The translations under genes and the position numbers were made by a program. Shown piece by piece: positions 1 to 64,000 of a stretch of 64,000 nucleotides of DNA (positions within the stretch are counted from its first letter, which is position 1; each line of letters starts with the position of its first letter). The stretch comes from Patescibacteria group bacterium (GTDB lineage Bacteria; Patescibacteriota; UBA1384; CAJBMM01): positions 85,520 to 149,519 of the forward strand of contig JBAZWC010000002.1 of assembly GCA_041660565.1 (NCBI GenBank). The letters run 5' to 3'. Under the pieces are notes generated by a model that did no database searches, was not told where the DNA came from, and worked only from the letters and a program-made list of their open reading frames with translations.

Positions 1-1843
1 CGAATGGAATCATGGCATGCACGTTTTTTAAGTCGTATGCTTCGCGCACTTTTTTAAGAGCAGCAACTTCTAGCGCAAACACATCGGGCTCGCGAATGTA
101 GCGGCAAGCTCCACGATAACCGATCATCGGATTATTTTCCTGAAACTCAAACTCGGCGCCACCTTTAAGATTTCGATATTCATTGGTTTTGAAATCGGTA
201 AAGCGATAAATTACCGGACGAGGTGCAAACGCGGCAGCAATAGTATGAATGCCTTCGGCCAATTTATCAGTAAATTCTCCGCCACGCCCCGCTTTAAGCA
301 TTGCGCGTGGATGCTCACCAATACCAGCAATAATGAACTCGGCGCGCATCAGCCCAACCCCGTCTACCGGTAGCTTGGCAATTTTCTCCGCTAATTCTGG
401 CTCACCTAAATTAACATAAACCTTGGTACCGGTAACCGGAACAGATTCGGCCGAAACCGATGTACCCGAAACTGCGGCGGCTGCGGCTGCTTTTACATTA
501 TTATTTAATTCCACTTTCCCTTTGTATACCTGTCCATTTTGACCATCTACCGTAATCATTTGACCGGTTTTGAGCACCGAGGTAGCGGTACCGGTACCAA
601 CCACACATGGGATGCCTAATTCACGGCTGACAATGGCAGCGTGACAAGTGCGACCACCGGTGTCGGTTACAATTCCGGCGGCGCGGCGCATTGCCGGTAC
701 AAAATCTGGCGTGGTCATCTCGGTTACTAACACGTCGCCCTCATTAACCTTGTCTATTTCGGATGGTTTGTGAATAATTTTAACCGGGCCAAACGCCGAA
801 CCCATTGATGCCGGAGCCCCTTTTAGCAAAATCAGATCGGCGGAAACTTTTACCGGTGCCTCGGCCGAATTATTTGCCGCGGCTGCAGTATCAACGTCTT
901 TTAAGGTAGTCACCGGACGAGATTGAACCATAAAGACATGGCTGCCTTCTATTGCCCACTCGGTATCTTGCGGCGAACCATAATGATCTTCAATTTTTTT
1001 AGCGATAGCGGCGAGCGCCAAAATTTCTTCGTCGCTTAATTTTTGCACACTCTGCTCACCTTTTGGCACATTAACGTGCTTATCACCCTGTTTAGATTTA
1101 ACGATCTTCCAAGTCTGAGTATGTAATTCTTTATTGGCAATTTTCATCGTTGCTTTATCAACCACATACCGGTCTGGTGTCACCGAACCGGAAACAATCG
1201 CTTCGCCCAAGCCCCACCCGGCTTCAATTACAATTTTGGTCAAATCTGAAGTAACCGGATCAACGGTAAACATAATACCGGATTTATCGCTTTCCACCAT
1301 CCGCTGCACCGGCACCGCCAGCGCAACTTTGAAATGTTCGTATTTATTGATAATGCGATAGTAAATGGCGCGGGCTTCGAATAACGAGGCATAAGCGCGT
1401 TGTACCGCGTGCACCACTTCGGCATCGCCCGAAACATTCAAAAATGTGGCTTGCTGACCGGCAAAAGAGGCATCGGGCAAATCTTCGGCGGTGGCGCTTG
1501 ATCTAACCGCCACCAAAACATCGTCTCCCATCATTTGATACGAATCGATAATTTCGGTTTCCAACGCTTTGGGCATTGGAGTGGCCATGATTAGTTTTTT
1601 AATATCTCGGCTAATGCTCTGTAGTTTTTTAGAGTCTTCGGGATTAACGTCTTTTAGCATTGTTACTAGTTTGCTAGCCAAGCCGGTTTTTTTAACGTAA
1701 TTAAAATAAGCGTCTGCGGTAACGATGAATCCGGATGGCACTGGCAGGCCAGCCTTGGTCATTTCACCTAAGTTTGCCCCCTTACCGCCTACTAAGGCAA
1801 CGTCATCTTTACCAACTTCGGAAAACCACACAATTTGCTTCAT
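1..1843 (-). CDS. Phosphoenolpyruvate synthase / pyruvate phosphate dikinase family, N-terminal ~614 aa (C-terminus runs off window start)
   Basis: Minus-strand translation from ATG at 1843 gives MKQIVWFSEVGKDDVALVGGKGANLGEM (ATP-grasp PEP/pyruvate-binding domain). About 390 aa in lies the swivel phospho-His motif GIVTDTGGRTCHAAIVSRELGIPCVVG. Not in the ORF track because it is open at the window edge. Confidence 0.85.
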   Translation of the reverse strand, partial: MKQIVWFSEVGKDDVALVGGKGANLGEMTKAGLPVPSGFIVTADAYFNYVKKTGLASKLVTMLKDVNPEDSKKLQSISRDIKKLIMATPMPKALETEIIDSYQMMGDDVLVAVRSSATAEDLPDASFAGQQATFLNVSGDAEVVHAVQRAYASLFEARAIYYRIINKYEHFKVALAVPVQRMVESDKSGIMFTVDPVTSDLTKIVIEAGWGLGEAIVSGSVTPDRYVVDKATMKIANKELHTQTWKIVKSKQGDKHVNVPKGEQSVQKLSDEEILALAAIAKKIEDHYGSPQDTEWAIEGSHVFMVQSRPVTTLKDVDTAAAANNSAEAPVKVSADLILLKGAPASMGSAFGPVKIIHKPSEIDKVNEGDVLVTEMTTPDFVPAMRRAAGIVTDTGGRTCHAAIVSRELGIPCVVGTGTATSVLKTGQMITVDGQNGQVYKGKVELNNNVKAAAAAAVSGTSVSAESVPVTGTKVYVNLGEPELAEKIAKLPVDGVGLMRAEFIIAGIGEHPRAMLKAGRGGEFTDKLAEGIHTIAAAFAPRPVIYRFTDFKTNEYRNLKGGAEFEFQENNPMIGYRGACRYIREPDVFALEVAALKKVREAYDLKNVHAMIPF

Positions 1844-1948
1844 TTACCCTCCTACTTTAAAACTCGCCTATGTTTAGGCCTACTATTAGTCTATCAATCA
1901 GAGACAGAAATGTATAGGGGATGGATGACAGAGGATAGATTGTCTTCT

Positions 1949-1981
1949 GCCATTCCGGATTTAATCCGGAATCTATATAAA
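1949..1981 (+). repeat. R1 hairpin repeat copy a (GCCATTCCGGAT-TTAA-ATCCGGAAT-CTATATAA)
   Basis: Perfect 9-bp palindrome ATTCCGGAT/ATCCGGAAT followed by CTATATAA. Same architecture at 9 other sites. Followed by a second palindrome CCTTCTCCTCGAGAGGAGAAGG (1986-2007). Confidence 0.8.
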
Positions 1982-2118
1982 AGTCCCTTCTCCTCGAGAG
2001 GAGAAGGCGTCCGGAGGGCGGATGAGGAGGACAATCAATTGTTAAATGATAAATAAAGGAGTAAATTAAAGCTGAAATCACGGCCGTACATTCACAACCA
2101 GAAGGGTGGTGAGATAAG

Positions 2119-2562
2119 ATGCATTCTATGACTGCGTCCGATGCCGTCGAGAGAAGATGCGACCGTCCACGGTGCTTGCCCAAAAGCCAACCGATGATGA
2201 AACCACGATTTCTCATCAAAGGCATCGTTGCCAAATTCGACAAGGGTGTCAGAGTCTGGTGCAAAACCTACTTGCCCGAATTCCACGTGGCACCCGTCGG
2301 ACAAGCTGAGTGCGTACTTGATCAGGGATCGGTTTATCTGATCGGTCCTGTGGATGGAGTCGAACACGCCCGGTGTCAGTTAACCGACTATGGAGATGCC
2401 CTGCCTGGGTTCTACGCGGCGTACGCACTCGGCCGAAAGGGAGCGCTTTCTCCGATCATCAAGGGACCCGCGTACAACGTCCATGCGCCAGGTGCGGTTG
2501 TGCCACTTGCCGCTCTGCCAACCGCAGAACAAGTAGCGGAACATGCAAGACGATGCAGATGA
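2119..2562 (+). CDS. Hypothetical protein (GC-rich island A, gene 1)
   Basis: 147-aa ORF, RBS GGTGGTGAG 6 nt upstream of ATG. GC-rich codon usage distinct from backbone. No recognisable domain. Confidence 0.4.
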   Translation: MHSMTASDAVERRCDRPRCLPKSQPMMKPRFLIKGIVAKFDKGVRVWCKTYLPEFHVAPVGQAECVLDQGSVYLIGPVDGVEHARCQLTDYGDALPGFYAAYALGRKGALSPIIKGPAYNVHAPGAVVPLAALPTAEQVAEHARRCR

Positions 2563-2574
2563 GCAAGGAGCGGA

Positions 2575-2820
2575 TTGATGTCAGATACAAACGCGCAAGT
2601 AGTTGAACCACTATCCGATGTTGATCGACTGACCAAACTCGAGCAGGAGCAGGCGAGAATGCGTGATCAGTTTACTGCGCTAGAACGTCGAGTGAGCCAG
2701 CTCGCCACCGAGAACGAACGGCTTAACCGACGAACACTGCCGATGCAGACGTTTGGCGGCCCACCGAATGATGGCGGCGGCCTATTGGACGACACCCTAG
2801 ACGGTATGCCACCCTTGTAA
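2575..2820 (+). CDS. Small coiled-coil protein (island A, gene 2)
   Basis: 81 aa, heptad-like LTKLEQEQARMRDQFTALERRVSQLATENERLNRR. AAGGAG RBS just upstream of TTG/ATG. Adjacent to gene 1 with 12-nt spacing (operon-like). Confidence 0.5.
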   Translation: MMSDTNAQVVEPLSDVDRLTKLEQEQARMRDQFTALERRVSQLATENERLNRRTLPMQTFGGPPNDGGGLLDDTLDGMPPL

Positions 2821-2843
2821 GCACAATAAGGAGGTGATGCTAC

Positions 2844-3044
2844 TTGTCAGACAAGCCAAATCGCCCATGGCACCCGACGCGATTGTCCAAGGCAGGTCTA
2901 GAAACAACTCTCACGTCGAAGTGGAATGACGCCGGCAACCCGGACAGATGTGTCGGCGACTCAAGCGTACAAGGGCTCGGGCTTGGGGAGCTGATCAATG
3001 AGTTGGCACTCAGAGGTACAACCAGAACGCGACCCGCCAAGTAG
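2844..3044 (+). CDS. Hypothetical small protein (island A, gene 3)
   Basis: 66 aa, strong RBS AAGGAGGTG 7 nt upstream of TTG start. Confidence 0.45.
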   Translation: MSDKPNRPWHPTRLSKAGLETTLTSKWNDAGNPDRCVGDSSVQGLGLGELINELALRGTTRTRPAK

Positions 3045-3062
3045 CGCCATACGGAGGAGACA

Positions 3063-3266
3063 ATGCCGAACGACAGCCATGTTACTCCGCTTGCGCCTGA
3101 GGGAATCTCCGAGATTACCGATCAAGACGGCACTCTGACCGAAGAGCTTGATTCCCAAGCCCTGGAGTCGTTCGCCAGCAGGAGCAAGTACATCCACGAA
3201 CGGACCAAACTGCTAGCCGCGTACTATCGGGGCCACCCCTTCGAGGACTTTCGGATAACCGCATGA
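3063..3266 (+). CDS. Hypothetical small acidic protein (island A, gene 4)
   Basis: 67 aa, RBS GGAGGAG 4 nt before ATG. Confidence 0.5.
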   Translation: MPNDSHVTPLAPEGISEITDQDGTLTEELDSQALESFASRSKYIHERTKLLAAYYRGHPFEDFRITA

Positions 3267-3279
3267 CCACGCACAACAG

Positions 3280-3320
3280 GAGCCCCGGCAAACCAGCCGT
3301 GCGGCTCCTTCTTTTTATCT
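3280..3320 (+). terminator. Rho-independent terminator closing island A operon
   Basis: GGAGCC-loop-GGCTCC stem immediately followed by TTCTTTTTAT. Confidence 0.6.
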
Positions 3321-3334
3321 AACTCGCCACGAGC

Positions 3335-3367
3335 TGTCATTCCGGGCTCGACCCGGAATCTATATAA
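3335..3367 (+). repeat. R1 hairpin repeat copy b (TGTCATTCCGGGCTCGACCCGGAATCTATATAA)
   Basis: Same TGTCATTCCGG...CCGGAATCTATATAA frame with a different palindromic loop (CCGGGCTCGACCCGG). Same + orientation as copy a. R1a and R1b bracket island A. Confidence 0.8.
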
Positions 3368-3408
3368 AAAAATTCAACGTTAATTGTTAACTGTTAATAG
3401 TTAATTGT

Positions 3409-3864
3409 TTAATCACCTTTTATAATTCGATAAACCGCACCACTACTAAACCCGCGGGATTGTAAAAATCGGGCTAGCTTTTGTTTCGTTTCTTGATCGT
3501 CCAAATTATGATAATGAGACAGTTGTTTTTCGGCTACTTTTTTTGCCAAATCGTACTCTTCCTCAGCCGATAACTTGCTAGCGTCAGCAGCAATCTCTTT
3601 ACTAATGCCGCGTTGACGTAATTTTAATTGCAAATATCGCCCGCCAATTGGCGCACTTCGCGAACGATAAGCCACATAATCGTGTGCGTACTTAACGTCA
3701 TCAATTAATTTCAATTCCTCAAGCCGAGCAATGGTCTGGCTAATAATTTCGTCTTTAAATTCGCGCTTTTTTAGCTTCTCTATCATCTTAAATCTGGTCT
3801 GACTGGCACGATTTAAGATTTTTAACGCATCACCAAAACATCTTGTTAGATCTTGTTCTGACAT
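3409..3864 (-). CDS. recX: Regulatory protein RecX
   Basis: 151 aa, three-helix-repeat RecX-like sequence (…YAHDYVAYRSRSAPIGGRYLQLKLRQRGISKEI…). Immediately downstream of recA on the same strand. Confidence 0.8.
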   Translation of the reverse strand: MSEQDLTRCFGDALKILNRASQTRFKMIEKLKKREFKDEIISQTIARLEELKLIDDVKYAHDYVAYRSRSAPIGGRYLQLKLRQRGISKEIAADASKLSAEEEYDLAKKVAEKQLSHYHNLDDQETKQKLARFLQSRGFSSGAVYRIIKGD

Positions 3865-3875
3865 TGTACCTCCAA

Positions 3876-3958
3876 TTAGGGAATTTTAGGGTGATTAGGG
3901 ACTTTGGGGGATCCGTCGGTTATCCCAATGACCCTAATGCCCATAATCCCCCTAATGT
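3876..3958. repeat. TTAGGG-like inverted repeat with G-tracts on both strands
   Basis: ATTAGGGAATTTTAGGGTGATTAGGGACTTTGGGGG ... CCCAATGACCCTAATGCCCATAATCCCCCTAAT. The two arms are imperfect reverse complements. Four G-runs per arm. Second copy at 31743-31812. Confidence 0.7.
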
Positions 3959-3960
3959 AT

Positions 3961-5028
3961 TTAGTCTTCTGGCAATGCCACTACTGGCGCAACCGCTCCG
4001 GATAGATATTTTTCACGAATAGTATTTTCAATTTTATCAGCTAAATCTTGATGAGCTCTTAAGAAATTACGCGCCGCTTCTCGGCCTTGCCCTAATTTTT
4101 CCTCACCCAAAGTGAACCAAGACCCGGATTTGTCTATTACCCCACAGGCAACACCCAAATCTAAAATTTCGCCTTCATGGCTGATACCCTGATTATATAG
4201 GATATCGAACTCAGCTACCTTAAACGGTGGGGCTACTTTGTTCTTAACCACTTTAACCGTGCAGTGTGAGCCGATTACGTTTTCACCCTCTTTAATCTGT
4301 TCTTTGCGGCGGATATCTAACCGTACCGAGGCATAAAACTTAAGCGCATTACCACCGGTGGTGGTTTCGGGGTTGCCAAACATTATTCCAATTTTCATTC
4401 TAATTTGGTTAATGAAGATAACAATTGTTTTTGATTTAGAGATAGCACCCGCCAATTTACGTAATGCCTGGCTCATCAATCGCGCTTGCACTCCCACCAT
4501 CGCATCACCCATTTCACCTTCAATTTCGGCACGTGGCACCAATGCCGCCACCGAGTCTATCACTACCACATCTACCGCATTTGAGCGTACCAAAGTCTCC
4601 ACAATTTCCAGCGCTTGCTCACCGGTATCTGGCTGTGAAATTAGCAACTCATCCAAATTTATACCTAATTTACGCGCGTATTCCGGATCAAAAGCGTGCT
4701 CGGCATCTACCACTGCCGCCGTACCACCTTTTTTCTGTGCCGATGCCGCAATATGAATGGCTAGAGTAGTTTTACCTGAGCTTTCAGGCCCATATATTTC
4801 AATAATGCGTCCGCGCGGTATTCCCCCACCCACAGCGATATCCAGCGATAGCGACCCAGAGGGGATAGTTTCCACCTGCATTCCCACTGCTTCGCCCAAC
4901 TTCATAATTGCACCCTTGCCAAACTGCTTTTCGATTTGCATCATCGCCATTTTCAACACTTCGGCTTTACCGCTATCTACCGGGCCGGTTTTTTCAACCA
5001 CTTCTTTGACTTCTTTCTTTGCCATCAC
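3961..5028 (-). CDS. recA: Recombinase RecA
   Basis: 355 aa. Walker [13 protein letters not shown]2 loop [47 protein letters not shown] upstream. Confidence 0.97.
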
Positions 5029-5036
5029 ATTCCTTT

Positions 5037-5071
5037 GTTAATTGTTAATTGTTAATTGTTAATTGTTAATT
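5037..5071. repeat. Tandem heptamer (GTTAATT)x5
   Basis: gttaattgttaattgttaattgttaattgttaatt directly upstream of the recA RBS, overlapping the rodZ-like stop codon. Degenerate GTTAAT clusters also at 3380-3412 and 23490-23512. Confidence 0.8.
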
Positions 5072-5820
5072 GTTTTTTCAACCTTAATACTTCGAGTAAT
5101 TGAACGTAACTTCCCCGTTCTGGATTCTGCGGTGATGATGATGGTGTGAATACCCACTTCGCCCGCGTTAACTTCTTGCGCAAAATTGCCGTTTTCGTCC
5201 ACCGGAATCACTTGGCTACCCACCTTAACCGTTACTCCAGGCTCGGTTTTTCCCGATACCGTAAAGGTGCGAGAACTAACAACCGCTTGTTCAGACGGGC
5301 TGGAGATTGAAACCATTGGCACACCACTAAAAAAGTAAACTTGCGTGGCCAAATACCCAACAATCGCAATGACAGCCAGCGATATCACCGAAACCCAAAT
5401 CAATTTTGGGGTAATGGCAAATCGACTCAGCCGCAGGTTAGATTTATACGATAGGTTTGACAACGACGCTTGATTAGCCACACCGTACTCTTTTTGGAAC
5501 TGAGATAGTAGTTTAGTCGGATTAAGTTTCAAAAAACTGGCGTAATTCTGCAAAAATCCGGAAACATAAACCGAGTTAGGTAGCTGATAATACTTGGCGT
5601 TCTCTAGTGCTTCCAAATATTTAGCACGGATTAAAGTGCGCCGTTCGGCTTCTAACAGATCAATACCCATTTTTAAGCGCGCACGACGCAATTTTTCGCC
5701 CACAGTCAGCGGCACCTCAACAGATTTAGTTTTTTTACGTTTTGAAGCATTTTTTTTACTTAAAACAGCGTCTGAAGACGGTAGTTTAGGTAAAATTGAG
5801 GCGGATTTTACGGTTGTCAT
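5059..5820 (-). CDS. RodZ-like cytoskeleton protein (XRE-type HTH + TM segment + C-terminal domain)
   Basis: 253 aa. HTH LTVGEKLRRARLKMGIDLLEAERRTLIRAKYLEALE, one TM helix (LIWVSVISLAVIAIVGYL), beta-rich C-terminus. Confidence 0.65.
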   Translation of the reverse strand: MTTVKSASILPKLPSSDAVLSKKNASKRKKTKSVEVPLTVGEKLRRARLKMGIDLLEAERRTLIRAKYLEALENAKYYQLPNSVYVSGFLQNYASFLKLNPTKLLSQFQKEYGVANQASLSNLSYKSNLRLSRFAITPKLIWVSVISLAVIAIVGYLATQVYFFSGVPMVSISSPSEQAVVSSRTFTVSGKTEPGVTVKVGSQVIPVDENGNFAQEVNAGEVGIHTIIITAESRTGKLRSITRSIKVEKTINN

Positions 5821-5873
5821 TTGCCCCTATCATAACGCAACGGAGGCAAAAAACAAGAGGACGCATTTTCCCT

Positions 5874-5910
5874 GTCATTCCCGCGAAGGCGGGAATCCAG
5901 TCTATAAAAT
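5874..5910 (+). repeat. R1-related hairpin repeat copy c (TGTCATTCCCGCGAAGGCGGGAATCCAGTCTATAAAATAA)
   Basis: Same TGTCATTCC...GGAAT...CTATA(A) frame with ATTCCC-N8-GGGAAT stem. Followed at 5925-5960 by nested palindrome TCCCCGA..CCGCCAGCTGGCGG..TCGGGGA. Confidence 0.7.
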
Positions 5911-6142
5911 AATTTTCTTGCTGGATCCCCGAATATTCCGCCAGCTGGCGGAGTCGGGGATAACAAGGGGTTCAGTCACTCCGAGACTAACTCAGAGAGT
6001 GGGCTGTTCGTGTTAGCCCCCGGTTTCCGAAGCAGAGCGAGGTACCGCCTCTACAATGCTCGTGATACATTCCTCCATCTTCCATTCTCTCTATCCTCTA
6101 TCTTCTGATTTGTGTTACTATATTAGTGTACAAGGAGGGCTA

Positions 6143-8293
6143 TTGCCTCGACATAAACGTCGACAAACCGGCCCGCGTTTTTGGCAACGCAAAAAAGATC
6201 GCGGCAAAGGTTATCAATTTGATTTCGGCATGAAAGAAGAGACACGTCGCGAAACCGTGGCGATTGTCAGTTTAGTGTTATTCCTTATATATATGTTGGC
6301 AATCTTTGGTTACGCCGGTCATTTTGGCAACTTTGTCTTAACTCAAACGCGCATTTTAATTGGTTTGTTGGCCTATTTGTTGCCATTTATCTTTTTGACC
6401 GTTGTCGCCAGCATTGTAAACCCCAAAATGTTTGAAATTCGCCTGTCCACCGTGGTTGGCATTATCTTATTCTTTTTCAGTTTTGGCGGATTATTGCAGA
6501 TGCTATTAAATAATGACAACCCGGTTAGCTTAGCTTATTCCGGTAGCGGTGGCGGCTTAGCGGGATATTTTTCAGTCTATATTTTGTCATCAGTAGTAGG
6601 CAGTATTGCCACTTTCTTGATTTTATTTGCGGTGATGTTACTTTCGGTCTCAATGTCGCTTAATACATCGATTCTAAAGCTATTTGCATCTTTCTTTAAC
6701 AACGAAGAAGACGACCGCCGCATCACCGTAAACGAGGGCGGCAACAAAGTTTCGGTCTTTACCACAGTCAAAAAAGGCTTTTCCGGGTTTAGATTTGGCA
6801 AAAACAAAGACTTGCCGTCTAAGGCACCGGTGTTAGAGGTAAAACCAATTGGTATGCCTAAGTCTGGTGGTGATGGAGTTTGGAGTCCCCCGCCAATGGA
6901 TTTGCTGGAAATTCCCGAAAATAACAAAGCTAATCCGGGCAATATTCAAAAGAATGTGGAAGTGATAGAAAAAACGCTGCGAGAATTTAGCATTGACGTT
7001 ACAATGCAAGACGTTAACATTGGGCCAACGGTAACGCAGTACACGTTCAAACCAACCGAAGGGGTAAAGCTGGCCAACATTACCGCCCGCAGCAACGATT
7101 TGGCGTTAGCGCTTGCAGCCAAAAGTTTGCGCATGGAAGCACCAATTCCGGGGCAATCGGCGGTTGGAGTGGAAATTCCAAACAAGCAAACCGCGCGGGT
7201 TACGCTGCGTGAGCTGCTGGAATCAAAAGAATATCAATCTAGCAAAGGTAAACTAACTATCCCTCTTGGAAGAGATGTTGCCGGCACCCCAATGGTAATT
7301 GACCTAGAAAAAATGCCTCACTTACTCATTGCCGGCGCTACCGGCTCTGGAAAATCAGTCGCCATTAACTCTATTATTATTAGTTATATAATGAATAACG
7401 CCCCGGCCGATTTGAGATTACTATTGGTTGATCCGAAACGGGTTGAACTAACCGGCTACAACGGCATCCCGCATTTGTCCACCCCGGTGATTACCGAACC
7501 GGAAAAGACCGTCAATGCCTTAAAATGGGCAGTGAGCGAGATGGAAAATCGATATCGATTATTTGCCGATTTAGGCGCGCGCAACTTAGCGGCATACAAT
7601 GAAAAACCGGGCCCATTAGGCAAGTTGCCACATATCGTCATTATCATCGACGAGTTAGCAGATTTAATGGCAGTATCGGCCAATGACGTTGAATCATCAA
7701 TCGTTCGCCTAGCCCAGATGGCCCGCGCCATCGGTATTCATTTAATCGTAGCGACACAGCGCCCAAGCGTAGATGTAATCACCGGATTAATTAAGGCCAA
7801 CATTCCCTCCCGCATCGCCTTTACTGTGGCCAGCCAGGTTGACTCGCGCACCATTTTAGACGTTGGCGGCGCTGAAAAACTACTTGGACTTGGTGATATG
7901 TTATACATCGGCGGAGATATTACCAAACCAAAACGTATTCAGGGCTGTTTTGTGAGTGATAAAGAGATCAATAGCATTACCAACTTCTTGAAAAAAGACC
8001 AGTTTGTGCAATATGATGAGTCTATCACCGAATACCACTCTACCGGCGCATCTGTTGCCGGCAGCGGTAACGGCGTATCCGAGGATGATTTATATAATGA
8101 TGCGGTGTCGGTGGTAGTTCAGGCCGGAAAAGCCTCGGCATCACTATTGCAAAGACGAATGCGCATTGGTTACGCACGTGCTGCCAGATTACTTGATCTG
8201 CTTGAGGCAGAGGGCGTCATTGGCCCACCGGATGGCGCAAGACCGAGGGACGTGCTGGTTTCACCAACCGAATTGCATACAGAGGACAGATAA
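6143..8293 (+). CDS. ftsK: DNA translocase FtsK/SpoIIIE
   Basis: N-terminal TM helices, then the motor domain with Walker A GATGSGKS and Walker B IVIIIDELADLM, and a C-terminal gamma wHTH (LLQRRMRIGYARAARLLDLLEAEGVIG). Start moved to in-frame TTG 6143 with RBS AAGGAGGG 5 nt upstream (track start 6056 lacks RBS). Confidence 0.9.
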   Translation: MPRHKRRQTGPRFWQRKKDRGKGYQFDFGMKEETRRETVAIVSLVLFLIYMLAIFGYAGHFGNFVLTQTRILIGLLAYLLPFIFLTVVASIVNPKMFEIRLSTVVGIILFFFSFGGLLQMLLNNDNPVSLAYSGSGGGLAGYFSVYILSSVVGSIATFLILFAVMLLSVSMSLNTSILKLFASFFNNEEDDRRITVNEGGNKVSVFTTVKKGFSGFRFGKNKDLPSKAPVLEVKPIGMPKSGGDGVWSPPPMDLLEIPENNKANPGNIQKNVEVIEKTLREFSIDVTMQDVNIGPTVTQYTFKPTEGVKLANITARSNDLALALAAKSLRMEAPIPGQSAVGVEIPNKQTARVTLRELLESKEYQSSKGKLTIPLGRDVAGTPMVIDLEKMPHLLIAGATGSGKSVAINSIIISYIMNNAPADLRLLLVDPKRVELTGYNGIPHLSTPVITEPEKTVNALKWAVSEMENRYRLFADLGARNLAAYNEKPGPLGKLPHIVIIIDELADLMAVSANDVESSIVRLAQMARAIGIHLIVATQRPSVDVITGLIKANIPSRIAFTVASQVDSRTILDVGGAEKLLGLGDMLYIGGDITKPKRIQGCFVSDKEINSITNFLKKDQFVQYDESITEYHSTGASVAGSGNGVSEDDLYNDAVSVVVQAGKASASLLQRRMRIGYARAARLLDLLEAEGVIGPPDGARPRDVLVSPTELHTEDR

Positions 8294-8327
8294 TAGAAAT
8301 TTCAAATTAATTTATTATGGAGGTAGC

Positions 8328-8651
8328 ATGAGTCACCACGACGACGAGCCGATAATCCCAATTGCTAGCGAGGAAGATCAATCTTCTTCACAGAGGGCAA
8401 AATTAGAGATTTTACATAAAACAACCACCGATAGAATTGTTGAATTGCGTACCGCCGAAGACGCGATTATGCAAGAGATCGAAAAGGGCGTTGCCGGTCA
8501 TCTTGGAGACGATAAAATTAGTGAGTTAAGATCTAAACAATCCGAGATTCATACCGAAACCGAACAGCTATCGGTAAAATTAACCAAAATTGAGTTCGAC
8601 CTTGAACAACTAAAGCAACAAGAGCCAAAAACTGAAAATTCGAAGCACTAA
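8328..8651 (+). CDS. Hypothetical coiled-coil protein
   Basis: ATG at 8328 with GGAGG 5 nt upstream, about 107 aa. The track ORF 8166..8651 overlaps the ftsK 3' end and is probably over-extended. Confidence 0.55.
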   Translation: MSHHDDEPIIPIASEEDQSSSQRAKLEILHKTTTDRIVELRTAEDAIMQEIEKGVAGHLGDDKISELRSKQSEIHTETEQLSVKLTKIEFDLEQLKQQEPKTENSKH

Positions 8652-8805
8652 ACTCGAAGCACGAAACAAATTCAGAAATATAAATTAAAAAAACCATAGT
8701 ACAAGCTTTAGCTTGCTTTCAAATTTGTGCATAAACACGCTAAAGCGTGGGCCACGTTTTTTGTTTTTTTTCGTATTTCGAAATTCGGATTTCGTGCTTA
8801 TGGTT
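8640..8805. repeat. R3 AT-rich inverted-repeat element (AAGCACTAAA ... TTTCGTGCTT) including a terminator-like hairpin
   Basis: tcgaagcactaaactcgaagcacgaaa at the left end and ttcggatttcgtgctta at the right end. Internal CACGCTAAAGCGTG hairpin plus T-run (8738-8778). Related copies at 27660-27815 and 36368-36480. Confidence 0.6.
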
Positions 8806-9314
8806 TACTTGTCACTATTCGCCACATGCGCTCGACTGTGGCGGATTAGATCTATGACCGAATCAGGCGAAGAAACGCCGTGTAAAATCACTGTGCGTTC
8901 GCTAGTCTCGCTTTCTAACGTTATTGTGCCATAGTTCAATAACTGCCCTATTATCCCAGCATGACCCTCTACTCTGGATAAATCATGCAAACTGATGTAT
9001 TTTTTTTGGTGAGTAATAAAGCCCTCAATCACCTCAATAGTTGATTCAGTCAAAATATAATATGTGCTGTACCAATCCATTAAAATAATAAACGCAATAA
9101 TGCAAATACAAAACACAATTACCAATATTACTAGTCCAATTGCACCATAAGATAAATCTAAGCCATTACTAATATTCAAAAAAACGCCAATTAGCCCTAA
9201 ACCAACCAAAAAGAACACCGCCATTGGCCCAACCAAAAACCAGCGCGATTTATGCACCTTAAAAATTTGCATTGGTTTGTCCGAAGTAGGTAAGTTGTCT
9301 TCCATAGCTTGCAT
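8805..9314 (-). CDS. Membrane protein with bacterial PH (bPH_2, YdbS/YdbT-like) domain
   Basis: 169 aa. Two TM helices after the FKVHKSRWFLVGP motif, then an ESTIEV…GTITLESETSERTVILHGVSSP PH-like fold. Confidence 0.6.
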   Translation of the reverse strand: MQAMEDNLPTSDKPMQIFKVHKSRWFLVGPMAVFFLVGLGLIGVFLNISNGLDLSYGAIGLVILVIVFCICIIAFIILMDWYSTYYILTESTIEVIEGFITHQKKYISLHDLSRVEGHAGIIGQLLNYGTITLESETSERTVILHGVSSPDSVIDLIRHSRAHVANSDK

Positions 9315-9333
9315 TATAACACACTTTTCTCGT

Positions 9334-9425
9334 TGTCATTCCGGCGCTATGAGTATGTCGATCCGAGTACTCTGGCCTCCGGCTCTACAAGCCGATAGGC
9401 TCGGAGAGAGAAATCTAATAGAATA
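9334..9425 (+). repeat. R1-related long hairpin repeat copy d
   Basis: TGTCATTCCGGCGC...extended imperfect palindrome (GAGTATGTCGATCCGAGTACTC; GGCTC..GAGCC)...GAGAGAGAAATCTAATAGAATA. Same start and end frame as other R1 copies. Confidence 0.6.
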
Positions 9426-9435
9426 TCACATGAAT

Positions 9436-9560
9436 AATTTTAAATTCTAAAGCATGAAACTTGCGAGCTCGGCTCGCACAGTTACGAAATTGCTGAAGCA
9501 ATTATAAATTTTAAAAAGGTTCCTTATTTAGTCATTTAAAATTGGCAACCATTCATTTGA
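9436..9560 (+). repeat. R2 composite AT-rich interspersed repeat, copy 1 (both modules)
   Basis: Contains module GCATGAAACTTGCGAGCTCGGCTCGCACAGTTACGAAATTGCTGAAGCAATT and module AAGGTTCCTTATTTAGTCATTTAAAATTGGCAACCATTCATTTGA. Both reappear (inverted) at 45561-45745. Confidence 0.75.
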
Positions 9561-9642
9561 TAATCCCGAGCGTTCCGCGAGTGATTTCGATGCTAAGCAT
9601 CTAATTAAAAATTAAAAAATTTATATTTCACTTTCACGGATT

Positions 9643-10182
9643 GTGAAGTTTTGCTTGATCTACTATACTAATTCTATGCCACCTAATCCGCAAGTTATCA
9701 CCACCACACGTGCTACAGCCGTACCGATGCTCTCATCTGAAACGGAGATTTTTCGCGTACATAAAAGTTACTTTTTCCTAATTGCCCCGATTATTTTTGT
9801 CTCCCTGGTTGGAATAGCACTGATTATCGCCATAAACGTGCTCTCAAATCAGATCCCAACAAACTTAATTAACTACTTACGTATTGGCATTATTGCGATG
9901 ATCGTCTTTATTGATGCTTTAATTTGGTTTGATTGGCTGACTACTATCTATACCTTAACCAATCGAAGAATACAGTACCGTTTTGGTGTTATTGGCGAAC
10001 AAACAAAAACTATTGCCCTAGATCAGATCACCGACAACAAGGTGGTTATCGGTATTTTTGGACGCATTTTTAACTATGGCGATGTGGTAATAGATGCCGC
10101 CCATATTAATAGCACTATTTCATTCAAAGGAATCGGCTCTGCTGAAAGCCGAAAAGATCAGATTGACAATGCAAAAGGGTAA
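9643..10182 (+). CDS. Membrane protein with bacterial PH (bPH_2) domain, divergent paralog of 8805..9314
   Basis: 179 aa. FRVHKSYFFLIAP motif, two TM helices, C-terminal PH-like region. Start may be internal (MPPNPQ). Confidence 0.6.
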   Translation: MKFCLIYYTNSMPPNPQVITTTRATAVPMLSSETEIFRVHKSYFFLIAPIIFVSLVGIALIIAINVLSNQIPTNLINYLRIGIIAMIVFIDALIWFDWLTTIYTLTNRRIQYRFGVIGEQTKTIALDQITDNKVVIGIFGRIFNYGDVVIDAAHINSTISFKGIGSAESRKDQIDNAKG

Positions 10183-10240
10183 ATTTTTAGGGCCGGCCGC
10201 GTAACAACGCAACCGACCCTACCTCCCCCTCGTCAAGTCA

Positions 10241-10339
10241 GACCCTCCTTAGGTCTTTGATATAGTCTCGAATCTCCGCCACTAGGACGATAACCAACGC
10301 GGGCAGAAACTCGAACCACACTCCGAGAATCTTCATCGT
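10241..10339 (-). CDS. Small (32-aa) single-TM membrane peptide, island B
   Basis: MKILGVWFEFLPALVIVLVAEIRDYIKDLRRV, with perfect RBS GAGGAGGG 7 nt upstream of ATG. Below the 60-aa cutoff of the ORF track. Immediately downstream of the 167-aa membrane protein, same strand. Confidence 0.45.
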
Positions 10340-10435
10340 GCTGCCCTCCTCAATCCTGAGAAAGACTACCGCCGAAGTGGGTGATGATGACCCACATCCC
10401 GATCACCCACTCCAGGGCTGCACGGAGCACCGATA

Positions 10436-10939
10436 TCATCTTGCCATCCTCCTTCTGACCTCTACCCTTCCCGGGTGACGAGGTCGCGGAGACATCCGAG
10501 CACGACCACCCTCGGTTGTGATCAGTCGGAGAGGGCGGTATTCCTGTCGTCGGCGGGCGCGCCTGACCTTGACGATCAGATACAGCCCCACCATGCCAAC
10601 CGCAACAGCGTAAAAGCGGTTGATGTTGAGCCAGTCGGTGATCTGTATTGTGCCCAGATCCTCGAAGGCTGTATTGTACAGCCAGATGGACGCCGGGCGA
10701 ATCGCCCATACCCACGCGGCCCAAAGCGAGCCGCAGCAGATGGCGATGATCCCACCCCAAACGGTGGAGTTAATCATCGCCCAGCGGTTGTCCGACAACC
10801 ACTGGCGGATCGAATCGCGGCAGATGTACGCCGACGCAATCGCCGAAGCGATTACCATCGCCGCGAGCCACATCACGGGGGAGTCTTGCCCCCACATCGC
10901 ACGATAAAACGCGTGCGACATGTTGTAATCGTCGTTCAT
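10436..10939 (-). CDS. Hypothetical integral membrane protein with Arg-rich C-terminal tail (GC-rich island B)
   Basis: 167 aa, 3-4 predicted TM helices, RBS GGAAGG upstream. GC-rich codon usage. No recognisable family. Confidence 0.5.
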   Translation of the reverse strand: MNDDYNMSHAFYRAMWGQDSPVMWLAAMVIASAIASAYICRDSIRQWLSDNRWAMINSTVWGGIIAICCGSLWAAWVWAIRPASIWLYNTAFEDLGTIQITDWLNINRFYAVAVGMVGLYLIVKVRRARRRQEYRPLRLITTEGGRARMSPRPRHPGRVEVRRRMAR

Positions 10940-11070
10940 GTCCGTTACCTTCCTCCCGCTTCATCGCGAGAAAAAATGAGACGAAACTGTGTTGTTCAAG
11001 AGCAATCTCAGCTACTTACAGCTCAGCATTATTACTTATATTATACACCCTACGTGTGTGTTTGTCAACC

Positions 11071-13197
11071 CTAAACCTCTATCACTACCGGTACCACCAT
11101 CGGGCGGCGCTGGGTTTTAGTATACAGAAATTCGCCCAGTTTTTCCCGAATATCGTTTTTGAATAAGTTTGCATCTAGCGCACGAGTCTCGGTATGTCTG
11201 GAAAAGTGCTTTTTCACTTCGGCTCGGGCAGCATGCACCAAATCTTCATTTTCACGCATATAAATGAATCCACGTGAAATGATATCGGGCGATGTTACCA
11301 TCTTGCCGGTGTTGTGATCTAGCGTAACAATTACCACAAAGATACCGTCTTCGGCCATCACGCGACGATCACGCAACACAATATTACCCACGTCACCGAT
11401 ACCTAAACCATCTACCATTACGTAACCGGCAGGCACACGCTCTTCGCTAACTCGTCCCACACCGCCGGAGAACTCTAGTACCTGACCATTATCACAGATC
11501 AGTACGTTTTCGGCCGGAATGCCCAAACTTTGCCCCAGTTGCCCGTGCATCACCAATTTATGGCGTTCGCCATGAATTGGCACCAAATGTTTTGGTTGCA
11601 CTAGCGAGAGCATTAGTTTTAAGTCTTCTTGGTAGGCGTGGCCGGAACTATGGATGTCAATCATCTTGTTATAAATAACTTTAGCACCCTGTCTAAGCAG
11701 GTTATCCATGACAGATGAGATTGATTTCTCGTTACCCGGAATTGGTGATGTGGCAAGCACAATCGTATCACCTTTTTTGACCCGTACTTGACGATGTTCA
11801 CCGGTTGAAATACGGTACAATCCCGACATTTCTTCGCCCTGTGCGCCGGTTGAGATAATACAAATCTTGTCATCTGGGTATTTACCGATGTCTCTAATAT
11901 CAATCAGCGTATCCGCTGGCAATTTGATTGCGTCAATCGATAGCGCGGCGTCCACATTATCCACCATACTACGTCCAACCAGCGCTACTTTGCGTCCGGT
12001 TTTGGCCGAAGCGTTTAGCACTTGCTGAATACGTGAGATAAGCGAGGCAAACATTGCTACCATAATGCGCCCGTTGGTGTGATTTTCAAAAATATCTACC
12101 AAGTTTTTTTCGATTTCGCGTTCGGAAATTGAGTGACCTTGTTTATCAATGTTAGTCGATTCCGAAAACAACGCCAACGGCTGAGTAGCCGATAGTTGAG
12201 CGATACGACGCAAGTCGGTTGGTCGCCCGTCGGATGGAGTATGATCTAACTTCCAGTCGGTACAGTACATTAACATACCTTCTGGGGTAAAGACCGCTAG
12301 ACCCATTGCGTCTGGAATAGAGTGCGCCAAGCGGAATGATTCCACTTTGAACACGCCGAATTGCAACACGTCAACGCCAATTTGAATAACGTTAACCGCC
12401 ACTTTACCAACCAAACCAAACTCTTCCAGTCGTTTTTCCACTAGTTTTGCGGTTAGAGGTGAGGTAAATATCGGCGGATTACCCAGTTTGCCAATCAAAT
12501 AAGGCACGGCACCAATGTGATCCAAGTGACCGTGAGTAATTACTACGCCGCGAATTTTATCTTTGCGTTCTTCTAAGTACGAGACATCCGGGATGACATA
12601 GTCGATACCCAACATCGCCTCGTCTGGGAACATCAAACCCATATCAATAATCATGATGTCATTACCATATTCGATGGCGGTCATATTTTTACCGATTTCT
12701 TCCACACCACCCAACGGGATAACGCGCAATTTTGGTGTGGCGGTCTGGCTGGACATTGGCTGAGTTGGAACTGCAGCGTGTCCGCTATCGCCGTTATGAA
12801 TTAAAGCTTTACCGGTAAAGAAGTCATCGATGCTTTTTTTCTCACGTCGGTTACGCGTATTTCGACGGGCAGGACGACTGGTTCTGGTGTCATCAGCTTT
12901 ATGAGCCGGTGTTTGAGTTGGGCGGGTTGTAGTTGGACGTTGAATGTTAGTTCTTTCTGGAGCACGATACTCCGAAACCGGCTGCCGCGAAATTGCTGCA
13001 ACCATGTCTGTGGCTGGCTTTGGCATCTGGCCATTACCGCCTTTGGTTAAATTTGATAATACTGATTCCGCTGACGGAAATTTTGAGGCCGGTTTTTGGG
13101 CTTCCTCGGATTGGCGTTTGATTCTTTCGATATCAAATGCCGGCTGGCTACCTTGTGCAGCCATAGGTTGATTGTTGTTTGGTGTTTCTTCCACCAT
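11071..13197 (-). CDS. rnj: Ribonuclease J (metallo-beta-lactamase/beta-CASP RNase) with ~190-aa low-complexity N-terminal extension
   Basis: HGHLDHIGAVPYL motif, beta-CASP and C-terminal domain. Start chosen at ATG 13197 (RBS GAAAGGAAC) rather than track start 13233. Confidence 0.9.
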   Translation of the reverse strand: MVEETPNNNQPMAAQGSQPAFDIERIKRQSEEAQKPASKFPSAESVLSNLTKGGNGQMPKPATDMVAAISRQPVSEYRAPERTNIQRPTTTRPTQTPAHKADDTRTSRPARRNTRNRREKKSIDDFFTGKALIHNGDSGHAAVPTQPMSSQTATPKLRVIPLGGVEEIGKNMTAIEYGNDIMIIDMGLMFPDEAMLGIDYVIPDVSYLEERKDKIRGVVITHGHLDHIGAVPYLIGKLGNPPIFTSPLTAKLVEKRLEEFGLVGKVAVNVIQIGVDVLQFGVFKVESFRLAHSIPDAMGLAVFTPEGMLMYCTDWKLDHTPSDGRPTDLRRIAQLSATQPLALFSESTNIDKQGHSISEREIEKNLVDIFENHTNGRIMVAMFASLISRIQQVLNASAKTGRKVALVGRSMVDNVDAALSIDAIKLPADTLIDIRDIGKYPDDKICIISTGAQGEEMSGLYRISTGEHRQVRVKKGDTIVLATSPIPGNEKSISSVMDNLLRQGAKVIYNKMIDIHSSGHAYQEDLKLMLSLVQPKHLVPIHGERHKLVMHGQLGQSLGIPAENVLICDNGQVLEFSGGVGRVSEERVPAGYVMVDGLGIGDVGNIVLRDRRVMAEDGIFVVIVTLDHNTGKMVTSPDIISRGFIYMRENEDLVHAARAEVKKHFSRHTETRALDANLFKNDIREKLGEFLYTKTQRRPMVVPVVIEV

Positions 13198-13238
13198 GTT
13201 CCTTTCTGTATTGAAACAAATAGTTCGTTTCAAAATTG

Positions 13239-13826
13239 TTATTTTTTGTCGATTAATTGATCGATTTTTTTAATTATTGCTGGGATGCGGCCAAAATCGT
13301 CCATTAGCGTCTGGCGCAAACCACCGTTATGCAGCGCCGCAGCCGGATGATAAAGGGGTAAAATGTATAAATCGCCACGATGCTTGGGTTGGCCATGAAC
13401 TTCGGATATCTTAAAACCGGGTAAAAAATAGTTCATTGAATGCCTGCCTAAACAGACGATTAACTTTGGATTGATAAATTTGATTTGTGCTTCTAAATAG
13501 GGCAAACATGCCGCTTTTTCTTCGTCTTCCGGATCACGATTTTCCGGTGGACGGCATTTGACAATGTTGGTAATAAAAACTTGGGTGCGATCTAAATTGA
13601 TACTGTTAAGCATTTCGTCTAAAAATTTGCCGGCGTTTCCCACAAACGGACGCCCCAACTTGTCTTCGTTAAATCCCGGGCCTTCGCCCACAAACAGAAT
13701 TTCTGATTGAGGATTTCCTTCACCCGGAACCGAATTTAATCGAGTGCGATGCAAGGGGCAACGCTCACAGACGCGGACTTGATTTGCCACATCGGACAGA
13801 TCATTAAACCCTAGTACATCGGGCAC
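13239..13826 (-). CDS. Uracil-DNA glycosylase, family 4
   Basis: 195 aa. CERCPLH…, GEGPGFNEDKLGRPFVGNAGKFLDEML and HPAAAL motifs typical of family-4 UDG. Confidence 0.85.
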   Translation of the reverse strand: MPDVLGFNDLSDVANQVRVCERCPLHRTRLNSVPGEGNPQSEILFVGEGPGFNEDKLGRPFVGNAGKFLDEMLNSINLDRTQVFITNIVKCRPPENRDPEDEEKAACLPYLEAQIKFINPKLIVCLGRHSMNYFLPGFKISEVHGQPKHRGDLYILPLYHPAAALHNGGLRQTLMDDFGRIPAIIKKIDQLIDKK

Positions 13827-13995
13827 AAGACTCCTTGAAATAGGTTAGTTGATGAAAAACATATTTTTAGTACAAAATATTTACGTTCTAAGTGTAGCAC
13901 ATAGGATTAATATTGTCAATAGCAAAGTGTTGCGTCAGAATCGAAAAAGTGATATAACATAGTTAGCTACATCATCCCGATGGAGGAGAAACGCG

Positions 13996-14268
13996 ATGAC
14001 GGATCAGGTAATTCATCACGCTGTAACGCCCTCAGAAGAGGAGCCGATCACGCTGACCAAGCGCGAGACCGAGATCCTTACGCTGGTAATCGAGGGCCGG
14101 TCAAGCCAGGAAGTAGCCGACATGCTGTACGTCTCCAAGCGGACAATCGACTTCCACTTGGCGAACATCTACGAAAAGTTGCAGGTGAGCAACCGCGTGC
14201 AGGCCTTCCGGCGAGCAGCTCGCCTAGGCTTGATCCCGTTCGACCCGCACTTCGGAGAATCCGAGTGA
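13996..14268 (+). CDS. LuxR/GerE-type HTH solo transcriptional regulator (GC-rich island C)
   Basis: 90 aa. LTKRETEILTLVIEGRSSQEVADMLYVSKRTIDFHLANIYEKLQVSNRVQA is a canonical GerE/LuxR C-terminal HTH. RBS GGAGGAG upstream. Promoter-like TTGCGT-17-TATAAC at about 13935-13965. Confidence 0.8.
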   Translation: MTDQVIHHAVTPSEEEPITLTKRETEILTLVIEGRSSQEVADMLYVSKRTIDFHLANIYEKLQVSNRVQAFRRAARLGLIPFDPHFGESE

Positions 14269-14370
14269 CGACCCAGCCCAGTTTACGCGCCCGCGACAAA
14301 CCACCGTCATCGGGCGCCTTCTTTTTGCAGACACTTGACCCCGTCAGAGGTAATCGTCTCTAACGGGGTT

Positions 14371-14400
14371 GACATTACTCACCTAATCGCGTATTATAAT
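14371..14400 (+). promoter_or_regulatory. Near-consensus sigma70 promoter (TTGACA-17-TATTAT/TATAAT)
   Basis: ttgacattactcacctaatcgcgtattataat has a perfect -35 hexamer, 17-bp spacer and -10 TATTAT overlapping TATAAT. No ORF with a plausible RBS follows. Confidence 0.6.
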
Positions 14401-14404
14401 GGAT

Positions 14405-14690
14405 GTGCGAGGAATGGAGCACGCGCACAGTCGCACTGTTCGAGTTGCCACCCCGCTTAGCGGGGTAATCGGGACGTCAGCGGGACGCCCAGCGTCCTTA
14501 GCGTTCCACCATTTCGCCTACCTCGTCGGCCGGGGGGGAGAGGCAGGCGAAACGCCGGGTTGACGCGGGACTGTTTGGTACCCCCTTCCGGTCCCGCTCC
14601 CCGTCGCAATCATACCGCTCCTTTTCGGGAGCGAACGTCTCACCCGGGTGCCAACAGTGTTGTTGGTGCCCGGTTTTCTTTTATCTAAAA
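14405..14690 (+). ncRNA. Candidate structured non-coding RNA (~285 nt, GC-rich), class unknown
   Basis: Lies between the consensus promoter and an intrinsic terminator. Multiple strong local hairpins (CCCCGC-UUAG-GCGGGG, GGACGC-CCAG-GCGUCC, GCGGGAC...GUCCCGC, GCUCC-UUUUC-GGGAGC). No convincing ORF. Next gene is on the opposite strand. Confidence 0.4.
14648..14690 (+). terminator. Rho-independent terminator of the candidate ncRNA
   Basis: CCCGGGUGCCAACA-GUG-UUGUUGGUGCCCGG stem followed by UUUUCUUUUAU. Confidence 0.6.
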
Positions 14691-14710
14691 TTCCAATTTA
14701 TCCAATTTGC

Positions 14711-15598
14711 CTAATTAAGCCAATTTGAACTGTTTTTTATCACTCCGGCCGTCGTAACAGTACCACTTTTTATTCTGACCAAAATGTATTTCAACGCTAG
14801 CCAAAACCCCCAAAACTGCTCCCACCGCCGATGGACTAAAGCGTTAACTACGTGAAACGGCATCCAAAATAAATGCACCAGCAACATGGGCAAGTTGTCT
14901 ATCGCCCGCCAGGTAAAAAGATACGCACCCTTCCAGCCATGGGCTTTTTTTATTAATGGCGTTGCCACCATCGAAGTAGTTGATTCATGATGGTGAATAC
15001 AGCGGCTTTTTGGCACAAATATCGATTTCCAACCTTTTTTCCAAGCCCGAAAACACAAATCGGCATCTTCCCAATAAAACGGCCGAAAAATTGGTGAAAA
15101 TCCACCTAAATCTAAAAACTTTTGCCGATTAAAAGCGCCGGCGCCACCACTAACGTAGAAAGTGTTTATCGGATCGCTAAATTTACGGTCAGGATACATC
15201 TCAAACACCGGCCGATGGCGCAACAAGCCCCGTTTCCACTCTGCCACCGTTCCCCCATCGTCGTATTCATGATCACCAGCAACGACACGCTGATACGCGC
15301 CAACCGCAAAAACTTTGTCATCCTCTAATTCTTTATATAACGGACTGAAAAAATCACCCTCGGTTTGAATATCGGTATTCAGCAACACCACAATGTCTGT
15401 TTTGGTCATTTTCACCGCGCGGTTATAACCATCGCCAAAGCCGTAATTCTGATCAAATGGCACCCATTTGGCGATTTTATGATCTTTAACCACCTGCGCA
15501 CTGTTATCTTTTGAGCCGTTATCAACCACAATCACTTCAGTTGAAATGCTCGCCAGACTAGCCGATTTTATCACCGACGCCAAATTCCGGCGCAGCAA
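14711..15598 (-). CDS. Glycosyltransferase family 2
   Basis: 295 aa. VIVVDNGSKDNS (DxD-context) and GGAGAFNRQKF motifs of GT-A fold GT2 enzymes. Confidence 0.8.
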   Translation of the reverse strand: MLRRNLASVIKSASLASISTEVIVVDNGSKDNSAQVVKDHKIAKWVPFDQNYGFGDGYNRAVKMTKTDIVVLLNTDIQTEGDFFSPLYKELEDDKVFAVGAYQRVVAGDHEYDDGGTVAEWKRGLLRHRPVFEMYPDRKFSDPINTFYVSGGAGAFNRQKFLDLGGFSPIFRPFYWEDADLCFRAWKKGWKSIFVPKSRCIHHHESTTSMVATPLIKKAHGWKGAYLFTWRAIDNLPMLLVHLFWMPFHVVNALVHRRWEQFWGFWLALKYILVRIKSGTVTTAGVIKNSSNWLN

Positions 15599-15746
15599 CC
15601 CCTCGCCATTGTAGTTTAAAATAATTACAGAAGCAGTTTTTATATCGTTTCTTTCTGCACTCAGATTACCAAAATCTGATCCGTTATGATAGGTTGGACT
15701 AGCCCTGAGGCGATATTTGTTGTATAACTAGACCAGGAGATAACAA

Positions 15747-16820
15747 ATGTCACTAAATATTGGGATTGTTGGACTGCCAAACGTGGGAAAATCGACGTTG
15801 TTTAATGCGCTGACCAAATCCGGCCAAGCCGCGGCAGAGAACTACCCATTTTGCACCATCGAGCCAAACGTGGGCATTGTGCCGGTGCCAGATGATCGCC
15901 TGCAAAAACTGGCAGATGTAGTTAAAACCAACAAACTAATCCCCGCCACCGTGCAATTTGTCGATATTGCCGGGCTGGTGGCCGGCGCGCACAAGGGTGA
16001 GGGTTTGGGCAATCAGTTTTTAGCCCACATTCGCGAAACCGATGCTATCGCCATGGTGGTGCGCTGTTTTACCGATGAAAATGTGATCCACGTGACGGGC
16101 ACTGTTGACCCCAAATCTGACATCGAAACCATCAAACTAGAACTAATCTTAGCCGACCTGCAAACGGTGACAAAAATGCGCGGCGTGGCAGAAACCAAAG
16201 CCAAAGGCCACGACAAAGAGGCAATGGTTCTGTTTACCGCGTTAAATAAAGTTGAACACACCTTAAATCAAGAACAACTTGCGAGCCTTGCCGATCTTGG
16301 CGATGACGAGCGAAGCGCTATCAATTCGATTCAATTATTAACCAACAAACCGTTTCTTTACATTGGCAATGTTAGCGAAGCAGATGTGAACAAAGATCCG
16401 AGTGATTTTGGCCTACCAAGTGACGCAATTTTGATCTCGGCCAAAGTGGAATCGGAGTTAGTATCGCTTACTGACAGCGAACAAGCGGAATACCTAGCTG
16501 CACTTGGACTAAATGAATCTGGTTTAACCCGATTAATCCATCGCGCCTACAAAACTTTGGGCTTGCAATACTTTTTCACCGCTGGGCCAAAGGAAGTGCG
16601 GGCATGGACTATTCACCAAGGCTCAACCGCGCCAATTGCCGCCGGCGTTATTCATACCGATTTTATTAAAGGATTTATTCGCGCCGAAGTAATGTCTTAT
16701 GATGATTTAATTACTCTGGGATCTGAACTAAAAGTAAAAGAAGCCGGCAAATTGCGCATTGAGGGCAAGGATTACGTGATGCGCGAAGGCGACGTGGTAC
16801 ATTTTAGGGTAACGAGCTAG
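15747..16820 (+). CDS. ychF: Ribosome-binding ATPase YchF (Obg-family GTPase)
   Basis: 357 aa. G1 GIVGLPNVGKSTLFNALT, FVDIAGLV, C-terminal TGS domain. Confidence 0.92.
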   Translation: MSLNIGIVGLPNVGKSTLFNALTKSGQAAAENYPFCTIEPNVGIVPVPDDRLQKLADVVKTNKLIPATVQFVDIAGLVAGAHKGEGLGNQFLAHIRETDAIAMVVRCFTDENVIHVTGTVDPKSDIETIKLELILADLQTVTKMRGVAETKAKGHDKEAMVLFTALNKVEHTLNQEQLASLADLGDDERSAINSIQLLTNKPFLYIGNVSEADVNKDPSDFGLPSDAILISAKVESELVSLTDSEQAEYLAALGLNESGLTRLIHRAYKTLGLQYFFTAGPKEVRAWTIHQGSTAPIAAGVIHTDFIKGFIRAEVMSYDDLITLGSELKVKEAGKLRIEGKDYVMREGDVVHFRVTS

Positions 16821-16827
16821 TATTTAT

Positions 16828-16860
16828 TGTCATTCCGGATTTAATCCGGAATCTATATAA
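16828..16860 (+). repeat. R1 hairpin repeat copy e (TGTCATTCCGGATTTAATCCGGAATCTATATAA)
   Basis: Core identical to copy a (which starts GCCATTCC). 8 nt after ychF stop, at the left edge of GC-rich island D. Confidence 0.85.
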
Positions 16861-17026
16861 TTAAATTCTTTTTATAGCATGAACTCCGGGTCATGCCCTT
16901 AAGTGACAGCTGCTGACGTTTGACATATCAAATAATAAGCGTAAAGTAGTTTTTAATGCCTCAATCGCTCGAATGAGGAGCACTTTTCACATACATGTCG
17001 GCTCGGTAGGCCAAAAGGAGGCCAGC

Positions 17027-17254
17027 GTGGCGATACAGGAAGACGGAATCCCCAACGACCAAGACTGTATCCCCGCACCCGGGGAGAAAGCCGTGCGTCT
17101 GCTACTCGAGGACAATGCCAACCTACGCAGGGTGAACGAGGAGTTACGCGCGGCCAATGCAGACCTTCGCAGCAAGCTGATGGCAGCAACAGGACGGATT
17201 ACTGCCCTGACGCGCCGGACAGATGTTCAACCCGCCACCCCAACGCGCACGTGA
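17027..17254 (+). CDS. Small coiled-coil protein (island D, gene 1)
   Basis: Track ORF 16973..17254. A more likely start is GTG 17027 after RBS AAAGGAGG. Heptad-rich LEDNANLRRVNEELRAANADLRSKL. Upstream promoter-like TTGACA-16-TAAAGT at about 16920-16950. Confidence 0.45.
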   Translation: MAIQEDGIPNDQDCIPAPGEKAVRLLLEDNANLRRVNEELRAANADLRSKLMAATGRITALTRRTDVQPATPTRT

Positions 17255-17266
17255 AGGAGAGAACGC

Positions 17267-18004
17267 ATGTGCCCACCGCATTCCGTTGAGGAAGCGTCGA
17301 CTGACCCATACGACACAATCGACCTTCTTGAACAAGACATCGAGAGTCGCGACCGAACCATTGCTGATCTGCGCCGAGAGAACGCCCAGCTGTTGACCCG
17401 CGTCAACGAGCTTGGTCAGCAGAAAGCCACAGCTGAGACGCTAGCTGAGGATCTCCAGCGAGACATAGCGCTGTTGCGCCGTGAGATCCAGCGCTTGCAA
17501 TGTCAGGACACAACCACGCAGCCTGAAGATGCACCGCCAGCAACGCCATGGTTTGCGAACATCAGTTTCAGCACGAACGCATGGGAAGTGCTTGCCGTGC
17601 GTGCACCGGCGGTTGCCCGCGAGTTCAGCGAGAACTACGTCTCCACAGAGCATCTGTTGCTCGCGATACTCCGAGTTCCCGATTGTACTGCGGCGAAGTT
17701 TCTGGACTATCGCGGTGTCACCGAGCGCATCATTGCCGAGGTAAACCGGCAAGCGATGCGGGGAGATGATCGAACAACGGCTGAACCGCAACTAACCCCG
17801 CGCTGCAAGCGATGTGTCGAATTAGCGATCAACGAAGCTGCGGGCGACACTTTCGGCACCGGATACATGCTGCTCGGTTTGATCCAAGACGGTGAAGGTC
17901 TGGCGGCTCGTGTCTTGACCAAGATCTGCGGCGTGACACTCGAATCGGCTCGACGGGAGCTTCAAGCGCTGCGCCAACCCAATCCCACCCCAACGCCTGC
18001 GTAA
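17267..18004 (+). CDS. Coiled-coil protein with C-terminal double Clp_N (Clp amino-terminal R) domain (island D, gene 2)
   Basis: 245 aa. N-terminal coiled coil (DLRRENAQLLTRVNELGQQKATAETLAEDLQRDIALLRREIQRLQ), then two Clp_N-like repeats (FSTNAWEVLAVRAPAVAREFSENYVSTEHLLLAILR ... ELAINEAAGDTFGTGYMLLGLIQDGEGLAARVL). RBS GAAGGAGA. Confidence 0.6.
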   Translation: MCPPHSVEEASTDPYDTIDLLEQDIESRDRTIADLRRENAQLLTRVNELGQQKATAETLAEDLQRDIALLRREIQRLQCQDTTTQPEDAPPATPWFANISFSTNAWEVLAVRAPAVAREFSENYVSTEHLLLAILRVPDCTAAKFLDYRGVTERIIAEVNRQAMRGDDRTTAEPQLTPRCKRCVELAINEAAGDTFGTGYMLLGLIQDGEGLAARVLTKICGVTLESARRELQALRQPNPTPTPA

Positions 18005-18017
18005 AGGAAAGAGCGCC

Positions 18018-18326
18018 ATGCCGACAGACGATAGCCCCGAAGCGAGGATCGAGAGTCAGCGAACGTACATCCAGCAACTCGAGAGAGAGAAGGCTCAGCT
18101 GTCGCAAGAGCTCGCCGACGTCAGGCAGGAGATCCAGACCACCAGGAACTCGCTGCGGGAAGCACAGGAAACGCTGGCGGGGGTCGCGCCGGAAAAGCTC
18201 GAGCTTCTCGGACAGCTGCGAACCGAGCAGACGCGAAACCGCCAACTGGAGGACCGATTGGGTCTGCTCCGGTCGGTTAGCGACCAACTTTCCGCCCTAT
18301 CCGCGGAATACCCTCCGATCGAGTAG
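18018..18326 (+). CDS. Small coiled-coil protein (island D, gene 3)
   Basis: 102 aa, continuous heptads (IQQLEREKAQLSQELADVRQEIQTTRNSLREAQETL). RBS AAAGGAAAGAG. Confidence 0.5.
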   Translation: MPTDDSPEARIESQRTYIQQLEREKAQLSQELADVRQEIQTTRNSLREAQETLAGVAPEKLELLGQLRTEQTRNRQLEDRLGLLRSVSDQLSALSAEYPPIE

Positions 18327-18329
18327 CCC

Positions 18330-18378
18330 ACTTGCCCCCATCCGCTTGCGGACATGGGGGCTTGCTTTTTTGAAAAAT
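18330..18378 (+). terminator. Rho-independent terminator closing island D
   Basis: CCCCCATCCGCTTGCGGACATGGGGG hairpin followed by CTTGCTTTTTT. Confidence 0.6.
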
Positions 18379-18478
18379 ATCTGTTAAATTAATAGTAATA
18401 TAAACCAACTTTTTCCCGCGGCTAATTTGCCTCGGGTCGGGAATGAAAAAATATCCCGAACCACAGAAAGGACATTAC

Positions 18479-19012
18479 GTGAAAACGTACGAAATTACCT
18501 ATATCGTTTCAGACACCGTTGCCGAAGACAAAGTTAGCAACGAAATGGCCGAAGTCTCTAAAGAGCTCGAACGCCTTGGTGGCGTCATTGTTAAAGAAGA
18601 ACCATGGGGCAAAAGACGTTTGGCATATCCAATTAAGCGAAGCCAGTTTGGTTATTATGTTACCTTGCAAAGTCATATAGAGAATAGCAAGGTTAAAGAA
18701 TTAGATCGATTTTTCAGACTTCACAGCACCATTTTGCGCCATCTAATTTTAGCCTCAATTCCGGAACCGGTTAAAGCAGCCGATGAGACCGAATTGGTTG
18801 AGTCGATTGAGAAACGGGTTGAAGCATCCAAAGAGGCCGCCAGCGAAATCGTTGCCACCGAAACCAAAACCGCTTCGAGTGAGGAAGAGAAGCCAAAAAC
18901 CACTCGCGTTAAAAAATCAGTCAAATCCAATGAATCAGAGAAAAAAGCTGAAAATGATGATGAGCGCCGCAAGCAGGTTGAAGAAAAATTAAGTGAGATA
19001 TTAAAAGACTAA
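18479..19012 (+). CDS. rpsF: 30S ribosomal protein S6 with acidic/Lys-rich C-terminal extension
   Basis: VKTYEITYIVSD… matches the S6 N-terminus. GTG start at 18479 after AAAGGA. Track ORF begins 18443. rpsF-ssb-rpsR synteny. Confidence 0.8.
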   Translation: MKTYEITYIVSDTVAEDKVSNEMAEVSKELERLGGVIVKEEPWGKRRLAYPIKRSQFGYYVTLQSHIENSKVKELDRFFRLHSTILRHLILASIPEPVKAADETELVESIEKRVEASKEAASEIVATETKTASSEEEKPKTTRVKKSVKSNESEKKAENDDERRKQVEEKLSEILKD

Positions 19013-19034
19013 TAAATCTCTTAAAGGAGAAAAT

Positions 19035-19514
19035 ATGTACAGTCTAAATCGTGCTCAAATACTGGGAAATTTGACTCGGGATCCGGAATTAAAATCTACC
19101 CCAAGCGGGCAAATGGTAACCTCGTTCAGCATTGCCACTAATCGCAGCTGGCAAAACCCGGATGGCACCCGCCAAGACGCCGTTGAATATCACGACATCG
19201 TGGCGTGGGGCAAATTGGCCGAAATTTCATCGCAAATTTTAGCCAAAGGCAAACAAGCGTATGTTGAAGGTCGCTTGCAAACTCGTAGCTGGGATAGCCA
19301 AGACGGTCAAAAACGACAAAAAACCGAGATTGTGGCCGAAAATATCATTGCTACCGGTTCAAGAGGCGAAAGAGACATTAAAATGTCTGACGACTCTGTG
19401 CAGTCATCCCCTAACGTTGGCAAACCAGAAAGAAAAGATAAAAAAGATGATGTAAAATCATCCGAATCTGCCAAAACAGATGAAGAAATTAACATCGATG
19501 ACATCCCATTTTAA
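19035..19514 (+). CDS. ssb: Single-stranded DNA-binding protein
   Basis: 159 aa. OB-fold N-terminus (LNRAQILGNLTRDPELKSTPSGQMVTSFSIATNRSWQ), acidic tail ending DDIPF. Confidence 0.9.
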   Translation: MYSLNRAQILGNLTRDPELKSTPSGQMVTSFSIATNRSWQNPDGTRQDAVEYHDIVAWGKLAEISSQILAKGKQAYVEGRLQTRSWDSQDGQKRQKTEIVAENIIATGSRGERDIKMSDDSVQSSPNVGKPERKDKKDDVKSSESAKTDEEINIDDIPF

Positions 19515-19529
19515 AGTAAAAGGAGCTTA

Positions 19530-19751
19530 ATGCCAAAACCATATTACACCAAAAAAGAATGTCTATTTTGCAAAAAGCGCATGAACAGCGTGGATTACAA
19601 AGACGTTTCGCTATTATCTAAATTTACTACCCATTGGGGTCGTATTGAAACCGCCAAGAAATCCGGTACTTGCCATAAGCACCAACGCTTGTTAGGCACT
19701 GCAATTAAACAAGCAAGACACTTGGCCTTGATTCCGTTTACCACGAAATAA
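19530..19751 (+). CDS. rpsR: 30S ribosomal protein S18
   Basis: 73 aa. CLFCKKRMNSVDYKDVSLLSKF… conserved S18 core. Confidence 0.9.
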   Translation: MPKPYYTKKECLFCKKRMNSVDYKDVSLLSKFTTHWGRIETAKKSGTCHKHQRLLGTAIKQARHLALIPFTTK

Positions 19752-19753
19752 TC

Positions 19754-20314
19754 ATGCTAAGTATTACCGATCTACGTAACGGCACATTGGTTGAAATTGA
19801 TGGCGATCCTCATATCGTGATCAACTATTCGCATCACAAAATGGGACGCGGTGGGGCTGTGGTTAAAACCAAACTTAAAAACCTCAAAACCGGCGCCACC
19901 TATGAGCGCTCTTTTCACGGTAACGACAAGTTAGATCAGGCTACACTGGACGAAAAACAGGCCAGTTTCTTGTATAAAGAAGGTAACAAATATCTATTTA
20001 TGGATTCAAGCACCTACGAACAGTTTGAGCTACCTGATTCGGTGATTGCAGACAGCATCCCATTTCTGGCTGAAGGCATTGAAGTTAAAGTGATGTTTTT
20101 TGATGGCTTACCAATTGCGCTAAACTTACCGATTAAAATGGAATTTAAAGTTACTCATACCGAGCCGGGCGTTAAAGGTGACACGGCGCAAGGTGGCACT
20201 AAACCAGCCACCATTGAAACCGGCGCTTCGATTATCGTACCGCTATTCGTCAATATAGGTGACGTAATTAGAGTGGACACACGAAACTCTAGCTACATCG
20301 AACGAGTTAAGTAA
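19754..20314 (+). CDS. efp: Elongation factor P
   Basis: 186 aa. HHKMGRGGAVVKTKLKNLKTG (KPGKG loop region), three OB domains. Confidence 0.92.
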   Translation: MLSITDLRNGTLVEIDGDPHIVINYSHHKMGRGGAVVKTKLKNLKTGATYERSFHGNDKLDQATLDEKQASFLYKEGNKYLFMDSSTYEQFELPDSVIADSIPFLAEGIEVKVMFFDGLPIALNLPIKMEFKVTHTEPGVKGDTAQGGTKPATIETGASIIVPLFVNIGDVIRVDTRNSSYIERVK

Positions 20315-20328
20315 TCCTCATTTGCATC

Positions 20329-20868
20329 TTGATGCAGTCAAAGGTGTATAATGGAGTCGATATGCTTATTGCCGCATCTAAATTACAAAACGTGCCGTTA
20401 ATCGGCATGGAATCTCACAGTAGGCTCGGTACCATTAAACAGTGCATTTTTCACCCCGATACCGGACAGCTTTTAGCGTTCGCAATTAACCTAAATTCCG
20501 TTATTCCAAGAGTGAACTACATCTCTTTTAACGATATTGTCTCTTTTGAACAACACGCGGTGGTAGGAGATAGAGAATGTCTTTTTGATTTGGATGACTA
20601 CACCAAGGTCAAAAACATCTTGAGCCAAAAACGGCCTATTTTGGGTCAGAAAGTGCTCACCCGTGACCAGAAATATCTCGGAGACGTGACGGACGTGATG
20701 ATTGAAAAAACCACCGGCCAGATGGTGGAGTTTGAAGTACATCATCTTTTTTCAAAACGAATCTTCCGTTTTAATGATATCGACCAAATTACCACCAAAG
20801 GCGTAGTGGTAAAAAATGATTTGGAAATGGTCAAATCTGGGGTAGCGGTTGAGACAAACACCGCATGA
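20329..20868 (+). CDS. PRC-barrel domain protein (two PRC repeats)
   Basis: About 170-aa beta-rich protein with two LGTIKQCIFHPDTGQLLAF-type PRC motifs. Real start likely at ATG 20362 (MLIAASKL). Confidence 0.45.
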   Translation: MMQSKVYNGVDMLIAASKLQNVPLIGMESHSRLGTIKQCIFHPDTGQLLAFAINLNSVIPRVNYISFNDIVSFEQHAVVGDRECLFDLDDYTKVKNILSQKRPILGQKVLTRDQKYLGDVTDVMIEKTTGQMVEFEVHHLFSKRIFRFNDIDQITTKGVVVKNDLEMVKSGVAVETNTA

Positions 20869-20927
20869 CACGACATGGTTGTTAATTCGAGCATGTCAGA
20901 GAAATCTTAAAAATGAATCCGACCCAA

Positions 20928-21050
20928 ATTTTAAATTTTAAAGGCAAAATTTTAAATGAATAAGTACCGAATGATTAAATTTTAAATGGTTCCTTATTTA
21001 GTCATTTAAAATTGGCAACCATTCATTTGAAATTAAAAATTTATAATTTA
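20928..21050 (+). repeat. R2 AT-rich interspersed repeat, copy 2
   Basis: AAATTTTAAAGGCAAAATTTTAAATGAATAAGTACCGAATGATTAAATTTTAAATGGTTCCTTATTTAGTCATTTAAAATTGGCAACCATTCATTTGAAATTAAAAATTTATAATT. Near-identical to 25421-25550. Inverted at 45561-45745 and 48637-48768. Confidence 0.8.
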
Positions 21051-21649
21051 AAATTGTCTCGAATTTCTCGCTCTAGCTGATCCACATCATCCACCACCAC
21101 TACGGCGTGGCTTTTTTGTAAGGTCTGTTTATCTTGGTAACCCCAGCTGACCGCAATAGACTTTACTCCAGCCGATTCTGCCTCAATTACATCGCCAGAA
21201 GTGTCGGTTATCAAAATTGATTGCACTGCGTCAATGCCAGTGTCAGCTAAGACGCGACGAATTTTATTGGTTTTGCTGTGGTCAACATCACCCCCTAACA
21301 CTTGGGTAAAATACTCAGACAGGTTGTTTTCATCCAAATACCGCTTGATCGAGGCGGTGTAAGTGGACGAAATAATGACCAACGTAAAGTCTTTGGCCAA
21401 GTCTGGCAATAACGGCGCAATCCCATCTTTGACGGGGTCATGGACGATTTTAGCGTCATACTGATCAAAGAAGTTATCTACCGGAACGATTCCGTCCTGT
21501 TGGATTGACCTGTAAACTCCAGTGTTAAATATCTGACGGTACTCATCTTCGGTCAAATTTGGGTTCGTCTGGCGCATAATATTGTACGCATCAAAAAAGG
21601 TATTAACAATCACTCCGTCAAAGTCAAAAAAGATTATTTTTTTAGGCAT
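21041..21649 (-). CDS. HAD-superfamily hydrolase (beta-phosphoglucomutase-like phosphatase)
   Basis: 202 aa. Motif I IIFFDFDGVIVNT, motif III/IV region. Confidence 0.75.
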   Translation of the reverse strand: MPKKIIFFDFDGVIVNTFFDAYNIMRQTNPNLTEDEYRQIFNTGVYRSIQQDGIVPVDNFFDQYDAKIVHDPVKDGIAPLLPDLAKDFTLVIISSTYTASIKRYLDENNLSEYFTQVLGGDVDHSKTNKIRRVLADTGIDAVQSILITDTSGDVIEAESAGVKSIAVSWGYQDKQTLQKSHAVVVVDDVDQLEREIRDNFKL

Positions 21650-21689
21650 TTTTGCTCCAAATATTTACCATCATCATAACACAAAATGC

Positions 21690-21716
21690 GGCGCACAGCG
21701 CCGCATTTTGGCTTCC
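21690..21716. terminator. Symmetric hairpin AAAATGCGGCGC-ACA-GCGCCGCATTTT (bidirectional terminator, downstream of groEL)
   Basis: Perfect 12-bp stem flanked by A/T runs on both sides. Lies at the end of a ~150-nt structured groEL 3' UTR (21720-21840). Confidence 0.6.
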
Positions 21717-21841
21717 CCCCTAGCAATAGATTGCTAAACCAGAGGACTAGACGATATTATAGTCTAGGCCTGGTTACAGAAGAGTTAGCCCCACTTCGCC
21801 CCGCAAAAGCGGAGCTACGAGGGGCGTCGTCGCTACCGCTC

Positions 21842-23497
<1,656 letters not shown>

Positions 23498-23511
23498 TTA
23501 AATGTTAATAG

Positions 23512-23796
23512 TTATTCTACGATTCCCAAAATATCCGACTCATTCAAAACCAACAGTTCTTCGCCATCTATCTTAATCTCTGTTGGGCCATATTTGGTAA
23601 ACATTACTTTCTGTCCCACTTTTACTTCCAATGGTTTCAATGTCCCATCAATATATTTTCCACTACCAACAGCAATTATTTCGCCCTCCTGCGGCTTTTC
23701 TTTAACCGTATCTGGTAGTACAATTCCAGATTTTGTTACTTCGTCTTTTTTGAGTGCCCTAACCAAAACGCGATCACCAAGCGGCTGAAACTTCAT
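23512..23796 (-). CDS. groS: Co-chaperonin GroES (10 kDa)
   Basis: MKFQPLGDRVLVRALKKDEVTKSGIVLPD…, 94 aa. RBS AAGGAG 6 nt upstream of ATG at 23796. Track ORF 23512..23958 is over-extended. Confidence 0.93.
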   Translation of the reverse strand: MKFQPLGDRVLVRALKKDEVTKSGIVLPDTVKEKPQEGEIIAVGSGKYIDGTLKPLEVKVGQKVMFTKYGPTEIKIDGEELLVLNESDILGIVE

Positions 23797-23834
23797 CCTA
23801 GCTCCTTTTCGTTTTATGTGTTGTCTAGGCTCAA

Positions 23835-23864
23835 GTTTATCGTTTGGGCGATAAAATGTCAAGT
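23835..23864 (-). promoter_or_regulatory. Putative sigma70 promoter of groES-groEL (TTGACA-17-TAAACT)
   Basis: Minus strand reads TTGACATTTTATCGCCCAAACGATAAACT about 40 nt upstream of the groES RBS. No CIRCE (TTAGCACTC-N9-GAGTGCTAA) found. Confidence 0.45.
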
Positions 23865-24751
23865 ATACTTTGCATTTTGCGAATGTAGTTAGGACGATGA
23901 TCCACCGAATGCATTTTAAGGATGTTTGGGGCGCATACCAGCAGTTTTGAATTTGCAAACTCCGAATCCCGCATTATTTTGCGCTGGCTAAGATGGAAAA
24001 TGATTTTTTCTAGCACGCCATATTTTCCGACGTCCAACCCCTGCTCTTTGTCCCCCGCTAAATGCGCAACCTGATGCTTTTTCCAATTCGGCAACAAATC
24101 AAAAATATAATCGTTGACTTTAATAAATTGATTGTAAGTTTGGACACCAAACAACGGCACCATGGTAGCAATCCACATAGCATTGGTACGATCATCACAC
24201 CGGTACTTTCTTACATCCAAATTGTCTTCAGTCAGCCAATAACCCAAACAGGCGCGCCCAGCTTGTAAATGATGGTTTTTGTGCAAACCAAGAATTTTTA
24301 ATTTGATTAACGCTAAGGCTCTGGCAAAGTATAGATGCCCGGGCGCGGTGATGACCAGAAAATCAATGTCACTTTCTTTGCGATTTGTCTGCATTGCCAC
24401 GCTATTCATTAAAATAACCGATTGTATGTACGGCGTAGAACTAATTATTGAAGCAATACGTAAGGCTCTCTGACGCAAAATGGTAAGCGTAGTCTGCCGG
24501 TTGATTGTGGCGGTGATGCTACTCTGAGAGAGAGCAATGTACCCACAGTCAACCACCAATTTATGTTTATTGCATAAATTATTGACTGTGTTAGCCAGTT
24601 GCTCGTCTGACAATGGCTGCTGGTATAAGAAATTTTTGATCTCAATAAAGGTTAGCGCCCGTTGCCACTGACCAAAATATGCCACGACTTCTAAGACTGA
24701 AAGTTCTTCTTTGTTCATAGCCAAATAATAGCATAAATTAAAAGCTTCCAA
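23837..24751 (-). CDS. Nucleotidyltransferase-fold protein (minimal Pol-beta-like NTase core with N-terminal wHTH-like region)
   Basis: 304 aa. VILMNSVAMQTNRKESDIDFLVI matches the hG[GS]-x9-13-Dh[DE] NTase signature. Confidence 0.5.
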   Translation of the reverse strand: MEAFNLCYYLAMNKEELSVLEVVAYFGQWQRALTFIEIKNFLYQQPLSDEQLANTVNNLCNKHKLVVDCGYIALSQSSITATINRQTTLTILRQRALRIASIISSTPYIQSVILMNSVAMQTNRKESDIDFLVITAPGHLYFARALALIKLKILGLHKNHHLQAGRACLGYWLTEDNLDVRKYRCDDRTNAMWIATMVPLFGVQTYNQFIKVNDYIFDLLPNWKKHQVAHLAGDKEQGLDVGKYGVLEKIIFHLSQRKIMRDSEFANSKLLVCAPNILKMHSVDHRPNYIRKMQSILDILSPKR

Positions 24752-24795
24752 ATATCCAATTAGCCCAATTCATCCTATTTATCCAATTCGGACTT

Positions 24796-25329
24796 TTACT
24801 TTTTGCCCGAGCCAAAGATGCTAGACCAAAAAGAGTTGTTTGCTTTCTTTTTACTTGTTGTCGATTCCGCCGGAGCGGTTAGTTGCTTCACTTGGTCTTT
24901 TAGGGTTTCGACTTGGTTTTGATAATAACCTAGCTGTCCGGCCATATTAAAGTTTTTCTCGCCAAATTCTTTTGATTCCTGACGCAGTTGCTCTTTTTCT
25001 TTTCTTAGGTTTTCTAACTCTTTTTCCAAAACCTCAATAGCATGGGCTATGTTAGGGTCTGCTGATGCAGTGTTAGGGACACTGTTTGTAACAGTATTTT
25101 TAACAGCCTTATCAATAGGCTTTCTACCAGTGTTAACCGGAGTGTCTTTAAGGGTCTGCTTAAGCTCTACTAATTCCTCGCGATTAAGCCGCATTTCTTG
25201 GCCGTTAAAGCCTTCAACATACTGCTTGCTGAGCTTGTTACTACGCACGTATGAGCGCACCGTGGCTGACTTTTTTCCCAAGATATCCATTGCTTCCCGC
25301 AAAGAAACATCGTAAACTTTTTCTGCCAT
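24796..25329 (-). CDS. HTH (excisionase/MerR-like HTH_17) DNA-binding protein with coiled-coil and basic C-terminus
   Basis: 177 aa. VSLREAMDILGKKSATVRSYVRSNKLS N-terminal HTH, then LEKELENLRKEKEQLRQESKE coiled coil. Confidence 0.5.
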   Translation of the reverse strand: MAEKVYDVSLREAMDILGKKSATVRSYVRSNKLSKQYVEGFNGQEMRLNREELVELKQTLKDTPVNTGRKPIDKAVKNTVTNSVPNTASADPNIAHAIEVLEKELENLRKEKEQLRQESKEFGEKNFNMAGQLGYYQNQVETLKDQVKQLTAPAESTTSKKKANNSFWSSIFGSGKK

Positions 25330-25420
25330 ATTTCACACTCCTCTTATTACCCTAAACATTAGGGTGTTATGAAACGGTTGTCAATAGGGGTGATAATAGA
25401 GTGCTGCTATAAGAAGAACA

Positions 25421-25550
25421 ATTATAAATTTTAAAGGCTAAATTTTAAATGAATAAGAGCCGAATGATTAAATTTTAAATGGTTCCTTATTTAGTCATTT
25501 AAAAATTGGCTACCTTTCATTTGAAATTAAAAATTAAAAATTGGCTATGG
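25421..25550 (+). repeat. R2 AT-rich interspersed repeat, copy 3
   Basis: Near-identical to 20928-21050 (AAGAGCCGAATGATTAAATTTTAAATGGTTCCTTATTTAGTCATTTAAAAATTGGCTACCTTTCATTTGAAATT). Confidence 0.8.
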
Positions 25551-27353
25551 TGTTGCCACTGGCCCTGTCCCAACCAGATATCTCGCCTGCCACGGTACAT
25601 AATGGCTAACAAAGGTTTGTTTATTTCTTTCAGACCCATCGGCGTTCAAAACGGTGTACGTAAAGCTTGCGTTAGAGCCGGCATGGGCTTTTTCGATCTG
25701 TTTGGTAGTTCCGGTGGGTAACGTGTCAGTATTGACATAGACGGGGTCTGGGGGCTGTACAACATCATATACGCTAGGAGCTGTCTGTTGAACAGTACGC
25801 CCATCCTTTTTACCGTAGATATCAAAGGTAATTTTAGTGCCATCAACATGAGATTGGATTAGAATATTCGACGCGGTATCGTTTACAAATTTAAAGTCTG
25901 GGCTGCCTTCATAAATTGTGGCGTCCATGCCCACCGGTGGCTCATAATAGCCCACTCGATAAGAGTGGTTTCGACGATCGGTGATTTTCAATCCGGAGTT
26001 CATTGAGGCTCGAAAAAGCGTGGTTGAGACCTGACACAGTCCACCACCAAATTCCGGCTCGGTGCGATTTTCTTTAATCACCAATTCGGGTAAATAACCG
26101 GACGCACCATCAATCTTGCCTAAATTCTTAAGAGTCGAAAACTCCTCACCCGGTTTGATCAATATCCCATTCAGCGCCGCTGCACCAACTGTAATGTTAT
26201 GAACACGATTTTGGGGACTTCCGGAAAAACTGGTAGTGCCACTCCCAATTAAATCCACAATACCCAGGCTGCTAATATTGCTCTCATTTACCTGCGGTTT
26301 GGTGACAATAATCACGGCCGGAATGGTAATAGTATCGTCACTCTTATTATTTTGAATAAAATCTTGCACCGCTTTTACCACGTTGGCATCGGTCTTGGCA
26401 ACGTCAAGCTGTCGCCCATCCTGCCCGGGCACGGTAATGGACACGGTACTATTTTGCAAGGTCAAGCGCGATTCGGTTGGGTCTTGATTAATCTGTGACG
26501 TAATTTTATTTAACCAGGCCTTAACTGCTTCAGCGTTTACTCCAGCTTGAATTTGTTGATGCACCATCTCGGAGTTTATCCAACTATCAAGTTCGCTTTG
26601 AGATGGAGAGTAGGTTTTTGTGCCATCGCTAAGTTTAATTTTGGCTTGACGTAATTTTTTTGCCTGTGCGATAGCATTATCGGTGTGGCCGGCTAGATAT
26701 AAAGGCGTCACTACCAACCGCTCAAGCAAAATCTGGTCTGACGACCCCAATTTCCACCGCGACACAATTTGTTTAATCGCCATATCTTGATCTAATCGAT
26801 ATCCCTTAGCGCCACTAGTCTCAACCACCTGCCCATTGTCAACTTTAATACCGGCGTTAACCTCGGGCTGATCCACTTTGGCGGCAAAATCACTCACCAA
26901 TTTAGCTAATTTTTCTGCGTCATAGCTAATCACATAATCCACGGTTCGAGGATAAAAAATCTGCACCAAAGCTTCTGACATAGACGGGAAAATACTACTG
27001 CGCCGCCCGATTGCATAGGTGTTGATGGCGGTAGTTTTAGCATCGTAGGTTAGTCCAACGTCGGCTGCATGAATTTCTAAACTTTGTTTATTTACTTCTA
27101 ATTTAACCGTAGCATTGGCCACCGTCTGAATTTGCGCTTCAAGTTTACTACCGGAATCTGGTAATGAAAGCCCGCTTAAATCTTGGCTAGCCACATAGAT
27201 GTTAGGAAAAACGCGCGTGGAGTAGTACCACATATATCCGGCAAATCCACCCACGACCAAAACAACCGCTATCACCCCATAAGCAATCAACCAACGCCGA
27301 CTAAAAAAGTGTCGAACGTTTTTTTTAGTTTTTTCTTTTTTTGTCGATACCAT
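25545..27353 (-). CDS. VanW-family protein (N-terminal TM anchor, PG-binding-like repeats, C-terminal VanW domain)
   Basis: 602 aa. C-terminal FGGGLCQVSTTLFRASMNSGLKITDRRNHSYRVGYY matches the VanW signature. Confidence 0.7.
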   Translation of the reverse strand: MVSTKKEKTKKNVRHFFSRRWLIAYGVIAVVLVVGGFAGYMWYYSTRVFPNIYVASQDLSGLSLPDSGSKLEAQIQTVANATVKLEVNKQSLEIHAADVGLTYDAKTTAINTYAIGRRSSIFPSMSEALVQIFYPRTVDYVISYDAEKLAKLVSDFAAKVDQPEVNAGIKVDNGQVVETSGAKGYRLDQDMAIKQIVSRWKLGSSDQILLERLVVTPLYLAGHTDNAIAQAKKLRQAKIKLSDGTKTYSPSQSELDSWINSEMVHQQIQAGVNAEAVKAWLNKITSQINQDPTESRLTLQNSTVSITVPGQDGRQLDVAKTDANVVKAVQDFIQNNKSDDTITIPAVIIVTKPQVNESNISSLGIVDLIGSGTTSFSGSPQNRVHNITVGAAALNGILIKPGEEFSTLKNLGKIDGASGYLPELVIKENRTEPEFGGGLCQVSTTLFRASMNSGLKITDRRNHSYRVGYYEPPVGMDATIYEGSPDFKFVNDTASNILIQSHVDGTKITFDIYGKKDGRTVQQTAPSVYDVVQPPDPVYVNTDTLPTGTTKQIEKAHAGSNASFTYTVLNADGSERNKQTFVSHYVPWQARYLVGTGPVATP

Positions 27354-27394
27354 TTAAATGGTTCCCCTAATGGCCTAATCAGCTAATCACCTGC

Positions 27395-27643
27395 CTACGA
27401 TATCAGTTCGTTCAATACCGCTTTGGTGGTCTGATCTTGGCGTTTTTGCGCCATGTCAAACTGCTCCACCGTGATGGCAACGTCATCACCTACTTTTAGG
27501 TTAACAGGAATGATTGCCTTGGGGCAAATAAAACTATCGGTCGCGTTAGTTAAGACCGCTTGATCATTCTCGATCGAGTCGATTTTGTATTGATGCAAAA
27601 CCGGAGGATAAATTGTTGATCCCGGTACGTTACGAGTTGTCAT
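27395..27643 (-). CDS. DUF3006-like small protein
   Basis: 82 aa. IDSIENDQAVLTN…AIIPVNLKVGDDVAITV pattern. Confidence 0.45.
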   Translation of the reverse strand: MTTRNVPGSTIYPPVLHQYKIDSIENDQAVLTNATDSFICPKAIIPVNLKVGDDVAITVEQFDMAQKRQDQTTKAVLNELIS

Positions 27644-27659
27644 TTCAGTTCCAAATCAA

Positions 27660-27815
27660 GTAAATTCGAAGCACTAAATCCGATAATCACGAGTATTCTG
27701 CGAGTGATTTCGATGCGAAACATCTATTTCGAAACAAATTTCAAATATAAAATTCCAAAAGTTTTGAATTTGATTTTTGGTGATTTGCGATTTTTTCGTG
27801 CTTCGTATTTCGTGC
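27660..27815. repeat. R3 AT-rich inverted-repeat element (TTCGAAGCACTAAATCC ... CGTGCTTAGTGCTTTGC)
   Basis: Terminal inverted AAGCACTAAA/TTTAGTGCTT. Internal segment CGAGTGATTTCGATGCGAAACATCTATTTCGAAAC also present at 9572-9615. Confidence 0.6.
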
Positions 27816-27826
27816 TTAGTGCTTTG

Positions 27827-29953
27827 CTACTTCGCTTCTTGGCTAACTTTGGGTCGGCGCAAATACGCAACAACCAACAGAACCACCACAAACACGGCCA
27901 ATACAATCCACTTAGCTTGGCTTGTCAAAGCATGTTCGGTCATTAATGAGATAATCAACAACGCCACAATGTTCACCACTTTAATCATGGGGTTGATGGC
28001 CGGACCGGCGGTGTCTTTATATGGATCGCCTACAGTATCGCCGGTAACGGCGGCCTGATGAGCAAACGAACCTTTTCCACCAAAGTTACCAGATTCGATG
28101 TATTTTTTAGCGTTATCCCAAGCGCCACCGCCCGAAGTCATCGAAATTGCCACGAAGATACCAGTGACGATAGATCCAACCAGCAATCCACCCAAAGCCG
28201 ATGGCCCCAGCAAGAATCCAACCAAAACAGTGGCTACGATAGGCAATACAGCCGGAATAACCATTTCTTTAATTGCAGATTTTGTCACAATATCCACTGC
28301 CGCCCGATAATCCGGCTTCTCAGTTCCTTTCATAATGCCCTTAAAGACTCGGAACTGGCGTCGAACCTCTTCTACTACCTGTGCGCCCGCTTTTCCCACC
28401 GCTTCCATAGACAACGCGGCAAAATAGTAGGGCAACAGACCACCAATAAACAGACCAACCAAAACGTACGGGTCGGACAACGAGAAAGTCAATTCTTGGC
28501 CGGTCAAAGTCTTCAAATCGGCCACATAAGACGCAAACAACACAATGGCGGCCAAACCAGCTGAACCAATGGCATAACCCTTGGTAACGGCTTTGGTGGT
28601 GTTACCCACGGCATCTAATTCATCGGTAATGGTGCGGATTGATTCCGGCAGCTCGGCCATTTCGGCAATGCCACCGGCGTTATCAGTGATCGGACCATAG
28701 GCATCAATAGCGACGATGATTCCCGCCAGCGACAACATCGCAACCACTGCGATGGCAACACCAAAGATTCCGGCCAAGCTGTACGAGGCCAAAATGGCGG
28801 CGCAAATAACCAAAACTGGCATTGCGGTTGAGCGCATCGAAACTGCCAAACCGGTGATCACGTTAGTACCGTGGCCGGTTTGTGAGGAGGCGGCAATTGA
28901 TTTAACCGGCGCATATTTGGTGCTGGTAAAGTATTCGGTGATGACAACCAAAAGCGCGGTTACGGCCAAACCAATCAATGATGCAAAAAACAGATTGTTC
29001 ACGGTATAGTCGGCACCATAGCTGGTTAATCCGGACATAAATTTATTCGTCACAAACCAGAACGCCACCGCCGATAACACGCCAGCGACGATCAAACCGT
29101 TGTACAGCGCGGCCATAATGCCTTGCTTGCCAAAACGGCGCACGAACCAAGTACCAATAATAGTGGCGACGATGGATACGCCACCAAGAGCCAATGGGTA
29201 CAACAGCACGCTTTCGTTGCCCTTAAACAAAATGGCACCAAGCAACATTACCGCAATCATGGTAACACAGTAAGTTTCAAATAGATCGGCGGCCATTCCG
29301 GCGCAATCACCCACGTTATCGCCTACGTTATCGGCAATGACGGCCGGATTTCGCGGATCGTCTTCTGGAATTCCGGCTTCAACTTTACCCACCAAATCGG
29401 CACCAACGTCGGCGCCTTTGGTGTAAATACCGCCGCCCAATCGAGCAAAGATGCTAATTAATGATCCTCCAAAACCCAAACCAATTAAAGCTGAGGTGTC
29501 TTTGAAAATCGCGTAAAAAGCGGTGACGGCCAGCAAGCCCAAGCCCACTACCAACAATCCGGTTACGCTACCACCTTGAAAAGCCACTTTCAAAGCTGCG
29601 TCTAAGCCAGATTTTGCCGCTTCGGCAGTACGAACATTGGCGCGCACCGAGACGTTCATCCCAATGTAACCAGCCAACGCCGATAATGTTGCTCCCACCA
29701 AAAAGCCAACCGCAGTGTGCCAGTTAAGCGCGTAGAGCAGCACCACGAATAGGACAACGGCCACAAGTGCCACGGTTGAGTACTGGCGATTAAGAAAAGC
29801 CATTGCACCTTGTTGGATGGCCAACGCAATGTCTGCCATCTTTTTGGTTCCCACCGGTTTCTTTAGAATATTTAAGGCGGTCAATATGCCATATACAACC
29901 GCAAGGGATCCTCCGCCAAGTGCCAGGGTAAGCGCTAACTGGTAGGTGCTCAT
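27827..29953 (-). CDS. hppA: Membrane-bound proton/sodium-translocating pyrophosphatase
   Basis: 708 aa. [40 protein letters not shown], about 16 TM helices. Confidence 0.93.
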
Positions 29954-30079
29954 AGTTCATCTTCCTTTCAGATTTTGATAGGGTTTGTTTTCGTTTGTTT
30001 TCCTTATTTATATCAGTTTGAGACCTCAATAGCAAGATTTTAGGCCCTCCAACGTGCGGAGGGCCTATGGCTGGCGACT

Positions 30080-30754
30080 TCACCAGTCGATTGTAACGAT
30101 GCGAGCAAACTGGCTAGATGCGGTCATGGGATCGGCATACAGCTTGACATAGGTGACGTCCAGGCCATCTTCGACCAGATACATCACCGCCCACAGCTTC
30201 CTCGATCGATCAGGAACCCCCGGGAAAACGTGTAATCCGGGCACATACAACGGAAAGTTCATATCGCTCCGACATTTCAGCCAGATAAACTGCATCACCC
30301 GCGCCAACGGGATCGGCACCCCACCTGCCTCATCGAACATCTGCTGGTAGGTTGCCCGACGCCCCAAGTTGTTGACGGTCACCGAACAGGGCAGCGGCTC
30401 TTGCATCAACACGTCGTCCCCAAAGACATCGTGGAACGATTTGTCGATGGACCATTTGGTCAGGCCATAACCAGATACCAGATCGCCGGTGGCCAAATGC
30501 AGTGGCACAAGGTTGTTAACCAGCGGCAAGTTCACCGAAATGGTCGGCTTCAGCAACCCCGTCTGTGATGCGGGCTCGCGCGGTACTGGCGACATCAACA
30601 ACCTTCGCAACTCCGGACCAAGCAAGCTAGTGTGACCTTGCCAAAACCGTACGGCGTCAGCGGGAACTTCTTCAACGGGCATTGGAGACTGCTGCACTAG
30701 CATTGCATGCAGCTCTTTCAGCATTCTTGCTTGGGCTCTCTCATGTTCTGGCAT
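30080..30754 (-). CDS. Hypothetical protein, LARVWQY-motif paralog family member E1 (GC-rich island E)
   Basis: 224 aa. Shares PLARVMQFIWLKCRS…FPGVPDR with E2 (SLARVWQYLHVACRS…RVPNR) and F1 (ITLARVWQYVALY). Identical 96-bp leader upstream. Confidence 0.55.
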   Translation of the reverse strand: MPEHERAQARMLKELHAMLVQQSPMPVEEVPADAVRFWQGHTSLLGPELRRLLMSPVPREPASQTGLLKPTISVNLPLVNNLVPLHLATGDLVSGYGLTKWSIDKSFHDVFGDDVLMQEPLPCSVTVNNLGRRATYQQMFDEAGGVPIPLARVMQFIWLKCRSDMNFPLYVPGLHVFPGVPDRSRKLWAVMYLVEDGLDVTYVKLYADPMTASSQFARIVTIDW

Positions 30755-30847
30755 GAGCTATCCCCTTTACGTTTTACGCCCGCCGGCGTAACGGCTCGCC
30801 TGTTCGAGCCGTTTGAATCCACACAAAAAATACCACAAAAAGTGGTA
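30752..30847 (-). promoter_or_regulatory. Duplicated 5' leader/regulatory module, copy 1 (identical to 31619-31714)
   Basis: Sense orientation: TACCACTTTTTGTGGTA (perfect IR), U-run, AACGGCTCG-AACAGG-CGAGCCGTT hairpin, ACGCC-GGCG-GGCGT hairpin, AAAGGGGA RBS, ATG. 96/96 identical between copies. Confidence 0.7.
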
Positions 30848-30910
30848 AATGTCTAGAATGAAATCGGCCCCGGGGGTTAGCCGGGGCCGGAGTGTTTGAC
30901 GTGCCTGATG

Positions 30911-31621
30911 TCAACTGGCGTAGACCAGCACATTGGCTTGGACCGGATCATCCAGCGGGTGAGCATCCAACATAATCCACGACTTACCCGTGCTGTGATC
31001 CGGAGTAGCGCAAACGACAACATGAGCGCCATTGCGGTTCGGGACTCGGATGAAAGCGTGGCTGGTGTCACCCATACTGATCAAACTCTCGCATGACCGA
31101 CACGCCACATGGAGGTACTGCCACACCCGTGCCAACGACAACGACCGCACCGGGTAGGCTATCGTCCCAGCAACGTCTTGGTAGGTATCTCTTTCTTTCG
31201 GATGTACGCGATTACAGACTGTCACGTTCCCAGCTAGCCACAGGATTATCGGCCCGATCCCTCTGAACGCCTCAGTGAACGAATCATCAAGGATCACGCC
31301 CCAATTGTTGATGGCAACGCCGTCAGATTTGTCAAAGCGCCGATTGTGCCAGTACTCATCCGGCGGCAACTGGATGGTTATCAGTTTCTCCAGTACCGTC
31401 TCGTCAAACGCCGGTGGAAAGACGCATCGTAGGCCAGCTTGCATCGCCTCCCCTAGCAGGCTCTTGTGCGCTAGCAGATATTCGACATGTTGCATCGAGA
31501 TGCCAGCACCGGGAGTCGGCGCCTTCGCCAAGACAGCAGTGTACCAATCATGAACGTAGCCCGCAGTCAGCAAATCGACTCCCCGATCTCTTGCCTGGGC
31601 TGTCTCACGGTCCGTAGACAT
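30911..31621 (-). CDS. Hypothetical protein, LARVWQY-motif paralog family member E2
   Basis: 236 aa, see E1. Starts with the same leader and ATG context (rc of CATGAGCTATCC). Confidence 0.55.
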   Translation of the reverse strand: MSTDRETAQARDRGVDLLTAGYVHDWYTAVLAKAPTPGAGISMQHVEYLLAHKSLLGEAMQAGLRCVFPPAFDETVLEKLITIQLPPDEYWHNRRFDKSDGVAINNWGVILDDSFTEAFRGIGPIILWLAGNVTVCNRVHPKERDTYQDVAGTIAYPVRSLSLARVWQYLHVACRSCESLISMGDTSHAFIRVPNRNGAHVVVCATPDHSTGKSWIMLDAHPLDDPVQANVLVYAS

Positions 31622-31714
31622 GAGCTATCCCCTTTACGTTTTACGCCCGCCGGCGTAACGGCTCGCCTGTTCGAGCCGTTTGAATCCACACAAAAAATAC
31701 CACAAAAAGTGGTA
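31619..31714 (-). promoter_or_regulatory. Duplicated 5' leader/regulatory module, copy 2
   Basis: Exact repeat of 30752-30847. Upstream flanks differ. Confidence 0.7.
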
Positions 31715-31742
31715 GGTGTCCATATTTGACGTAAGGGTAGTT

Positions 31743-31812
31743 TGGGAAATTAGGGGTTTTAGGGGCATTAGGAACTCCCAATTTCCCTAATCGCCCTAAT
31801 GCCCCTAACCGG
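31743..31812. repeat. TTAGGG-like inverted repeat with G-tracts, copy 2
   Basis: AAATTAGGGGTTTTAGGGGCATTAGGAACTCCCAATTTCCCTAATCGCCCTAATGCCCCTAA. Arms are reverse complements. Related to 3876-3958. Confidence 0.7.
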
Positions 31813-31814
31813 CT

Positions 31815-33076
31815 TTATTTTCCCAACAGCTCTTCTATCCTTAATAGCTCATTATATTTGGCGATGCGTTCGCCGCGGGCCGGCGCGCCAAATTTAACAT
31901 ACGGCACTTGCAACCCCACCGCCAAATGCGCCAAAATTGGGCTTTCGGTATCGCCAGAGCGGTGCGATAACACTGGCGCATAACCCAACTTTACCGCTTC
32001 GATTATTGCTTCCACCGAACCGGTTAACGTGCCAATTTGGGTTGGTTTAATCATAATTGCGTTGGCAATGTGGTCAGTGGCGCCTTTACGTAACCGCGTG
32101 GCGTTGGTGGAGAAAATGTCATCGCCAATTACCATAATTTTATCGTTCAATTGGCGCGACAACTCAATCCACCCATCCCAGTCTTGATCTGCCAAACCGT
32201 CCTCAATACCCATCAACGGAAAGTTGGCGTGCAACTTGGTAAATTTGTCTATTAGATATTGTGCCGGTACATCACCATCGTGATGAGAAAGATGATACAA
32301 TCGCGCATCGGTGTACAGATTATTCGCTGCCACATCCAACACAATGCCATGTCTTCGGCTTTGTAGCCGGCCAACTGCGTGCCCTCAACAATCAGCGACA
32401 TACCCTGATCGGTGGTAGCGTTTGGCACCGAATACCCACCTTCATCGCCCACCTGCTTGCCAAACCCACTTTTCTGCAAAATGGTGCCTACAGCATGATA
32501 AATATCCGCCCCAACTTGCAACGCTTGCCTAAAACTAGAGGCATTTTTGATCACAATGTTAAATTCTTGCGCGTCGGTAGAGAAAGCCGCCAATTTGCCA
32601 CCGTTAAAGATGTTAATCATTGGCTTAGGGATTTCTAATTTGGCGCTCGGGTCTAAATCTTCCCTAAGCATTCGAAAGCTAACATACGCCGGCTGTTTTT
32701 GACGATCTGCTTCGGCCATTGCATACGCATACGACAGGCAGAGGATGCCGTTGGCGCCGTAATGCTCCAAACTGGGAGTGCCGTCTAGGCCAACGATGTA
32801 CTGATCAAAAACTTTTTGATTATTAAATTCCATCCCGATAATTTGCGGCGCTAGATAATGATTAACGTTTTCTACTACGCGGGTAACGCCGCGGCCTCGC
32901 AAACGGCCTAAATCGCCATCGCGTAGTTCATGCATTTCGTATGAGCCAATAGAGGTGCCACTACCAACGTTAGCGGAAGTAACGCCACCGCCGTCTAGGG
33001 CGATGTCAACTTCTACCGTCGGGTCTCCTCGCGAGTCGATAATTTCTCTGGCTTTTATGGTGGTTATTTTAGACAA
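31815..33076 (-). pseudogene. eno: Enolase (phosphopyruvate hydratase) interrupted by an apparent +/-1 frameshift near 32335-32345
   Basis: N-terminal part (TTG start 33076 after RBS GAGGGG; …IIDSRGDPTVEVDI…GDEGGY…AGYKAEDMAL) and C-terminal part (…LDVAANN…SHRSGDTESP…GAPARGERIAKYNELLRIEE) lie in different frames (track ORFs 32252..33139 and 31815..32342). Could be a sequencing error or an authentic disruption. Confidence 0.85.
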
Positions 33077-33143
33077 TAAAACCCCTCTGCTAATATGATA
33101 ACAGAAAACAGATGACATGGGACAGAGGACAGACGCCACGACC

Positions 33144-33220
33144 TGTCATTTCGACCCTACGAGAATGTCAATTCGAGTATGTTGGAGAAATCTTAAAGAA
33201 GAATCCCTTCCAGTATATAA
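33144..33220 (+). repeat. R1-related repeat copy f (TGTCATTTCGACC ... GGAGAAATCTTAAAGAAG variant)
   Basis: Shares TGTCATTTCGAC head and GGAGAAATCT tail with copies h (38281) and i (48567). Confidence 0.65.
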
Positions 33221-33221
33221 A

Positions 33222-33252
33222 AAGAACGCCTCCCAACTTGCAGGGAGGCGTC
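33222..33252 (-). terminator. Terminator hairpin of F1 (ACGCCTCCC-AACTTGCA-GGGAGGCGT)
   Basis: On the minus strand, GGGAGGCGT is followed by TCTTTTTATATA. Paralogous hairpin at 34052-34082 after F2. Confidence 0.55.
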
Positions 33253-33261
33253 GAGTACACG

Positions 33262-33906
33262 TCAAGCAACGACGACGCGGGCGCCAGCGTTCAGCTCATC
33301 CGAACCATGGGCGATGTTGAAATGTACACGATTTTTTCCTGCCCAGCGTGTGAAATCCATTCTTACACCGTGTACATGTCCCAAATGGTCGAGCACGTAT
33401 GGAATGTAGTATCGCCACGCCCAAGACTGGTCATCTTGGATGTACAACGCGACATACTGCCATACACGAGCCAAGGTTATTCCGATCTGACGGTGTAATT
33501 CTGGCGACACTCCGGTGCAGTCTGTCATCGAGGTGGTCTTGAGTATGTGAAGCTTAGCCGACATGCGCTCGTCAAGCCGATTTTCACTGTCGAGCATATC
33601 AGACGTGAAGATGGAACGGAACTCATCGCTCGTCTTCTCTATTCTCACCTCATCGCCAATAAACGCGCCCTGGGCAAACTTCTCCCTGAGGTCAAACCCC
33701 GTCAACGCTGGTAGTACAACGGAATACCAGAGCTCCAGAAGTTGTCGTCCCGCTGGTCTCGGCAGTTTGGACTTGACGTAAGTGACAAACTGGTCTGGGT
33801 GTTCGATCAACGCTTTTTGGAAGTCATCGTCCCCAACCCCACGCTCCTCCAGTAAGCGAGCCAGCTCGCCCACCTTTCTTGCACTAATAGGCTGCACGGT
33901 TGCCAC
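33262..33906 (-). CDS. Hypothetical protein, LARVWQY-motif paralog family member F1 (GC-rich island F)
   Basis: 214 aa, GTG start with AGGTG RBS. ITLARVWQYVALYIQDD motif. Upstream 79-bp leader duplicated at 34719-34799. Confidence 0.55.
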   Translation of the reverse strand: MATVQPISARKVGELARLLEERGVGDDDFQKALIEHPDQFVTYVKSKLPRPAGRQLLELWYSVVLPALTGFDLREKFAQGAFIGDEVRIEKTSDEFRSIFTSDMLDSENRLDERMSAKLHILKTTSMTDCTGVSPELHRQIGITLARVWQYVALYIQDDQSWAWRYYIPYVLDHLGHVHGVRMDFTRWAGKNRVHFNIAHGSDELNAGARVVVA

Positions 33907-33917
33907 CGCAACACCTA

Positions 33918-33996
33918 TTTGCCTTTCTGCGCCCTTCGACGCGGCCTTGGCCCGACAGTTCGGACCGTTGGTAAAGAACTAGCCAAAACGATACCA
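33918..33996 (-). promoter_or_regulatory. Second duplicated leader family, copy 1 (matches 34719-34799)
   Basis: TTTGCCTTTCTGCGCC..GACGCGGCCTTGGCCCGACAGTTCGGACCGTTGGTAAAGAACTAGCCAAAACGATACCA, about 75/79 identical to copy 2. Contains GGUCCG/CGGGCC hairpin (sense). Confidence 0.65.
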
Positions 33997-34017
33997 CTTT
34001 AATCCGTATTTGTCCAC

Positions 34018-34050
34018 TGTCATTCCGGATTTAATTCGGAATCTATATAA
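34018..34050 (+). repeat. R1 hairpin repeat copy g (TGTCATTCCGGATTTAATTCGGAATCTATATAA)
   Basis: One mismatch in the stem relative to copies a and e. Confidence 0.8.
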
Positions 34051-34090
34051 GAAGAACGCCTCCTAAGCATCAGGAGGCGTCGAATACCGG

Positions 34091-34711
34091 TCAACCGATG
34101 ACCAGACTGAATGATCTGAACGCGTCAAAGTTCCATCCGCGTCTGTTGTAACCGAGACGACAGATGACATCCGGATCGAACTTGACCCACACTCTGACGT
34201 GTGTGCCATTTACCGGCAGTACTCCGTCTGCACCTCGTCCCTGTGGTTTGATCAGCTGAATCAGGTGGGCGGGGTGGATCGGGATTGGTTGGTCGCCACT
34301 ACCGACTCCCACGATCATCATTCCCGATGACTCCGAGGTGCGAAATGGGCGGTAAACCACGTCTACTGATGGAATAATTATGGGGGTTTTGTCGAAATCG
34401 AGTGCCGTCGCCCAAAAGTCTGGAGAAAAAGCATCGATCTTGACACCGTCACCTAGGTCCACGGTCCCGTTGTAGAGATCAGACACCACGACATTGCGTT
34501 GTTCTGGGAGGTGGATTCGAAAGCTGCCATCATGTCCGATCGACAACTGATGCGTGTACTGGTTCTTCAACGATTCCGGCGGCTCTCTGCGCAGGAATAG
34601 GCACAATTGCCTTAACCACTCAGAGCCATTTCTTCCGCATAGCTTATCCCACAAATCCTTCATCGGTCCGTGTGCATCACGGAGCGACACACCGAGCATG
34701 TCATCAGACAT
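34091..34711 (-). CDS. Hypothetical protein, distant paralog F2
   Basis: 206 aa. Weak similarity to E1 (REPPESL vs REPASQTGL region). Same leader family as F1. Own terminator hairpin at 34052-34082. Confidence 0.5.
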   Translation of the reverse strand: MSDDMLGVSLRDAHGPMKDLWDKLCGRNGSEWLRQLCLFLRREPPESLKNQYTHQLSIGHDGSFRIHLPEQRNVVVSDLYNGTVDLGDGVKIDAFSPDFWATALDFDKTPIIIPSVDVVYRPFRTSESSGMMIVGVGSGDQPIPIHPAHLIQLIKPQGRGADGVLPVNGTHVRVWVKFDPDVICRLGYNRRGWNFDAFRSFSLVIG

Positions 34712-34718
34712 GGTCAGT

Positions 34719-34799
34719 TTTTGCCTTTCTGCGCCTTAAAGACGCGGCCTTGGCCCGACAGTTCGGACCGTTGGTAAAGAACTAGCCAAAACGATACCA
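34719..34799 (-). promoter_or_regulatory. Second duplicated leader family, copy 2
   Basis: See 33918-33996. Confidence 0.65.
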
Positions 34800-34872
34800 T
34801 CAAAACTAGCGCTTGTCGAGACGTAGAAAATCAAAATTTCAAATTCATCGTTATTCTTGCTACAATATCCCT

Positions 34873-36384
34873 ATGAATCTAACGCGAAAAGTGGCGTGGA
34901 ATACCGCCGTGCAAGGTTTTGGCCGCCTGCTGGCCATTTTAGTGTCGTTTGCCAGCGTCAAAATTTTAACCGTTAACCTGGGCCCGGCCGGCTACGGAGA
35001 GTACGCTGCTATTCTAAACTACGTTACCTTTTTTGCCGTGCTAGCCGATTTTGGTTTTTTCTGGATTTTAGTTAAAGAGCTATCAGTAGTTACCGATCGC
35101 GAGCGCACCAACTACATCACCGGTAACATTATGGCGTTTCGCGCCATCTTTGCCACTATCGTATTGGCTTGCGCCGTTATTGCCGTTTATTTGGCGCCAG
35201 CCGGCTCCATCGCCATTCTAACGCCAGCCGTTAAATGGGGCATTTTGGTGGTAGCTATCGCCACATTTTGGCAATCCATGAACAGTACTATGGTGGCGGT
35301 TTTTCAAGCGCATTTTAGGATGGAAGCGCCGGTTATTACCGATATCATCGGACGCATTATCTCGCTGATTGTTTTAATCCCGTTTATCATCTGGCATTTG
35401 AACGTGGCTTGGCTGGTTTCGGCGATGGTGTGGGGCGGATTTATTAATTTTGTCTTGAACATTATTGCCGGCCGCAAATACGCCGACTTTGGTTTTAAGT
35501 TTGATTTTGCATACTGGCGCAAAATTTGGTCGGAATGCGCTATTTTAGGCGTGGTTTCGGTGCTGGCGTTGGTCTATTTTAAGATCGACGGCGTGATGTT
35601 ATCGATTATGAGAAGCGCCACCGATGTGGGTATTTATTCGGCGCCTTATAAAGTGATTGAAATTATCAACTTTTTCCCCGCCATCTTTATGGGGTTGATT
35701 TTTACGGCGTTAGCGCAAAGCTGGCAGACGGACAAAAAACGAGCGGCCACGCTGATTAATCGATCAACCGAAGCGATGACCTTGATCATCTTTCCCATTC
35801 TAATTGCCGGCATTGTGCTAGCCAAACCGATTATGCAGTTTGTTACCTCTACCAGTTATGCCGACTACTCCACCGTTACCTTGAATATTTTGAACCATCA
35901 TTTGGTGTTTAACGGGGTGATGGTGTTGCAACTGTTGTTAGTTGCGGTAACTATTGATGCGTTTGCCAACATTTACGGCAAGGGGATCATTGCGTTTGGG
36001 TCAACAAAGCTGTTATTGTGGCCCAACGTCATCGCCGTTTTAGTGAATATTGGGCTTAATTTATACGTTATTCCGCGCTGGTCTTACGCCGGAACCACCT
36101 TTGTCACTATCATTACTGAATTAATTGTGTTAATAATTCAGATAGTCATTATTAAGCGATACGTTAAGATGGTTTTGCCATGGAAGATGTTTGGCCGCAC
36201 CATTTTGGCTACCCTAATGATGGCGATAGTGCTTTTGCCACTGCGAGACGTGAACGCGTTAATTGGACTTGGGGTAGGAGCAGTGGTTTATACTGCGTTT
36301 GCTTGGCTCTTTGGCGCTATCACGCCTGAAACGGTGCAGATGGTGTTTAAGAAAAACGAGGGCGAGGTAAGCACTAAACTCTAA
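34873..36384 (+). CDS. Polysaccharide biosynthesis protein / oligosaccharide flippase (Wzx/PST family)
   Basis: About 500 aa, 12-14 TM helices, MNLTRKVAWNTAVQGFGRLLAILVSF N-terminus typical of the PST family. ATG 34873 sits 7 nt after a TACAAT -10 box (possible leaderless start). Track start 34813 is a TTG. Confidence 0.75.
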   Translation: MNLTRKVAWNTAVQGFGRLLAILVSFASVKILTVNLGPAGYGEYAAILNYVTFFAVLADFGFFWILVKELSVVTDRERTNYITGNIMAFRAIFATIVLACAVIAVYLAPAGSIAILTPAVKWGILVVAIATFWQSMNSTMVAVFQAHFRMEAPVITDIIGRIISLIVLIPFIIWHLNVAWLVSAMVWGGFINFVLNIIAGRKYADFGFKFDFAYWRKIWSECAILGVVSVLALVYFKIDGVMLSIMRSATDVGIYSAPYKVIEIINFFPAIFMGLIFTALAQSWQTDKKRAATLINRSTEAMTLIIFPILIAGIVLAKPIMQFVTSTSYADYSTVTLNILNHHLVFNGVMVLQLLLVAVTIDAFANIYGKGIIAFGSTKLLLWPNVIAVLVNIGLNLYVIPRWSYAGTTFVTIITELIVLIIQIVIIKRYVKMVLPWKMFGRTILATLMMAIVLLPLRDVNALIGLGVGAVVYTAFAWLFGAITPETVQMVFKKNEGEVSTKL

Positions 36385-36480
36385 GCACCAAATTCTAAAT
36401 AAATTCGAAATATCAAATTCAAAATTCAAAACGTATATTTTTTAATTTTTGTGCTTTGAATTTATTTAGTGCTTGGAACT
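36368..36480. repeat. R3 AT-rich inverted-repeat element (AGCACTAAACTCTAAGCACC ... TTTAGTGCTTGG) forming a long AT hairpin
   Basis: Inner IR CTAAATAAATTC / GAATTTATTTAG. Located at the flippase 3' end. Confidence 0.55.
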
Positions 36481-36544
36481 TAGAATTTAGAATTTATTAC
36501 TTATAGGTGTCGCTAATTATTAAGAAAATAAAGGTGTATAGACA

Positions 36545-37615
36545 ATGAAGATAGGTATTGATATTCAAACCACCCTGGGCCAGAAAACCGGCTTTGGATT
36601 TTATGTGGACAATTTGGTCAAAGCCATGCAAAAAATTCGGGGAGATAACGAATTGGCGTTTTTTTATCCGGATTCAGAGCACGATTTATCCACCCCGCAG
36701 CGCTGGTGGTGGGATCAGATCAGTTTACCCAAAGCTGCTTACAAAGCCAAAGTAGATTTATTGCACCAACCGGCTTTTTCGGTGCCTATTTGGTATCCAG
36801 GTAAAAAAATTGTCACCATTCACGATACCATCAGCCTGTTTTACACCGACATTCCGTTTGTTTCACGCCAATATTACGCCAAATGGATGCCGTTTTCGTA
36901 TAATTATGGCGACCACTTTATCACCATCTCAAATCACTCCAAAAAAGACATCATGGAGCGAATGCATATTCCGGCAGATAAAATTACCGTCACCTACGAA
37001 GCGGCTGACGAGCGATTTCGCCTCCCGGTATCGGCAGACAAAAAACATGAAGTTTGTGCCAAATACGGCATCAAACCGCCATTTTTACTAGATGTCGGCA
37101 CCTTAAATCCTCGCAAAAACTTAGAGTTTTTAATTAAAGCTTTCGCCAAATCAATCAAGCATTTGGACAAGCCGTATCAACTGGTGCTAACTGGCAAAAA
37201 AGGCTGGCATTATGACCAGTTGTTTAAGTTGGTTGAGGATTTGGGCTTAAACGATCGGGTAATTTTTACCGGATATGTGGACGATGATGACAAACCGGCG
37301 CTTTATCACGCTTCTACGATGTTTGTTTTCCCATCGGTTTATGAAGGATTTGGTCTGCCACCGCTAGAGGCGATGACCTGTGGCGTGCCGGTCATTTCCA
37401 GCAATACCTCTTCCTTGCCCGAGGTGGTAGGTGATGGCGGTATTAGTTTAGACCCGCACGACGAAGCGGAATGGGTAAAATCGATTATTGAAGTTTTATC
37501 GCATGAAAAGCTTCACCATGACTTAAGCGAGCGCGCCGCTAAGCAGGCCGCAAAGTTCTCTTGGGATCGCTGCGCTAAAGAAACCCTAGCCGTTTACGAA
37601 ATGTTTAAGAAATAA
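36545..37615 (+). CDS. Glycosyltransferase family 4 (GT-B, GT1 clan)
   Basis: 356 aa. C-terminal EGFGLPPLEAMTCGVPVISSNTSSLPEVVGDGG motif. Confidence 0.85.
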   Translation: MKIGIDIQTTLGQKTGFGFYVDNLVKAMQKIRGDNELAFFYPDSEHDLSTPQRWWWDQISLPKAAYKAKVDLLHQPAFSVPIWYPGKKIVTIHDTISLFYTDIPFVSRQYYAKWMPFSYNYGDHFITISNHSKKDIMERMHIPADKITVTYEAADERFRLPVSADKKHEVCAKYGIKPPFLLDVGTLNPRKNLEFLIKAFAKSIKHLDKPYQLVLTGKKGWHYDQLFKLVEDLGLNDRVIFTGYVDDDDKPALYHASTMFVFPSVYEGFGLPPLEAMTCGVPVISSNTSSLPEVVGDGGISLDPHDEAEWVKSIIEVLSHEKLHHDLSERAAKQAAKFSWDRCAKETLAVYEMFKK

Positions 37616-38198
37616 TTTTTCTAGTCTGATCAATTTGATCACTCGCCGTTTCGAGCGTGCTATTTGGCATGTTCCAAGTTTGATAGATCAAATATCCAAC
37701 CCACCCAATGGCGCCGAATAGCGCCAGGGCTCCCAGAAAATATATCACCCCACCAATCTGTTGATCAGATTGTAACAAAGACCAATGATCAAGTAACCAG
37801 TGCCAATCGTGTGACTCCGGATCGTCTGTAATCAACGGAAGCGATCGAGCCTGTGCATCTTTAATGTACACCGCTACATTAATCAAGCTATCGCCCAACC
37901 AAAATAAAGCAAAAGCGGCAGAGCCAAACTGCTTTTTTGACCAAAATGCAATCAAACAAATAATCGGAATGATCAGTTGAGTCAACGAGCCACCCAGAAT
38001 ACGCAGTACGTCACCAAATGGCGAGAATAGTACGTGGCCGGATTCGTGAAAAATCAGATTGACATAGTCAAGAAAAATCCACGGTTGCTCAACCGGTCTA
38101 AGCAAGCGGCTGGTTAGATATATCAATACCGCACCACCCAAAACTAACCCAATAATGCGGTTCCAGTTGCGGTTGATAGTTTCGGCGTTGTTTTGCAT
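37605..38198 (-). CDS. Hypothetical integral membrane protein
   Basis: 197 aa, about 5 TM helices. HESGH metal-binding-like motif (IFHESGHVLFSPFG). Confidence 0.45.
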   Translation of the reverse strand: MQNNAETINRNWNRIIGLVLGGAVLIYLTSRLLRPVEQPWIFLDYVNLIFHESGHVLFSPFGDVLRILGGSLTQLIIPIICLIAFWSKKQFGSAAFALFWLGDSLINVAVYIKDAQARSLPLITDDPESHDWHWLLDHWSLLQSDQQIGGVIYFLGALALFGAIGWVGYLIYQTWNMPNSTLETASDQIDQTRKIIS

Positions 38199-38280
38199 AT
38201 TTTTAGTGTACCATGCCCAAATAGGCTAAATAAACTGACCGCTATTTCTGTTGATATATCGTGAATACGATTACCTCCGT

Positions 38281-38436
38281 TGTCATTTCGACCCGAGGAG
38301 CAGGCTCGAGCGACTACGTTGGAGAAATCTGAGAAAGAACCCCTTCCAGTTTTTCTCGAGATCTCTCCCTCCGGGCTTACGCCCTAAGAGGGCAGGAAGC
38401 CACCCTCGAGACAAAGCTCGAGGAGTCGAGATGACA
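38281..38436 (+). repeat. R1-related long element with terminal inverted repeats (TGTCATTTCGAC ... GTCGAGATGACA), ~156 bp
   Basis: Head identical to copies f and i, GGAGAAATCTGAGAAAG internal tail. GC-rich internal palindromes (CTCGAG x3). Ends with the reverse complement of its head. Confidence 0.6.
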
Positions 38437-38487
38437 GCAAAATGTAATTATTTCTATAGATATGTATATGTGTGTTAAAATATATTT

Positions 38488-39939
38488 ATGAAAAAGATTA
38501 GTTATTTTATTCTCTCGGTTCTAATATTCGGAACGGTTGTGGGACAATCGGCTTTGACTGTACCAAAGGCCTCGGCCGCAACATTTGATCCGAATAATTT
38601 AATTGACGATACCACCTTTACCAACATTAATGCCATCTACACCTCGGGCATTCAAGCCTTTTTGGTAGCTCAGGGGTCATTTTTAAAAAACTATTCCGAG
38701 GGCGGCCGAAGTGCGGCGCAAATCATCTTTGATGCGGCGCATGGGTTTGGAGACAGCACCGGCACTATCAACAGTATTGCGATCAACTCTACCACCGGTA
38801 CCGTGAGTCCGTACGTTATTCTTGCCACTCTACAAAAAGAGCAGGGGTTGATTAGCATGCCGACGCAGAATAACGCCAGCTTAAACGCGGCCATGGGTTA
38901 CGCTTGTCCGGATGGCGGAGGCTGTAATGCGGCTTACGCCGGGTTCACCAAACAAGTTGAGAACGGGGCTTGGCAGCTGCGCTACAACTACGAGCGCGCC
39001 AACGGCCGCGGTTTTACGGACTATCAGGTAGGACAGTCAATGAGTTTTGTCGATTATAACGGCACTCACTCTGCTACTTTTTCCAATCGATCCACCGCGT
39101 CTTTATATCGTTACACTCCGCACGTTTACAACGGTAACTATAACTTCTGGTATTTGTATAATCTCTATTTCCCTTCCTACTTACATCAATTTGTCAGTCA
39201 AAACGGTTACCCCACTTTAGCCCCCGGAGATTCGTACAACTTTAGAGTGACGGTTAAAAACACCGGCAGCGCCAGTTGGTCATCCGGTACGATCCACTTA
39301 GCTACCAACCGCCACCAAGACCGTGTCCCCGGTTTTACTCGGGAAGGCAACGGCCCAAGCGGCTGGACATCTGACAACCGCGTTAGAATGCAGGAAGACA
39401 GCGTAGACCCAGGTGAAAACGCCACATTTTCTTTCTGGATGAGAAATGACGGCATCACACCGGGCACTTATCGCGAATACTTTAGACTAGTAGCCGATGG
39501 TATTCAGTGGATGGAAGACTACGGTATCTACTGGGATGTCAGGACTATCTCAACGGCAGATTCATACCATCACTCGTTCGTCAGCCAAAATGCTTACCCT
39601 TCGTTAGGCAAGCAGTCCGAATACAATTTTAGAGTAACCGTTAGAAACACCGGCACTGCCACCTGGCGTAAAGGCGTGGTTAATTTGGGCACCAGCCGCA
39701 ACCTAGACCGCGTTTCCGCGTTTACACGAGAGGGTAACGGCCCAAGTGGCTGGGTTAAAGACAATCGCATTACGATGCAAGAAGACAGCGTAGCCCCGGG
39801 TGCGAACGCCACATTCTCGTTTTGGATGAGAAACGACTACGCCCCGATTGGCGTTAATCGCGAATACTTTAGACTAGTTGCCGACGGCATCACTTGGATG
39901 GAGGACTACGGCATTTATTGGGATGTTACGGCTCGTTAG
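38488..39939 (+). CDS. Secreted protein with signal peptide and two tandem ~125-aa beta-sandwich repeats
   Basis: 483 aa. N-terminal signal (KKISYFILSVLIFGTVVG…ASA). Repeats FVSQN(G/A)YP…FRVTV(K/R)NTG…GNGPSGW…ATFSFWMRND…REYFRLVADGI(Q/T)WMEDYGIYWDV at about 39170-39545 and 39545-39935. Confidence 0.6.
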   Translation: MKKISYFILSVLIFGTVVGQSALTVPKASAATFDPNNLIDDTTFTNINAIYTSGIQAFLVAQGSFLKNYSEGGRSAAQIIFDAAHGFGDSTGTINSIAINSTTGTVSPYVILATLQKEQGLISMPTQNNASLNAAMGYACPDGGGCNAAYAGFTKQVENGAWQLRYNYERANGRGFTDYQVGQSMSFVDYNGTHSATFSNRSTASLYRYTPHVYNGNYNFWYLYNLYFPSYLHQFVSQNGYPTLAPGDSYNFRVTVKNTGSASWSSGTIHLATNRHQDRVPGFTREGNGPSGWTSDNRVRMQEDSVDPGENATFSFWMRNDGITPGTYREYFRLVADGIQWMEDYGIYWDVRTISTADSYHHSFVSQNAYPSLGKQSEYNFRVTVRNTGTATWRKGVVNLGTSRNLDRVSAFTREGNGPSGWVKDNRITMQEDSVAPGANATFSFWMRNDYAPIGVNREYFRLVADGITWMEDYGIYWDVTAR

Positions 39940-41426
39940 TTCGAAACTCCGGACCGAGTGTAAATTTCGGTTCCATCCGGATATTTTGCTGACAATCTGA
40001 AGCTAGAAAAAGTTCTCATTTTGGCCGATATTTGATCATAATTAGCATAATACGGATAAACATCCTCCGAAGTTAACGGTGGGCGTGAAGCGATGTAGAT
40101 TGTGAACACATCACTATGATTCACATCACCGTTTAGCTGCGTAGGCGAAATAATGGTTAAAACGTTGCGATTAACTAAATACTTAATAAACGGGTTGCCA
40201 TTATTGGCCATAATTACCCCGCTTTCGGGAGTAATCGTGTTCATAAATTGAAACGCCCCAGACTGATCATTAGAGACTCTGATTAAGCTATGAAAAGGGT
40301 CGGGTAACGCGTACGGACGATGAAAACTACCAACAAAGTCAACACCAATACCAAGCACAATAATGGCCACCACCATCCATCCGCGGCGATGCGCGTTTGC
40401 CCATTGCCATAGTTGCCACCCCAAAAATCCGCCGCACAACGATAACGGAATAGCCAACTCACGCACAAAACGTCCGGGTAATCCAAAAAACGAGGTGGTG
40501 CTAAACCAGATCAAAATTAGCACCCAAAATATCATCAACATCTTTTGTGGAAAACGAGTACGCGAAAAAAGCATCGCCACCAGCCCAATTAATCCGGTAT
40601 AAACTAACACCGGGTTATTCAATTCTAATAGCATTTGCCACGAAACCGAGTTACTGCCGGAGCCAAAATATTCGGCCAGCGACCTGCCTTGGATGATGTT
40701 CTCAATAAACGGCGTGGCAATTGGTCCGATAATCAGCCAACCAAGCCCGACAAACAACAATATCCCCACAATTACCCATAAAATCATCCCAATTTTCTCG
40801 TGATGTCGCTTTTTCCACAGTTGATTAACACCATATATTAGTGCCCACGGCCCGACTGCGATTAATAAATAAACCACCGTCAAATGGTGAGTCAGTACGA
40901 TAAGCATTGAGAATACAACGGCATAGATTAGATTTTTCCAAGACGGTTTGGAAACCAACAGATAAACATAGGCTACCGCCAGCGGCAATATGACGCTAGA
41001 AGCCAGTAAATTCGGATAATTACCATCTCCAAACGCCCTAACTGGCCCAAGTGCAATAAACGCCCAAATCGCCGCAGCCACCGCCCCCACCATCTCACTT
41101 TCAAAAATCTTTTTTCCAGCCAAATAGATCGAAATAATCGGCAAAATCAACAGCAATGGAGTAAACCAAATTACCGCTTTTAGCGCCGTCATATGCAATA
41201 TTTTGGTCAGAGCGATAATAATTAGGTGGAATCCCATTGGATAGCCGCTGGTCACTAACGAGATCTTATTCTGGAGCATAGTGGTAATGTAATATAGGTG
41301 ATTCGCCGCATCATCGCCCGGAGGCACCAGATAATTAAAATGTGTTGGGGTCCAATAAGCATAGACCGCTCGCCAGATGAGAGCGGCTAACACCAACAAC
41401 AACCATGGAGAAAGTTTTATCTTCAC
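39936..41426 (-). CDS. Polytopic membrane protein, GT-C-like (ArnT/PMT/O-antigen-polymerase-like)
   Basis: 496 aa, at least 11 TM helices. N-terminal YxxPxxxxYLVPPGDDAANHLYY loop. C-terminal soluble domain. Confidence 0.5.
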   Translation of the reverse strand: MKIKLSPWLLLVLAALIWRAVYAYWTPTHFNYLVPPGDDAANHLYYITTMLQNKISLVTSGYPMGFHLIIIALTKILHMTALKAVIWFTPLLLILPIISIYLAGKKIFESEMVGAVAAAIWAFIALGPVRAFGDGNYPNLLASSVILPLAVAYVYLLVSKPSWKNLIYAVVFSMLIVLTHHLTVVYLLIAVGPWALIYGVNQLWKKRHHEKIGMILWVIVGILLFVGLGWLIIGPIATPFIENIIQGRSLAEYFGSGSNSVSWQMLLELNNPVLVYTGLIGLVAMLFSRTRFPQKMLMIFWVLILIWFSTTSFFGLPGRFVRELAIPLSLCGGFLGWQLWQWANAHRRGWMVVAIIVLGIGVDFVGSFHRPYALPDPFHSLIRVSNDQSGAFQFMNTITPESGVIMANNGNPFIKYLVNRNVLTIISPTQLNGDVNHSDVFTIYIASRPPLTSEDVYPYYANYDQISAKMRTFSSFRLSAKYPDGTEIYTRSGVSN

Positions 41427-41595
41427 CTTTTTATTCTAGCAATATTATGGAGGATAGAGAATAGAGTTTCTTGTTCGATCCGCCAGCTGGCGGAGAGAAC
41501 TATCACTAGATCACTATGGAGTAGTTCTCGTTACACTCGAACAATAATATGGCCGTCTTCCATCGTCCTACCAATTCAACTATAATTTGAACAAT

Positions 41596-42111
41596 ATGAC
41601 AACCGATAAAAAAATAATCAAATATGCTGATCTGGCAAAGGTTAGGCGAAATGTATCGAAAAATCGCCAGACGATCGCATTCACCTCTGGCTGCTACGAT
41701 ATGCTTCATATGGGACACATTATTCATTTTAACTACTGCAAAAGTAAAGGTGATATTTTGGTTGTTAGTGTGGGTAACGATCAAAATGTTTCCGAGCTAA
41801 AAGGACCAAGCAGACCGATTGTGACCGAAAGTTTTCGGGCCAGACACATTGCTGCCTTAGCGTGCGTTGATTACGTGGTGATAAGCGAGGAAATGGGCAT
41901 CATGGATCACAACCGCATGCTAGAGCTACTTAAACCGGATATTTACGTTGTCCCCGTATCAGACAAGTTGCTAAATGCCAAAAAAGAGCTGGTCAGTCGA
42001 AACGGCGGCAAAGTACACACCTGCCGACGGATCCCGCCGGAACATCTGAAAGGCGGTATTTCCACCACCAAATTGGAAGAAAAGATCCGTAAAAATACTA
42101 GTATTTTGTAA
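41596..42111 (+). CDS. Cytidylyltransferase, glycerol-3-phosphate cytidylyltransferase (TagD)-like
   Basis: FTSGCYDMLHMGHIIHF (HxGH) and RARHIAALACVDYVV motifs. ATG 41596 lies 10 nt after TATAAT. Confidence 0.7.
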   Translation: MTTDKKIIKYADLAKVRRNVSKNRQTIAFTSGCYDMLHMGHIIHFNYCKSKGDILVVSVGNDQNVSELKGPSRPIVTESFRARHIAALACVDYVVISEEMGIMDHNRMLELLKPDIYVVPVSDKLLNAKKELVSRNGGKVHTCRRIPPEHLKGGISTTKLEEKIRKNTSIL

Positions 42112-42132
42112 AATGGACAAATAAAGACGGCG

Positions 42133-42157
42133 GCTGGATCAACCAGCCGCCGGTAAG
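42133..42157 (+). terminator. Hairpin CGGCGGCTGG-ATCAA-CCAGCCGCCG after tagD-like gene
   Basis: Perfect 10-bp GC stem. No clear T-run. Abuts the stop of the convergent GC-rich gene 42168..43214. Confidence 0.45.
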
Positions 42158-42167
42158 GCACGAGCTA

Positions 42168-43214
42168 CTACAGGAGGGAATCGATGAACGTCGCCGCGCG
42201 CAAGGCGCTGTTGTCATCGAACGCGGGCCCGCGCCCAACCCGAGGAGGGGCATTCAGCATATCGCGCAGATCGGCGAGAGTACGTGCTTCTGCAACGTAC
42301 CCAGCCTCGACCCAGGGAAACCTCGGGGCGATAGTGGCGTCTTTCTCGTACATCTTGTCCGTGTGCGGCAAAGCGTAGTTGACTGCCGAAACGCCCATCG
42401 CGGCGGCCCGACCAAGCACCGTGGAATACGGCGCGATAACCACGTCGGATGCCGCAATGACTTCATCGGTTGTGAAGTCGCTAGTGTCGACCGCCATGTC
42501 TCCCAGGCTCGCGAATGCAGCCTGATACGCCGCAAACTCCTCTGGCGCTCGCTCAGCCAAACGTGGATGCGGACGAAGCGCCGCGCGGACAGGGAACGTG
42601 CATGTCATGATCACGCGCACCACGTTGCGCATCATCTCGCCAGTCTGTTCAATACTACTGAACGCCGACACCAGGCACCACTCGGGCGAAATACCCAACT
42701 CCTGTCGGACCCAGCAACGTACGGCATCCATTTCGAACCCAGCCAGTCGGTCGAACGCCGGGTAACCGGTGACGACAGCGCGGTCGGGATTGAAATCGGG
42801 CCAGGCGCGCAGAATGATCTGCTTCCCGACCTCATCACCGGCGGTGATGTAGTCGGGCCGCGCGTTCGGCCACTCGTCGTTGGTGAGGGCGCCACTGACC
42901 GGATAGTCGGAAAGCGCTACCACCGGGCCGGTGTATCCGTTCTGGCGCAAGTGCTGCACCAGAGCGAACCCGATGTTGCCCGATGAATCGAGAGATGTTA
43001 CGACCAGGTCAGGCATCCACCCGAGCTTGTCGCAGCATTCCGGCCCCAGGCAGAGATAGCTGGTCGCCCCTTCGATCAGTAGTTTGGTCGCCGGTCCATC
43101 GGCAACCACTCGAACCGTGTTGCGCTGGTCTTGTGCCAACTGCCGATACACCGGGATAATGCCCTCGGCCCCTCCGGTATCGGCGCAGATCATCAGGATA
43201 TTGCGTTTGCTCAA
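42168..43214 (-). CDS. CDP-glycerol glycerophosphotransferase (TagB/TagF)-like GT-B protein, GC-rich island G
   Basis: 348 aa. C-terminal …LRPHPRL…DEVIAASDVVIAPYSTVLGRAAAMGVSAVNY resembles the TagF-family catalytic region. GC content is higher than both flanks. Confidence 0.5.
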   Translation of the reverse strand: MSKRNILMICADTGGAEGIIPVYRQLAQDQRNTVRVVADGPATKLLIEGATSYLCLGPECCDKLGWMPDLVVTSLDSSGNIGFALVQHLRQNGYTGPVVALSDYPVSGALTNDEWPNARPDYITAGDEVGKQIILRAWPDFNPDRAVVTGYPAFDRLAGFEMDAVRCWVRQELGISPEWCLVSAFSSIEQTGEMMRNVVRVIMTCTFPVRAALRPHPRLAERAPEEFAAYQAAFASLGDMAVDTSDFTTDEVIAASDVVIAPYSTVLGRAAAMGVSAVNYALPHTDKMYEKDATIAPRFPWVEAGYVAEARTLADLRDMLNAPPRVGRGPAFDDNSALRAATFIDSLL

Positions 43215-43378
43215 TCTCGTTCTCCTCCCTTCAGGACATGCAACGATCAGAGTACCAGTATTTTATCTCATTTATCTATTTTTGTCAATCTCGATACGCT
43301 ATCAAATTATTGCGTAATAAACCAGACTCTATCATTTTTGCCCAGAAGTGCTATAACAGTTAATAGACAAGGAGATTC

Positions 43379-44377
43379 ATGTTAGATGACAAGACAATAC
43401 TGATCACCGGTGGCACCGGATCTTTCGGCAAAAAGTTTACCGAACGCATTTTTAAGGAATACAACCCCAAGAAAATCATCATTTACTCTCGTGATGAATT
43501 TAAACAGTACATGATGCAAAAGCAGTACCCACAGTTCAAAGACAAACTACGCTATTTTATCGGTGATGTCCGAGATCGGGAACGCCTACATCGCGCTTTT
43601 GATGGTGTTGATGTGGTTATTCACGCCGCCGCCATCAAACACGTACCCGCCGCAGAGTACAACCCGTTTGAAGCAGTTCAGACCAATATTATGGGCGCTA
43701 AAAATGTCATCGATGCCGCCATCGACCGCGGAGTGAAGCAAATTGTTGCCCTGTCTACCGATAAAGCGGCCAATCCGATCAACCTTTACGGCGCCACCAA
43801 ATTAGTTTCCGACAAGCTGTTTACCTCGGCAAACGCCTACGTTGGCGGCAAAGACACTGTTTTCAGCGTGGTCAGATACGGCAACGTGGCCGGAAGCCGC
43901 GGCTCGGTTATTCCATTCTTTAAATCGCTGGTAGATCGCGGCGAAAAATCGCTGCCGGTAACCGACCTGCGTATGACTCGTTTTATGATTACCCTAGATC
44001 AAGGCGTGGATTTGGTTTTTCGCGCCATTAAAGAAGCCAGGGGCGGCGAAATTTACGTTGCCAAAATTCCATCGTTTAAAATTTCAGATTTAGCTCGCGT
44101 CATGCATCCGAAAGGCAAAATTAACGAAATCGGCATCCGCGAAGGCGAAAAATTGCATGAAGTAATGATAACCGAGGAAGATTCTCGCTTAACTTACGAC
44201 TACGGCGACCATCACATCATCTACCCCAACTTTGAATGGTGGTCTATGGATACGCACTTCAAAGAGGGTGGCAACAAGGTGCCGGACGGTTTTCGATATG
44301 CCTCGGACACCAATGAATTATGGATGGATATTCCGGAATTAACCAAATTTATTGAATCATTGGAAGTGACTTACTAA
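43379..44377 (+). CDS. pseB: UDP-N-acetylglucosamine 4,6-dehydratase (inverting), PseB/FlaA1-like
   Basis: 332 aa. ILITGGTGSFGK Rossmann motif, IIYSRDEFKQ, YGATKL catalytic region. Confidence 0.85.
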   Translation: MLDDKTILITGGTGSFGKKFTERIFKEYNPKKIIIYSRDEFKQYMMQKQYPQFKDKLRYFIGDVRDRERLHRAFDGVDVVIHAAAIKHVPAAEYNPFEAVQTNIMGAKNVIDAAIDRGVKQIVALSTDKAANPINLYGATKLVSDKLFTSANAYVGGKDTVFSVVRYGNVAGSRGSVIPFFKSLVDRGEKSLPVTDLRMTRFMITLDQGVDLVFRAIKEARGGEIYVAKIPSFKISDLARVMHPKGKINEIGIREGEKLHEVMITEEDSRLTYDYGDHHIIYPNFEWWSMDTHFKEGGNKVPDGFRYASDTNELWMDIPELTKFIESLEVTY

Positions 44378-44378
44378 T

Positions 44379-45533
44379 ATGCTTGATCATTTTATTTCAT
44401 ACGGTAAACAGTGGATTGATGACGATGATATCAAAGCTGTCACCGAGACGCTTAAAAGTGATTTTTTGACCCAAGGCCCAAAGCTGGCTGAATTTGAAAA
44501 GGCCATTTGCGATTATACCGGCGCTAAATACTGTGTTGCGGTATCAAACGGCACTGCCGCTTTGCATTTGGCTGTTTTGGCGCTAGATTTGCCAAAAGGC
44601 GAAGGCATTACGACACCAAATACCTTTGCTGCCTCGGCTAACTGTTTGTTATACGCCGGACTAAAGCCGGTTTTTGCCGACATCAAAACAGATACATATA
44701 ATATTGACCCGGCCGAAATTACCCAGAAAATTACCAAAGACACCAGAGTGATTGTGGCGGTGGATTTTGCCGGACAAGCTGCGGATATGGAAGATATTTA
44801 CCAAATGGCGCAAGCAAAAGGGATTGCGGTAATTGAAGACGCCGCGCACGCGATCGGATCAAAATATGCTGATGGCAGTTTGGTTGGATCATGTAAATAT
44901 TCAGATTTGACCACTTTTTCGTTTCATCCGGTTAAAACCATCACCACCGGTGAAGGTGGTGCTATTACCACAAACGATGAGAAACTGTATCAGAAGTTGC
45001 TTTTACTGCGGTCTCACGGCATCACCAAAGATGCGGCGCTGCTTGGCCAAAACCCCGGCCCATGGTATTACGAAATGCAACAGATCGGGTTTAACTATCG
45101 CTTAACCGACATTCAAGCGGCATTGGGCATTAGTCAGTTTAAAAAACTAGATCGATTCGTGACGCGTCGCCGTGAAATCGTAGATCAATATAATACTGCG
45201 TTTGCCAGCAACGGTTTAATCACAACCCCGCACGAAAAAGCTGGATTAAATTCGACCTTTCATTTATACGTGGTTAAAATTGACTATGCCAAATTGGGCA
45301 AAACGCGGTCAGAGGTCATGATTGAACTAAAAAACCAAAACATCGGCACTCAAGTGCATTATATTCCGGTTCACCTACTGCCGTATTATCAAAAACAGTT
45401 TGGCTATAAGACCGGTGATTATCCGGTTGCCGAAAATTATTATGACCACTGCCTTAGCTTGCCTCTTTACCCCAAAATGACCGACGAGGATGTTAAGTTA
45501 GTAATCAAGACCATTAACCAAACACTGAGTTAG
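44379..45533 (+). CDS. pseC: DegT/DnrJ/EryC1 PLP-dependent aminotransferase, PseC-like
   Basis: 384 aa. FISYGKQWIDDDDI N-terminus, FSFHPVKTITTGEGGAI lysine region. Directly follows pseB with a 1-nt gap. Confidence 0.85.
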   Translation: MLDHFISYGKQWIDDDDIKAVTETLKSDFLTQGPKLAEFEKAICDYTGAKYCVAVSNGTAALHLAVLALDLPKGEGITTPNTFAASANCLLYAGLKPVFADIKTDTYNIDPAEITQKITKDTRVIVAVDFAGQAADMEDIYQMAQAKGIAVIEDAAHAIGSKYADGSLVGSCKYSDLTTFSFHPVKTITTGEGGAITTNDEKLYQKLLLLRSHGITKDAALLGQNPGPWYYEMQQIGFNYRLTDIQAALGISQFKKLDRFVTRRREIVDQYNTAFASNGLITTPHEKAGLNSTFHLYVVKIDYAKLGKTRSEVMIELKNQNIGTQVHYIPVHLLPYYQKQFGYKTGDYPVAENYYDHCLSLPLYPKMTDEDVKLVIKTINQTLS

Positions 45534-45560
45534 CCCCTGTCGCTGCACCTAATTGGTACA

Positions 45561-45745
45561 GTACGAATTATAAATTTTCAATTTTTAATTTCAAATGAAT
45601 GGTTGCCAATTTTAAATGACTAAATAAGGAACCTTTTTAAAATTTAATCATTCGGTACTTATTCATTTAAAATTTATAATTGCTTCAGCAATTTCGTAAC
45701 TGTGCGAGCCGTGCTCGCAAGTTACATGCTTTAAAATTTAAAATT
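45561..45745 (-). repeat. R2 composite AT-rich interspersed repeat, full-length copy, inverted orientation
   Basis: Reverse complement contains both R2 modules seen at 9436-9560 and 20928-21050 (…AATGAATGGTTGCCAATTTTAAATGACTAAATAAGGAACC…TGCTTCAGCAATTTCGTAACTGTGCGAGCCGTGCTCGCAAGTT…). Confidence 0.8.
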
Positions 45746-45755
45746 AAGGGAAAAC

Positions 45756-46613
45756 ATGACTGGCATTATTATTCAAGCCCGATACAATGCATCTCGCTTG
45801 CCGGGAAAGGTGTTGAAAGAGCTGCCTTTAGGTAGTGGAATTTCAGTGTTGGCGCAAGTAATTAGACGACTAAAAAAGTGCCAGCTGGCTGATTTGGTGA
45901 TTTTGGCCACCACCGAGAATCAATCAGATGACGCCTTAGTGGACGTTGCCAACGCAGAGAAGATCCAATGCTATCGCGGCAGTACCGAGAATTTACTGGA
46001 GCGATATTACAAAGCGGCGCAAAAATATAACCTCAGCACAATCGTACGTATTACCGCCGATTGTCCATGCATTGACCCAAAAGAGGTTGATCGGCTAATT
46101 AAGAAACACCTAGCCACCAATAGCGATTTCACTTCGATGGCGCTGGGGCCGCGCACATATCCGCACGGCATTGAAGTTGAGGTTTTCTCAATCAGCGCAC
46201 TGGAGCAATCATACCAAAACGCCACCACGGATTACGAAAAAGAGCATATCAACATCTACGCCGAAGAAACCGCACCGCAGAAATTCAAAATCACCTCTGC
46301 TCCCGCCCCCAAATCACTTACCTCTCCGGACATCCGCATCACTCTAGACACCCCCAAAGACTACACCTTATTGTGCGCCGTGTATGACTTCCTTTATCCT
46401 GCGGACCCATTTTTCGACACAGCCGCAATTATCAAGCTATTTAAACTGCGTCCGTGGCTGTACGAGATCAATCGTGATGTAGTGCAAAAAAAGATGTATG
46501 CCACCGTCAAAGACGAGCTGCTAGAGGCAGAGAAGGTGCTGGGACTGCAGGAATTACATCGCGCTCGAAAATTTATCTTGCAGCAGCTGGAGAATAATGA
46601 CCAACAATCCTAA
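45756..46613 (+). CDS. pseF: CMP-sugar cytidylyltransferase (CTP_transf_3), PseF/NeuA-like
   Basis: 285 aa. N-terminal IIQARYNASRLPGKVL motif. Confidence 0.7.
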   Translation: MTGIIIQARYNASRLPGKVLKELPLGSGISVLAQVIRRLKKCQLADLVILATTENQSDDALVDVANAEKIQCYRGSTENLLERYYKAAQKYNLSTIVRITADCPCIDPKEVDRLIKKHLATNSDFTSMALGPRTYPHGIEVEVFSISALEQSYQNATTDYEKEHINIYAEETAPQKFKITSAPAPKSLTSPDIRITLDTPKDYTLLCAVYDFLYPADPFFDTAAIIKLFKLRPWLYEINRDVVQKKMYATVKDELLEAEKVLGLQELHRARKFILQQLENNDQQS

Positions 46614-47601
46614 AATTTACATCGTAACCGAGGGTGGGGGTGATATTGGATACGGCCACCTGATGCGTTGCCTATCACTCTGCCAAGCGTTCGCGGAAAA
46701 AAACATTGCGCCCGTAATGCTAATTGATAGTGATGGCGCCAAAGTTAAGCTTAATCAATTTCCAAATGCGGAAATGTTGGCCTGGCATAAAAACCTAGAT
46801 TTACTCTACAATCACATTAAAGACGCCGATGTGGTGATTGTTGACTCATTGCTGGCACCGGAATCGCTTTGGACCGACATCCACAACTACTGCAAGGTAG
46901 CGGTTTTATTGGATGATTTTATTCGTCGCAAACATGTAAAAGGCGTTGTTGTTGACTGGACAGTGTTGGCCGACCAAAAATTTTATCAAGAGCAAAACCA
47001 TGACGTCACTTACCTACTTGGCACCAAATACACCGCTTTGCGCCAAGAGTTTTGGGACATACCACCAAAGCAAATCAGCCCGACTCTTACGAACATTTTA
47101 GTCACGTTCGGCGGCAGCGATGTGGCTAATATGACACCATTAGTAGTTGAATTACTCAAAAGTCATTATCCCCACGCCGACGTGAAGGTGATAATTGGCC
47201 CCGGCTTTACCAACTTGAAGGAAATTGAAGGATTAGCGTATTTGAGCTGCGAGCTAATTATGCAACCCTCCGCTTCAGAGATGGTTAAGTTGATGCTGTG
47301 GGCGGATGTTTGCATTAGCGCCGGCGGTCAAACTTTTTACGAGCTAGCCCGCGTGGGCACGCCCACTATCGGGGTGCAAGTAGCAGATAACCAGCGCGAT
47401 GATGTTTCAGGTTGGACTGCAACCGGTTTTCTGCAATTTGCCGGAGAAGCTGATGACCCTAATATTAAACAAGAAATCGCCAATCAACTTGATCATCTAG
47501 CTAATTTTGAATTACGAGAAAAAGTTTCAAAAATTGGACAAACACAAATTGACGGGCAGGGCGCGCGGCGTTTAGTCAAAGCGATTTTGGAGGAGGCATG
47601 A
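46597..47601 (+). CDS. pseG: UDP-2,4-diacetamido-2,4,6-trideoxy-beta-L-altropyranose hydrolase, PseG-like (GT28 C-terminal fold)
   Basis: 334 aa. IYIVTEGGGDIGYGHLMRCLSLCQAF N-terminus characteristic of PseG. Overlaps pseF by 17 nt. Confidence 0.7.
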   Translation: MTNNPKIYIVTEGGGDIGYGHLMRCLSLCQAFAEKNIAPVMLIDSDGAKVKLNQFPNAEMLAWHKNLDLLYNHIKDADVVIVDSLLAPESLWTDIHNYCKVAVLLDDFIRRKHVKGVVVDWTVLADQKFYQEQNHDVTYLLGTKYTALRQEFWDIPPKQISPTLTNILVTFGGSDVANMTPLVVELLKSHYPHADVKVIIGPGFTNLKEIEGLAYLSCELIMQPSASEMVKLMLWADVCISAGGQTFYELARVGTPTIGVQVADNQRDDVSGWTATGFLQFAGEADDPNIKQEIANQLDHLANFELREKVSKIGQTQIDGQGARRLVKAILEEA

Positions 47602-48557
47602 AACCGGTTTTTGAGCAACGCGCATCTACCATTTTATTTAACTTGTTTCGTCAGCTTGATCATACAAAATCGGTCATTGTTCCGGCAAACGTTTGTCCGA
47701 TTGTAGCCGTAACGCTAATGAAAGCCGGGCAACCCTTTGAGCTGGTTGACATAAATAAAGAGACACTTTGCCTTGACGAAGAGTTCACTTTGCACCAGAT
47801 CAAAAAACATCCGCAAAAATATGCCGGCGTGTTGTTTGTACATACCTACGGTAACCCCCATCAACCTGAACCATTTTTTCATTATATTAAGCAAATCGCC
47901 CCGGATATATTAATCATTGACGATCGATGCCCCGGTCTGCCCGAGTTTGATCTGCCGCCAACTGCCGCCGATGCGGTAATATTCAGCACCGGCTATGCCA
48001 AATACATTGAATTAGGTTTTGGTGGATATGGCTATATTAAACCCGAGGTAAAATATGAGCCAAAACAACTGCCGTTCAACGAGCACGATCATCAGGCGTT
48101 GGTTGAGCAAGAACGCCAGGCTCAAGAAACGTTGGCGCCTTTTAGCTATCATGATTCAGATTGGCTGGATACCACTAAACCAAAAATCTCATTCGACCAA
48201 TACAAGCTAGAGATCATCGCTAAAATTCCGGAAGCGCGACTTCATCAACAAAAATTGAATCAGATTTATGCCAAAAATATCCCAGCAAAATATCAACTGG
48301 GAGACGAGTTTAGTCAGTGGCGATTTAGTATTCTGGTGCCAGATAAGGTAAAATTATTGAGGATGATCTTTGACCATGGGTTGTTTGCCAGCTCGCATTA
48401 CCCATCGCTAAACGGGATTTTTGGACACGGCGCCGACCAAAACGCGGCAAAATTACATTCGCAAGTGGTTAACTTATTCAATAACCACCGCTACACCGAA
48501 GATCAAGCAAAGCTGACATGCGATGTTATAAACAAGCATCTAAAAGAATGTGCTTAG
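47598..48557 (+). CDS. Hypothetical protein, DegT-like N-terminal fold (possible PseH functional substitute)
   Basis: 319 aa. IVPANVCPIVAVTLMKAGQPFELVDIN resembles the aminotransferase small-domain N-terminus. Translationally coupled to pseG (4-nt overlap). Confidence 0.35.
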   Translation: MKPVFEQRASTILFNLFRQLDHTKSVIVPANVCPIVAVTLMKAGQPFELVDINKETLCLDEEFTLHQIKKHPQKYAGVLFVHTYGNPHQPEPFFHYIKQIAPDILIIDDRCPGLPEFDLPPTAADAVIFSTGYAKYIELGFGGYGYIKPEVKYEPKQLPFNEHDHQALVEQERQAQETLAPFSYHDSDWLDTTKPKISFDQYKLEIIAKIPEARLHQQKLNQIYAKNIPAKYQLGDEFSQWRFSILVPDKVKLLRMIFDHGLFASSHYPSLNGIFGHGADQNAAKLHSQVVNLFNNHRYTEDQAKLTCDVINKHLKECA

Positions 48558-48566
48558 CCACCCCCC

Positions 48567-48636
48567 TGTCATTTCGACTCCCTCCGGGCAGAGCCTCGAG
48601 CATTGTCTCGAGAGTGGAGAAATCTATAATAATAAG
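48567..48636 (+). repeat. R1-related repeat copy i (TGTCATTTCGACTCC ... GGAGAAATCTATAATAATAAG)
   Basis: Same head and tail as copies f and h. Directly followed by an inverted R2 copy. Confidence 0.65.
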
Positions 48637-48768
48637 AATTATAAATTTTCAATTTTTAATTTTTAATGAAAGGTAACCAATTTTAAATGACTAAATAAGG
48701 TACTTTTTTAAAATTTAATCATTCGGCACTTATTCATTTAAAATTTAACATTTAGAATTTAAAATTAT
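48637..48768 (-). repeat. R2 AT-rich interspersed repeat, copy 5, inverted orientation
   Basis: TATAAATTTTCAATTTTTAATTTTTAATGAAAGGTAACCAATTTTAAATGACTAAATAAGGTAC…ATCATTCGGCACTTATTCATTTAAAATTT. Confidence 0.75.
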
Positions 48769-48831
48769 TGGAGTGGAAACTCACGAGGTCAAAATGACAA
48801 TTTAACCACACTAAATTAAAAAGGAGATCTA

Positions 48832-49503
48832 ATGTTATTTAAGGATTTTGAGGGATTAAAATTTCCGGTTGAATACGTAACCCGATATTTTTTCAAAGAA
48901 AAACTGCATACCCAGTCCGGTCGAGTTTTGGAACTGGGCTCAGGTAATGGCAATAATTTGATGCTATTTTATCAGTATGGTTGGGATGTGGTAGGCGCCG
49001 ATATTGATCCCGAGCTCATTAAACAAGCCGATCACAACTTTAAGCTAACCGGGCTAAAAAACCACTACGAGCACGTAGCGGCCGATATGGTGGAATTCGT
49101 GGAAAAGTATCAAGGCGAGCCGTTTGATGCGTTTCTAATGCCCCACAGCATCTACTACTTACCAATGGATCAGATTGTCAGGCTACTCGATTTGATTAAA
49201 AGCAAAAAGCTAATCAAACCCAATGCTTCGTTTTTTCTTACCGTGCGAACACCAGAGGATTATCGGTTCGGCCGCGGCAAACAAATCGGTGACAAAACAT
49301 ACGAATTGGCCATCGACGAAACCGGTGAAAAAGGTTGTACTATCACGTTTTTCAGCGAATTTGAAATCATCGAGCTATTAAAAAAATATTTTACTATCGA
49401 TTCGCTCCATGTCTCTAGACAGCTGTATGGTAATTTTATGCATGATCGGTTGGTCAATAACAGCGATATTACTATTTGGGGTAACATTACAATTCGAAAA
49501 TAG
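48832..49503 (+). CDS. Class I SAM-dependent methyltransferase
   Basis: 223 aa. Motif I VLELGSGNGNNLMLF, motif II/III region. RBS AAAGGAG. Confidence 0.7.
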   Translation: MLFKDFEGLKFPVEYVTRYFFKEKLHTQSGRVLELGSGNGNNLMLFYQYGWDVVGADIDPELIKQADHNFKLTGLKNHYEHVAADMVEFVEKYQGEPFDAFLMPHSIYYLPMDQIVRLLDLIKSKKLIKPNASFFLTVRTPEDYRFGRGKQIGDKTYELAIDETGEKGCTITFFSEFEIIELLKKYFTIDSLHVSRQLYGNFMHDRLVNNSDITIWGNITIRK

Positions 49504-49664
49504 TGATTTTTTGCATTTTATTTTTATGTGATATACTTTAATAAAGCTCAGTTTATCTAATTAATTTTAAATGTTGTCGCCTAGACTGTTTACGTGTAAA
49601 CGTAAGTGGTGGCAGTGTTTTTCCCCGTAAAAAAATATTTTGTTCGTTTAAAATAGGAGTAGTT

Positions 49665-49865
49665 ATGGTTTTTAAGATACTGTTAGGAATTGCGGTGGCA
49701 GTACTGTTGCCGTTCGATGATGCACACGCATATATTGACCCAGGTACGGGTAGTCACGCTATACAAGTACTAATCGCCGTAATCGCCGGGGTATCCTACT
49801 CCGCTCGAATCTATTGGACCAACATCCGTGTCTTTTTAAGCCGTTTCAGCAAGAAAAATAAATAG
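49665..49865 (+). CDS. Small (66-aa) membrane protein
   Basis: RBS AGGAG 5 nt upstream. Two hydrophobic segments. TATACT -10 about 120 nt upstream. Confidence 0.4.
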   Translation: MVFKILLGIAVAVLLPFDDAHAYIDPGTGSHAIQVLIAVIAGVSYSARIYWTNIRVFLSRFSKKNK

Positions 49866-49868
49866 ACT

Positions 49869-51269
49869 ATGACAGTACAAAGCCATATTGATAAAAACTC
49901 GGGCTCATTTCGAGATCCCAGTGGATACATTTTTCGTCATAATAACGAAATCTATCGCTACATTGCCCCAAATTATTTGCCCCATTACCGTATGTTAATG
50001 GATTCCGGCTTGTATCAAAAACTAGTCGATGAAGGCTTGCTAATCTCGCATCAAGAAAAACCAAATATGCCCGCGATTGATGGCGGTTTAATCATCAAAC
50101 CAACCATGATTCCGTTTATATCGTATCCATATGAATGGTGTTTTAGCCAAATTAAAGACGCGGCGCTAACTACCCTTAAAATCCAAAAAATCGCCCTTGA
50201 ACACAATATGGTGCTTAAGGATGCTAACGCCTACAATATTCAGTTTTTTCAGGGCAAACCGATCTTAATTGACACTTTGTCTTTTGAAAAATACGAGGAA
50301 AATGCGCCCTGGGTGGCGTACCAACAGTTTTGCCAACATTTTTTGGTCCCATTGTGCTTAGCCACGTACACCGACGTATTTTTGCCCAGATTAACCAGCA
50401 TGTTTTGCGACGGCATTCCGCTGGAAATTGCGGTAAAACTGCTGCCAACGCGGGCTCATTTTAACTTGGGATTGCAAATGCATTTGTTTGCCCACGTTAA
50501 ATTTCAAAAAAACTATAATGAAAAACCCAAAGACGCTAAGTCTTTTAAGATCAAGAAGTCTGGTTTGCTGGCGCTAATTTTTGATCTCGAACGCGTGGTT
50601 AATAAATTACATTTCCCAAGCAGGCACACCGAGTGGGGAGACTATTACACTAATACCAATTACACTTCCAAGGCGATTCTAGAAAAAGAAAATATGGTGG
50701 CAAAATTGATCGACAAATTGGATATTAAGACGGTTTGGGATGTCGGGTCAAACGATGGACGTTTTAGCCGCATGGCAACAGACAAAGGATTATTTACGAT
50801 CTCATCAGACATAGACCCGGTGGCGGTAGAGAAAAACTACCTGCAAACCAAAGTAAAAAACGAAAAGTTGATGCTGCCGTTAATTGTGGATCTAAACAAC
50901 CCCAGCCCTAACATCGGCTGGAACAATCAAGAACGAGAAGCTTTTTTTGGCCGTGCTAAAAGCGACTTGATTCTAGCACTGGCGCTAATCCACCATATTG
51001 CCATTTCCAACAACGTCCCATTTGATCAAGTAGCAAGCTTTTTTGCCCCGCTCTGTCGATATTTAATGATCGAATTTGTGCCCAAAGATGACTCCAAAGT
51101 GCAACGTCTGTTAGCCAGTCGCAAAGATGTTTTTGTGCACTACAACCAACCGGATTTTGAAAAATCATTTTCTCAGTATTTCAATATCAAAGAAAAGATT
51201 TTAATTAAAGGAACCAAACGCACCCTGTATTTGATGGAAACAAAGACTCGCGTACCTCACAATGAATAG
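49869..51269 (+). CDS. Two-domain protein with a kinase-like N-terminal region (tentative) and C-terminal class I SAM methyltransferase
   Basis: 466 aa. N-terminal LKDANAYNIQF…IDTLSFE is weakly reminiscent of APH/Kdo-kinase HxD..N..(I/L)D motifs. C-terminal VWDVGSNDGRFSRMA is MTase motif I. Confidence 0.4.
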   Translation: MTVQSHIDKNSGSFRDPSGYIFRHNNEIYRYIAPNYLPHYRMLMDSGLYQKLVDEGLLISHQEKPNMPAIDGGLIIKPTMIPFISYPYEWCFSQIKDAALTTLKIQKIALEHNMVLKDANAYNIQFFQGKPILIDTLSFEKYEENAPWVAYQQFCQHFLVPLCLATYTDVFLPRLTSMFCDGIPLEIAVKLLPTRAHFNLGLQMHLFAHVKFQKNYNEKPKDAKSFKIKKSGLLALIFDLERVVNKLHFPSRHTEWGDYYTNTNYTSKAILEKENMVAKLIDKLDIKTVWDVGSNDGRFSRMATDKGLFTISSDIDPVAVEKNYLQTKVKNEKLMLPLIVDLNNPSPNIGWNNQEREAFFGRAKSDLILALALIHHIAISNNVPFDQVASFFAPLCRYLMIEFVPKDDSKVQRLLASRKDVFVHYNQPDFEKSFSQYFNIKEKILIKGTKRTLYLMETKTRVPHNE

Positions 51270-52788
51270 AACAAAATTAATTAATAAAGTTAAAAAATAC
51301 TTCAGCCCACTCTACCCTTGGCTTTATCTTTTGTACACCCTGCTTTTGTTTACCGGATATGGTATTCATTTCACTAATGTTTTTTACCTCGCACTAAATT
51401 TGATTATTGCCGGCATCGGACTGTTTGTTCTAATGCTAATTCTAGGCAAATTTACCTCAGACCGAGCCAAAATTGCCTGCATCACCCTGGTTTTTGAAGT
51501 AATTTATTTTAACTACAAAGCATTCGAAGACTGGGCGCTTACTCTACCTGCCTCTGATATTCTATTTAAACTGCACCTCCCCGTTCTACTGACCATCGCG
51601 GTTTTAATCTTTTTCAGCATCAAAGTAATCAAATTTTCCAAGCCGATCACCGCTTTTACCAAGGTTGCTACGTTTGTGGTGATAATTTTAGTGCTGGACA
51701 GTTTGTACGTAGTCATTGATGCTCGCGCGAAAGACTACTCATTAAGAAACAGGGTCGAAAACTCGGTTACCGAGTACCAAAGCGAGGATAAGCCGGACAT
51801 CTATTACATTATTTACGATCGCTACACCGGCTCTAAGGCCTTAAAAAATTTGTACGGTTATGATAATTCAGCGTTTACAGACGAGCTAAAGAAGCGCGGT
51901 TTTTATTATGCGGACAAAAGCTCAAGCAACTATTTCGGTACTTTGCATTCGTTAACTTCAATTATGAATATGGATTTTAATGATTCCAAAGCCAGCAACG
52001 ATCTGTTTAAAGACAGTGATTTGTTGGCGATGCTGGACAATAATCGGGTTACCTTTACCTTGCAGAAAATGGGTTATTCGACATACAACGTCGGATCTTG
52101 GTGGACCGACACCAACCGTAACCCCAATATGATATCACCAAAGCAAATGGCACCAATGACATTAATGGACTACACCACTTACTATTTGCTCAGGGGCACG
52201 TTGGCTGAACCACTTAAAAAGCCCATCACCAACTATCAAATGAAACACGTTTTTAATTATCGCGTAAAATCACTTGATGAAATAAAAAATAATCCGTCAC
52301 CAAAATTTGTTTTTATGCATTCATTATCGTCTCATACCCCGTTTGTTTACGATGCCAAATGCAATATCAAATCTGATATCAGTCAAGAGAGTGTCGAGAT
52401 ATATTTGGATAATCTGCAGTGTGTTAATCAGCATATATTACAAATTGTGGATACAATTTTAAACAAACCGGGAGACAAACCGGTCATCATTCTACAATCA
52501 GACGAAGGGCACGAAATCACTCAAGCCCTACCAACTACTACTGATGCGCCAGACGCAGCTCTGCTTGAGAAATTTTCCACCCTCAGTACTTTTTATTTCC
52601 CAGATCAAAAATACGATCAGCTTTATCCGGAAATTTCATCGGTTAACACCTTTCGCGTGGTCTTGAATAAATTATTTAACGCCAATATTGCATTATTACC
52701 GGACAAAAGTTACGTCAGTGGCGATCAATTCGAGATAAACGATACCAAAGAGGTAACAAATCGCATTAGCGAATTGATCAGAAAATAG
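51262..52788 (+). CDS. Membrane-anchored sulfatase/LtaS-like (alkaline-phosphatase superfamily) transferase
   Basis: 508 aa. 5 N-terminal TM helices, then PDIYYIIYDRYTGS…SLSSHTPF typical of the LtaS/phosphoglycerol or phosphoethanolamine transferase fold. Confidence 0.5.
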   Translation: MNRTKLINKVKKYFSPLYPWLYLLYTLLLFTGYGIHFTNVFYLALNLIIAGIGLFVLMLILGKFTSDRAKIACITLVFEVIYFNYKAFEDWALTLPASDILFKLHLPVLLTIAVLIFFSIKVIKFSKPITAFTKVATFVVIILVLDSLYVVIDARAKDYSLRNRVENSVTEYQSEDKPDIYYIIYDRYTGSKALKNLYGYDNSAFTDELKKRGFYYADKSSSNYFGTLHSLTSIMNMDFNDSKASNDLFKDSDLLAMLDNNRVTFTLQKMGYSTYNVGSWWTDTNRNPNMISPKQMAPMTLMDYTTYYLLRGTLAEPLKKPITNYQMKHVFNYRVKSLDEIKNNPSPKFVFMHSLSSHTPFVYDAKCNIKSDISQESVEIYLDNLQCVNQHILQIVDTILNKPGDKPVIILQSDEGHEITQALPTTTDAPDAALLEKFSTLSTFYFPDQKYDQLYPEISSVNTFRVVLNKLFNANIALLPDKSYVSGDQFEINDTKEVTNRISELIRK

Positions 52789-52856
52789 ACTTATTACAAA
52801 ATCTTTCAAAACAATGTATTATATACTGGAATATTGAAAGAATAATAAGGAGATCA

Positions 52857-53615
52857 ATGGCTAATAAGGCAATCCACACCAAGGTAGTCTCAGCTAACCA
52901 TGAAACGGAACTGCGTCGGGATTTTCAAAAACTATTTCGTGACTGCCCCATTCCGGACAATGAGATATTAGAGAATTTGTCCTTATTCTTAAACCGCCAA
53001 ACTATGTCTCGTATTATATTTATGAACGAGATGTATCAGCGAATCATTAATGTTCACGGTGTAGCCATGGAATTCGGCACTCGTTGGGGCCGAAACTTGG
53101 CAATGTTTGAATCGTTTAGAGGAATGTACGAACCGTTCAACTTTAATCGTAAAATTGTTTGTTTTGATACCTTCTCCGGGTTTCCATCTGTCGATGCCAA
53201 AGATGGCAAAGCCGATATTATTAAGGAGCAAGCTTTTTCCACCACCGAAAATTACGATGAGTATTTAACCAAAGTACTGGACTATCACGAAAAAGAAAGC
53301 CCAATCTCACACATCAAGAAATATGAGATCGTTAAAGGTGATGCTACCAAAACCGTCCACCAATATTTCATTAATAATCCGGAAACCATTGTGGCCATTG
53401 CCTATTTTGATTTTGATATCTACGCCCCAACCAAAGAATGCCTGGTGGCGCTCAAAAACCACGTTACCAAAGGCACAGTCATCGGGTTCGATGAATTAAA
53501 TCTACACGATTACCCAGGTGAAACATTGGCTTTCAAAGAGGTGTTTGAGTTGGATAAATATGCCATTCGCCGCTCACCTCTAGTCCCCAACGCTTCGTAC
53601 ATTGTGATTGAATAA
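52857..53615 (+). CDS. Macrocin-O-methyltransferase (TylF)-family sugar O-methyltransferase
   Basis: 252 aa. GVAMEFGTRWGRNLAMF, CFDTFSGFPS, VAIAYFDFDIYAPT motifs. Confidence 0.7.
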   Translation: MANKAIHTKVVSANHETELRRDFQKLFRDCPIPDNEILENLSLFLNRQTMSRIIFMNEMYQRIINVHGVAMEFGTRWGRNLAMFESFRGMYEPFNFNRKIVCFDTFSGFPSVDAKDGKADIIKEQAFSTTENYDEYLTKVLDYHEKESPISHIKKYEIVKGDATKTVHQYFINNPETIVAIAYFDFDIYAPTKECLVALKNHVTKGTVIGFDELNLHDYPGETLAFKEVFELDKYAIRRSPLVPNASYIVIE

Positions 53616-53635
53616 CAAATCTACGCGAGGTTAAT

Positions 53636-54331
53636 ATGAGATGCGCCATAATGCAACCGACCTATTTGCCATGGCTCGGCTACTTTGAGTTGATGCTGTC
53701 TTCTGACGTTTTTGTCTATTTTGACGATGTCCAATTTGTGAGCAAAAGTTGGCAGCAACGCAATCGCATTAAAACCGCCACCGGCGAGCTAATGTTGACC
53801 GTGCCAGTGTTAAAAAAAGGCGAGCACGAGCAGGTAATCAATCAAACTTTAATCAATAATCAAGAAAATTGGCGACGTAAACACCTTGGATCGATTGAAA
53901 ACAGCTACCGCAAAGCACCTTATTTTGACCATTACATTGATGGGATACGTGAAATCTATGCGCGCGATTTTACCAAATTAATTGATTTGAATGTGGCGCT
54001 AAATGAGTTTGTGCGCGCAAAGGTGGGCATTACTACCCCGGTCAAATATTCGTCTCAAATTTGCCCGCCCGCAGAACGAAACGCCCGCATTGTTGACATC
54101 TGCCATAAAATTGGTGCCACCGAGCTGTACGACGCCGCCGGCGCTGAGGCAATTTTGGATTTGGATTATTACAAAAAGAATAACGTTAAAATGATTTTTC
54201 AGCATTATAACCATCCGATTTACAAGCAACAGTTCGGCGAATTTCTGCCGTATATGTCGGCAATCGACCTGCTCTTTAACGAAGGTGAAAAAGCCAAAGA
54301 GATCATCATTAGCGGAGGCATCAATGATTGA
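53636..54331 (+). CDS. WbqC-like family protein
   Basis: 231 aa. MRCAIMQPTYLPWLGYFELM N-terminus typical of WbqC (PF08889). Confidence 0.6.
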   Translation: MRCAIMQPTYLPWLGYFELMLSSDVFVYFDDVQFVSKSWQQRNRIKTATGELMLTVPVLKKGEHEQVINQTLINNQENWRRKHLGSIENSYRKAPYFDHYIDGIREIYARDFTKLIDLNVALNEFVRAKVGITTPVKYSSQICPPAERNARIVDICHKIGATELYDAAGAEAILDLDYYKKNNVKMIFQHYNHPIYKQQFGEFLPYMSAIDLLFNEGEKAKEIIISGGIND

Positions 54332-55367
54332 AATTGGTCACCGAAAGATTGGATCGGGGGAACCGGCGCTAATTGTAGCGGAGATTTCGGGGAATCACCT
54401 GCACAAGTTTGATCTGGCGGTCAAAACCATCCACGCCATGAAAGAAGCCGGTGCGGATGCGGTAAAACTGCAAACCTTCACCGCCGATACTATCACTTTA
54501 GATGCAAACACCAAGTATTTTCAGATTAAAGACACCATTTGGGCCGGGCAAAATATGCACAAACTTTTTGCCGAGGTAAGCATGCCCTGGGATTGGCAAC
54601 CGAAATTGAAAAAGGTGGCCGAGGATTTGGGAATGATGCTTTTTTCGACCCCGTTTGATTTTAGTTCGGTGGATTTTCTAGCTGAAATGGGCGTACCGTG
54701 TTACAAAGTAGCCTCGCCGGAGATTGTTGATTTACCGTTAATTGAACATATCGCCTCTAAAAACAAACCGGTCATATTAGCTACCGGTGTGGCGGCACTA
54801 GCCGATATCCGCGCTGCCGTTAATGCTTGCCACAATGTTGGAAATCACCAAATTATCATCCTAAAATGTACTTCGGCGTATCCAACTCCGTGGGATGAGG
54901 TCAACTTACAAACCATGGTAGATATTAAGAAAAAATTCAAGACCGTGGTCGGCATATCTGACCACACCCCCGGATCAGTAGTACCAATTTCGGCAGTAGC
55001 GCTAGGCGCATCAATGATTGAAAAACATTTTATTTTAGACCGACATTTGGGCGGCCCGGACTCATCATTTTCGCTTGAACCCAATGAATTCAAAAAAATG
55101 GTAGACGAAATCCGTCAAGCTGAGAAAGCGCTCGGTCACGTCAACTATCAGCTAACGCCGGGGATGAAGATTGAGCGAAAACAAGGGCGATCTTTGTTTG
55201 TAGTGGCTGATATTAAAAAGGGCGAGATTTTTACCACAGACAACGTCCGGTCCATCAGACCCGGTGATGGCTTACCGCCAAAATTCATAGGCGAAGTTTT
55301 AGGCAAAAAAGCTAAATCTGACATTAAAAAAGGCAATCCACTAACCTGGAAACAAATTATTAAATGA
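54324..55367 (+). CDS. pseI: Nonulosonic (pseudaminic/N-acetylneuraminic) acid synthase, NeuB/PseI family, with C-terminal SAF domain
   Basis: MIEIGHRKIGSGEPALIVAEISGNH…, TIM barrel plus SAF (…VVADIKKGEIFTTDNVRSIRPGDGLPP…). ATG 54324 after GGAGG. Overlaps the wbqC-like end. Confidence 0.85.
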   Translation: MIEIGHRKIGSGEPALIVAEISGNHLHKFDLAVKTIHAMKEAGADAVKLQTFTADTITLDANTKYFQIKDTIWAGQNMHKLFAEVSMPWDWQPKLKKVAEDLGMMLFSTPFDFSSVDFLAEMGVPCYKVASPEIVDLPLIEHIASKNKPVILATGVAALADIRAAVNACHNVGNHQIIILKCTSAYPTPWDEVNLQTMVDIKKKFKTVVGISDHTPGSVVPISAVALGASMIEKHFILDRHLGGPDSSFSLEPNEFKKMVDEIRQAEKALGHVNYQLTPGMKIERKQGRSLFVVADIKKGEIFTTDNVRSIRPGDGLPPKFIGEVLGKKAKSDIKKGNPLTWKQIIK

Positions 55368-56815
55368 ATATTATTATCAATGACTTTGACGACCCGGAGC
55401 TGTCCGAAGTAACTTTTAAAATTTTGCGTGATTTTAAGGCGCAACACTGCGCTGCTATCTATAACAACGTGCCAACCAAGGTGCCAAAACACGTTAAATG
55501 CGATCGATTTGATTGGGAGAAAATTATCTTTTTTGCCGATTACGACGTTAATTGGAATAATATTACCCCGTTAGACGAAGAAATTATCGAGTCTTACTCT
55601 CAAACTGAAACAGTGGTAATAAAAATGATGGACCGGCTGGAAGTCCGGCGTCCCCTCTCGTATCAGATGCGCAAAGAAATGTATTTGAAACACCTTCGAT
55701 TTTGGCTAGATTACATCAAAAAGAATCACATTGACTTATTTTTTTCGACCAACACCCCACACGAAATATATGACTTTGTGATTTATGATATTTGCAAAAA
55801 GCAGGGCATTCCCACCCTTTTTACCCACCAATCGCAAATTGATGATACCTCTTTGTTACTTAATGATTGGCAAAAATCGATCGACAACTTACCTTTAATA
55901 ATGAGCCAGCTCAAAGGCAAACCGATTAAGTTATCTGAACGATTCGAACGGATTTTTAGCTACTATTCCCACTCTAACCCTACCCCCGGGTCAAAAATCA
56001 CCCTAAGTTATACCAACCAACGTTTTACCATTCATAAAATAATTCAGCCAATTCAGGTGATAATTAAATTACTCACCACCTTAAAACGTACTATCAAGCG
56101 CCTGCCCATTTACCTTGTCGTTTATACTCGACGAGAGATAATTGGCATTAGTACGGCTTATTTACACTGGTTTTATCGCCAACACACCACAAAAGCTGAT
56201 CTAAAACAAAAATACATCTACTTTCCGTTGCACTATCAGCCCGAATTAACCACTTCACCTGGTGCTGGCGAATTTGTTAACCAGGTTTTAATTGCTACCT
56301 TGCTGTCACATTACGCGCCCAAAAACGTCTTGATTTACATTAAAGAGCATCCGGCACAAAACGCTCGCTGCCGATCCACTAGTTATTTCCGAGAGTTGCT
56401 AAACATGCCGAACGTACGGTTAATGCCCGTAAAAACTAGCACGTACGAGCTAATCGATCACGCCCAAGCGGTGGCAACCGGTATGGGCACGGCAGGTTGG
56501 GAAGGAATTTTTCGGGGTAAACCGGTATTGATGTTTGGCCACGATTTTTACCAGTACGCCCCGGGCGTATTCCCCATCAAAACAAATGCGGACTGCGCTA
56601 AGGCGATGACCCAGATTTTTACCGGTCAGTATAAATATGACGAAAATAATTTACGCATATTCTTAAAAGCAGTGGAGATGACTACCATTTCGGGAACAAC
56701 AGATCTGCTTTACCGCCAACAATTTGGAGTCAACGAAGCACAAAATAGCCAGAATATCTATGGCGCCATCGCCAAACGCCTAACTGACATGGGATTCGCC
56801 AAAAATGATCGATAG
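55364..56815 (+). CDS. GT-B transferase, capsule-polysaccharide (KpsS/KpsC-like) or TagB/F-like
   Basis: 483 aa. …YIYFPLHYQPELTTSPG…IKEHPAQ…VATGMGTAGWEGIFRGKPVLMFG. Paralog at 58135..59553. Confidence 0.5.
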   Translation: MNIIINDFDDPELSEVTFKILRDFKAQHCAAIYNNVPTKVPKHVKCDRFDWEKIIFFADYDVNWNNITPLDEEIIESYSQTETVVIKMMDRLEVRRPLSYQMRKEMYLKHLRFWLDYIKKNHIDLFFSTNTPHEIYDFVIYDICKKQGIPTLFTHQSQIDDTSLLLNDWQKSIDNLPLIMSQLKGKPIKLSERFERIFSYYSHSNPTPGSKITLSYTNQRFTIHKIIQPIQVIIKLLTTLKRTIKRLPIYLVVYTRREIIGISTAYLHWFYRQHTTKADLKQKYIYFPLHYQPELTTSPGAGEFVNQVLIATLLSHYAPKNVLIYIKEHPAQNARCRSTSYFRELLNMPNVRLMPVKTSTYELIDHAQAVATGMGTAGWEGIFRGKPVLMFGHDFYQYAPGVFPIKTNADCAKAMTQIFTGQYKYDENNLRIFLKAVEMTTISGTTDLLYRQQFGVNEAQNSQNIYGAIAKRLTDMGFAKNDR

Positions 56816-58142
56816 CATCAAATCTATGTTAAAAACTGCCAGTTTGCGCCAAATTATCGCCAACTCGTTTTGGATAATGCTGGATAATATTGTGCGCATT
56901 GGCGTGGGTTTTTTTGTTGGGGTTTGGGTAGCGCGCTACCTTGGTCCAAGCCAATACGGATTATGGAACTACGCCATTTCTTTCGTAGCTATATTTAGCG
57001 TGATCGCCAACCCCGGTTTTAATGATATTGTCATTCGTGACGTGGTCAGAATGTCCGAAAAAAGAGGTGAGGTTCTGGGCACCTCGTTTTTCTTACGCCT
57101 CGTTGGCGCTTCAATCGCCTCGGTTTTGGCAATAATAATTATTTTAATACTGTCACACCGCGACTTTCTAACCACCGCATTGGTAGCAGTTTCGGCGGTT
57201 GGCTTAATTTTCCAGTCATTTGATGTGATTTCATTATGGTTCGAGTCAAGAGTGAAATCTCAAAAATCAGTCACAGTTAGATTGATTGCTTTCTCTGTTT
57301 CCAGCGCGATTAAAGTAGCATTAATACTTTCACACGCCTCTTTAATTTACTTTGCCCTGGCCAGCATTATCGAACTTGGTTTAAGCGCCATCGGGATAAT
57401 TCTGGCATACTGGCACGATAAACAGTCGTTTCGCGCTTGGCAATTTACCATTCCTTATGCCAAAACGATGCTTCGCAACTGCTGGCCAATTATGGCAGCA
57501 GGCGCATTGAGTATGGTTTACCTACGCGTGGATAAAATATTGGTAGGTAATTTGATTAGCGATTCCGCTTTGGGTAACTACTCCGTTGGCACCATGCTAA
57601 CCGAATCATTGCGTTTTGTGGCCATCGCCATCACCGCCTCTGTCTTCCCGGCAATCATCTACTCCAAACAGCAAAACGAAAAACTATACCTGCATCGGCT
57701 GCAAATGCTTTATAACTTTATGATTTTGATGGCGGTGGTAATAGCCGTGCCAATTACCATTTTTGCCCATCAAATTATCCATTTACTCTATGGTGATCAG
57801 TTTAGCCAAGCCGCCACGGTGTTATCGATTTACATTTGGACGAATGTTTTTATGTTCTCCGATTTTGCCGCGTCAAAATGGTTCTACACCGAAAATCTGC
57901 AAAAATTCATCCTGTATAAAGATTTGGCGGGCGCGATAGTCAGTTTGGCGCTCGATTTGATATTGATCCCACGCATTGGAGTAATCGGCGCCGCCATCTC
58001 TGGGATCATCTCGATTATGATTGTAACCTACCTTGGCAACCTGTTCTTCCCCCAAACCCGAATCGTTTTCCGAATGCAAACCGCTTCCTTTTTCCATTTT
58101 TTGTCGTATCATAAGCTTAAAAGCGAGATAAACAGTGATTAA
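56805..58142 (+). CDS. Polysaccharide flippase (Wzx / MOP superfamily)
   Basis: 445 aa, 12 TM helices. Overlaps neighbours on both sides (coupled). Confidence 0.75.
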   Translation: MIDSIKSMLKTASLRQIIANSFWIMLDNIVRIGVGFFVGVWVARYLGPSQYGLWNYAISFVAIFSVIANPGFNDIVIRDVVRMSEKRGEVLGTSFFLRLVGASIASVLAIIIILILSHRDFLTTALVAVSAVGLIFQSFDVISLWFESRVKSQKSVTVRLIAFSVSSAIKVALILSHASLIYFALASIIELGLSAIGIILAYWHDKQSFRAWQFTIPYAKTMLRNCWPIMAAGALSMVYLRVDKILVGNLISDSALGNYSVGTMLTESLRFVAIAITASVFPAIIYSKQQNEKLYLHRLQMLYNFMILMAVVIAVPITIFAHQIIHLLYGDQFSQAATVLSIYIWTNVFMFSDFAASKWFYTENLQKFILYKDLAGAIVSLALDLILIPRIGVIGAAISGIISIMIVTYLGNLFFPQTRIVFRMQTASFFHFLSYHKLKSEINSD

Positions 58143-59553
58143 AGTATTGTGGATTCTAAATAAATACGTTGACGGGCAAAACCACAGCCAGTTTTATCCG
58201 TATTTTTTGGCGGATTTGGAAAAAGAGTGCTTATCAAAAGAAATTCAACTTGAGTTTACCTATTTTAGCGATGCGCAAAAAAAGTGCGATCGGACGCAAC
58301 ATCATCATTTTTTCTTTGAACATCATCGCAAAATAACTGATTTCCACCGAGAAGCGGCTCGCATTGAAAACGAATATAATTTTACCCTAAATCACGCCTA
58401 TTATTCGGACATTATTCAGGTCACCAAAACTCAAGATACTCGTCGCATAACCGTACCGGAAAAAGAGCTTAATAATCATCAATTATTAGTAGAGAAATTT
58501 GTCTACCTAGAGAACTTAGTCAAAAAGAACGGGTATGACGTTATTTTTTGCGATCAATCTCCTGAGGCCGAAGCGGAATTTGGACGGGTGATAGCGCTGA
58601 AAAATAATTTGGTTTTCATTCGTCATGGCGAAGGTTTTTTGGCCAACAGCTTATTCAGCCAACAATTCGAGTTCGGCAAAGAGCGATTGTCAGAAGCGGT
58701 TTTGAATACAGACGTTACACTAGAACAAGCCAAAGAGTTTGTGCGAGATTTTATTAAAAACAAAAGGCCGCCGTATCAATATCCGGAAACCCACAAAGCC
58801 AGCGCCTTAAAGTTTTATTCCGCTCGCATCGCTCATTTTTACCGCTACCCCAATTTTATTAAAATGGCTTTGTCTCAGCCGTGGCTGTGGTTTGAGGAAA
58901 AATGGCTAAAAAGACGACTGGAAAAGCAGTTTGACCCCACCGCATCGTATCTGTTTTTAGGATTGCAGCTGCCAACCGAATCTACCATAGTGCTGCGTTC
59001 GCAACCATACGCCAATCAATCACTAATTATTGAGGCCATCAGCCGAGTCTTACCCGATAACACCCTGTTATATGTGCGTGAACATCCAAAATGGCGTAAA
59101 CATTTTCCGGCGCGATTCCTTGGTCAAATTGCCTCACTACCAAACGTGCGTTTAATTTCGCCACAAATCCCGGCATGGGAGGTTATTCATCATGCCAAAG
59201 CGGTTTTAACCTACAACTCTACCATCGGCATTGAAGCGCTAATGCACGGCAAGCCGGTGCTCTCTTTTGCGCCAAATGTCTACATCAACCAACACCCGGC
59301 CGTTACTTTGTGCACAAATTTATATGATTTGGACCATAGCTTGGCTAAGTTGGTTAATACTAAAGTTGAGATAGAGGACACTTACAAATACATCTACAAA
59401 ATGATGCGTATCAGCAGCTGGGTGCCATTGTGGGCCAGCGGATTTTTATCTGAAGATGATGCCCAAAAAAAGGCCGGCGTGTTTAGCCAGCATTTACTAT
59501 TAGCGATTAAAGATTGCCAAAATTGGCAAAAAAATAACGGGCACTTGCGCTAG
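58135..59553 (+). CDS. GT-B transferase paralog (KpsS/KpsC-like or TagB/F-like)
   Basis: 472 aa. …YLFLGLQLPTES…VREHPKW…LTYNSTIGIEALMHGKPVLSFAP. Same architecture as 55364..56815. Confidence 0.5.
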   Translation: MIKVLWILNKYVDGQNHSQFYPYFLADLEKECLSKEIQLEFTYFSDAQKKCDRTQHHHFFFEHHRKITDFHREAARIENEYNFTLNHAYYSDIIQVTKTQDTRRITVPEKELNNHQLLVEKFVYLENLVKKNGYDVIFCDQSPEAEAEFGRVIALKNNLVFIRHGEGFLANSLFSQQFEFGKERLSEAVLNTDVTLEQAKEFVRDFIKNKRPPYQYPETHKASALKFYSARIAHFYRYPNFIKMALSQPWLWFEEKWLKRRLEKQFDPTASYLFLGLQLPTESTIVLRSQPYANQSLIIEAISRVLPDNTLLYVREHPKWRKHFPARFLGQIASLPNVRLISPQIPAWEVIHHAKAVLTYNSTIGIEALMHGKPVLSFAPNVYINQHPAVTLCTNLYDLDHSLAKLVNTKVEIEDTYKYIYKMMRISSWVPLWASGFLSEDDAQKKAGVFSQHLLLAIKDCQNWQKNNGHLR

Positions 59554-59585
59554 CAAGCACCCGCTTTGGAGCAACCATCAGCTGG

Positions 59586-60188
59586 TCAGGAGAAGAGTGC
59601 CAGCACCACTCCAGAGACGAACAACCATTGTCCGAGCAACGCCTCCGGGGTCAGTCTGACGTAGTACTCTATCAGCCACTCGTCTACCGTCTTGGAGTAA
59701 TAGCCCAGCACCACGTCTCCAGGTATTGCCCGGACGAGATAACGCCGCCCGTTTGCGGTGCCGAACAGTCGGTAGAAAGTTGGCGAAAACGGCCCGAGCC
59801 AGGTTAGCCCGCAGCCATTCGCCTCGCCTGTGCTGTCGTGCACGAAGTGCATGATCAGGCAAGTGAATGCCAGCAACCCCCAGAACAACTGGTTTCCGTG
59901 CAGCCACTGAGCGATCAGCACCGTGACAGCCACCACCACAGGGACGAACAGGATGGGGAAGTGGAACAGATCGCGATGGTGTTTGATCTTCACTCCCATT
60001 CTCTTGAGCAAGGCGCCGACCACAATGTCGGCGTCTGGCAGCACCGAAAACGCCATGCCCGCCAGATAGCACCAGTAGCTAACGTGGACATCGAGTCCCT
60101 TTGCCAGCAGGTACGTCAGCCACAACCCTACACCAAAGTCATGCAAGGCGGCGTTGGTCAGCCCAAACAACCTCGTCGTGGGCGACAT
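59586..60188 (-). CDS. Membrane-bound metal-dependent hydrolase, YdjM/DUF457-like (GC-rich island H)
   Basis: 200 aa, 4-5 TM helices. HHRDLFHFP and HDSTG motifs. GC-rich codon usage. Confidence 0.6.
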   Translation of the reverse strand: MSPTTRLFGLTNAALHDFGVGLWLTYLLAKGLDVHVSYWCYLAGMAFSVLPDADIVVGALLKRMGVKIKHHRDLFHFPILFVPVVVAVTVLIAQWLHGNQLFWGLLAFTCLIMHFVHDSTGEANGCGLTWLGPFSPTFYRLFGTANGRRYLVRAIPGDVVLGYYSKTVDEWLIEYYVRLTPEALLGQWLFVSGVVLALFS

Positions 60189-60198
60189 TGTCCCCCTC

Positions 60199-60942
60199 CT
60201 AGGGTATGGGCGAGATGATTCCCGACGCGGAATAGCGTTTGACGCGCTCGATCTCGCCTTCGAGCACCTTGGACAGTCTGACGTTGTAGCCGTATCCCAT
60301 CAGAGACGGGATACCAACGACTTCACGTGTCACGCTGGTTAGACCACCAATCCAGTGTCGTGCGGTGCGGAATACCCGAGGAACATGGTAATCCGTCGTC
60401 ACCAGCACAACATGTCCGATAGTCTCGTATCGCAGGTAATCTGCCAGAACCTGAAGTTGAGTACCGGTGTTTGCCGACCCTGTTGGGCCGCAATCGAGGT
60501 AAGTGATCGCGTCGGCGGGCATACCAGCCGAGACAGCGATGCCGCGACTCTCGATCTCCTCTTCGGTCTCGCCATCGATCACGAGGGTGGGGAGACAGGA
60601 CGCAGCTTCGAGTACCATTCTGACAGCGGCACGAATTCGATCCGCGTTCTCTTCGGTGTCAGCGTGCTCACGCGGGCCGGTCTTTGGCCCACAGTAGGTG
60701 CCGGTCAACATCACCACGTGAGTGGTGTTGTCCGGGACAGTCAATGGTTGTCGCGCCGCATTGTAGCACGCGACGTACTCGTCAATCAGGCCGCCCCGGT
60801 CCGGGTATCGGCAGCGCAGAACATCCCATTCCCGATCAGTCACATGCATCACTCGGTTTTGATCCAATGACGTTTCCCCCTTTGGGATCGATTTGTTAAG
60901 GAAGCGTGTATTACAGATCGCACACCTGCGACGATAAACCAT
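60199..60942 (-). CDS. DUF218 (YdcF/ElyC/SanA-like) domain protein (GC-rich island H)
   Basis: 247 aa. HVVMLTGTYCG… and HVVLVTTDYHVPRVFRTARHWIGGL match the DUF218 pattern (xVTSxYHMxRA). Confidence 0.55.
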   Translation of the reverse strand: MVYRRRCAICNTRFLNKSIPKGETSLDQNRVMHVTDREWDVLRCRYPDRGGLIDEYVACYNAARQPLTVPDNTTHVVMLTGTYCGPKTGPREHADTEENADRIRAAVRMVLEAASCLPTLVIDGETEEEIESRGIAVSAGMPADAITYLDCGPTGSANTGTQLQVLADYLRYETIGHVVLVTTDYHVPRVFRTARHWIGGLTSVTREVVGIPSLMGYGYNVRLSKVLEGEIERVKRYSASGIISPIP

Positions 60943-61025
60943 ATCTTACTTTATTTTAGCCCCCTTGTCAACCAATTCGGAAGATTGGGGATGGAAAATA
61001 GATGATAGATTTTGGTAATTTTCCT

Positions 61026-61058
61026 TTGTCATTCCGGGCTTGACCCGGAATCTATATA
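61026..61058 (+). repeat. R1 hairpin repeat copy j (TGTCATTCCGGGCTTGACCCGGAATCTATATAA)
   Basis: Near-identical to copy b. Right edge of GC-rich island H. Confidence 0.8.
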
Positions 61059-61092
61059 ATCTAAAATTAAAACATACACCAAAAGAAATACT

Positions 61093-62718
61093 ATGCTCGC
61101 GACAATAATAATTTGGATTTATATCACCCTAATTTCGTTTGTAGTTGGGGTACGGTTTTGTAAACAACCGATTCCGCGGTTTGCCTCTACTACTATTGTC
61201 GGATTCATTATTTTAACCGCGTTAGCGACATTATTATCCCTTTTCATGCCGATTAGCGGATGGGCTTCTGCGGCCTCTCTGGCACTGGCAATTTTACTGA
61301 TAGCCATTTATCCGCAAAGATACCTAAAAATCGCCTCAGCGGGCTTTAGACGCCTGCTAGAGCGCGATATGATCTGGATTGCTCCCCTGTTTTTAATTTT
61401 TGCCGCATTTTTCATCACCCAAACAATTCAACCAATACAAAATTACGACACCGGCTTGTATCACGCCCAAGCGATTCGCTGGCTAGAGCAGTTTGGCACT
61501 GTGCCCGGTTTGGGTAATTTACACTTTCGATTGGCAATGAGTAGCGGGTGGTTTGTTTCCGGAGCGCTGTTTAGTTTCAGTTTTCTTAAAACGCAATCAT
61601 TCCACGTAATCAACGGCTGGCTTATTTTAATGTCAACGCTTTATTTGCTTACAAACTGGAATTTTAAGAAGCCGGATATCTCCACCATTGCCAAATTGTG
61701 CGCCCTACCCCTAATGTTTTTTCTATTTACCACCGATGTAGCCACGCCATCACCAGACGTCCCAGCCGCCATTTTTGTAGTCCTATCCATTCTTTTCGTG
61801 CTTGAGAAACTAGATGATAAAGTAATAATTTTGATGGCTTGTTTTACTCTTACACTAAAGCTATCTGTCATTACTGTTTTGCTTATTCCTCTTTACTTAC
61901 TGATCCGAGAGGTGGTTAAAAAACGATGGCGGGCGGTTTTGGTAATGGTTGCGATAATGTCGGCGGTGATTATTCCCGCATTGGTTCGTAATTATATTCA
62001 ATCAGGATACATCACCTACCCGGCAACCTATCTCAACTTCATGCACCCAGATTGGCAGCTAAACAAAACGGATGCGGTAGCGGTGCAACAATCGATCGAA
62101 CAGTGGGCCAAAGTTCCCCACGCCACTTCAAACGATTATTTTAACCAGGGCATCCGCGGCTGGTTTCCAACTTGGTATCAGAATCAACCGCAATATTTAA
62201 TAAATTATTTGTGGGCAATTGCGGCACTAAGCTTCATCAACCTAATTGGATTGTTGATAATGGCAAAAAAACGCCCCGGATTTATTCAGGAACACGCGCT
62301 TGTCATAATTTCCGGCATTAGTGTAATTGGCGGGGTGGTTTTTTGGCTGATTAGTGCCCCATCTTTTAGATTTGGGCAAGGATTTATTGCCGCTAGCAGT
62401 ATGATGCTAATTTCGTACCCGCTGTATTTAGTCTGTCGCCGAATTCCACGGGCGACGATTATTATTGGCATTGTTAGCATTGTATATTGTTTAATTTACA
62501 CTAACGATCATTTTACCTCATACTCCATCGTTAAACTCCACCTAAAATATCCCGCCGACTACCCCGTCACCGCGGTCGAAGATCGCTTGGGTACCGGAAC
62601 AGTTTGGTCCCCGGTTAATGGTGATCAATGTTGGTACGCCACGCTACCATGTACACCGTATCCGAATGGCACGATGACTTTACGAGGGGAGTCATTAAAA
62701 AATGGGTTTAGGCGATAG
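61093..62718 (+). CDS. Polytopic membrane protein (GT-C/PMT-like or O-antigen-polymerase-like)
   Basis: 541 aa, at least 12 TM helices. Confidence 0.45.
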   Translation: MLATIIIWIYITLISFVVGVRFCKQPIPRFASTTIVGFIILTALATLLSLFMPISGWASAASLALAILLIAIYPQRYLKIASAGFRRLLERDMIWIAPLFLIFAAFFITQTIQPIQNYDTGLYHAQAIRWLEQFGTVPGLGNLHFRLAMSSGWFVSGALFSFSFLKTQSFHVINGWLILMSTLYLLTNWNFKKPDISTIAKLCALPLMFFLFTTDVATPSPDVPAAIFVVLSILFVLEKLDDKVIILMACFTLTLKLSVITVLLIPLYLLIREVVKKRWRAVLVMVAIMSAVIIPALVRNYIQSGYITYPATYLNFMHPDWQLNKTDAVAVQQSIEQWAKVPHATSNDYFNQGIRGWFPTWYQNQPQYLINYLWAIAALSFINLIGLLIMAKKRPGFIQEHALVIISGISVIGGVVFWLISAPSFRFGQGFIAASSMMLISYPLYLVCRRIPRATIIIGIVSIVYCLIYTNDHFTSYSIVKLHLKYPADYPVTAVEDRLGTGTVWSPVNGDQCWYATLPCTPYPNGTMTLRGESLKNGFRR

Positions 62719-62721
62719 CAA

Positions 62722-64000
62722 TTATTTTCGGACACACAGTGTAAATTGCAAATAATTACCGGATATCTGACAGCTAAAATCTGACAAATTAAACCAACTT
62801 GGGGGATTGGCTTGAAAAAGCGTCAGCACATCCGAGAAAACCAGCACCGCGTCTATTTTTGAGGTGTCTGTGATATTTACGGAACATTTATTACCGCAAA
62901 AACTGCTTGGATTTTGTTGGAATGTACTCTGCTGTGCGGCGTTGTTTGATATCGGCAACGCGTAAAGATTGGCTCGGTCCGATTCGGTGGATATAAAAGT
63001 TTTGATTGACGAGCTCCACTCCGGTGTGACCGACGGATCAGAAACAATTACCACATTGCTTGATGCACCAGTGTTGAGTTTAATCGATTGCAACATCGCT
63101 CGGGTTTCTTGCCCTTCCGCAGAGTAACTTTTAGCTTTTAGCAAAGTGGTTTGAAGCGCCCCGAATAAAAAATACACGTTAATTATCACCAGCGCCAAAT
63201 AGAGCCAGTAGTTTTGCTTATCATCTCTCAGCTTTTGCATCAGCCACACCACCCCCAAGCCCAAAGCGAGCGTTGACGGCAAAATGTAGCGGTCGGCATT
63301 GATGCCAGATTTCGCGTATAACACCGATTGCGGCAGGATGATTAACAACACGATAAAAATTGGCCATCTTAATTCCACCACCAACCGCCGACATCGCGTC
63401 ATCAGCTCTTGACTGCTCGAAACTCCGACGATTAATATCGACAACACCGCCGCCAAAGCAACTAACGACCAGCCATTAAATCCTAAAATAGTGCGGAAAA
63501 TAAAGAAGTAGCGCAGCGGCATAAATCCTTCCACACCGGCGTAGCTTAACCCACCCATTTTCATCCCAAATTTTATAAACAATATCTCGGCCAGACCAAC
63601 CAGCAGCGGCACCACTAACCAGAGATAATCAACCGTATTTAATTTTCGCCCATCTTTTATCTGTAAAAAGTATTTTAATGCGATCATTCCCGGGATTACC
63701 ATCACGAAGCTCTCTTTGACCAGCGACATTAAGGTAATGGCGATGATGAATGATATCTCGTACCACAGGCGATATCGTCGGTGTTGTGCGGCTAAAATCA
63801 TCAACAACAGCGCAACCGATAACAACACCGTACCGATGGTTTCGGCCGGACCCAGCCGCCACCAAATCGCCATTTGCCGCCCCACTAACAACCAAGCCAC
63901 AAATAGCGCGGCAAGCACCGTGGATTTAGTCAGTTTTTTGGCAAAAACATAAAAGAAAAACGAAGTGATTACCGCCAGACCGGCCAAGCAAATTGACCAA
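62722..64000 (-). CDS. Polytopic membrane protein, paralogous in architecture to 61093..62718 (N-terminus beyond window end)
   Basis: Over 421 aa open to the window edge, many TM helices. C-terminal soluble domain. Confidence 0.45.
   Translation of the reverse strand, partial: WSICLAGLAVITSFFFYVFAKKLTKSTVLAALFVAWLLVGRQMAIWWRLGPAETIGTVLLSVALLLMILAAQHRRYRLWYEISFIIAITLMSLVKESFVMVIPGMIALKYFLQIKDGRKLNTVDYLWLVVPLLVGLAEILFIKFGMKMGGLSYAGVEGFMPLRYFFIFRTILGFNGWSLVALAAVLSILIVGVSSSQELMTRCRRLVVELRWPIFIVLLIILPQSVLYAKSGINADRYILPSTLALGLGVVWLMQKLRDDKQNYWLYLALVIINVYFLFGALQTTLLKAKSYSAEGQETRAMLQSIKLNTGASSNVVIVSDPSVTPEWSSSIKTFISTESDRANLYALPISNNAAQQSTFQQNPSSFCGNKCSVNITDTSKIDAVLVFSDVLTLFQANPPSWFNLSDFSCQISGNYLQFTLCVRK

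Follow-up and report, generated by a model that had tools for sequence, protein, structure and literature searches.

The 64-kb stretch of DNA analyzed here (the window), from a Patescibacteria MAG, carries a set of short palindromic repeats. These raise the questions of which family of repeats they belong to, and why they read in one direction.

Repeat units in the window

A first-pass annotation listed ten copies of a repeat termed R1. All ten are present, all are on the + strand and all are intergenic. The annotation was correct in viewing the conserved unpaired flanks around a variable palindrome as marks of one repeat family. The units and associated arms are as follows.

1949–1980, + strand: copy 1, short unit GCCATTCCGGATTTAATCCGGAATCTATATAA, tag mutated (GCC for GTC); covariance model score 48.4 bits
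3335–3367, + strand: copy 2, short unit, TGTC tag, 8-bp stem ATTCCGGG/CCCGGAAT, 5-nt loop, tail CTATATAA; 52.9 bits; DNA hairpin of −8.5 kcal/mol, z = −4.34
5873–5907, + strand: copy 3, left arm TGTCATTCCCGCGAAGGCGGGAATCCAG followed by TCTATAA; z = −4.36
5921–5965, − strand: inverted partner arm of copy 3, TGTTATCCCCGA...TCGGGGATCCAG, with a degenerate tag; forms a doublet with copy 3
9334–9423, + strand: copy 4, long variant, head TGTCATTCCGG, insert of ~70 nt, tail GAGAGAAATCTAATAGAA; z = −1.17; family membership the least certain among the ten
16828–16860, + strand: copy 5, short unit, 7 nt past the ychF stop codon; 54.9 bits; z = −4.21
20867–20920, + strand: partial eleventh copy, absent from the first-pass list; interior and tail of the long subfamily (..CAGAGAAATCTTAAAAATGAATCC), 72% identical to 33153–33221, head lost at the stop codon of the upstream gene
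33144–33220, + strand: copy 6, long variant TGTCATTTCGAC...TTGGAGAAATCT, with an extension GAAYCCCTTCCAGT common to copy 8; z = −0.85
34018–34050, + strand: copy 7, short unit, stem carrying one mismatch (ATTCGGAAT); 50.3 bits
38281–38436, + strand: copy 8, complete 156-nt element TGTCATTTCGAC...GTCGAGATGACA with inverted ends (left arm 38281–38350, right arm 38355–38436); DNA fold of −36 kcal/mol, z = −4.83, 12-bp terminal stem
48567–48638, + strand: copy 9, long variant, left arm; z = −0.76; a possible inverted head at 48770–48800, with an unrelated AT-rich repeat (48633–48769) nested between
61027–61059, + strand: copy 10, short unit; 55.7 bits; z = −4.46; 34-nt identity to units elsewhere, e.g. 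in Daviesbacteria (locus L013) and in locus L037

The copies fall into two groups, six short canonical hairpins (1949, 3335, 5873, 16828, 34018 and 61027) and four long, weakly structured variants. The short hairpins have a stem of 8–9 bp and a loop of 3–5 nt, and those that were folded (copies 2, 3, 5 and 10) form DNA hairpins with z values of about −4.3. The long variants at 9334, 33144 and 48567, when folded alone, display no significant structure (z about −1). Most short units are of the type ATTCCGG-N7-CCGGAAT or similar, and copies 1 and 7 carry the copy 5 palindrome, copy 7 with its one mismatch; ATTCCC-N8-GGGAAT is found in copy 3 alone. There are several distinct subtypes among the window units, and their flanks are unrelated.

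As a general scheme the head of a unit reads TGTCATT(C/T)C and its tail G(G/A)AATCT, with the exception of copy 1, where the head is GCCATT and not GTCATT. GTC is found upstream of the palindrome in nine of the ten units, all nine with the full tag TGTC; copy 1 has TGCC instead. In all six short units the base directly after the palindrome is C. The 3′ tail is CCA in copy 3 only and CTA in the other copies. The AT-rich tail of copy 7 overlaps the T-run of the terminator of the neighboring minus-strand gene.

The pattern GTCATTYC-N8-38-GRAATCY has seven matches in the window, all on the + strand, versus 0.06 expected from 100 dinucleotide shuffles, and a chance origin is therefore excluded. Further GTCATTYC matches at 1758, 27639 and 37391 (+) and at 2930 and 39450 (−) are regarded as chance occurrences, since they lie in coding sequence and have neither hairpin nor tail. 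A covariance model built from 70 units recovers the six short units in the window, all on the + strand. No Rfam family reaches its gathering threshold in the window; at E ≤ 5 there is a weak FtrB match over copy 3 alone (E = 2.3). No tRNAs were found in the window. A cyanobacterial origin, suggested by heptamer repeats, was rejected, since HIP1 sites are absent and the annotation of the source protein assigns it to a Patescibacteria group MAG.

Similarity to published repeat families

The motif CGTCATTCCCGCGMAVGCGGGAATCYRG and its nuclease have been described in two papers (PMC3733652; PMC11893778), and R1 is assigned to a known family on the basis of its match to both descriptions. Palindromic repeats with a TGTC/CGTC tag, variously known as CGTC REPs, as dRS3/NTS in Neisseria and as SRM, appear to have undergone a lineage-specific expansion in this Patescibacteria MAG, with R1 as the result; we place the probability of this reading at roughly 0.8. 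As the literature already covers both these repeats and the enzyme that goes with them, the window repeats are a further member of that kind, and the value of the assignment is mainly one of correct annotation: the sequences should be labeled as Ssn-related motifs or TGTC-tagged REPs, and not as promoters, terminators or a new element.

The CGTC-1 to CGTC-4 REPs (Di Nocera, De Gregorio and Rocco 2013, BMC Genomics 14:522, PMC3733652) share with R1 a terminal CGTC that is often TGTC, stems of 8–9 bp whose first two positions are complementary A/T pairs, frequent inverted dimers, and a spread over several phyla that is uneven among relatives. Their loops are 4–5 nt and the unpaired tail is 3 nt. 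The R1 tag falls within the published definition (CGTC, with TGTC or CCTC allowed), and the stem agrees with it in copies 2, 3, 5 and 10; a base stem is not predicted in copies 4, 6 and 9. The tail consensus of the CGTC REPs is CCA and most are inverted (HH) dimers, whereas the window tails are mostly CTA and dimers are a minority. The 2013 survey covered Proteobacteria, Chlorobi, Bacteroidetes, Spirochaetes and Thermotogae, reported no associated transposase, and included the Neisseria dRS3 among the CGTC REPs (PMC3733652).

By sequence, the window family is a relative of dRS3 rather than strict dRS3. The dRS3 units of Neisseria, found in NIME arrays (Parkhill 2000; Bentley 2007), reportedly have the palindrome ATTCCC-N8-GGGAAT. 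Common to both are inverted units with AT-richer spacers, such that GC-rich units alternate with GC-poor spacers. The window has no long arrays, however, and the ATTCCGG stems of most of its units are outside the dRS3 consensus.

Another close description is that of Ssn-related motifs (SRM) and the Neisseria Transformation Sequence (NTS), with the nuclease SsnA (Chenal et al. 2025, Nat Commun 16:2388, PMC11893778). The common features are a (C/T)GTC tag, a stem of the form ATTCC.../...GGAAT, a C after the palindrome, a directional and intergenic motif, and an IS-like arrangement of motif, single-domain GIY-YIG gene of ~95 aa and inverted motif. The strict SRM pattern, HGTCWYN(0-2)YYVSBRHN(0-5)WNVSBRGN(0-2)RNCYNB, was made by hand from 29 genomes of four phyla (PMC11893778). 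Its sole match in the window is copy 3 (5873–5900; 0.22 expected in shuffles), which is the one unit to satisfy both this pattern and that of dRS3, and whose sole departure from NTS is a T for C at the first base. The other nine units miss the strict pattern because of their CCGG-type stems with loops of 3–5 nt; the short ones among them are off by one stem-register position and have a CTA tail rather than CYRG. R1 differs further from SRM/NTS in its Patescibacteria host, in a tail CTATATAA instead of CYRG, in the lack of an ssn gene in the window, and in a long-insert subfamily that is not described there. In addition, window units are mostly solo and co-oriented, unlike SRMs, which cluster around genes in both orientations.

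Association with a GIY-YIG nuclease gene

SsnA (cd10448), a single-domain GIY-YIG nuclease of ~95 aa with homologues studied in Neisseria and Wolbachia, binds and cleaves such hairpins (PMC11893778). It acts on the forward strand as ssDNA only and leaves the reverse strand, dsDNA and RNA untouched. Cleavage takes place a few nucleotides 5′ of the tag. It depends on the three bases that precede the palindrome, and binding depends on the C right after the palindrome (PMC11893778). As the mutated bases of copy 1 are those that control cleavage, this copy may escape it. A unit consists of an unpaired (T)GTC tag, a stem of 8–9 bp that begins with A-T-T, a short loop, a C that is obligatory after the stem, and an AT-rich tail.

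A small GIY-YIG nuclease is the most recurrent protein family in repeat loci of other genomes, with units on both sides of the gene in 7 of 13 cases. When GIY-YIG loci were retrieved by protein homology alone, all five had units bracketing a gene of ~97 aa. The window's own subtype, with the CTATATAA tail, brackets a GIY-YIG gene elsewhere (L136, L152/L075, L135, L138, L147, L005, L080 and L090). The gene-bearing layout is left arm, 10–15 nt, ATG...stop, 4–20 nt and inverted right arm; in L136 the left arm is GTCATTCCCGACTTGATCGGGAATCTATATAA, and in L135 (Sulfuricaulis) the gene is enclosed between the arms of a perfect 27-bp inverted repeat. Pfam places the encoded proteins in PF01541, and in the PDB they come closest to 1zg2 and 1ywl, both UPF0213 proteins. 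Their likeness to the cd10448 Ssn proteins is by catalytic spacing: residues Y9, Y20 and E67 of the 97-aa protein P0121 have the same spacing as Y6, Y17 and E64 of the 94-aa SsnA of N. meningitidis. The long variants are tentatively tied to Ssn by similarity of head and tail, and by ATTTC-type arms that flank a GIY-YIG gene in Marivirga (L079). A literature search for a pairing of GIY-YIG with MITE/TIR, or for YhbQ/COG2827, gave nothing relevant.

The window itself has no ssn/GIY-YIG open reading frame. Its gene-less doublets and solo units may be non-autonomous derivatives of an ssn-bearing unit, on which an Ssn encoded elsewhere in the genome would act in trans. A tail of the CTATATAA type precedes the ssn start codon in gene-bearing copies, and the TATATAA tail of the window units would correspond to this segment. 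We know of no demonstration of strand-transfer (transposase) activity for Ssn.

Functionally this resembles REP/REPIN-RAYT and IS200/IS605 systems, in which a hairpin and a short unpaired tag are recognized in ssDNA, doublets are non-autonomous, target sites are not duplicated, and there is a possible tie to the ssDNA of the replication fork. The fold is GIY-YIG and not HUH/Y1, however, and the tag is different. R1 could in principle be a REP/REPIN family of the kind known from Pseudomonas and E. coli, whose mobility depends on a RAYT, an IS200-like Y1 HUH transposase. The architecture of tagged hairpins and inverted doublets without target-site duplication is similar, and RAYT-like genes are found in 4 of the 120 loci listed, one of which (L010) is flanked by ATTCCACCTCTAAGGTGGAAT, with the same ATTCC/GGAAT stem base. 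But these four genes (L010, L019, L034 and L086) carry their own, different flanking hairpins rather than R1 units, and an association with RAYT was rejected. The tag is TGTC and not GTAG, the genes bracketed by R1-type units encode GIY-YIG proteins, and no RAYT flanked by CGTC units was reported by Di Nocera et al. (2013, PMC3733652). A RAYT origin is thus very improbable, and the TGTC/CGTC-tagged family with its Ssn nuclease is the preferred identity.

The family in other genomes

An exact head and tail were found in at least 120 loci of widely different phyla; the matches listed are in Patescibacteria, Bacteroidota, Gammaproteobacteria, Planctomycetia, Omnitrophota, Ignavibacteriales, Treponema and others. 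The family with the distinctive CTATATAA tail is abundant in Patescibacteria (CPR) and in many other uncultured lineages, which adds to the two published accounts. Among 124 units of other genomes, 82% have a T directly before GTC. At the three free stem pairs, pairing reaches 97%, and there are 67 double changes versus 21.5 in shuffles. Because the stem pairs covary and the short units fold as DNA, the hairpin structure is regarded as selected.

Doublets have a fixed polarity: an inverted partner lies within 60 nt downstream in 49 of 124 units, and upstream in 2 of 124. Inverted partners accompany 2–3 of the ten units in the window versus 40% of units in other genomes. A classical MITE, derived from a DDE transposase element, has terminal inverted repeats and a target-site duplication. 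The inverted ends are present here, but a check of 35 doublets for target-site duplication, as the first-pass annotation had suggested, shows that none exists (31 lack any direct repeat at their flanks, and in 4 it is 1 nt long), and R1 does not fit a classical MITE.

No copies lie within the 20 kb covered in relatives whose YchF is 70%–74% identical and whose synteny is conserved, which makes the expansion a recent one. Carriage by phage is rare, with just 4 matches among 2.9 million viral contigs.

Position relative to genes

The units might instead act at the RNA level, as a transcribed hairpin that serves as terminator or mRNA stabilizer, or as a portable promoter that has TATATAA for its −10 box and carries a 5′ stem-loop. 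They are strictly intergenic and often less than 30 nt from a gene end, their loops are frequently GNRA-like, and on the opposite strand the order runs TTATATA, hairpin, AATGACA, purine-rich tract and start codon. Di Nocera et al. (2013, PMC3733652) also argue for RNA action of many REPs. On the other hand, there is no T-run after the hairpin on either strand, and orientation is independent of flanking genes. In the window five units lie between divergent genes, 2 + 2 between co-directional and one between convergent genes; in other genomes the strands of the flanking genes are (−,−) in 38, (+,+) in 25, (−,+) in 14 and (+,−) in 8 cases. The units are missing from syntenic relatives, and SsnA does not bind RNA (PMC11893778). 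A sigma-70 promoter would call for a shorter and more constant head-to-tail distance; the reading TTGTCA ... TATATA was rejected on account of its spacing, which is 21 nt and not constant. An RNA-level element is accordingly unlikely as the identity of R1, and a DNA repeat of the Ssn-related type is favored; the units could also have secondary effects on neighboring transcripts.

Orientation of the units

The single orientation given in the first-pass annotation applies to the tail-bearing units, which are all on the + strand. It does not extend to every tagged hairpin, since at least two, probably three, inverted partner arms are on the − strand (5921–5965, 38355–38436 and possibly 48770–48800). 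The expectation that orientation matters was sound and has a biochemical meaning, as SsnA binds and cuts the forward strand alone (PMC11893778). The + strand is C-rich across the whole window, in every sequence class and regardless of gene orientation, and all forward units of the window sit on this strand. The finding that 10–11 units in 64 kb place the cleavable strand on one C-rich strand is an addition to the two published accounts (PMC3733652; PMC11893778). The replication strand is not a theme in either text ("leading strand" is absent from both, and "lagging" from PMC11893778).

A replication-linked orientation like that of REP/BIME or KOPS, or a strand-biased transposition, had also been proposed, and neither is demonstrated. 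Across ~100 other genomes the association of orientation with skew is weak in raw counts (61:37, p = 0.02) and is gone after balancing for gene strand (29:25). It is possible, if rather doubtful, that replication sets repeat orientation here. The cleavable forward strand would then be kept or inserted almost only on the C-rich strand, which serves as template of the leading strand and is rarely single-stranded, and units in the opposite orientation would be cut by Ssn at the fork. Co-orientation on the C-rich strand could point to a cleavable strand that is tolerated, or generated, on a single replication strand.

The other reading, which has a little under an even chance, is that co-orientation reflects chance or local history with no mechanism, i.e. 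relic units and a few local duplications or recombinations. The sample is 10–11 units from a single 64-kb window, and the skew association does not survive gene-strand balancing. Solo units in other genomes show a local concordance of 9 same versus 4 different, and in three other 20-kb ssn regions inverted pairs predominate over co-oriented solo units. Against this, the two-sided probability of ten out of ten is ~0.002 and the partial eleventh copy is also on the + strand; with their distinct subtypes and unrelated flanks, the units do not go back to a single local duplication; C-richness of the + strand extends to all sequence classes; and the nuclease is strand-specific.

If the replication reading were true, Ssn/SRM would be tied to replication-fork ssDNA as are IS200/IS605, beyond transformation alone. 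It would provide a first handle on the spread or purging of Ssn-type repeats, and Patescibacteria would be a phylum dominated by solo, co-oriented units. Since Ssn is restricted to one ssDNA strand, genome-wide orientation could tell whether replication-fork ssDNA is a natural substrate.

GC islands and contig ends

Open reading frames of the GC islands beside the copies contain no integrase or transposase domains. The statement that copies 1 and 2 bracket island A (1981–3334) as direct repeats is true as a description. The placement of copies at GC-island borders, also from the first-pass annotation, is borne out at 1981–3334, 16973–18326 and 59586–60942, but the island at 42–43 kb has no copy and copy 4 is ~700 nt away from its island. 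Repeats of the R1 family cause assembly breaks, and the Logan contig L001 ends directly after copy 5.

R1 copies in the window

R1 is a real, non-random repeat family and was correctly observed. All ten copies are at the coordinates claimed in the first-pass annotation, on the + strand, and all are in intergenic DNA. The pattern GTCATTYC-N8-38-GRAATCY gives 7 matches, all on the + strand, vs 0.06 expected from dinucleotide shuffles; the few remaining GTCATTYC matches are in coding sequence and have no hairpin or tail. On the left the copies have a sharp edge at (Y)TGTCATT, beyond which their flanks are unrelated. The 64 kb window is 46% GC overall, its genes include FtsK, RNase J, GroEL, H+-pyrophosphatase and YchF, and it displays no tRNA genes and no Rfam family at the gathering threshold.

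R1 copies (start or range, strand, type)
1949, +, copy 1, short unit
3335, +, copy 2, short unit
5873, +, copy 3, short unit
5921-5965, inverted partner arm of copy 3
9334, +, copy 4, long variant
16828, +, copy 5, short unit
20867-20920, +, eleventh copy, head-degenerate
33144, +, copy 6, long variant
34018, +, copy 7, short unit
38281, +, copy 8, long variant
48567, +, copy 9, long variant
48770-48800, possible inverted partner arm of copy 9
61027, +, copy 10, short unit

Of the six short canonical units, the four whose single-stranded DNA was folded all give hairpins of 8-9 bp (z ~ -4.3), and a covariance model finds all six. The GTC tag is kept in the short units but is GCC in copy 1, which may not be cleavable; the C after the stem is kept. 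The four long variants have the head TGTCATT(T/C)C, an insert of 30-70 nt and the tail GAGAAATCT. Copies 4, 6 and 9, each tested alone, show no significant fold. Copy 8 taken whole is a 156-nt element with inverted ends, TGTCATTTCGAC/GTCGAGATGACA (z = -4.8).

The copy 3 doublet (a unit with its inverted partner arm; 5858-5917) has a weak cmscan match to RF02748, the Francisella sRNA FtrB (27.8 bits, E = 2.3, far below gathering). The RF02748 model may contain a unit of an R1-type repeat family.

Distribution and covariation

A scan of 185,579 species genomes with GTCATTCC-N5-35-GGAATCTATATAA gave at least 120 loci. Among the matches listed, hosts are Patescibacteria (Roizman-, Davies-, Collier-, Berkelbacteria and others) as well as Bacteroidota (Polaribacter, Psychroserpens, Marivirga), Gammaproteobacteria, Planctomycetia, Omnitrophota, Ignavibacteriales, Treponema and others. 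Viral contigs gave 4 motif matches in 2.9 million. The stems vary by compensatory substitutions between a constant head and tail: in 70 distinct units the three free stem positions pair in 97% of cases and show 67 double changes vs 21.5 in shuffles, and the signal is lost in slid controls.

Among the matches listed, 82% of units have T before GTC; 49 of 124 are followed by an inverted partner, G[GA]ATGAC, no more than 60 nt downstream of the tail, vs 2 of 124 with one upstream. The polarity of the doublet is thus fixed, with tags outward and the AT-rich tail inside. Target-site duplications, a check proposed in the first-pass annotation, were absent from 35 doublets.

Two relatives have a YchF 70-74% identical to that of the window and show no R1 copies in 20 kb, thus the R1 expansion is lineage-specific. 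The local gene order of one of these relatives, L124, is that of the window, i.e. FtsK ... RNase J - UDG ... YchF ... S6 - SSB - S18 - EF-P.

Association with a GIY-YIG gene

Clustering of open reading frames over the at least 120 loci shows that the most recurrent family is a GIY-YIG nuclease of ~90-110 aa (13 genes), and 7 of these 13, among the matches listed, are directly bracketed by units. As a control for selection bias, GIY-YIG loci were retrieved by protein homology alone (at least 8000 homologues, Pfam PF01541); in the contexts examined, 5 of 5 independent loci are bracketed by units. The arrangement in two of these five is as follows.

Bracketed GIY-YIG loci
L135 (Sulfuricaulis): GTCATTCCCGCGAAGGCGGGAATCCAG, 12 nt, ORF, 4 nt, CTGGATTCCCGCCTTCGCGGGAATGAC
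L136: GTCATTCCCGACTTGATCGGGAATCTATATAA, 15 nt, ORF, 15 nt, GATTCCCGTTTTCACGGGAATGACA

Window copies 2 and 10 share with the left arm of L136 the 8-bp stem, the 5-nt loop of CTTGA type and the CTATATAA tail. The CTATATAA tail therefore connects the left hairpin to the nuclease start codon. No GIY-YIG open reading frame is present in the 64-kb window.

The nearest solved structures to the GIY-YIG protein are UPF0213 proteins, SLX1 and UvrC. The spacing of catalytic residues in P0121, a 97-aa GIY-YIG protein (Y9, Y20, E67), equals that in the 94-aa Nm SsnA (Y6, Y17, E64).

GIY-YIG genes without bracketing hairpin units directly adjoin tRNA genes in several CPR and other genomes (loci L108, L047, L049 and L010). 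RAYT was rejected as the R1 partner; RAYT-like genes are found in 4 loci among the matches listed and are flanked by other hairpins. L010 (Patescibacteria FK_Sedi_B_Bin.260) carries a RAYT-like, IS200-type Y1 gene at 1745-2422 with ATTCCACCTCTAAGGTGGAAT on both sides and one GIY-YIG and one tRNA gene just upstream. The ATTCCACCTCTAAGGTGGAAT hairpin has the ATTCC/GGAAT stem base in common with Ssn-type units and is without the GTC tag.

Relationship to published repeats

CGTC-tagged REPs have the tag CGTC, often TGTC, 8-9 bp stems starting with A/T pairs, 4-5 nt loops and a 3-nt tail; they are mostly inverted dimers, occur in five phyla, include Neisseria dRS3 as family CGTC-1, and were described as having "no dedicated transposase" (Di Nocera et al. 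2013, PMC3733652). The oriented form was recast as NTS, CGTCATTCCCGCGMAVGCGGGAATCYRG, and generalised to "Ssn-related motifs", which flank ssnA, encoding a 94-aa single-domain GIY-YIG protein (cd10448) (Chenal et al. 2025, PMC11893778). In that work SsnA was demonstrated to bind the hairpin and to cut a few nucleotides upstream. Its only substrate was forward-strand ssDNA; dsDNA, RNA and reverse-strand DNA were not substrates. Cleavage depends on the three bases preceding the palindrome, binding on the C after it. SsnA activity limits transformation of N. meningitidis by NTS-bearing DNA, and NTS-ssnA-NTS was likened to an insertion sequence (PMC11893778).

R1 belongs to these TGTC/CGTC-tagged REPs, i.e. 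the Ssn-related motifs, here in a Patescibacteria host and as a CTATATAA-tail subtype. The gene association found here reproduces that of Chenal et al. 2025 (PMC11893778); both the partner enzyme and the strand specificity of its ssDNA cleavage had been published before. The published strict degenerate pattern (PMC11893778) matches only copy 3 in the window; the other short units miss by one position of stem register.

Orientation

The orientation of R1 is independent of neighbouring genes in the window, as had been noted. The earlier intuition that orientation should matter is sound, since the motif is biochemically directional. The + strand of the window is C-rich in + genes (-0.018), - genes (-0.097) and intergenic DNA (-0.063); third codon positions in either gene set are C-rich as well. 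The leading strand is usually the G-rich one, thus the + strand, which carries all forward R1 units of the window, has lagging-strand composition.

The proposed replication-oriented role is favored by the raw skew tabulation, where forward units from about 100 other genomes lie on the C-rich strand of their own 8-kb locus by 61:37 (p = 0.02), but not after the coding-strand effect is removed by averaging over + and - genes (29:25, not significant). Solo units within one locus agree in orientation in 9 cases and disagree in 4, and inverted pairs predominate in three 20-kb regions around ssn genes. For these reasons the replication reading is still at the stage of a hypothesis. The term "leading strand" is absent from the text of PMC3733652 and PMC11893778, and "lagging" from that of PMC11893778.

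GC-rich islands

GC-rich islands (54-60% GC vs 46% overall)
1981-3334
10200-11070
16973-18326
42168-43214
59586-60942

R1 copies adjoin three of the five islands. The 54% GC segment 1981-3334 is indeed flanked by copies 1 and 2 as direct repeats, and two further GC-rich segments have copies 5 and 10 next to them. One island has no adjacent copy. Island products are small proteins, mostly without a Pfam match (one has a Clp_N domain); 59586-60942 carries YdjM and DUF218. No integrase, transposase or nuclease domains were found in open reading frames of the GC-rich segments next to copies. The gene content of the ychF-rpsF interval in relatives L122 and L124 differs from that of the window.

Other repeats and observations

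A second, AT-rich repeat family of ~120-185 nt has the core GGTTCCTTATTTAGTCATTTAAAATTGGCAACCATTCATTTGA and internal inverted repeats. Copies are 83-100% identical and occur in both orientations.

AT-rich family copies
9435-9560, +
20927-21055, +
25417-25542, +
45562-45746, -
48633-48769, -

Long R1 variants (copy 4, the 20867 partial copy, copy 9) have three of the five on their immediate right, a placement like that of the RS spacer elements in Neisseria NIMEs. Intergenic tandem heptamers, (GTTAATT)n, adjoin copy 2 (3379-3408) and lie upstream of gene 5059-5820 (5030-5075).

Copies 6 and 7 separate the minus-strand genes 33262-33906 and 34091-34711, whose GC-rich terminator hairpins are alike; neither has a Pfam match. 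Perfect 59-nt direct repeats (33938-33996 and 34741-34799) are upstream of these adjacent genes, and 98%-identical 102-nt direct repeats (30752-30853 and 31619-31720) are upstream of minus-strand genes 30080-30754 and 30911-31621. Each gene pair resembles tandem paralogues whose leaders were duplicated. The enolase gene at 31815-33139 (-) is seemingly split: open reading frame 32252-33139 has Enolase_N and the first third of the TIM-barrel domain only, and the overlapping 31815-32342 may be the rest. The gene is either frameshifted, a pseudogene or misassembled.

L001 (Logan SRR18595301 contig), assembled independently from short reads of the same organism, is identical to window positions 9586-16856 and breaks right after copy 5. 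Many GIY-YIG contigs stop 300-430 nt upstream of the gene. Thus R1-type repeats fragment metagenome assemblies.

Follow-up and report, generated by a model that had tools for sequence, protein, structure and literature searches.

Eight GC-rich cassettes in the gene spacers of a Patescibacteria chromosome, possibly moron-like accessory islets

Genes and signals of the islands

Eight GC-rich islands, all of them protein-coding and one of them also carrying a candidate small RNA of ~280 nt, can be found in the 64,000-nt stretch of DNA analysed here (the window). Island 1 (1982..3335, plus strand, GC 0.55) has four small ORFs with a GC3 of 0.55-0.68, at 2119-2562 (147 aa, or 121 aa in the JGI call), 2575-2820 (an 81-aa coiled-coil protein), 2844-3044 (66 aa) and 3063-3266 (67 aa), together with a GC-stem terminator at ~3278-3320; a Pfam search with its proteins returned no family above threshold. 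The start of PPDK (1843, minus strand) lies on one side and the stop of RecX (3409) on the other, and two R1 hairpins in direct orientation (1936-1980 and 3323-3367) bracket the island. In the relative L083, whose PPDK is 84% identical, the site is empty, with a RecX-PPDK gap of 112 bp.

Island 2 (10190..11070, minus strand, GC 0.58) encodes on that strand a multi-TM protein of 167 aa (10436-10939, GC3 0.73) and two hydrophobic peptides, one of 29 aa (~10350-10439), which shares an ATGA overlap with the stop of the 167-aa gene, and one of 32 aa (10238-10336). In L081, L087 and L133, the spacer between RNase J and bPH_2 in which it lies retains the perfect promoter together with small TM genes that do not align, so that in four genomes this site combines a conserved perfect promoter with small membrane-protein genes of elevated GC3. 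The site is empty in L083 (gap of 62 bp) and L088 (10 bp).

Island 3 is composed of two plus-strand units. The first (13913..14330) harbors a solo regulator of the LuxR/GerE family (90 aa, 13996-14268; Pfam GerE E=5.5e-19; GC3 0.76) preceded by a promoter-like site (13913-13941) and closed by a terminator of its own (~14290-14325). The second (14369..14685) would give a non-coding RNA of ~280 nt (predicted transcript ~14404-14685) from a TTGACA-17-TATTAT promoter at 14369-14397 to a terminator with a 13-bp stem at 14644-14673; its predicted fold (MFE -133.4 kcal/mol) has a z of -3.56 against shuffles. No credible ORF is present in this unit, the sole ATG (14399) lying upstream of the expected transcription start, and an Rfam search gave no match.

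Island 4 (16865..18380, plus strand) is a three-gene operon for two coiled-coil proteins of 93 aa (16973-17254) and 102 aa (18018-18326) and, between them, a 245-aa protein (17267-18004) with an N-terminal coiled-coil and C-terminal Clp_N repeats (E=1.8e-15). Its promoter is predicted at 16920-16947 and its terminator at ~18325-18372, and an R1 copy (16816-16860) lies just upstream. The YchF/RpsF spacer that it occupies measures 1.6 kb here vs 240 bp in L087.

Islands 5 and 6 hold four members of one family. In island 5 (30000..31740, minus strand), two divergent paralogues of 236 aa (30911-31621) and 224 aa (30080-30754), only 26% identical by BLASTP (E=1e-10), are each preceded by a promoter and two-hairpin leader of 102 nt, the two copies of which (31619-31720 and 30752-30853) are 98% identical, and each has its own terminator, e.g., at 30889-30865. 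In island 6 (33220..34830, minus strand), genes for 206 aa (34091-34711) and 214 aa (33262-33906) follow upstream blocks of 59 nt with 100% identity (34741-34799 and 33938-33996) and end in terminators at 34081-34055 and 33252-33225, with an R1 copy (34006-34050) between them. The pairs can be connected by hhalign (E=1e-4), an alignment of ten sequences shows common motifs, and the leaders of island 6 can be aligned to those of island 5, both hairpins being kept through compensatory changes. These paralogues constitute a rare family of ~200 aa with a C-type-lectin/FGE-like fold and a shared structured leader; they can be likened to ligand-binding proteins of the C-type-lectin/FGE-sulfatase fold, including DGR variable proteins such as TvpA from T. 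denticola.

Island 7 (42115..43290, minus strand), at the edge of a pseudaminic-acid (nonulosonic-acid)/capsule gene cluster, carries a single 348-aa orphan enzyme (42168-43214) between a TTGACA-17-TAAAAT promoter (43288-43260) and a terminator (42152-42128). The enzyme had been described as a TagF-like transferase; the corresponding Pfam match is sub-threshold (E 0.022), and a low-confidence structural model indicates a generic GT-B fold only, which is probably the fold of this protein. Island 8 (59536..60971, minus strand, GC 0.57-0.58) encodes a DUF218 protein (60199-60942, its true start probably internal) and a membrane hydrolase of the YdjM family (59586-60188), with a promoter at 60971-60943, a 13-bp-stem terminator at 59565-59536 and an R1 copy just outside (61015-61059). 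Pfam agrees with the earlier assignments of LuxR/GerE, Clp_N, YdjM and DUF218.

Regarding expression signals, the top promoter matches of the scanned regions fall at the 5' ends of the islands and the strong terminator matches at their 3' ends. Among the consensus matches are a complete TTGACA-17-TATAAT (12/12) at 11068-11040, in front of island 2, and 11/12 matches at 14369 and 43288. With a GGAGG Shine-Dalgarno motif in 6/16 island genes vs 2/45 backbone genes (gene starts being those of the longest ORFs, so that backbone usage is possibly understated), these consensus matches bear out the original prediction of autonomous signals and strong ribosome-binding sites, and support the view that each island would be a self-contained unit with a sigma70-like promoter and a GC-stem terminator. 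The islands had also been placed often between convergent genes, which is true of island 2 only.

Composition of the islands

The GC content of the window is 45.8%; the eight islands range from 51.8 to 60.8% (pooled 56.2%) vs 43.8% for the remainder. The predicted contrast stands. An independent detector (300-bp windows above the median+0.09, segments of at least 600 bp) returned exactly the same eight islands, at 2120-3388, 10133-11032, 13929-14780, 16917-18471, 30018-31746, 33600-34515, 41952-43300 and 59472-60970, which amount to 15.7% of the window vs 2.3% of 418 kb of comparator contigs treated identically. Gene GC is bimodal without overlap, at 0.53-0.61 in islands (the lowest contrast being that of island 6, with genes at 0.53) and at most 0.50 in the backbone. 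GC3 reaches 0.55-0.76 in island genes and at most 0.55 in backbone genes (0.655 vs 0.466; Mann-Whitney p=2.5e-9).

Codon usage differs as well, CTG/CTC, ATC and GCG being raised in the islands and TTA/ATT lowered; among the codons said to mark them (GCC, CGC, CTG), only CTG is enriched. The correlation of RSCU is 0.36-0.77 between islands but just 0.04-0.35 between islands and backbone, whereas the two halves of the backbone correlate at 0.94. At the protein level, Arg, Pro and Ala are increased and Lys, Ile and Asn decreased, R/K amounting to 7.9/2.7% in island proteins vs 4.2/6.4% in the backbone. The islands therefore look foreign in composition at each of the three codon positions as well as in their use of amino acids.

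The R1 hairpin repeat

R1, found at 1936..1980 on the plus strand as TGTCATTCCGG-N7-CCGGAATCTATATAA, is a short, perfect palindrome with a 9-bp stem and a conserved CTATATAA tail. Five copies lie in spacers of the window, starting at 1936, 3323, 16816, 34006 and 61015, next to several islands as predicted. Although 5/5 are in island-adjacent spacers, the association is weak (p~0.012) because such spacers make up 41% of the intergenic DNA, and only one of four looser relatives (~5875, 9336, 33144 and 38281) is at an island. The motif can also be found at 42 unrelated AT-rich metagenome loci, often as inverted pairs, with flanks that are not GC-rich. Like REP-like intergenic hairpin repeats, it is a widespread spacer palindrome with several copies per genome and inverted pairs in other contigs; R1 is a generic REP-like element and no part of the islands as such. 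The suggestion of repeat-marked insertion hotspots does not hold against this distribution.

Relatives, homologues and age

Presence and absence in related genomes give a divided picture. At least three sites, those of islands 1, 2 and 4, stand empty in other relatives, whether by gain here or by loss there, and these islands are accessory. For islands 2, 3 and 7, on the other hand, related CPR contigs carry counterparts at the same position that are GC-elevated too, a finding that the original prediction itself had named as telling against acquisition; none of these three, therefore, was acquired recently. In the closest relative, L134, an orthologue of the LuxR solo occupies the same position (GC 0.50 and GC3 0.58 vs a backbone GC of 0.42-0.47), and its identity of 79% is on par with that of RNase J (80-83%). 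A homologue of the 348-aa gene sits at the matching position beside PseB in a 38%-GC contig (L085), with a four-fold GC of 0.59 vs 0.26-0.33 in the neighbouring PseB and PseC.

Four-fold synonymous sites are saturated, third-base identity being 0.26-0.41 in islands and similarly 0.16-0.36 in the backbone. Had there been one ancient transfer and only neutral amelioration since, the GC signal should be gone; since it has outlasted saturation, either the cassettes are re-supplied or something keeps their GC high.

Few homologues exist elsewhere. Seven island proteins are present in the protein collection, as singleton 90% clusters and only on this 374-kb contig. Searches among billions of sequences gave 0-6 weak homologues per protein, namely one for the 348-aa protein (in 5.8 billion), five for the Clp_N protein and six for the paralogues (among 1.84 billion representatives), none demonstrably actinobacterial. 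The single readable remote homologue of the paralogues is among accessory ORFs in the rpsJ-rplC gap of a 34%-GC CPR-like contig. The islands are best seen as old, lineage-restricted orphans rather than recent gifts of an actinobacterial host, and the original prediction of horizontal acquisition is partly supported.

Origin of the islands

The reading preferred here, at a probability of about 0.55, is that the eight segments are moron-like accessory islets from, or exchanging with, a GC-richer gene pool. Both amino-acid usage and base composition at every codon position argue for a horizontal origin, in which the genes would have evolved in, or would keep exchanging with, a pool GC-richer than the backbone. 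The likeliest source would be other members of the Patescibacteria, or mobile elements that these carry, rather than an actinobacterial host; for none of the eight islands was a donor found. The cassettes may have entered the spacers through recombination that needed no dedicated integrase, and no integrase or recombinase was identified by Pfam among 61 proteins of the window (GroEL, H+-PPase, enolase and the truncated PPDK ORF being outside the scan).

It is possible, if rather unlikely, that these are instead native, vertically inherited, lineage-specific genes in which a gene-specific force maintains high GC, either gBGC at recombination-prone accessory loci or mRNA/codon selection under strong promoters. 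The LuxR orthologue and the 348-aa homologue, each of which has kept its GC3 high in two lineages although four-fold sites are saturated, and the conserved arrangement at the island 2 site are consistent with this, as are the near-identical leaders before 26%-identical paralogues, which point to ongoing gene conversion in the islands; gBGC has been proposed to act in bacteria (PMC4450053). However, expression-linked codon selection is unlikely because the ribosomal-protein, GroEL-size and EF-P genes of the window are not GC3-rich. Reported gBGC effects in bacteria generally amount to a few GC3 points, too small for the 20-30 seen here. The shift to Arg>Lys, like the deviating Shine-Dalgarno usage, resembles another genomic background, several sites are plainly empty in relatives, and the paralogue homologue in L135 is almost at backbone composition.

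That the islands were acquired repeatedly and recently from a high-GC host, e.g., an actinobacterium parasitised by a Saccharibacterium, is very improbable. While the composition is as from a donor of 58-63% GC and the contig around the nearest Clp_N homologue with context has a uniform GC of 63%, the nearest Clp_N homologues (the other contig being uniformly 52% GC) match at 39-47% identity over the domain only, and no tested island protein has a homologue above 47% identity among 5.8 billion sequences. Plasmid matches are zero, including by tblastn for island 8, which has no relative in viral contigs, and phage matches are confined to generic Clp_N domains; the positional counterparts and saturated sites described above also speak against it. 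A Saccharibacterium is itself not supported: NCBI names the organism "Patescibacteria group bacterium", and among the RNase J matches Berkelbacteria form the next named tier (59-64% identity). Equally hard to sustain is an integron-like cassette system inserting at R1 as attC/att-like sites: the position of all five R1 copies and the direct pair around island 1 would fit, but the association is weak, islands 2, 3, 5 and 7 lack R1, the exact motif is single in the 42 unrelated contigs, no integrase or recombinase was seen in the scanned proteins, and the islets have their own promoters and both orientations, unlike integron cassettes. Least credible is an assembly or binning artefact in which GC-rich fragments of another organism were spliced in. 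The sequence is from a MAG, and MAGs are known to suffer from short foreign inserts, but all eight begin and end exactly at spacer boundaries with promoters and terminators intact; island 7 with both junctions and flanks recurs base for base in an independent Logan assembly of run SRR18595301, island proteins occur on further Logan contigs, and homologous units occupy the same sites in other assemblies.

Known parallels and implications

Temperate-phage morons (Hendrix et al.; PMC2920897) are similarly inserted between two conserved genes with their own promoter, terminator and deviant GC, and one hotspot can hold different units in related genomes, a situation also seen at the RNase J/bPH_2 site. 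Unlike for morons, the surrounding DNA is a chromosome with housekeeping genes (RecA/RecX, RNase J, YchF, S6, enolase) and not a prophage; phage genes are absent, a PHROG match being found only for the Clp_N domain. Mobile DNA is usually AT-richer than its host, whereas the islets shift upward in GC. In a study of groundwater Patescibacteria, as much as 13% of genome length was due to genomic islands, transferred genes and prophages together, and 83% of the transfers inferred there were within the phylum (PMC12455944); the islets resemble such islands as compositionally deviant accessory CPR DNA exchanged mostly within the phylum and not recently. In contrast to them, the islets are ~1 kb, far below classical island size, without tRNA, integrase or direct-repeat borders, GC-richer than the host, and kept at syntenic sites in three cases.

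Under the moron-like reading, cassettes of 0.8-1.7 kb with 1-4 genes each would be lodged in the spacers of the ~44%-GC chromosome of an uncultivated member of the Patescibacteria (CPR). Some of them are old in the clade and others variably present. A predicted promoter and terminator in each, and a strong Shine-Dalgarno sequence on most genes, would make expression independent of the surrounding housekeeping genes possible. The cargo comprises small membrane peptides, a LuxR solo with a candidate sRNA, a coiled-coil/Clp_N operon, the paralogue family, a putative GT-B-fold enzyme and a YdjM/DUF218 envelope pair.

Composition and coding content of the islands

The GC content of the window is 45.8%, with eight segments, numbered in coordinate order from island 1 (approximately 1982-3335) to island 8 (approximately 59536-60971), ranging from 51.8 to 60.8% (56.2% when pooled) and the remainder at 43.8%. 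A blind detector, retaining 300-bp windows exceeding the median by 0.09 over a length of at least 600 bp, returned exactly eight segments, which are the eight of the original prediction and confirm its GC-rich islands in an AT-rich window; they cover 15.7% of the window, whereas in comparator contigs totaling 418 kb the same detector retained 2.3%. Island genes (GC 0.53-0.61; GC3 0.55-0.76) do not overlap with the 45 backbone genes outside the islands (GC at most 0.50; GC3 0.34-0.55), GC3 being 0.655 in the former and 0.466 in the latter (Mann-Whitney p = 2.5e-9). Correlations of relative synonymous codon usage amount to 0.36-0.77 between islands, 0.04-0.35 between island and backbone, and 0.94 between the two halves of the backbone. 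CTG, CTC, ATC, and GCG are more frequent in islands, and TTA and ATT less so; among the codons initially listed as typical of islands, CTG is indeed enriched but GCC and CGC are not. At the protein level, the island-encoded sequences contain more Arg (7.9% vs 4.2%), less Lys (2.7% vs 6.4%), and less Ile (4.9% vs 8.2%) than those of the backbone, a shift of the kind that a GC-rich genome would be expected to show. Expression-linked codon bias was considered and rejected, the genes for S6, SSB, and EF-P and those of GroEL size being devoid of high GC3. Frame-specific GC reveals one coding frame per island and, together with the Pfam matches, indicates that the islands are coding DNA and not structured RNA alone.

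In a consensus scan, a sigma70-like promoter match in 5' and a GC-stem/T-tract terminator in 3' were found at every island. The top promoter matches of the scanned regions belong to island 2 (11068-11040, minus strand; 12/12 match, TTGACA-17-TATAAT), to the unit following the LuxR gene of island 3 (14369-14397, plus strand; 11/12), and to island 7 (43288-43260, minus strand; 11/12). A GGAGG Shine-Dalgarno sequence precedes 6 of the 16 island genes vs 2 of the 45 backbone genes, starts being taken from the longest ORFs. The promoters, terminators, and strong ribosome-binding sites previously attributed to the islands are borne out as consensus matches, and these signals support the view that the islands are autonomous transcription units. 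A location between convergent genes applies to island 2 only, the others having co-directional or divergent neighbors.

The gene content is diverse. Of ten island proteins looked up, seven are identical to proteins of one metagenome-assembled genome (MFA6082362-MFA6082411; locus tags WC773_03055 to 03220), on a contig of 374,447 bp. Island 1 harbors four small ORFs, one of them encoding a coiled-coil protein. Island 2 encodes a 167-aa protein with multiple transmembrane segments followed by 29- and 32-aa hydrophobic peptides, each with its own Shine-Dalgarno sequence. The two corresponding micro-ORFs (10238-10439, minus strand), with GGAGG-type ribosome-binding sites, are unannotated, and in the 29-aa one the start overlaps, via ATGA, with the stop of the gene for the 167-aa protein, which suggests translational coupling. 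Island 3 contains the gene of a LuxR solo of 90 aa (PF00196, GerE, 68 bits for a cut-off of 23.5; receiver and autoinducer domains absent), closed by a terminator of its own, then a second promoter and about 280 nt devoid of any credible ORF. This latter stretch is a candidate GC-rich non-coding RNA (14369-14685, plus strand), with the 11/12 promoter, a 13-bp-stem terminator, a predicted transcript at 14404-14685, and a fold z-score of -3.56. Island 4 combines three genes, for a coiled-coil protein, a coiled-coil protein with a Clp_N domain, and another coiled-coil protein, while islands 5 and 6 contain four members of a single paralogue family and island 8 a DUF218 and a YdjM gene. Pfam confirms the GerE/LuxR, Clp_N, YdjM, and DUF218 assignments made earlier. 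Island 7 encodes a 348-aa orphan, tentatively a putative GT-B fold, the AlphaFold model of which is poor (pLDDT 49); its proposed identity as a TagF-like transferase is not upheld, since the protein stays below the threshold of the Pfam Glyphos_transf family (TagF-like CDP-glycerol glycerophosphotransferase).

Source organism and backbone

The closest relatives of the RNase J protein are few and 69-80% identical, several of them from groundwater. Below them, at 59-64%, come proteins assigned to Berkelbacteria or Patescibacteria, and nothing in these matches points to a Saccharibacterium as the source organism. The backbone carries housekeeping genes of the candidate phyla radiation (CPR), namely those for PPDK, RecX, RecA, FtsK, RNase J, UDG, YchF, S6, SSB, EF-P, VanW, and enolase, as well as a 708-aa integral-membrane protein that we take, from reading by eye, to be a proton-pumping pyrophosphatase. 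From about 41.5 kb onward, a pseudaminic-acid-type nonulosonic-acid/capsule cluster can be found (PseB, PseC, CTP_transf_3, GT28_C, WbqC, NeuB, two Capsule_synth, and flippases). The YchF motif ENYPFCTI is universal, and a contig scan with it returned proteobacterial loci (55-59% identical).

Several other features of the backbone were observed. The enolase gene (31815-33139, minus strand; recognized by eye from its translation, about 430 aa combined) is split into two overlapping ORFs, at 32252-33139 (295 aa) and 31815-32342 (175 aa), implying a frameshift around 32250-32340, whether from an error in sequencing, pseudogenization, or programmed frameshifting. The FtsK gene (6056-8293, plus strand) is opposite in strand to those for RNase J and RecA, with which it is co-oriented in three loci from relatives (L081, L083, and L087), suggesting a local inversion. 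Tandem 9-nt repeats (CCCTAATGC / CCCAATGAC), resembling CCCTAA telomeric repeats, are located in the RecX/RecA spacer (3924-3955) and in the spacer between island 5 and the enolase gene (31777-31808). Families of AT-rich intergenic repeats of 61-123 nt (72-92% identity; 9500-9560, 20970-21030, and 25463-25523; 20927-21049 and 25420-25542; 45562-45681 and 48633-48752) are unrelated to the R1 hairpin treated below. A 243-nt repeat (39304-39546 and 39691-39933; 76% identity, 387-nt spacing) lies inside the gene of a 483-aa protein with weak Ig-like/CARDB/DUF11 matches and indicates a surface protein with repeated domains.

The islands and their sites in related genomes

Loci of relatives were fetched around RNase J homologues, and the check for presence/absence polymorphism found the sites of three islands empty. 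The RecX/PPDK gap, occupied by the 1.45-kb island 1 in the window, is 112 bp in L083; the YchF/S6 gap measures 240 bp in L087 vs 1.6 kb for island 4; and the RNase J/bPH_2 gap is reduced to 62 bp in L083 and 10 bp in L088 vs 0.9 kb for island 2.

GC-elevated counterparts are found in relatives at the sites of islands 2, 3, and 7. In the RNase J/bPH_2 spacer, a perfect TTGACA-17-TATAAT lies close 3' of the RNase J stop codon in the window (11040-11068, minus strand), in L081 (about 12130-12160), and in L087 (about 12070-12100), and a near-consensus TTGACA-17-TACAAT was read from the sequence of L133 (about 2150-2185). Each promoter precedes small genes for membrane proteins; between genomes these no longer align, yet all are GC3-richer than their own neighbors (0.65, 0.54, 0.57, and 0.73). 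The closest relative, L134, has a 79%-identical orthologue of the LuxR solo in the vicinity of UDG and RNase J, with a GC3 of 0.58 vs 0.36-0.45 for its neighbors. As in the window, the homologue of the 348-aa protein in L085 is divergent beside PseB; its GC reaches 49.5% vs about 30-41% for most neighbors (three reach 0.43-0.46), and its GC3 0.50 vs about 0.30. At four-fold sites in conserved residues, third-base identity is 0.16-0.36 for the backbone, i.e., saturated, and the LuxR pair (0.41, n = 22) and the 348-aa pair (0.26) are as saturated. Given these positional counterparts and saturated sites, islands 2, 3, and 7 are not recent arrivals, and for them the original prediction fails on its own terms, GC-elevated homologues lying at the same loci in related genomes; their excess GC appears to have been kept or renewed in separate lineages. 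A single ancient transfer followed by neutral amelioration does not fit either, because the excess persists despite saturation. GC-richer genes without Pfam match were also observed elsewhere in L085 (8130-8663 and 12538-13386; 0.43-0.45 vs about 0.37) and L088 (11616-12101; 0.55 vs 0.44), a hint that orphan genes of high GC are a recurrent feature of the group.

The paralogue family of islands 5 and 6

The four proteins of this family (236 and 224 aa in island 5, 206 and 214 aa in island 6) are at most 29% identical, and BLASTP is significant only between the 224- and 236-aa proteins (E = 1e-10; 26% identity). The island 6 pair is joined by a profile-profile match (E = 1e-4), by motifs in a ten-sequence alignment, and by related upstream regions. 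A HMMER profile of the family, searched against 1.84 billion representatives, retrieved the family itself and six weak matches (E = 6e-5 to 8e-4), which share clear motifs with it in the alignment; the ten-sequence alignment is too divergent to yield search patterns. A PDB sequence search with two profiles returned nothing significant.

In contrast to the proteins, the 5' leaders (30752-30853, 31619-31720, 33907-34000, and 34712-34800, all on the minus strand) are nearly identical within each pair (98% over 102 nt in one, 100% over 59 nt in the other), which indicates gene conversion or a strong 5' constraint. Across pairs, the promoter and two leader hairpins are common, and no base pair of the hairpins is broken, the changes between the two leader types being compensatory in two cases and wobbles in two. 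The leader may act in cis as a regulatory RNA, or it may represent a tract of gene conversion. In Rfam, neither these leaders nor the candidate small RNA of island 3 gave any match at gathering thresholds, those at E < 1 being chance-level miRNA matches. A diversity-generating retroelement variable protein was rejected, neither a reverse transcriptase nor a TR/VR pair being present.

One homologue of the family has a readable context, in the 34%-GC, CPR-like contig L135, where it has nearly backbone composition: at 7408-9331, three ORFs without Pfam match, one of them the remote homologue, are located between rpsJ and rplC. These ORFs break the normally invariant S10 operon, and more accessory genes separate EF-G from EF-Tu and follow rplB.

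The R1 hairpin

The R1 hairpin, TGTCATTCCGG-N7-CCGGAATCTATATAA, has five copies at island edges (1936, 3323, 16816, 34006, and 61015), as previously described, with island 1 between two of them. Island-adjacent spacers represent 41% of the intergenic DNA, so that this 5/5 placement has a probability of about 0.012; among looser relatives of R1, one out of four is at an island. The exact motif, scanned for in JGI metagenomes, was found in 42 loci, all on AT-rich contigs (36-48% GC), as a single copy each that is often accompanied by an inverted counterpart, the flanking DNA having the GC of the backbone; L081 holds a related hairpin pair. R1 is thus a widespread REP-like hairpin and not a cassette marker, and the idea of repeat-marked hotspots does not withstand its frequency in AT-rich contigs without GC-rich flanks.

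Search for a donor

Seven island proteins form singleton 90% clusters, on this contig only, in a collection of 15 billion sequences. At full depth, the donor search covered three island proteins or families, namely the 348-aa protein, the Clp_N protein, and the paralogue family. Out of 5.8 billion proteins, one homologue of the 348-aa protein was retrieved (39% identity). The Clp_N protein has five (39-47%), over the Clp_N half only; the two with readable context lie on contigs with an even GC of 63% and 52%, which do not resemble CPR sequences. For two of the three proteins or families searched, a counterpart is found in CPR-like contigs, and such contigs alone offer contexts resembling the window. 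For the island proteins, matches in PHROGs, NCBIfam, and PADLOC were limited to generic Clp_N, helix-turn-helix, and coiled-coil ones. By tblastn, DUF218 is absent from plasmids and phages yield generic Clp_N matches only; viral collections scanned for R1 and DUF218 and a BFVD fold search gave no match, and comparison of the islands by blastn/tblastn with every locus retrieved from relatives returned the known matches only. Since no phage, plasmid, defense-system, or NCBIfam family explains the islands, no donor can be named, actinobacterial or other.

Nature and origin of the islands

Compared with classical genomic islands, the compositional deviation is shared (56.2% vs 43.8% GC) but the size is not (0.8-1.7 kb each vs more than 10 kb). 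The window contains no tRNA or tmRNA gene, no integrase or recombinase domain was detected in the 61 window proteins scanned, and flanking repeats occur at island 1 only, in the form of the generic R1. In integron arrays, cassettes are promoter-less and co-oriented, whereas here each has a promoter match of its own and both strands are used; IntI integrase and attC sites are absent, R1 being a simple 9-bp-stem hairpin common elsewhere, and an integron was rejected for want of both. Phage morons are closer: such units sit between conserved genes, bring a promoter and a terminator of their own, deviate in GC, and alternate as occupants of hotspots (PMC2920897). The islands resemble them in insertion between conserved neighbors with variable presence (islands 1, 2, and 4), in deviant GC and apparently own promoter and terminator (all islands), and in the different occupants. 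However, they lie in the chromosome and not in a prophage, flanked by RecX, PPDK, RNase J, YchF, S6, enolase, and PseB; no phage family besides the Clp_N domain was found at the islands, and a prophage was rejected for lack of phage genes.

We therefore favor, with a probability of roughly 0.55, a reading in which the islands would be moron-like accessory islets in a chromosomal backbone, their composition reflecting an origin in, or ongoing exchange with, a GC-richer gene pool. In groundwater Patescibacteria, islands, transferred genes, and prophages are reported to represent together up to 13% of genome length, most of the exchange being intra-phylum and of no recent date (PMC12455944). The main rival, to which we give clearly less credence, sees in them native genes with a GC sustained by biased gene conversion or by selection (PMC4450053); in its favor is that the excess persists although synonymous sites are saturated, and against it are the size of the effect, the shift in amino acids, and the sites found empty. 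A chimera of assembly or binning is unlikely, and we give it hardly any weight: L086 (4,128 bp), from a separate Logan assembly (run SRR18595301), is identical and colinear with window 41475-45602 and thus reproduces island 7 with both junctions, further island proteins are present on short Logan contigs, and all eight inserts stop precisely at spacer boundaries. Acquisition from an actinobacterial host is just as improbable, the three proteins or families searched having 1, 5, and 6 weak homologues, none named actinobacterial. A cassette system targeted by R1 would account for the 5/5 placement but conflicts with the 42 generic metagenome loci and the 1/4 ratio of the looser relatives, and deserves equally little credence. 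With regard to the original prediction as a whole, foreign-looking, variable cassettes are retained, and their recent, host-derived, and repeat-targeted character is not.

Small horizontally mobile islets are a known feature; what is unusual here is that they are GC-richer than the host, their density, and their persistence. It is conceivable, though doubtful, that in a family-level clade the LuxR solo, the spacer membrane peptides, and the GT-B enzyme keep 10-30 points of excess synonymous-site GC at the same sites, past saturation. If true, this would need a non-mutational force acting on particular genes, e.g., strong biased gene conversion or transcript selection, or else a hidden GC-rich mobile gene pool overwriting the same loci repeatedly.

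CPR genomes are tiny and streamlined, and their accessory content and its acquisition are largely unexplored. About one sixth of this 64-kb stretch consists of orphan cassettes with their own predicted expression signals, which are candidates for lineage-specific cell-envelope or regulatory functions. Being GC-richer than the host genome is an unusual direction, and at least three islands are so at conserved sites across saturated divergence. The islands also offer leads in the candidate small RNA, the leader with its two conserved hairpins, and a family of lectin-like proteins that is rare, and they constitute a compact test case for gene-specific GC through biased gene conversion or recurrent replacement.

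Follow-up and report, generated by a model that had tools for sequence, protein, structure and literature searches.

The window analysed here, a 64,000-nt stretch of DNA from a Patescibacteria group bacterium, contains a promoter-to-terminator unit without a credible open reading frame (Table 1), and our preferred reading, held tentatively and with slightly less than even confidence, is that this unit constitutes a self-contained, lineage-specific non-coding RNA gene. The reading as a small RNA (sRNA) is based on a promoter that agrees with the consensus at 11 of 12 positions, the strongest terminator in 20 kb, the absence of coding signal and a series of robustly predicted hairpins. The candidate matches no known RNA family, and a bacterial sRNA unit that stands alone is an ordinary kind of object. 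Judged from its sequence, it is a plausible lineage-specific sRNA unit known as a single-genome candidate, and with one occurrence it is a weak candidate for an RNA. The foreign-cassette context in which the unit resides is better supported, and more interesting, than the RNA itself.

Table 1. Annotated and predicted features around the candidate RNA unit, in window coordinates.
Feature	Position	Strand	Description
90-aa HTH-only GerE/LuxR-type regulator gene	13996-14268	+	Pfam PF00196, 5.5e-19
Intrinsic terminator T1 of the GerE-type gene	14287-14327	+	stem 14287-14317, then CTTCTTTTTG
Inverted repeat ACCCCGTCAGAG-N8-CTCTAACGGGGT	14337-14370	.	12-nt arms, 92% complementary (repeat search)
Sigma-70-type promoter	14369-14397	+	TTGACA, 17 bp, TATTAT; 11/12 consensus positions
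Predicted non-coding transcript	14404-14683	+	~280 nt; GC 0.63, no codon periodicity, MFE -133.4 kcal/mol
Hairpin H1	14419-14448	+	pair probabilities 0.56-0.81; weakest of the six
Hairpin H2	14450-14466	+	7 bp, loop UUA; pair probability 0.98
Hairpin H3	14471-14507	+	two stacked 7-bp helices, loop CCA; pair probabilities 0.96-0.98
Hairpin H4	14513-14551	+	pair probabilities 0.74-0.76; also found by repeat search
Hairpin H5	14553-14606	+	9-bp core plus extension, C-rich apical loop UACCC; core 0.92-1.0
Hairpin H6	14616-14633	+	7 bp, loop UUUC; pair probability 0.97
Intrinsic terminator T2 of the RNA unit	14644-14682	+	13-bp stem, loop GUGU, then UUUUCUUUU
GT2 glycosyltransferase gene	14711-15598	-	downstream, convergent with the RNA unit

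Transcription signals and predicted fold

The -35 hexamer TTGACA of the putative promoter (14369-14374) is separated by the optimal distance of 17 bp from the -10 hexamer TATTAT (14392-14397), and a second -10-like hexamer, TATAAT, overlaps the latter at 14395-14400. Sites that match at least 11 of the 12 consensus positions are rare and were observed four times in the 64 kb, compared with 1.0 +/- 0.9 times in Markov-simulated sequence. The remaining top TTGACA promoters of the window stand immediately 5' of genuine cassettes, and therefore this type of promoter appears to be in use in this genome. The local surroundings of the promoter form an AT-rich patch. Just upstream lies an inverted repeat, the final base of which coincides with the T that opens the -35 hexamer. 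Folded as RNA, it reaches -19.2 kcal/mol (z = -4.1); no further copies were found in the window or in 164 loci, and the element could represent an operator or a hairpin.

At the other end of the unit, the T2 stem (14644-14673) comprises 13 bp, 8 of which are G-C, capped by a GUGU loop and followed by the U-tract tail TTTTCTTTT. With a folding energy of -23.5 kcal/mol (z = -5.6) and a pair probability of 0.98, T2 is the longest-stemmed and strongest terminator-like site within positions 1-20000 of the window. Its T-run is confined to the plus strand, and this gives the unit its direction. The transcript start was placed 6-8 nt past the -10 hexamer and its end at the U-tract, giving a predicted length in agreement with the ~285 nt of the preliminary description. 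The latter had located the promoter at 14371-14400 and a terminator with a 13-bp stem at 14648-14690; both signals were recovered, with their coordinates corrected to those in Table 1. A sigma-70-type promoter with a suitable spacer and a Rho-independent terminator on the same strand, as looked for in an independent sRNA transcription unit, are hereby present.

The stretch from promoter to terminator has a GC content of 63-69% (0.64-0.69 in 100-nt windows) and includes the highest 150-nt GC peak of the whole window (0.687, versus a mean of 0.458 with an sd of 0.07). The predicted plus-strand fold of the entire RNA has a z-score of -4.3, and the base-pair probabilities resolve it into six local hairpins and the terminator, with values from 0.56 to 1.0 overall and from 0.74 to 1.0 for H2-H6; the dense packing of stable stem-loops described previously was thus reproduced. 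Folded jointly, H2 and H3 reach -33.3 kcal/mol (z = -4.95), while the corresponding values are -20.3 kcal/mol (z = -2.65) for H4 and -26.9 kcal/mol (z = -2.4) for H5. No confident long-range helix was predicted, as contacts between the 5' and 3' parts are scattered, comprise 1-2 bp each and have a probability of ~0.4. An equally good fold was obtained for the minus strand (z = -5.0), and counts of G-U pairs (10 vs 7) do not separate the strands. Moreover, a control fold of the coding GC-rich island B (10561-10841) reaches z = -4.3/-5.8, so that the fold z-score alone is no proof of an RNA gene and was rejected as such for its lack of specificity on other GC-rich islands. High GC in combination with a low folding z-score is weak evidence for an RNA here, because the foreign coding islands of the window show both. 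The GC-richness that had been read as a sign of RNA structure is likewise confounded, the GC-rich islands of this window being foreign DNA generally.

Adjoining regulator, host backbone and homology searches

The unit lies directly downstream of the 90-aa HTH-only gene and is followed by a gene on the opposite strand, which turned out to encode a GT2 glycosyltransferase; both neighbourhoods are as originally described. PF00196 (GerE, residues 19-73) is the sole domain of the 90-aa protein. A quorum-sensing LuxR solo is built of an N-terminal autoinducer-binding domain and a C-terminal GerE HTH; the earlier label "LuxR solo" does not suit this protein, which has no autoinducer-binding domain and is an HTH-only GerE/PedR-like regulator. 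Its best near-full-length NCBIfam match is PedR (NF052366; 55.5 bits, profile positions 2-64 of 74), although membership of that family was rejected, as the score stays below the cut-off of 120 and the resemblance is that of a small HTH-only regulator. A defence system was rejected as well, for the PADLOC models matched just the generic HTH domain.

The GC3 of the regulator gene is 0.76, compared with 0.42-0.49 in the backbone genes UDG, GT2 and YchF. Its closest relatives, with 60-96% protein identity, come from Armatimonadota MAGs (Chthonomonadales, Fimbriimonadales) and high-GC metagenome contigs; the Armatimonadota proteins are 77-96% identical to it, whereas the small GerE proteins of related Patescibacteria are just 35-50% identical. 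On the basis of these GC3 and identity values, the regulator gene is a horizontal acquisition from an Armatimonadota-like donor. Its terminator T1 (-17.6 kcal/mol, z = -2.9) can be aligned to the terminator between regulator and pdxT in the nearest relatives (L082, L110 and L054), with the similarity ending at ~14330; T1 arrived together with the regulator and marks the end of the foreign regulator segment. A convergent pdxT is the next gene in 22 loci including the nearest relatives, at a distance of 70-130 nt in the closest ones, and no comparable RNA was found between regulator and pdxT in the closest relatives of the regulator. Because the similarity breaks off at this point and pdxT follows in the relatives, the RNA segment (14336 onward) lies outside the native context of the regulator, and the link between RNA and regulator that had been suggested at first is unsupported by these comparisons.

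Other ties between the two elements were considered as well. No motif connecting the RNA with the GerE-type protein was found, the inverted repeat at the -35 hexamer being unique; an operator motif in common with the Armatimonadota regulator genes was rejected, as their conserved upstream motifs are unlike the palindrome of the window. The 160 loci with regulator homologs, drawn from genomes and metagenomes, display no similarity by nhmmer or blastn beyond the coding region, and a conserved partnership of RNA and regulator was therefore dismissed. A repeat with 81% identity (13979-13994 / 14540-14555) raised the possibility that the sRNA pairs with the ribosome-binding site of the regulator, which was rejected because the heavily mismatched duplex would be much weaker than the intramolecular H4 hairpin. 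Unrestricted ranking of targets by RNAduplex was meaningless, as huge interior loops are allowed.

UDG and YchF homologs with 65-74% identity define a conserved backbone in related Patescibacteria, in the order RNase J <- UDG <- (gap) -> YchF -> S6 -> SSB -> S18 -> EF-P. The whole locus sits in the UDG-YchF gap, the cargo of which differs in every relative examined, and the cargo of the YchF-S6 gap likewise differs from genome to genome; examples of gap cargo are MazE/PemK pairs, Phd/Fic, NYN and patatin genes, and small ORFs. Neither this regulator nor a sequence resembling the RNA was found in the gaps of related Patescibacteria, where the UDG-YchF gap was read in 8 genomes. The UDG-YchF gap is a cargo hotspot, and the RNA is specific to this lineage. 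In relatives, the hotspot carries toxin-antitoxin and defence-like cargo. Several GC-rich, high-GC3 cassettes with near-consensus TTGACA promoters are inserted in the conserved Patescibacteria backbone. At least two of them, namely the regulator and a cassette with a Clp_N protein that shares 47% identity with a Fimbriimonas locus, have an affinity to Armatimonadota. A 17-nt inverted repeat (13948-13964 / 14728-14744) was considered as the ends of a mobile element and judged to be due to chance, since the arms are AT-rich with a complementarity of 82%, and the right one falls within the GT2 coding region.

Relatives of the RNA were searched for with nhmmer and blastn in 177 loci (~1 Mb), including 160 with relatives of the LuxR gene and 13 from related Patescibacteria, and none were found apart from L001, a copy from an independent assembly whose 5861 nt match the window with 100% identity throughout and which is therefore uninformative on conservation. 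The contig has also been assembled from run SRR18595301. No RNA match was obtained by blastn against phage and plasmid collections, and five exact-word scans of viral contigs returned chance 17- and 18-mer matches only; a phage, plasmid or viral origin was accordingly rejected. The best foreign match of an H2-H5 covariance model (22.7 bits, in L134) was put down to chance, as it falls within an ispD/ispF-like coding region and does so without H4. The preliminary description had looked to conservation and covariation for confirmation; none of these searches in the 177 loci and the phage, plasmid and viral sets recovered a homolog, let alone one with compensatory base changes in the helices, and no helix is backed by covariation.

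The foremost competitor of the RNA gene is that the stretch is foreign DNA without a function, i.e., a GC-rich non-coding piece which came in by the same route as the other GC-rich islands, is flanked by a promoter and a terminator, may be transcribed and is not under selection as an RNA. We consider this possible and, on balance, doubtful. It would be consistent with a hotspot whose content is different in every relative, with the lack of RNA homologs in anything searched, and with a fold z-score that does not surpass the one of coding island B. Besides, the adjoining regulator is foreign and has not drifted toward the lower GC of the host, its GC3 still being 0.76, and high GC can therefore reflect recent arrival instead of structural constraint. 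Nevertheless, a near-perfect promoter and the strongest terminator in 20 kb bracket exactly the ORF-free stretch, which is unlikely to be an accident, and the segment is not the downstream DNA of the donor, as there is no pdxT remnant and homology ends at ~14330.

The arrangement of the neighbouring genes also invites an explanation in cis, in which the segment serves as an insulator or terminator cluster that mainly keeps transcription from reading through between the regulator gene and the convergent GT2 gene, with the promoter being incidental. The location between convergent genes, the succession of T1, the inverted repeat and T2 as three strong hairpins, and a GT2 gene without a terminator of its own bearing a minus-strand T-run would all be in line with such a role. 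However, T1 already terminates the regulator gene, and the U-tract of T2 lies on the plus strand only and would not stop transcription of GT2. As 280 nt and six hairpins furthermore far exceed the needs of an insulator, and the 11/12 promoter is left unexplained, we deem this explanation improbable.

Coding potential and known RNA families

The longest ORF on either strand of the region has 54 codons and starts at ATG 14399, inside the -10 region. An internal ATG at 14414 would give a 49-aa form (MEHAHSRTVRV...), with GAGGA just 1-2 nt upstream, in accordance with the 1-nt RBS spacing remarked upon earlier. Codon-phase GC of the transcript is flat (0.64/0.69/0.56), while the foreign protein genes of the window have GC3 values of 0.61-0.76 and GC2 values of 0.37-0.52. 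No gene was called in this stretch on L001, no Pfam families were detected in the two ORF translations, and the six-frame concatenated translation had no protein relatives at E<=10 among 5.8 billion proteins. Six-frame tblastn against all loci, including the donor-type neighbour pdxT, produced no match with an E-value lower than 0.47. These six-frame searches and the lack of codon periodicity led us to reject a remnant of donor coding DNA. Given the short ORFs, flat phase GC, missing gene call and lack of Pfam or protein relatives, 14404-14683 is non-coding as far as sequence analysis can tell. The statement that the region holds no credible ORF is hence borne out, and the absence of coding signal is a further property expected of an independent sRNA transcription unit.

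A small-protein gene, encoding the 49-aa peptide from ATG 14414 or the 54-aa form from 14399, would account for the GAGGA before the ATG and for a promoter and terminator arranged as in a mono-cistronic gene, but is highly implausible, as one start codon is embedded in the -10 hexamer region and the other is too close to GAGGA, the GC of codon position 2 is ~0.6 with no GC3 excess, unlike in the foreign genes, and neither gene call, Pfam nor the protein search lends support.

With regard to known RNAs, Rfam 15 yielded no match at the gathering score in the whole window, and at E<=10 the region 13800-14800 returned just chance miRNA and lncRNA matches driven by H4; the Rfam scan advised in the preliminary description hence points to no known family. 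ARAGORN found 0 genes and no tmRNA. RNase P, tmRNA and SRP RNA were rejected on these results, in agreement with the failure to recognise their motifs by eye (Rfam for all three, ARAGORN for tmRNA). The two named classes that had been proposed fared no better. A 6S/Ms1-like RNA shares with the candidate the size class, an apparently strong promoter and a GC content that is high relative to the genome; 6S/Ms1 RNAs, however, form a rod with a central bubble, whereas the candidate is predicted, in its MFE and MEA structures alike, to form a string of six local hairpins with a closing stem of ~0.4 probability. 6S RNA was rejected since no 6S match was found even at E<=10 in 13800-14800 and there is no such rod. 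The third proposal, a novel sRNA, remains the best reading, although it is known from one genome only, has no covariation to back it, and its suggested link with the regulator found no support.

A highly diverged housekeeping RNA, for instance 6S, RNase P or another RNA-polymerase-binding RNA missed by the Rfam models, would go along with the strong promoter, the GC-richness versus the genome and the length of ~280 nt, and to our knowledge Patescibacteria (CPR group) are poorly represented among the sequences behind those models. We nonetheless give it scarcely any credence: no family appears at E<=10 apart from chance matches, ARAGORN reports no tmRNA, the fold has neither an end-to-end rod nor a central bubble and its closing pairs have probabilities of ~0.4, and a location in a variable cargo gap, where the RNA is absent in 8 related genomes, is unlike that of a housekeeping gene.

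The sRNA reading can also be compared with raiA-motif RNAs, which are structured GC-rich non-coding RNAs of ~200-300 nt, each flanked by its own promoter and terminator. Rfam gave no raiA match at any threshold, and the candidate is without homologs in our searches, whereas raiA is conserved in more than 2,500 species (PMC11706538). That an intergenic region of a lower-GC genome is long, GC-rich and ORF-free is an established criterion to enrich for structured non-coding RNAs (PMC6429828), and the candidate is of the kind selected by Stav et al. (2019) and later screens (PMC6429828, PMC8632094, PMC11109978). Such screens demand homologs and covariation before a motif is named, neither of which the candidate has. 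In this genome, high GC additionally marks horizontally acquired coding DNA, in which it differs from the setting of those screens.

Proposed mode of action and comparable systems

The unit begins a few bases past the terminator of the acquired GerE-type regulator gene. If it is an RNA gene, RNA polymerase would initiate near 14404, and the nascent RNA would fold successively into the GC-rich local hairpins H1-H6, with linkers of 1-9 nt between them. Termination at the U-tract would then release a stable and abundant sRNA of ~280 nt. We surmise that such an RNA may act in trans, in a regulatory or protein-binding manner, through its few unpaired segments, i.e., the 5' end with GAGGAAUGGAG, the C-rich H5 loop and the linker at 14608-14615. 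A dimeric DNA-binding protein bound at the inverted repeat with 12-bp arms may modulate transcription, the GerE-type protein being an obvious candidate.

Ordinary bacterial trans-acting sRNA genes possess a sigma-70 promoter, a non-coding RNA of 50-400 nt and a Rho-independent terminator. The candidate resembles them in standing alone between protein genes, in its consensus-like promoter, in the 3' hairpin with U-tract, in having no ORF and in its lineage-restricted distribution; it differs from them in being without relatives found in other genomes, in belonging to a lineage that is not known to possess an sRNA chaperone and in being predicted from sequence alone.

In the RsmY/RsmZ/CsrB systems controlled by GacA/UvrY, a GerE/LuxR-type HTH regulator binds a palindrome 5' of the promoter of a multi-hairpin sRNA. 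The adjoining GerE-type HTH gene, the palindrome just 5' of the -35 hexamer and the chain of hairpins are reminiscent of this organisation, and the inverted repeat is possibly an operator to which the GerE-type protein encoded next to it binds, in formal analogy to the action of GacA on rsmY/Z. The adjoining regulator, however, is without a receiver domain, and the palindrome differs from the GacA box. The RNA holds 7 GGA motifs versus 4.4 +/- 2.0 expected (p = 0.15), 4 of the 7 inside stable stems, and a sequestering sRNA of the CsrB/RsmY/RsmZ type was rejected as GGA is not enriched and no Rfam CsrB/Rsm match exists. That the GerE-type regulator, the palindrome and the hairpin RNA together make up a portable regulator-plus-sRNA module of a new class, assembled in Patescibacteria or derived from a GC-rich partner, possibly an Armatimonadota host, appears very improbable to us; such a module could, if it existed, serve as an RNA-based addiction, defence or host-interaction element.

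As a single-genome candidate without conservation, the RNA opens no testable general question yet. If real, it would join the very few sRNA genes that have been proposed for Patescibacteria (CPR group), the regulatory RNAs of which are, to the best of our knowledge, essentially uncharted, and it would show that foreign non-coding cassettes are taken up and expressed by these reduced genomes. The Armatimonadota-like regulator with its native terminator, along with the other GC-rich cassettes, could moreover point to the donor or the host of this uncultured lineage.

GC-rich islands and their promoters

The Patescibacteria backbone of the window (45% GC) is broken up by six GC-rich islands, defined as stretches in which the 150-nt GC reaches at least 0.60, against a window mean of 0.46. 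The ORFs of these six islands have GC3 values of 0.55-0.76, compared with 0.42-0.49 in backbone genes, a difference suggesting that DNA was acquired horizontally more than once, from at least one GC-rich donor. Genes of the islands are directly preceded by the window's strongest sigma-70 consensus promoters, among them a perfect 12/12 TTGACA-17-TATAAT before a 167-aa membrane-protein ORF (10436-10939, minus strand). Judged by this layout, the islands look like promoter-gene-terminator cassettes.

GC-rich islands and strong sigma-70 consensus promoters of the window
Feature	Position	Strand
GC-rich island	2341-3360	
GC-rich island (island B)	10361-10930	
GC-rich island	14131-14680	
GC-rich island	17001-18370	
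GC-rich island	42101-43190	
GC-rich island	60431-60850	
Strong sigma-70 consensus promoter	11068-11040	-
Strong sigma-70 consensus promoter	43288-43260	-
Strong sigma-70 consensus promoter	60971-60943	-
Strong sigma-70 consensus promoter	16920-16947	+

In island B, our coding control for folding, a plausible ORF has an SD sequence and a GC3 of 0.73; segment 10561-10841 of the island nevertheless folds with z = -4.3 on the plus strand and -5.8 on the minus strand. This predicted degree of structure is unusual for an mRNA and cautions against relying on folding z-scores within the GC-rich islands of the window.

Armatimonadota affinity and small GerE-type regulators

In the 17-kb island, the Clp_N-domain protein (17267-18004, plus strand) shares 47% identity over 103 aa with L037:1-306, part of a Fimbriimonas (Armatimonadota) locus which was in the comparison set for an unrelated reason. 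This makes the Clp_N island a second one with Armatimonadota affinity, which may hint at this Patescibacteria lineage's donor or host.

With 60-96% protein identity across orders of Armatimonadota, the small GerE-type regulator is strongly conserved in that phylum. Its Armatimonadota homologs (regulator-homolog loci L002-L161) have in common a conserved upstream element, (A/G)TGGAA(T/C)(A/G), 40-70 nt before the start codon, and many of them also the ribosome-binding region AGCAGGGAAAGGAGA. Related Patescibacteria encode small GerE-only proteins of their own, of 59 and 71 aa (L167:1614-1793 and L169:32-247), with only 35-50% identity to the regulator in the window; both genes lie directly 3' of a cold-shock-domain gene.

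Gene order and variable cargo in relatives

Comparison of 11071-19514 of the window with related Patescibacteria loci (L162-L164 and L167-L176) revealed that the order RNase J <- UDG <- | -> YchF -> S6 -> SSB -> S18 -> EF-P is kept in those genomes where both sides were read. The UDG|YchF and YchF|S6 gaps act as variable-cargo hotspots, and their cargo in the relatives includes MazE/PemK, Phd/Fic, NYN, and patatin genes.

In one relative, L172, two regions of the UDG|YchF gap (L172:6289-6460 and 6470-6915) hold between them a TTGACA promoter followed by about 150 nt and a terminator and, next to this unit, an ORF of 57 aa that has a terminator of its own. The TTGACA unit is unrelated to the one in the window and is another possible small RNA. 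Downstream of RNase J in the same genome (41% GC), L172:3070-3313 is ORF-poor with 62% GC.
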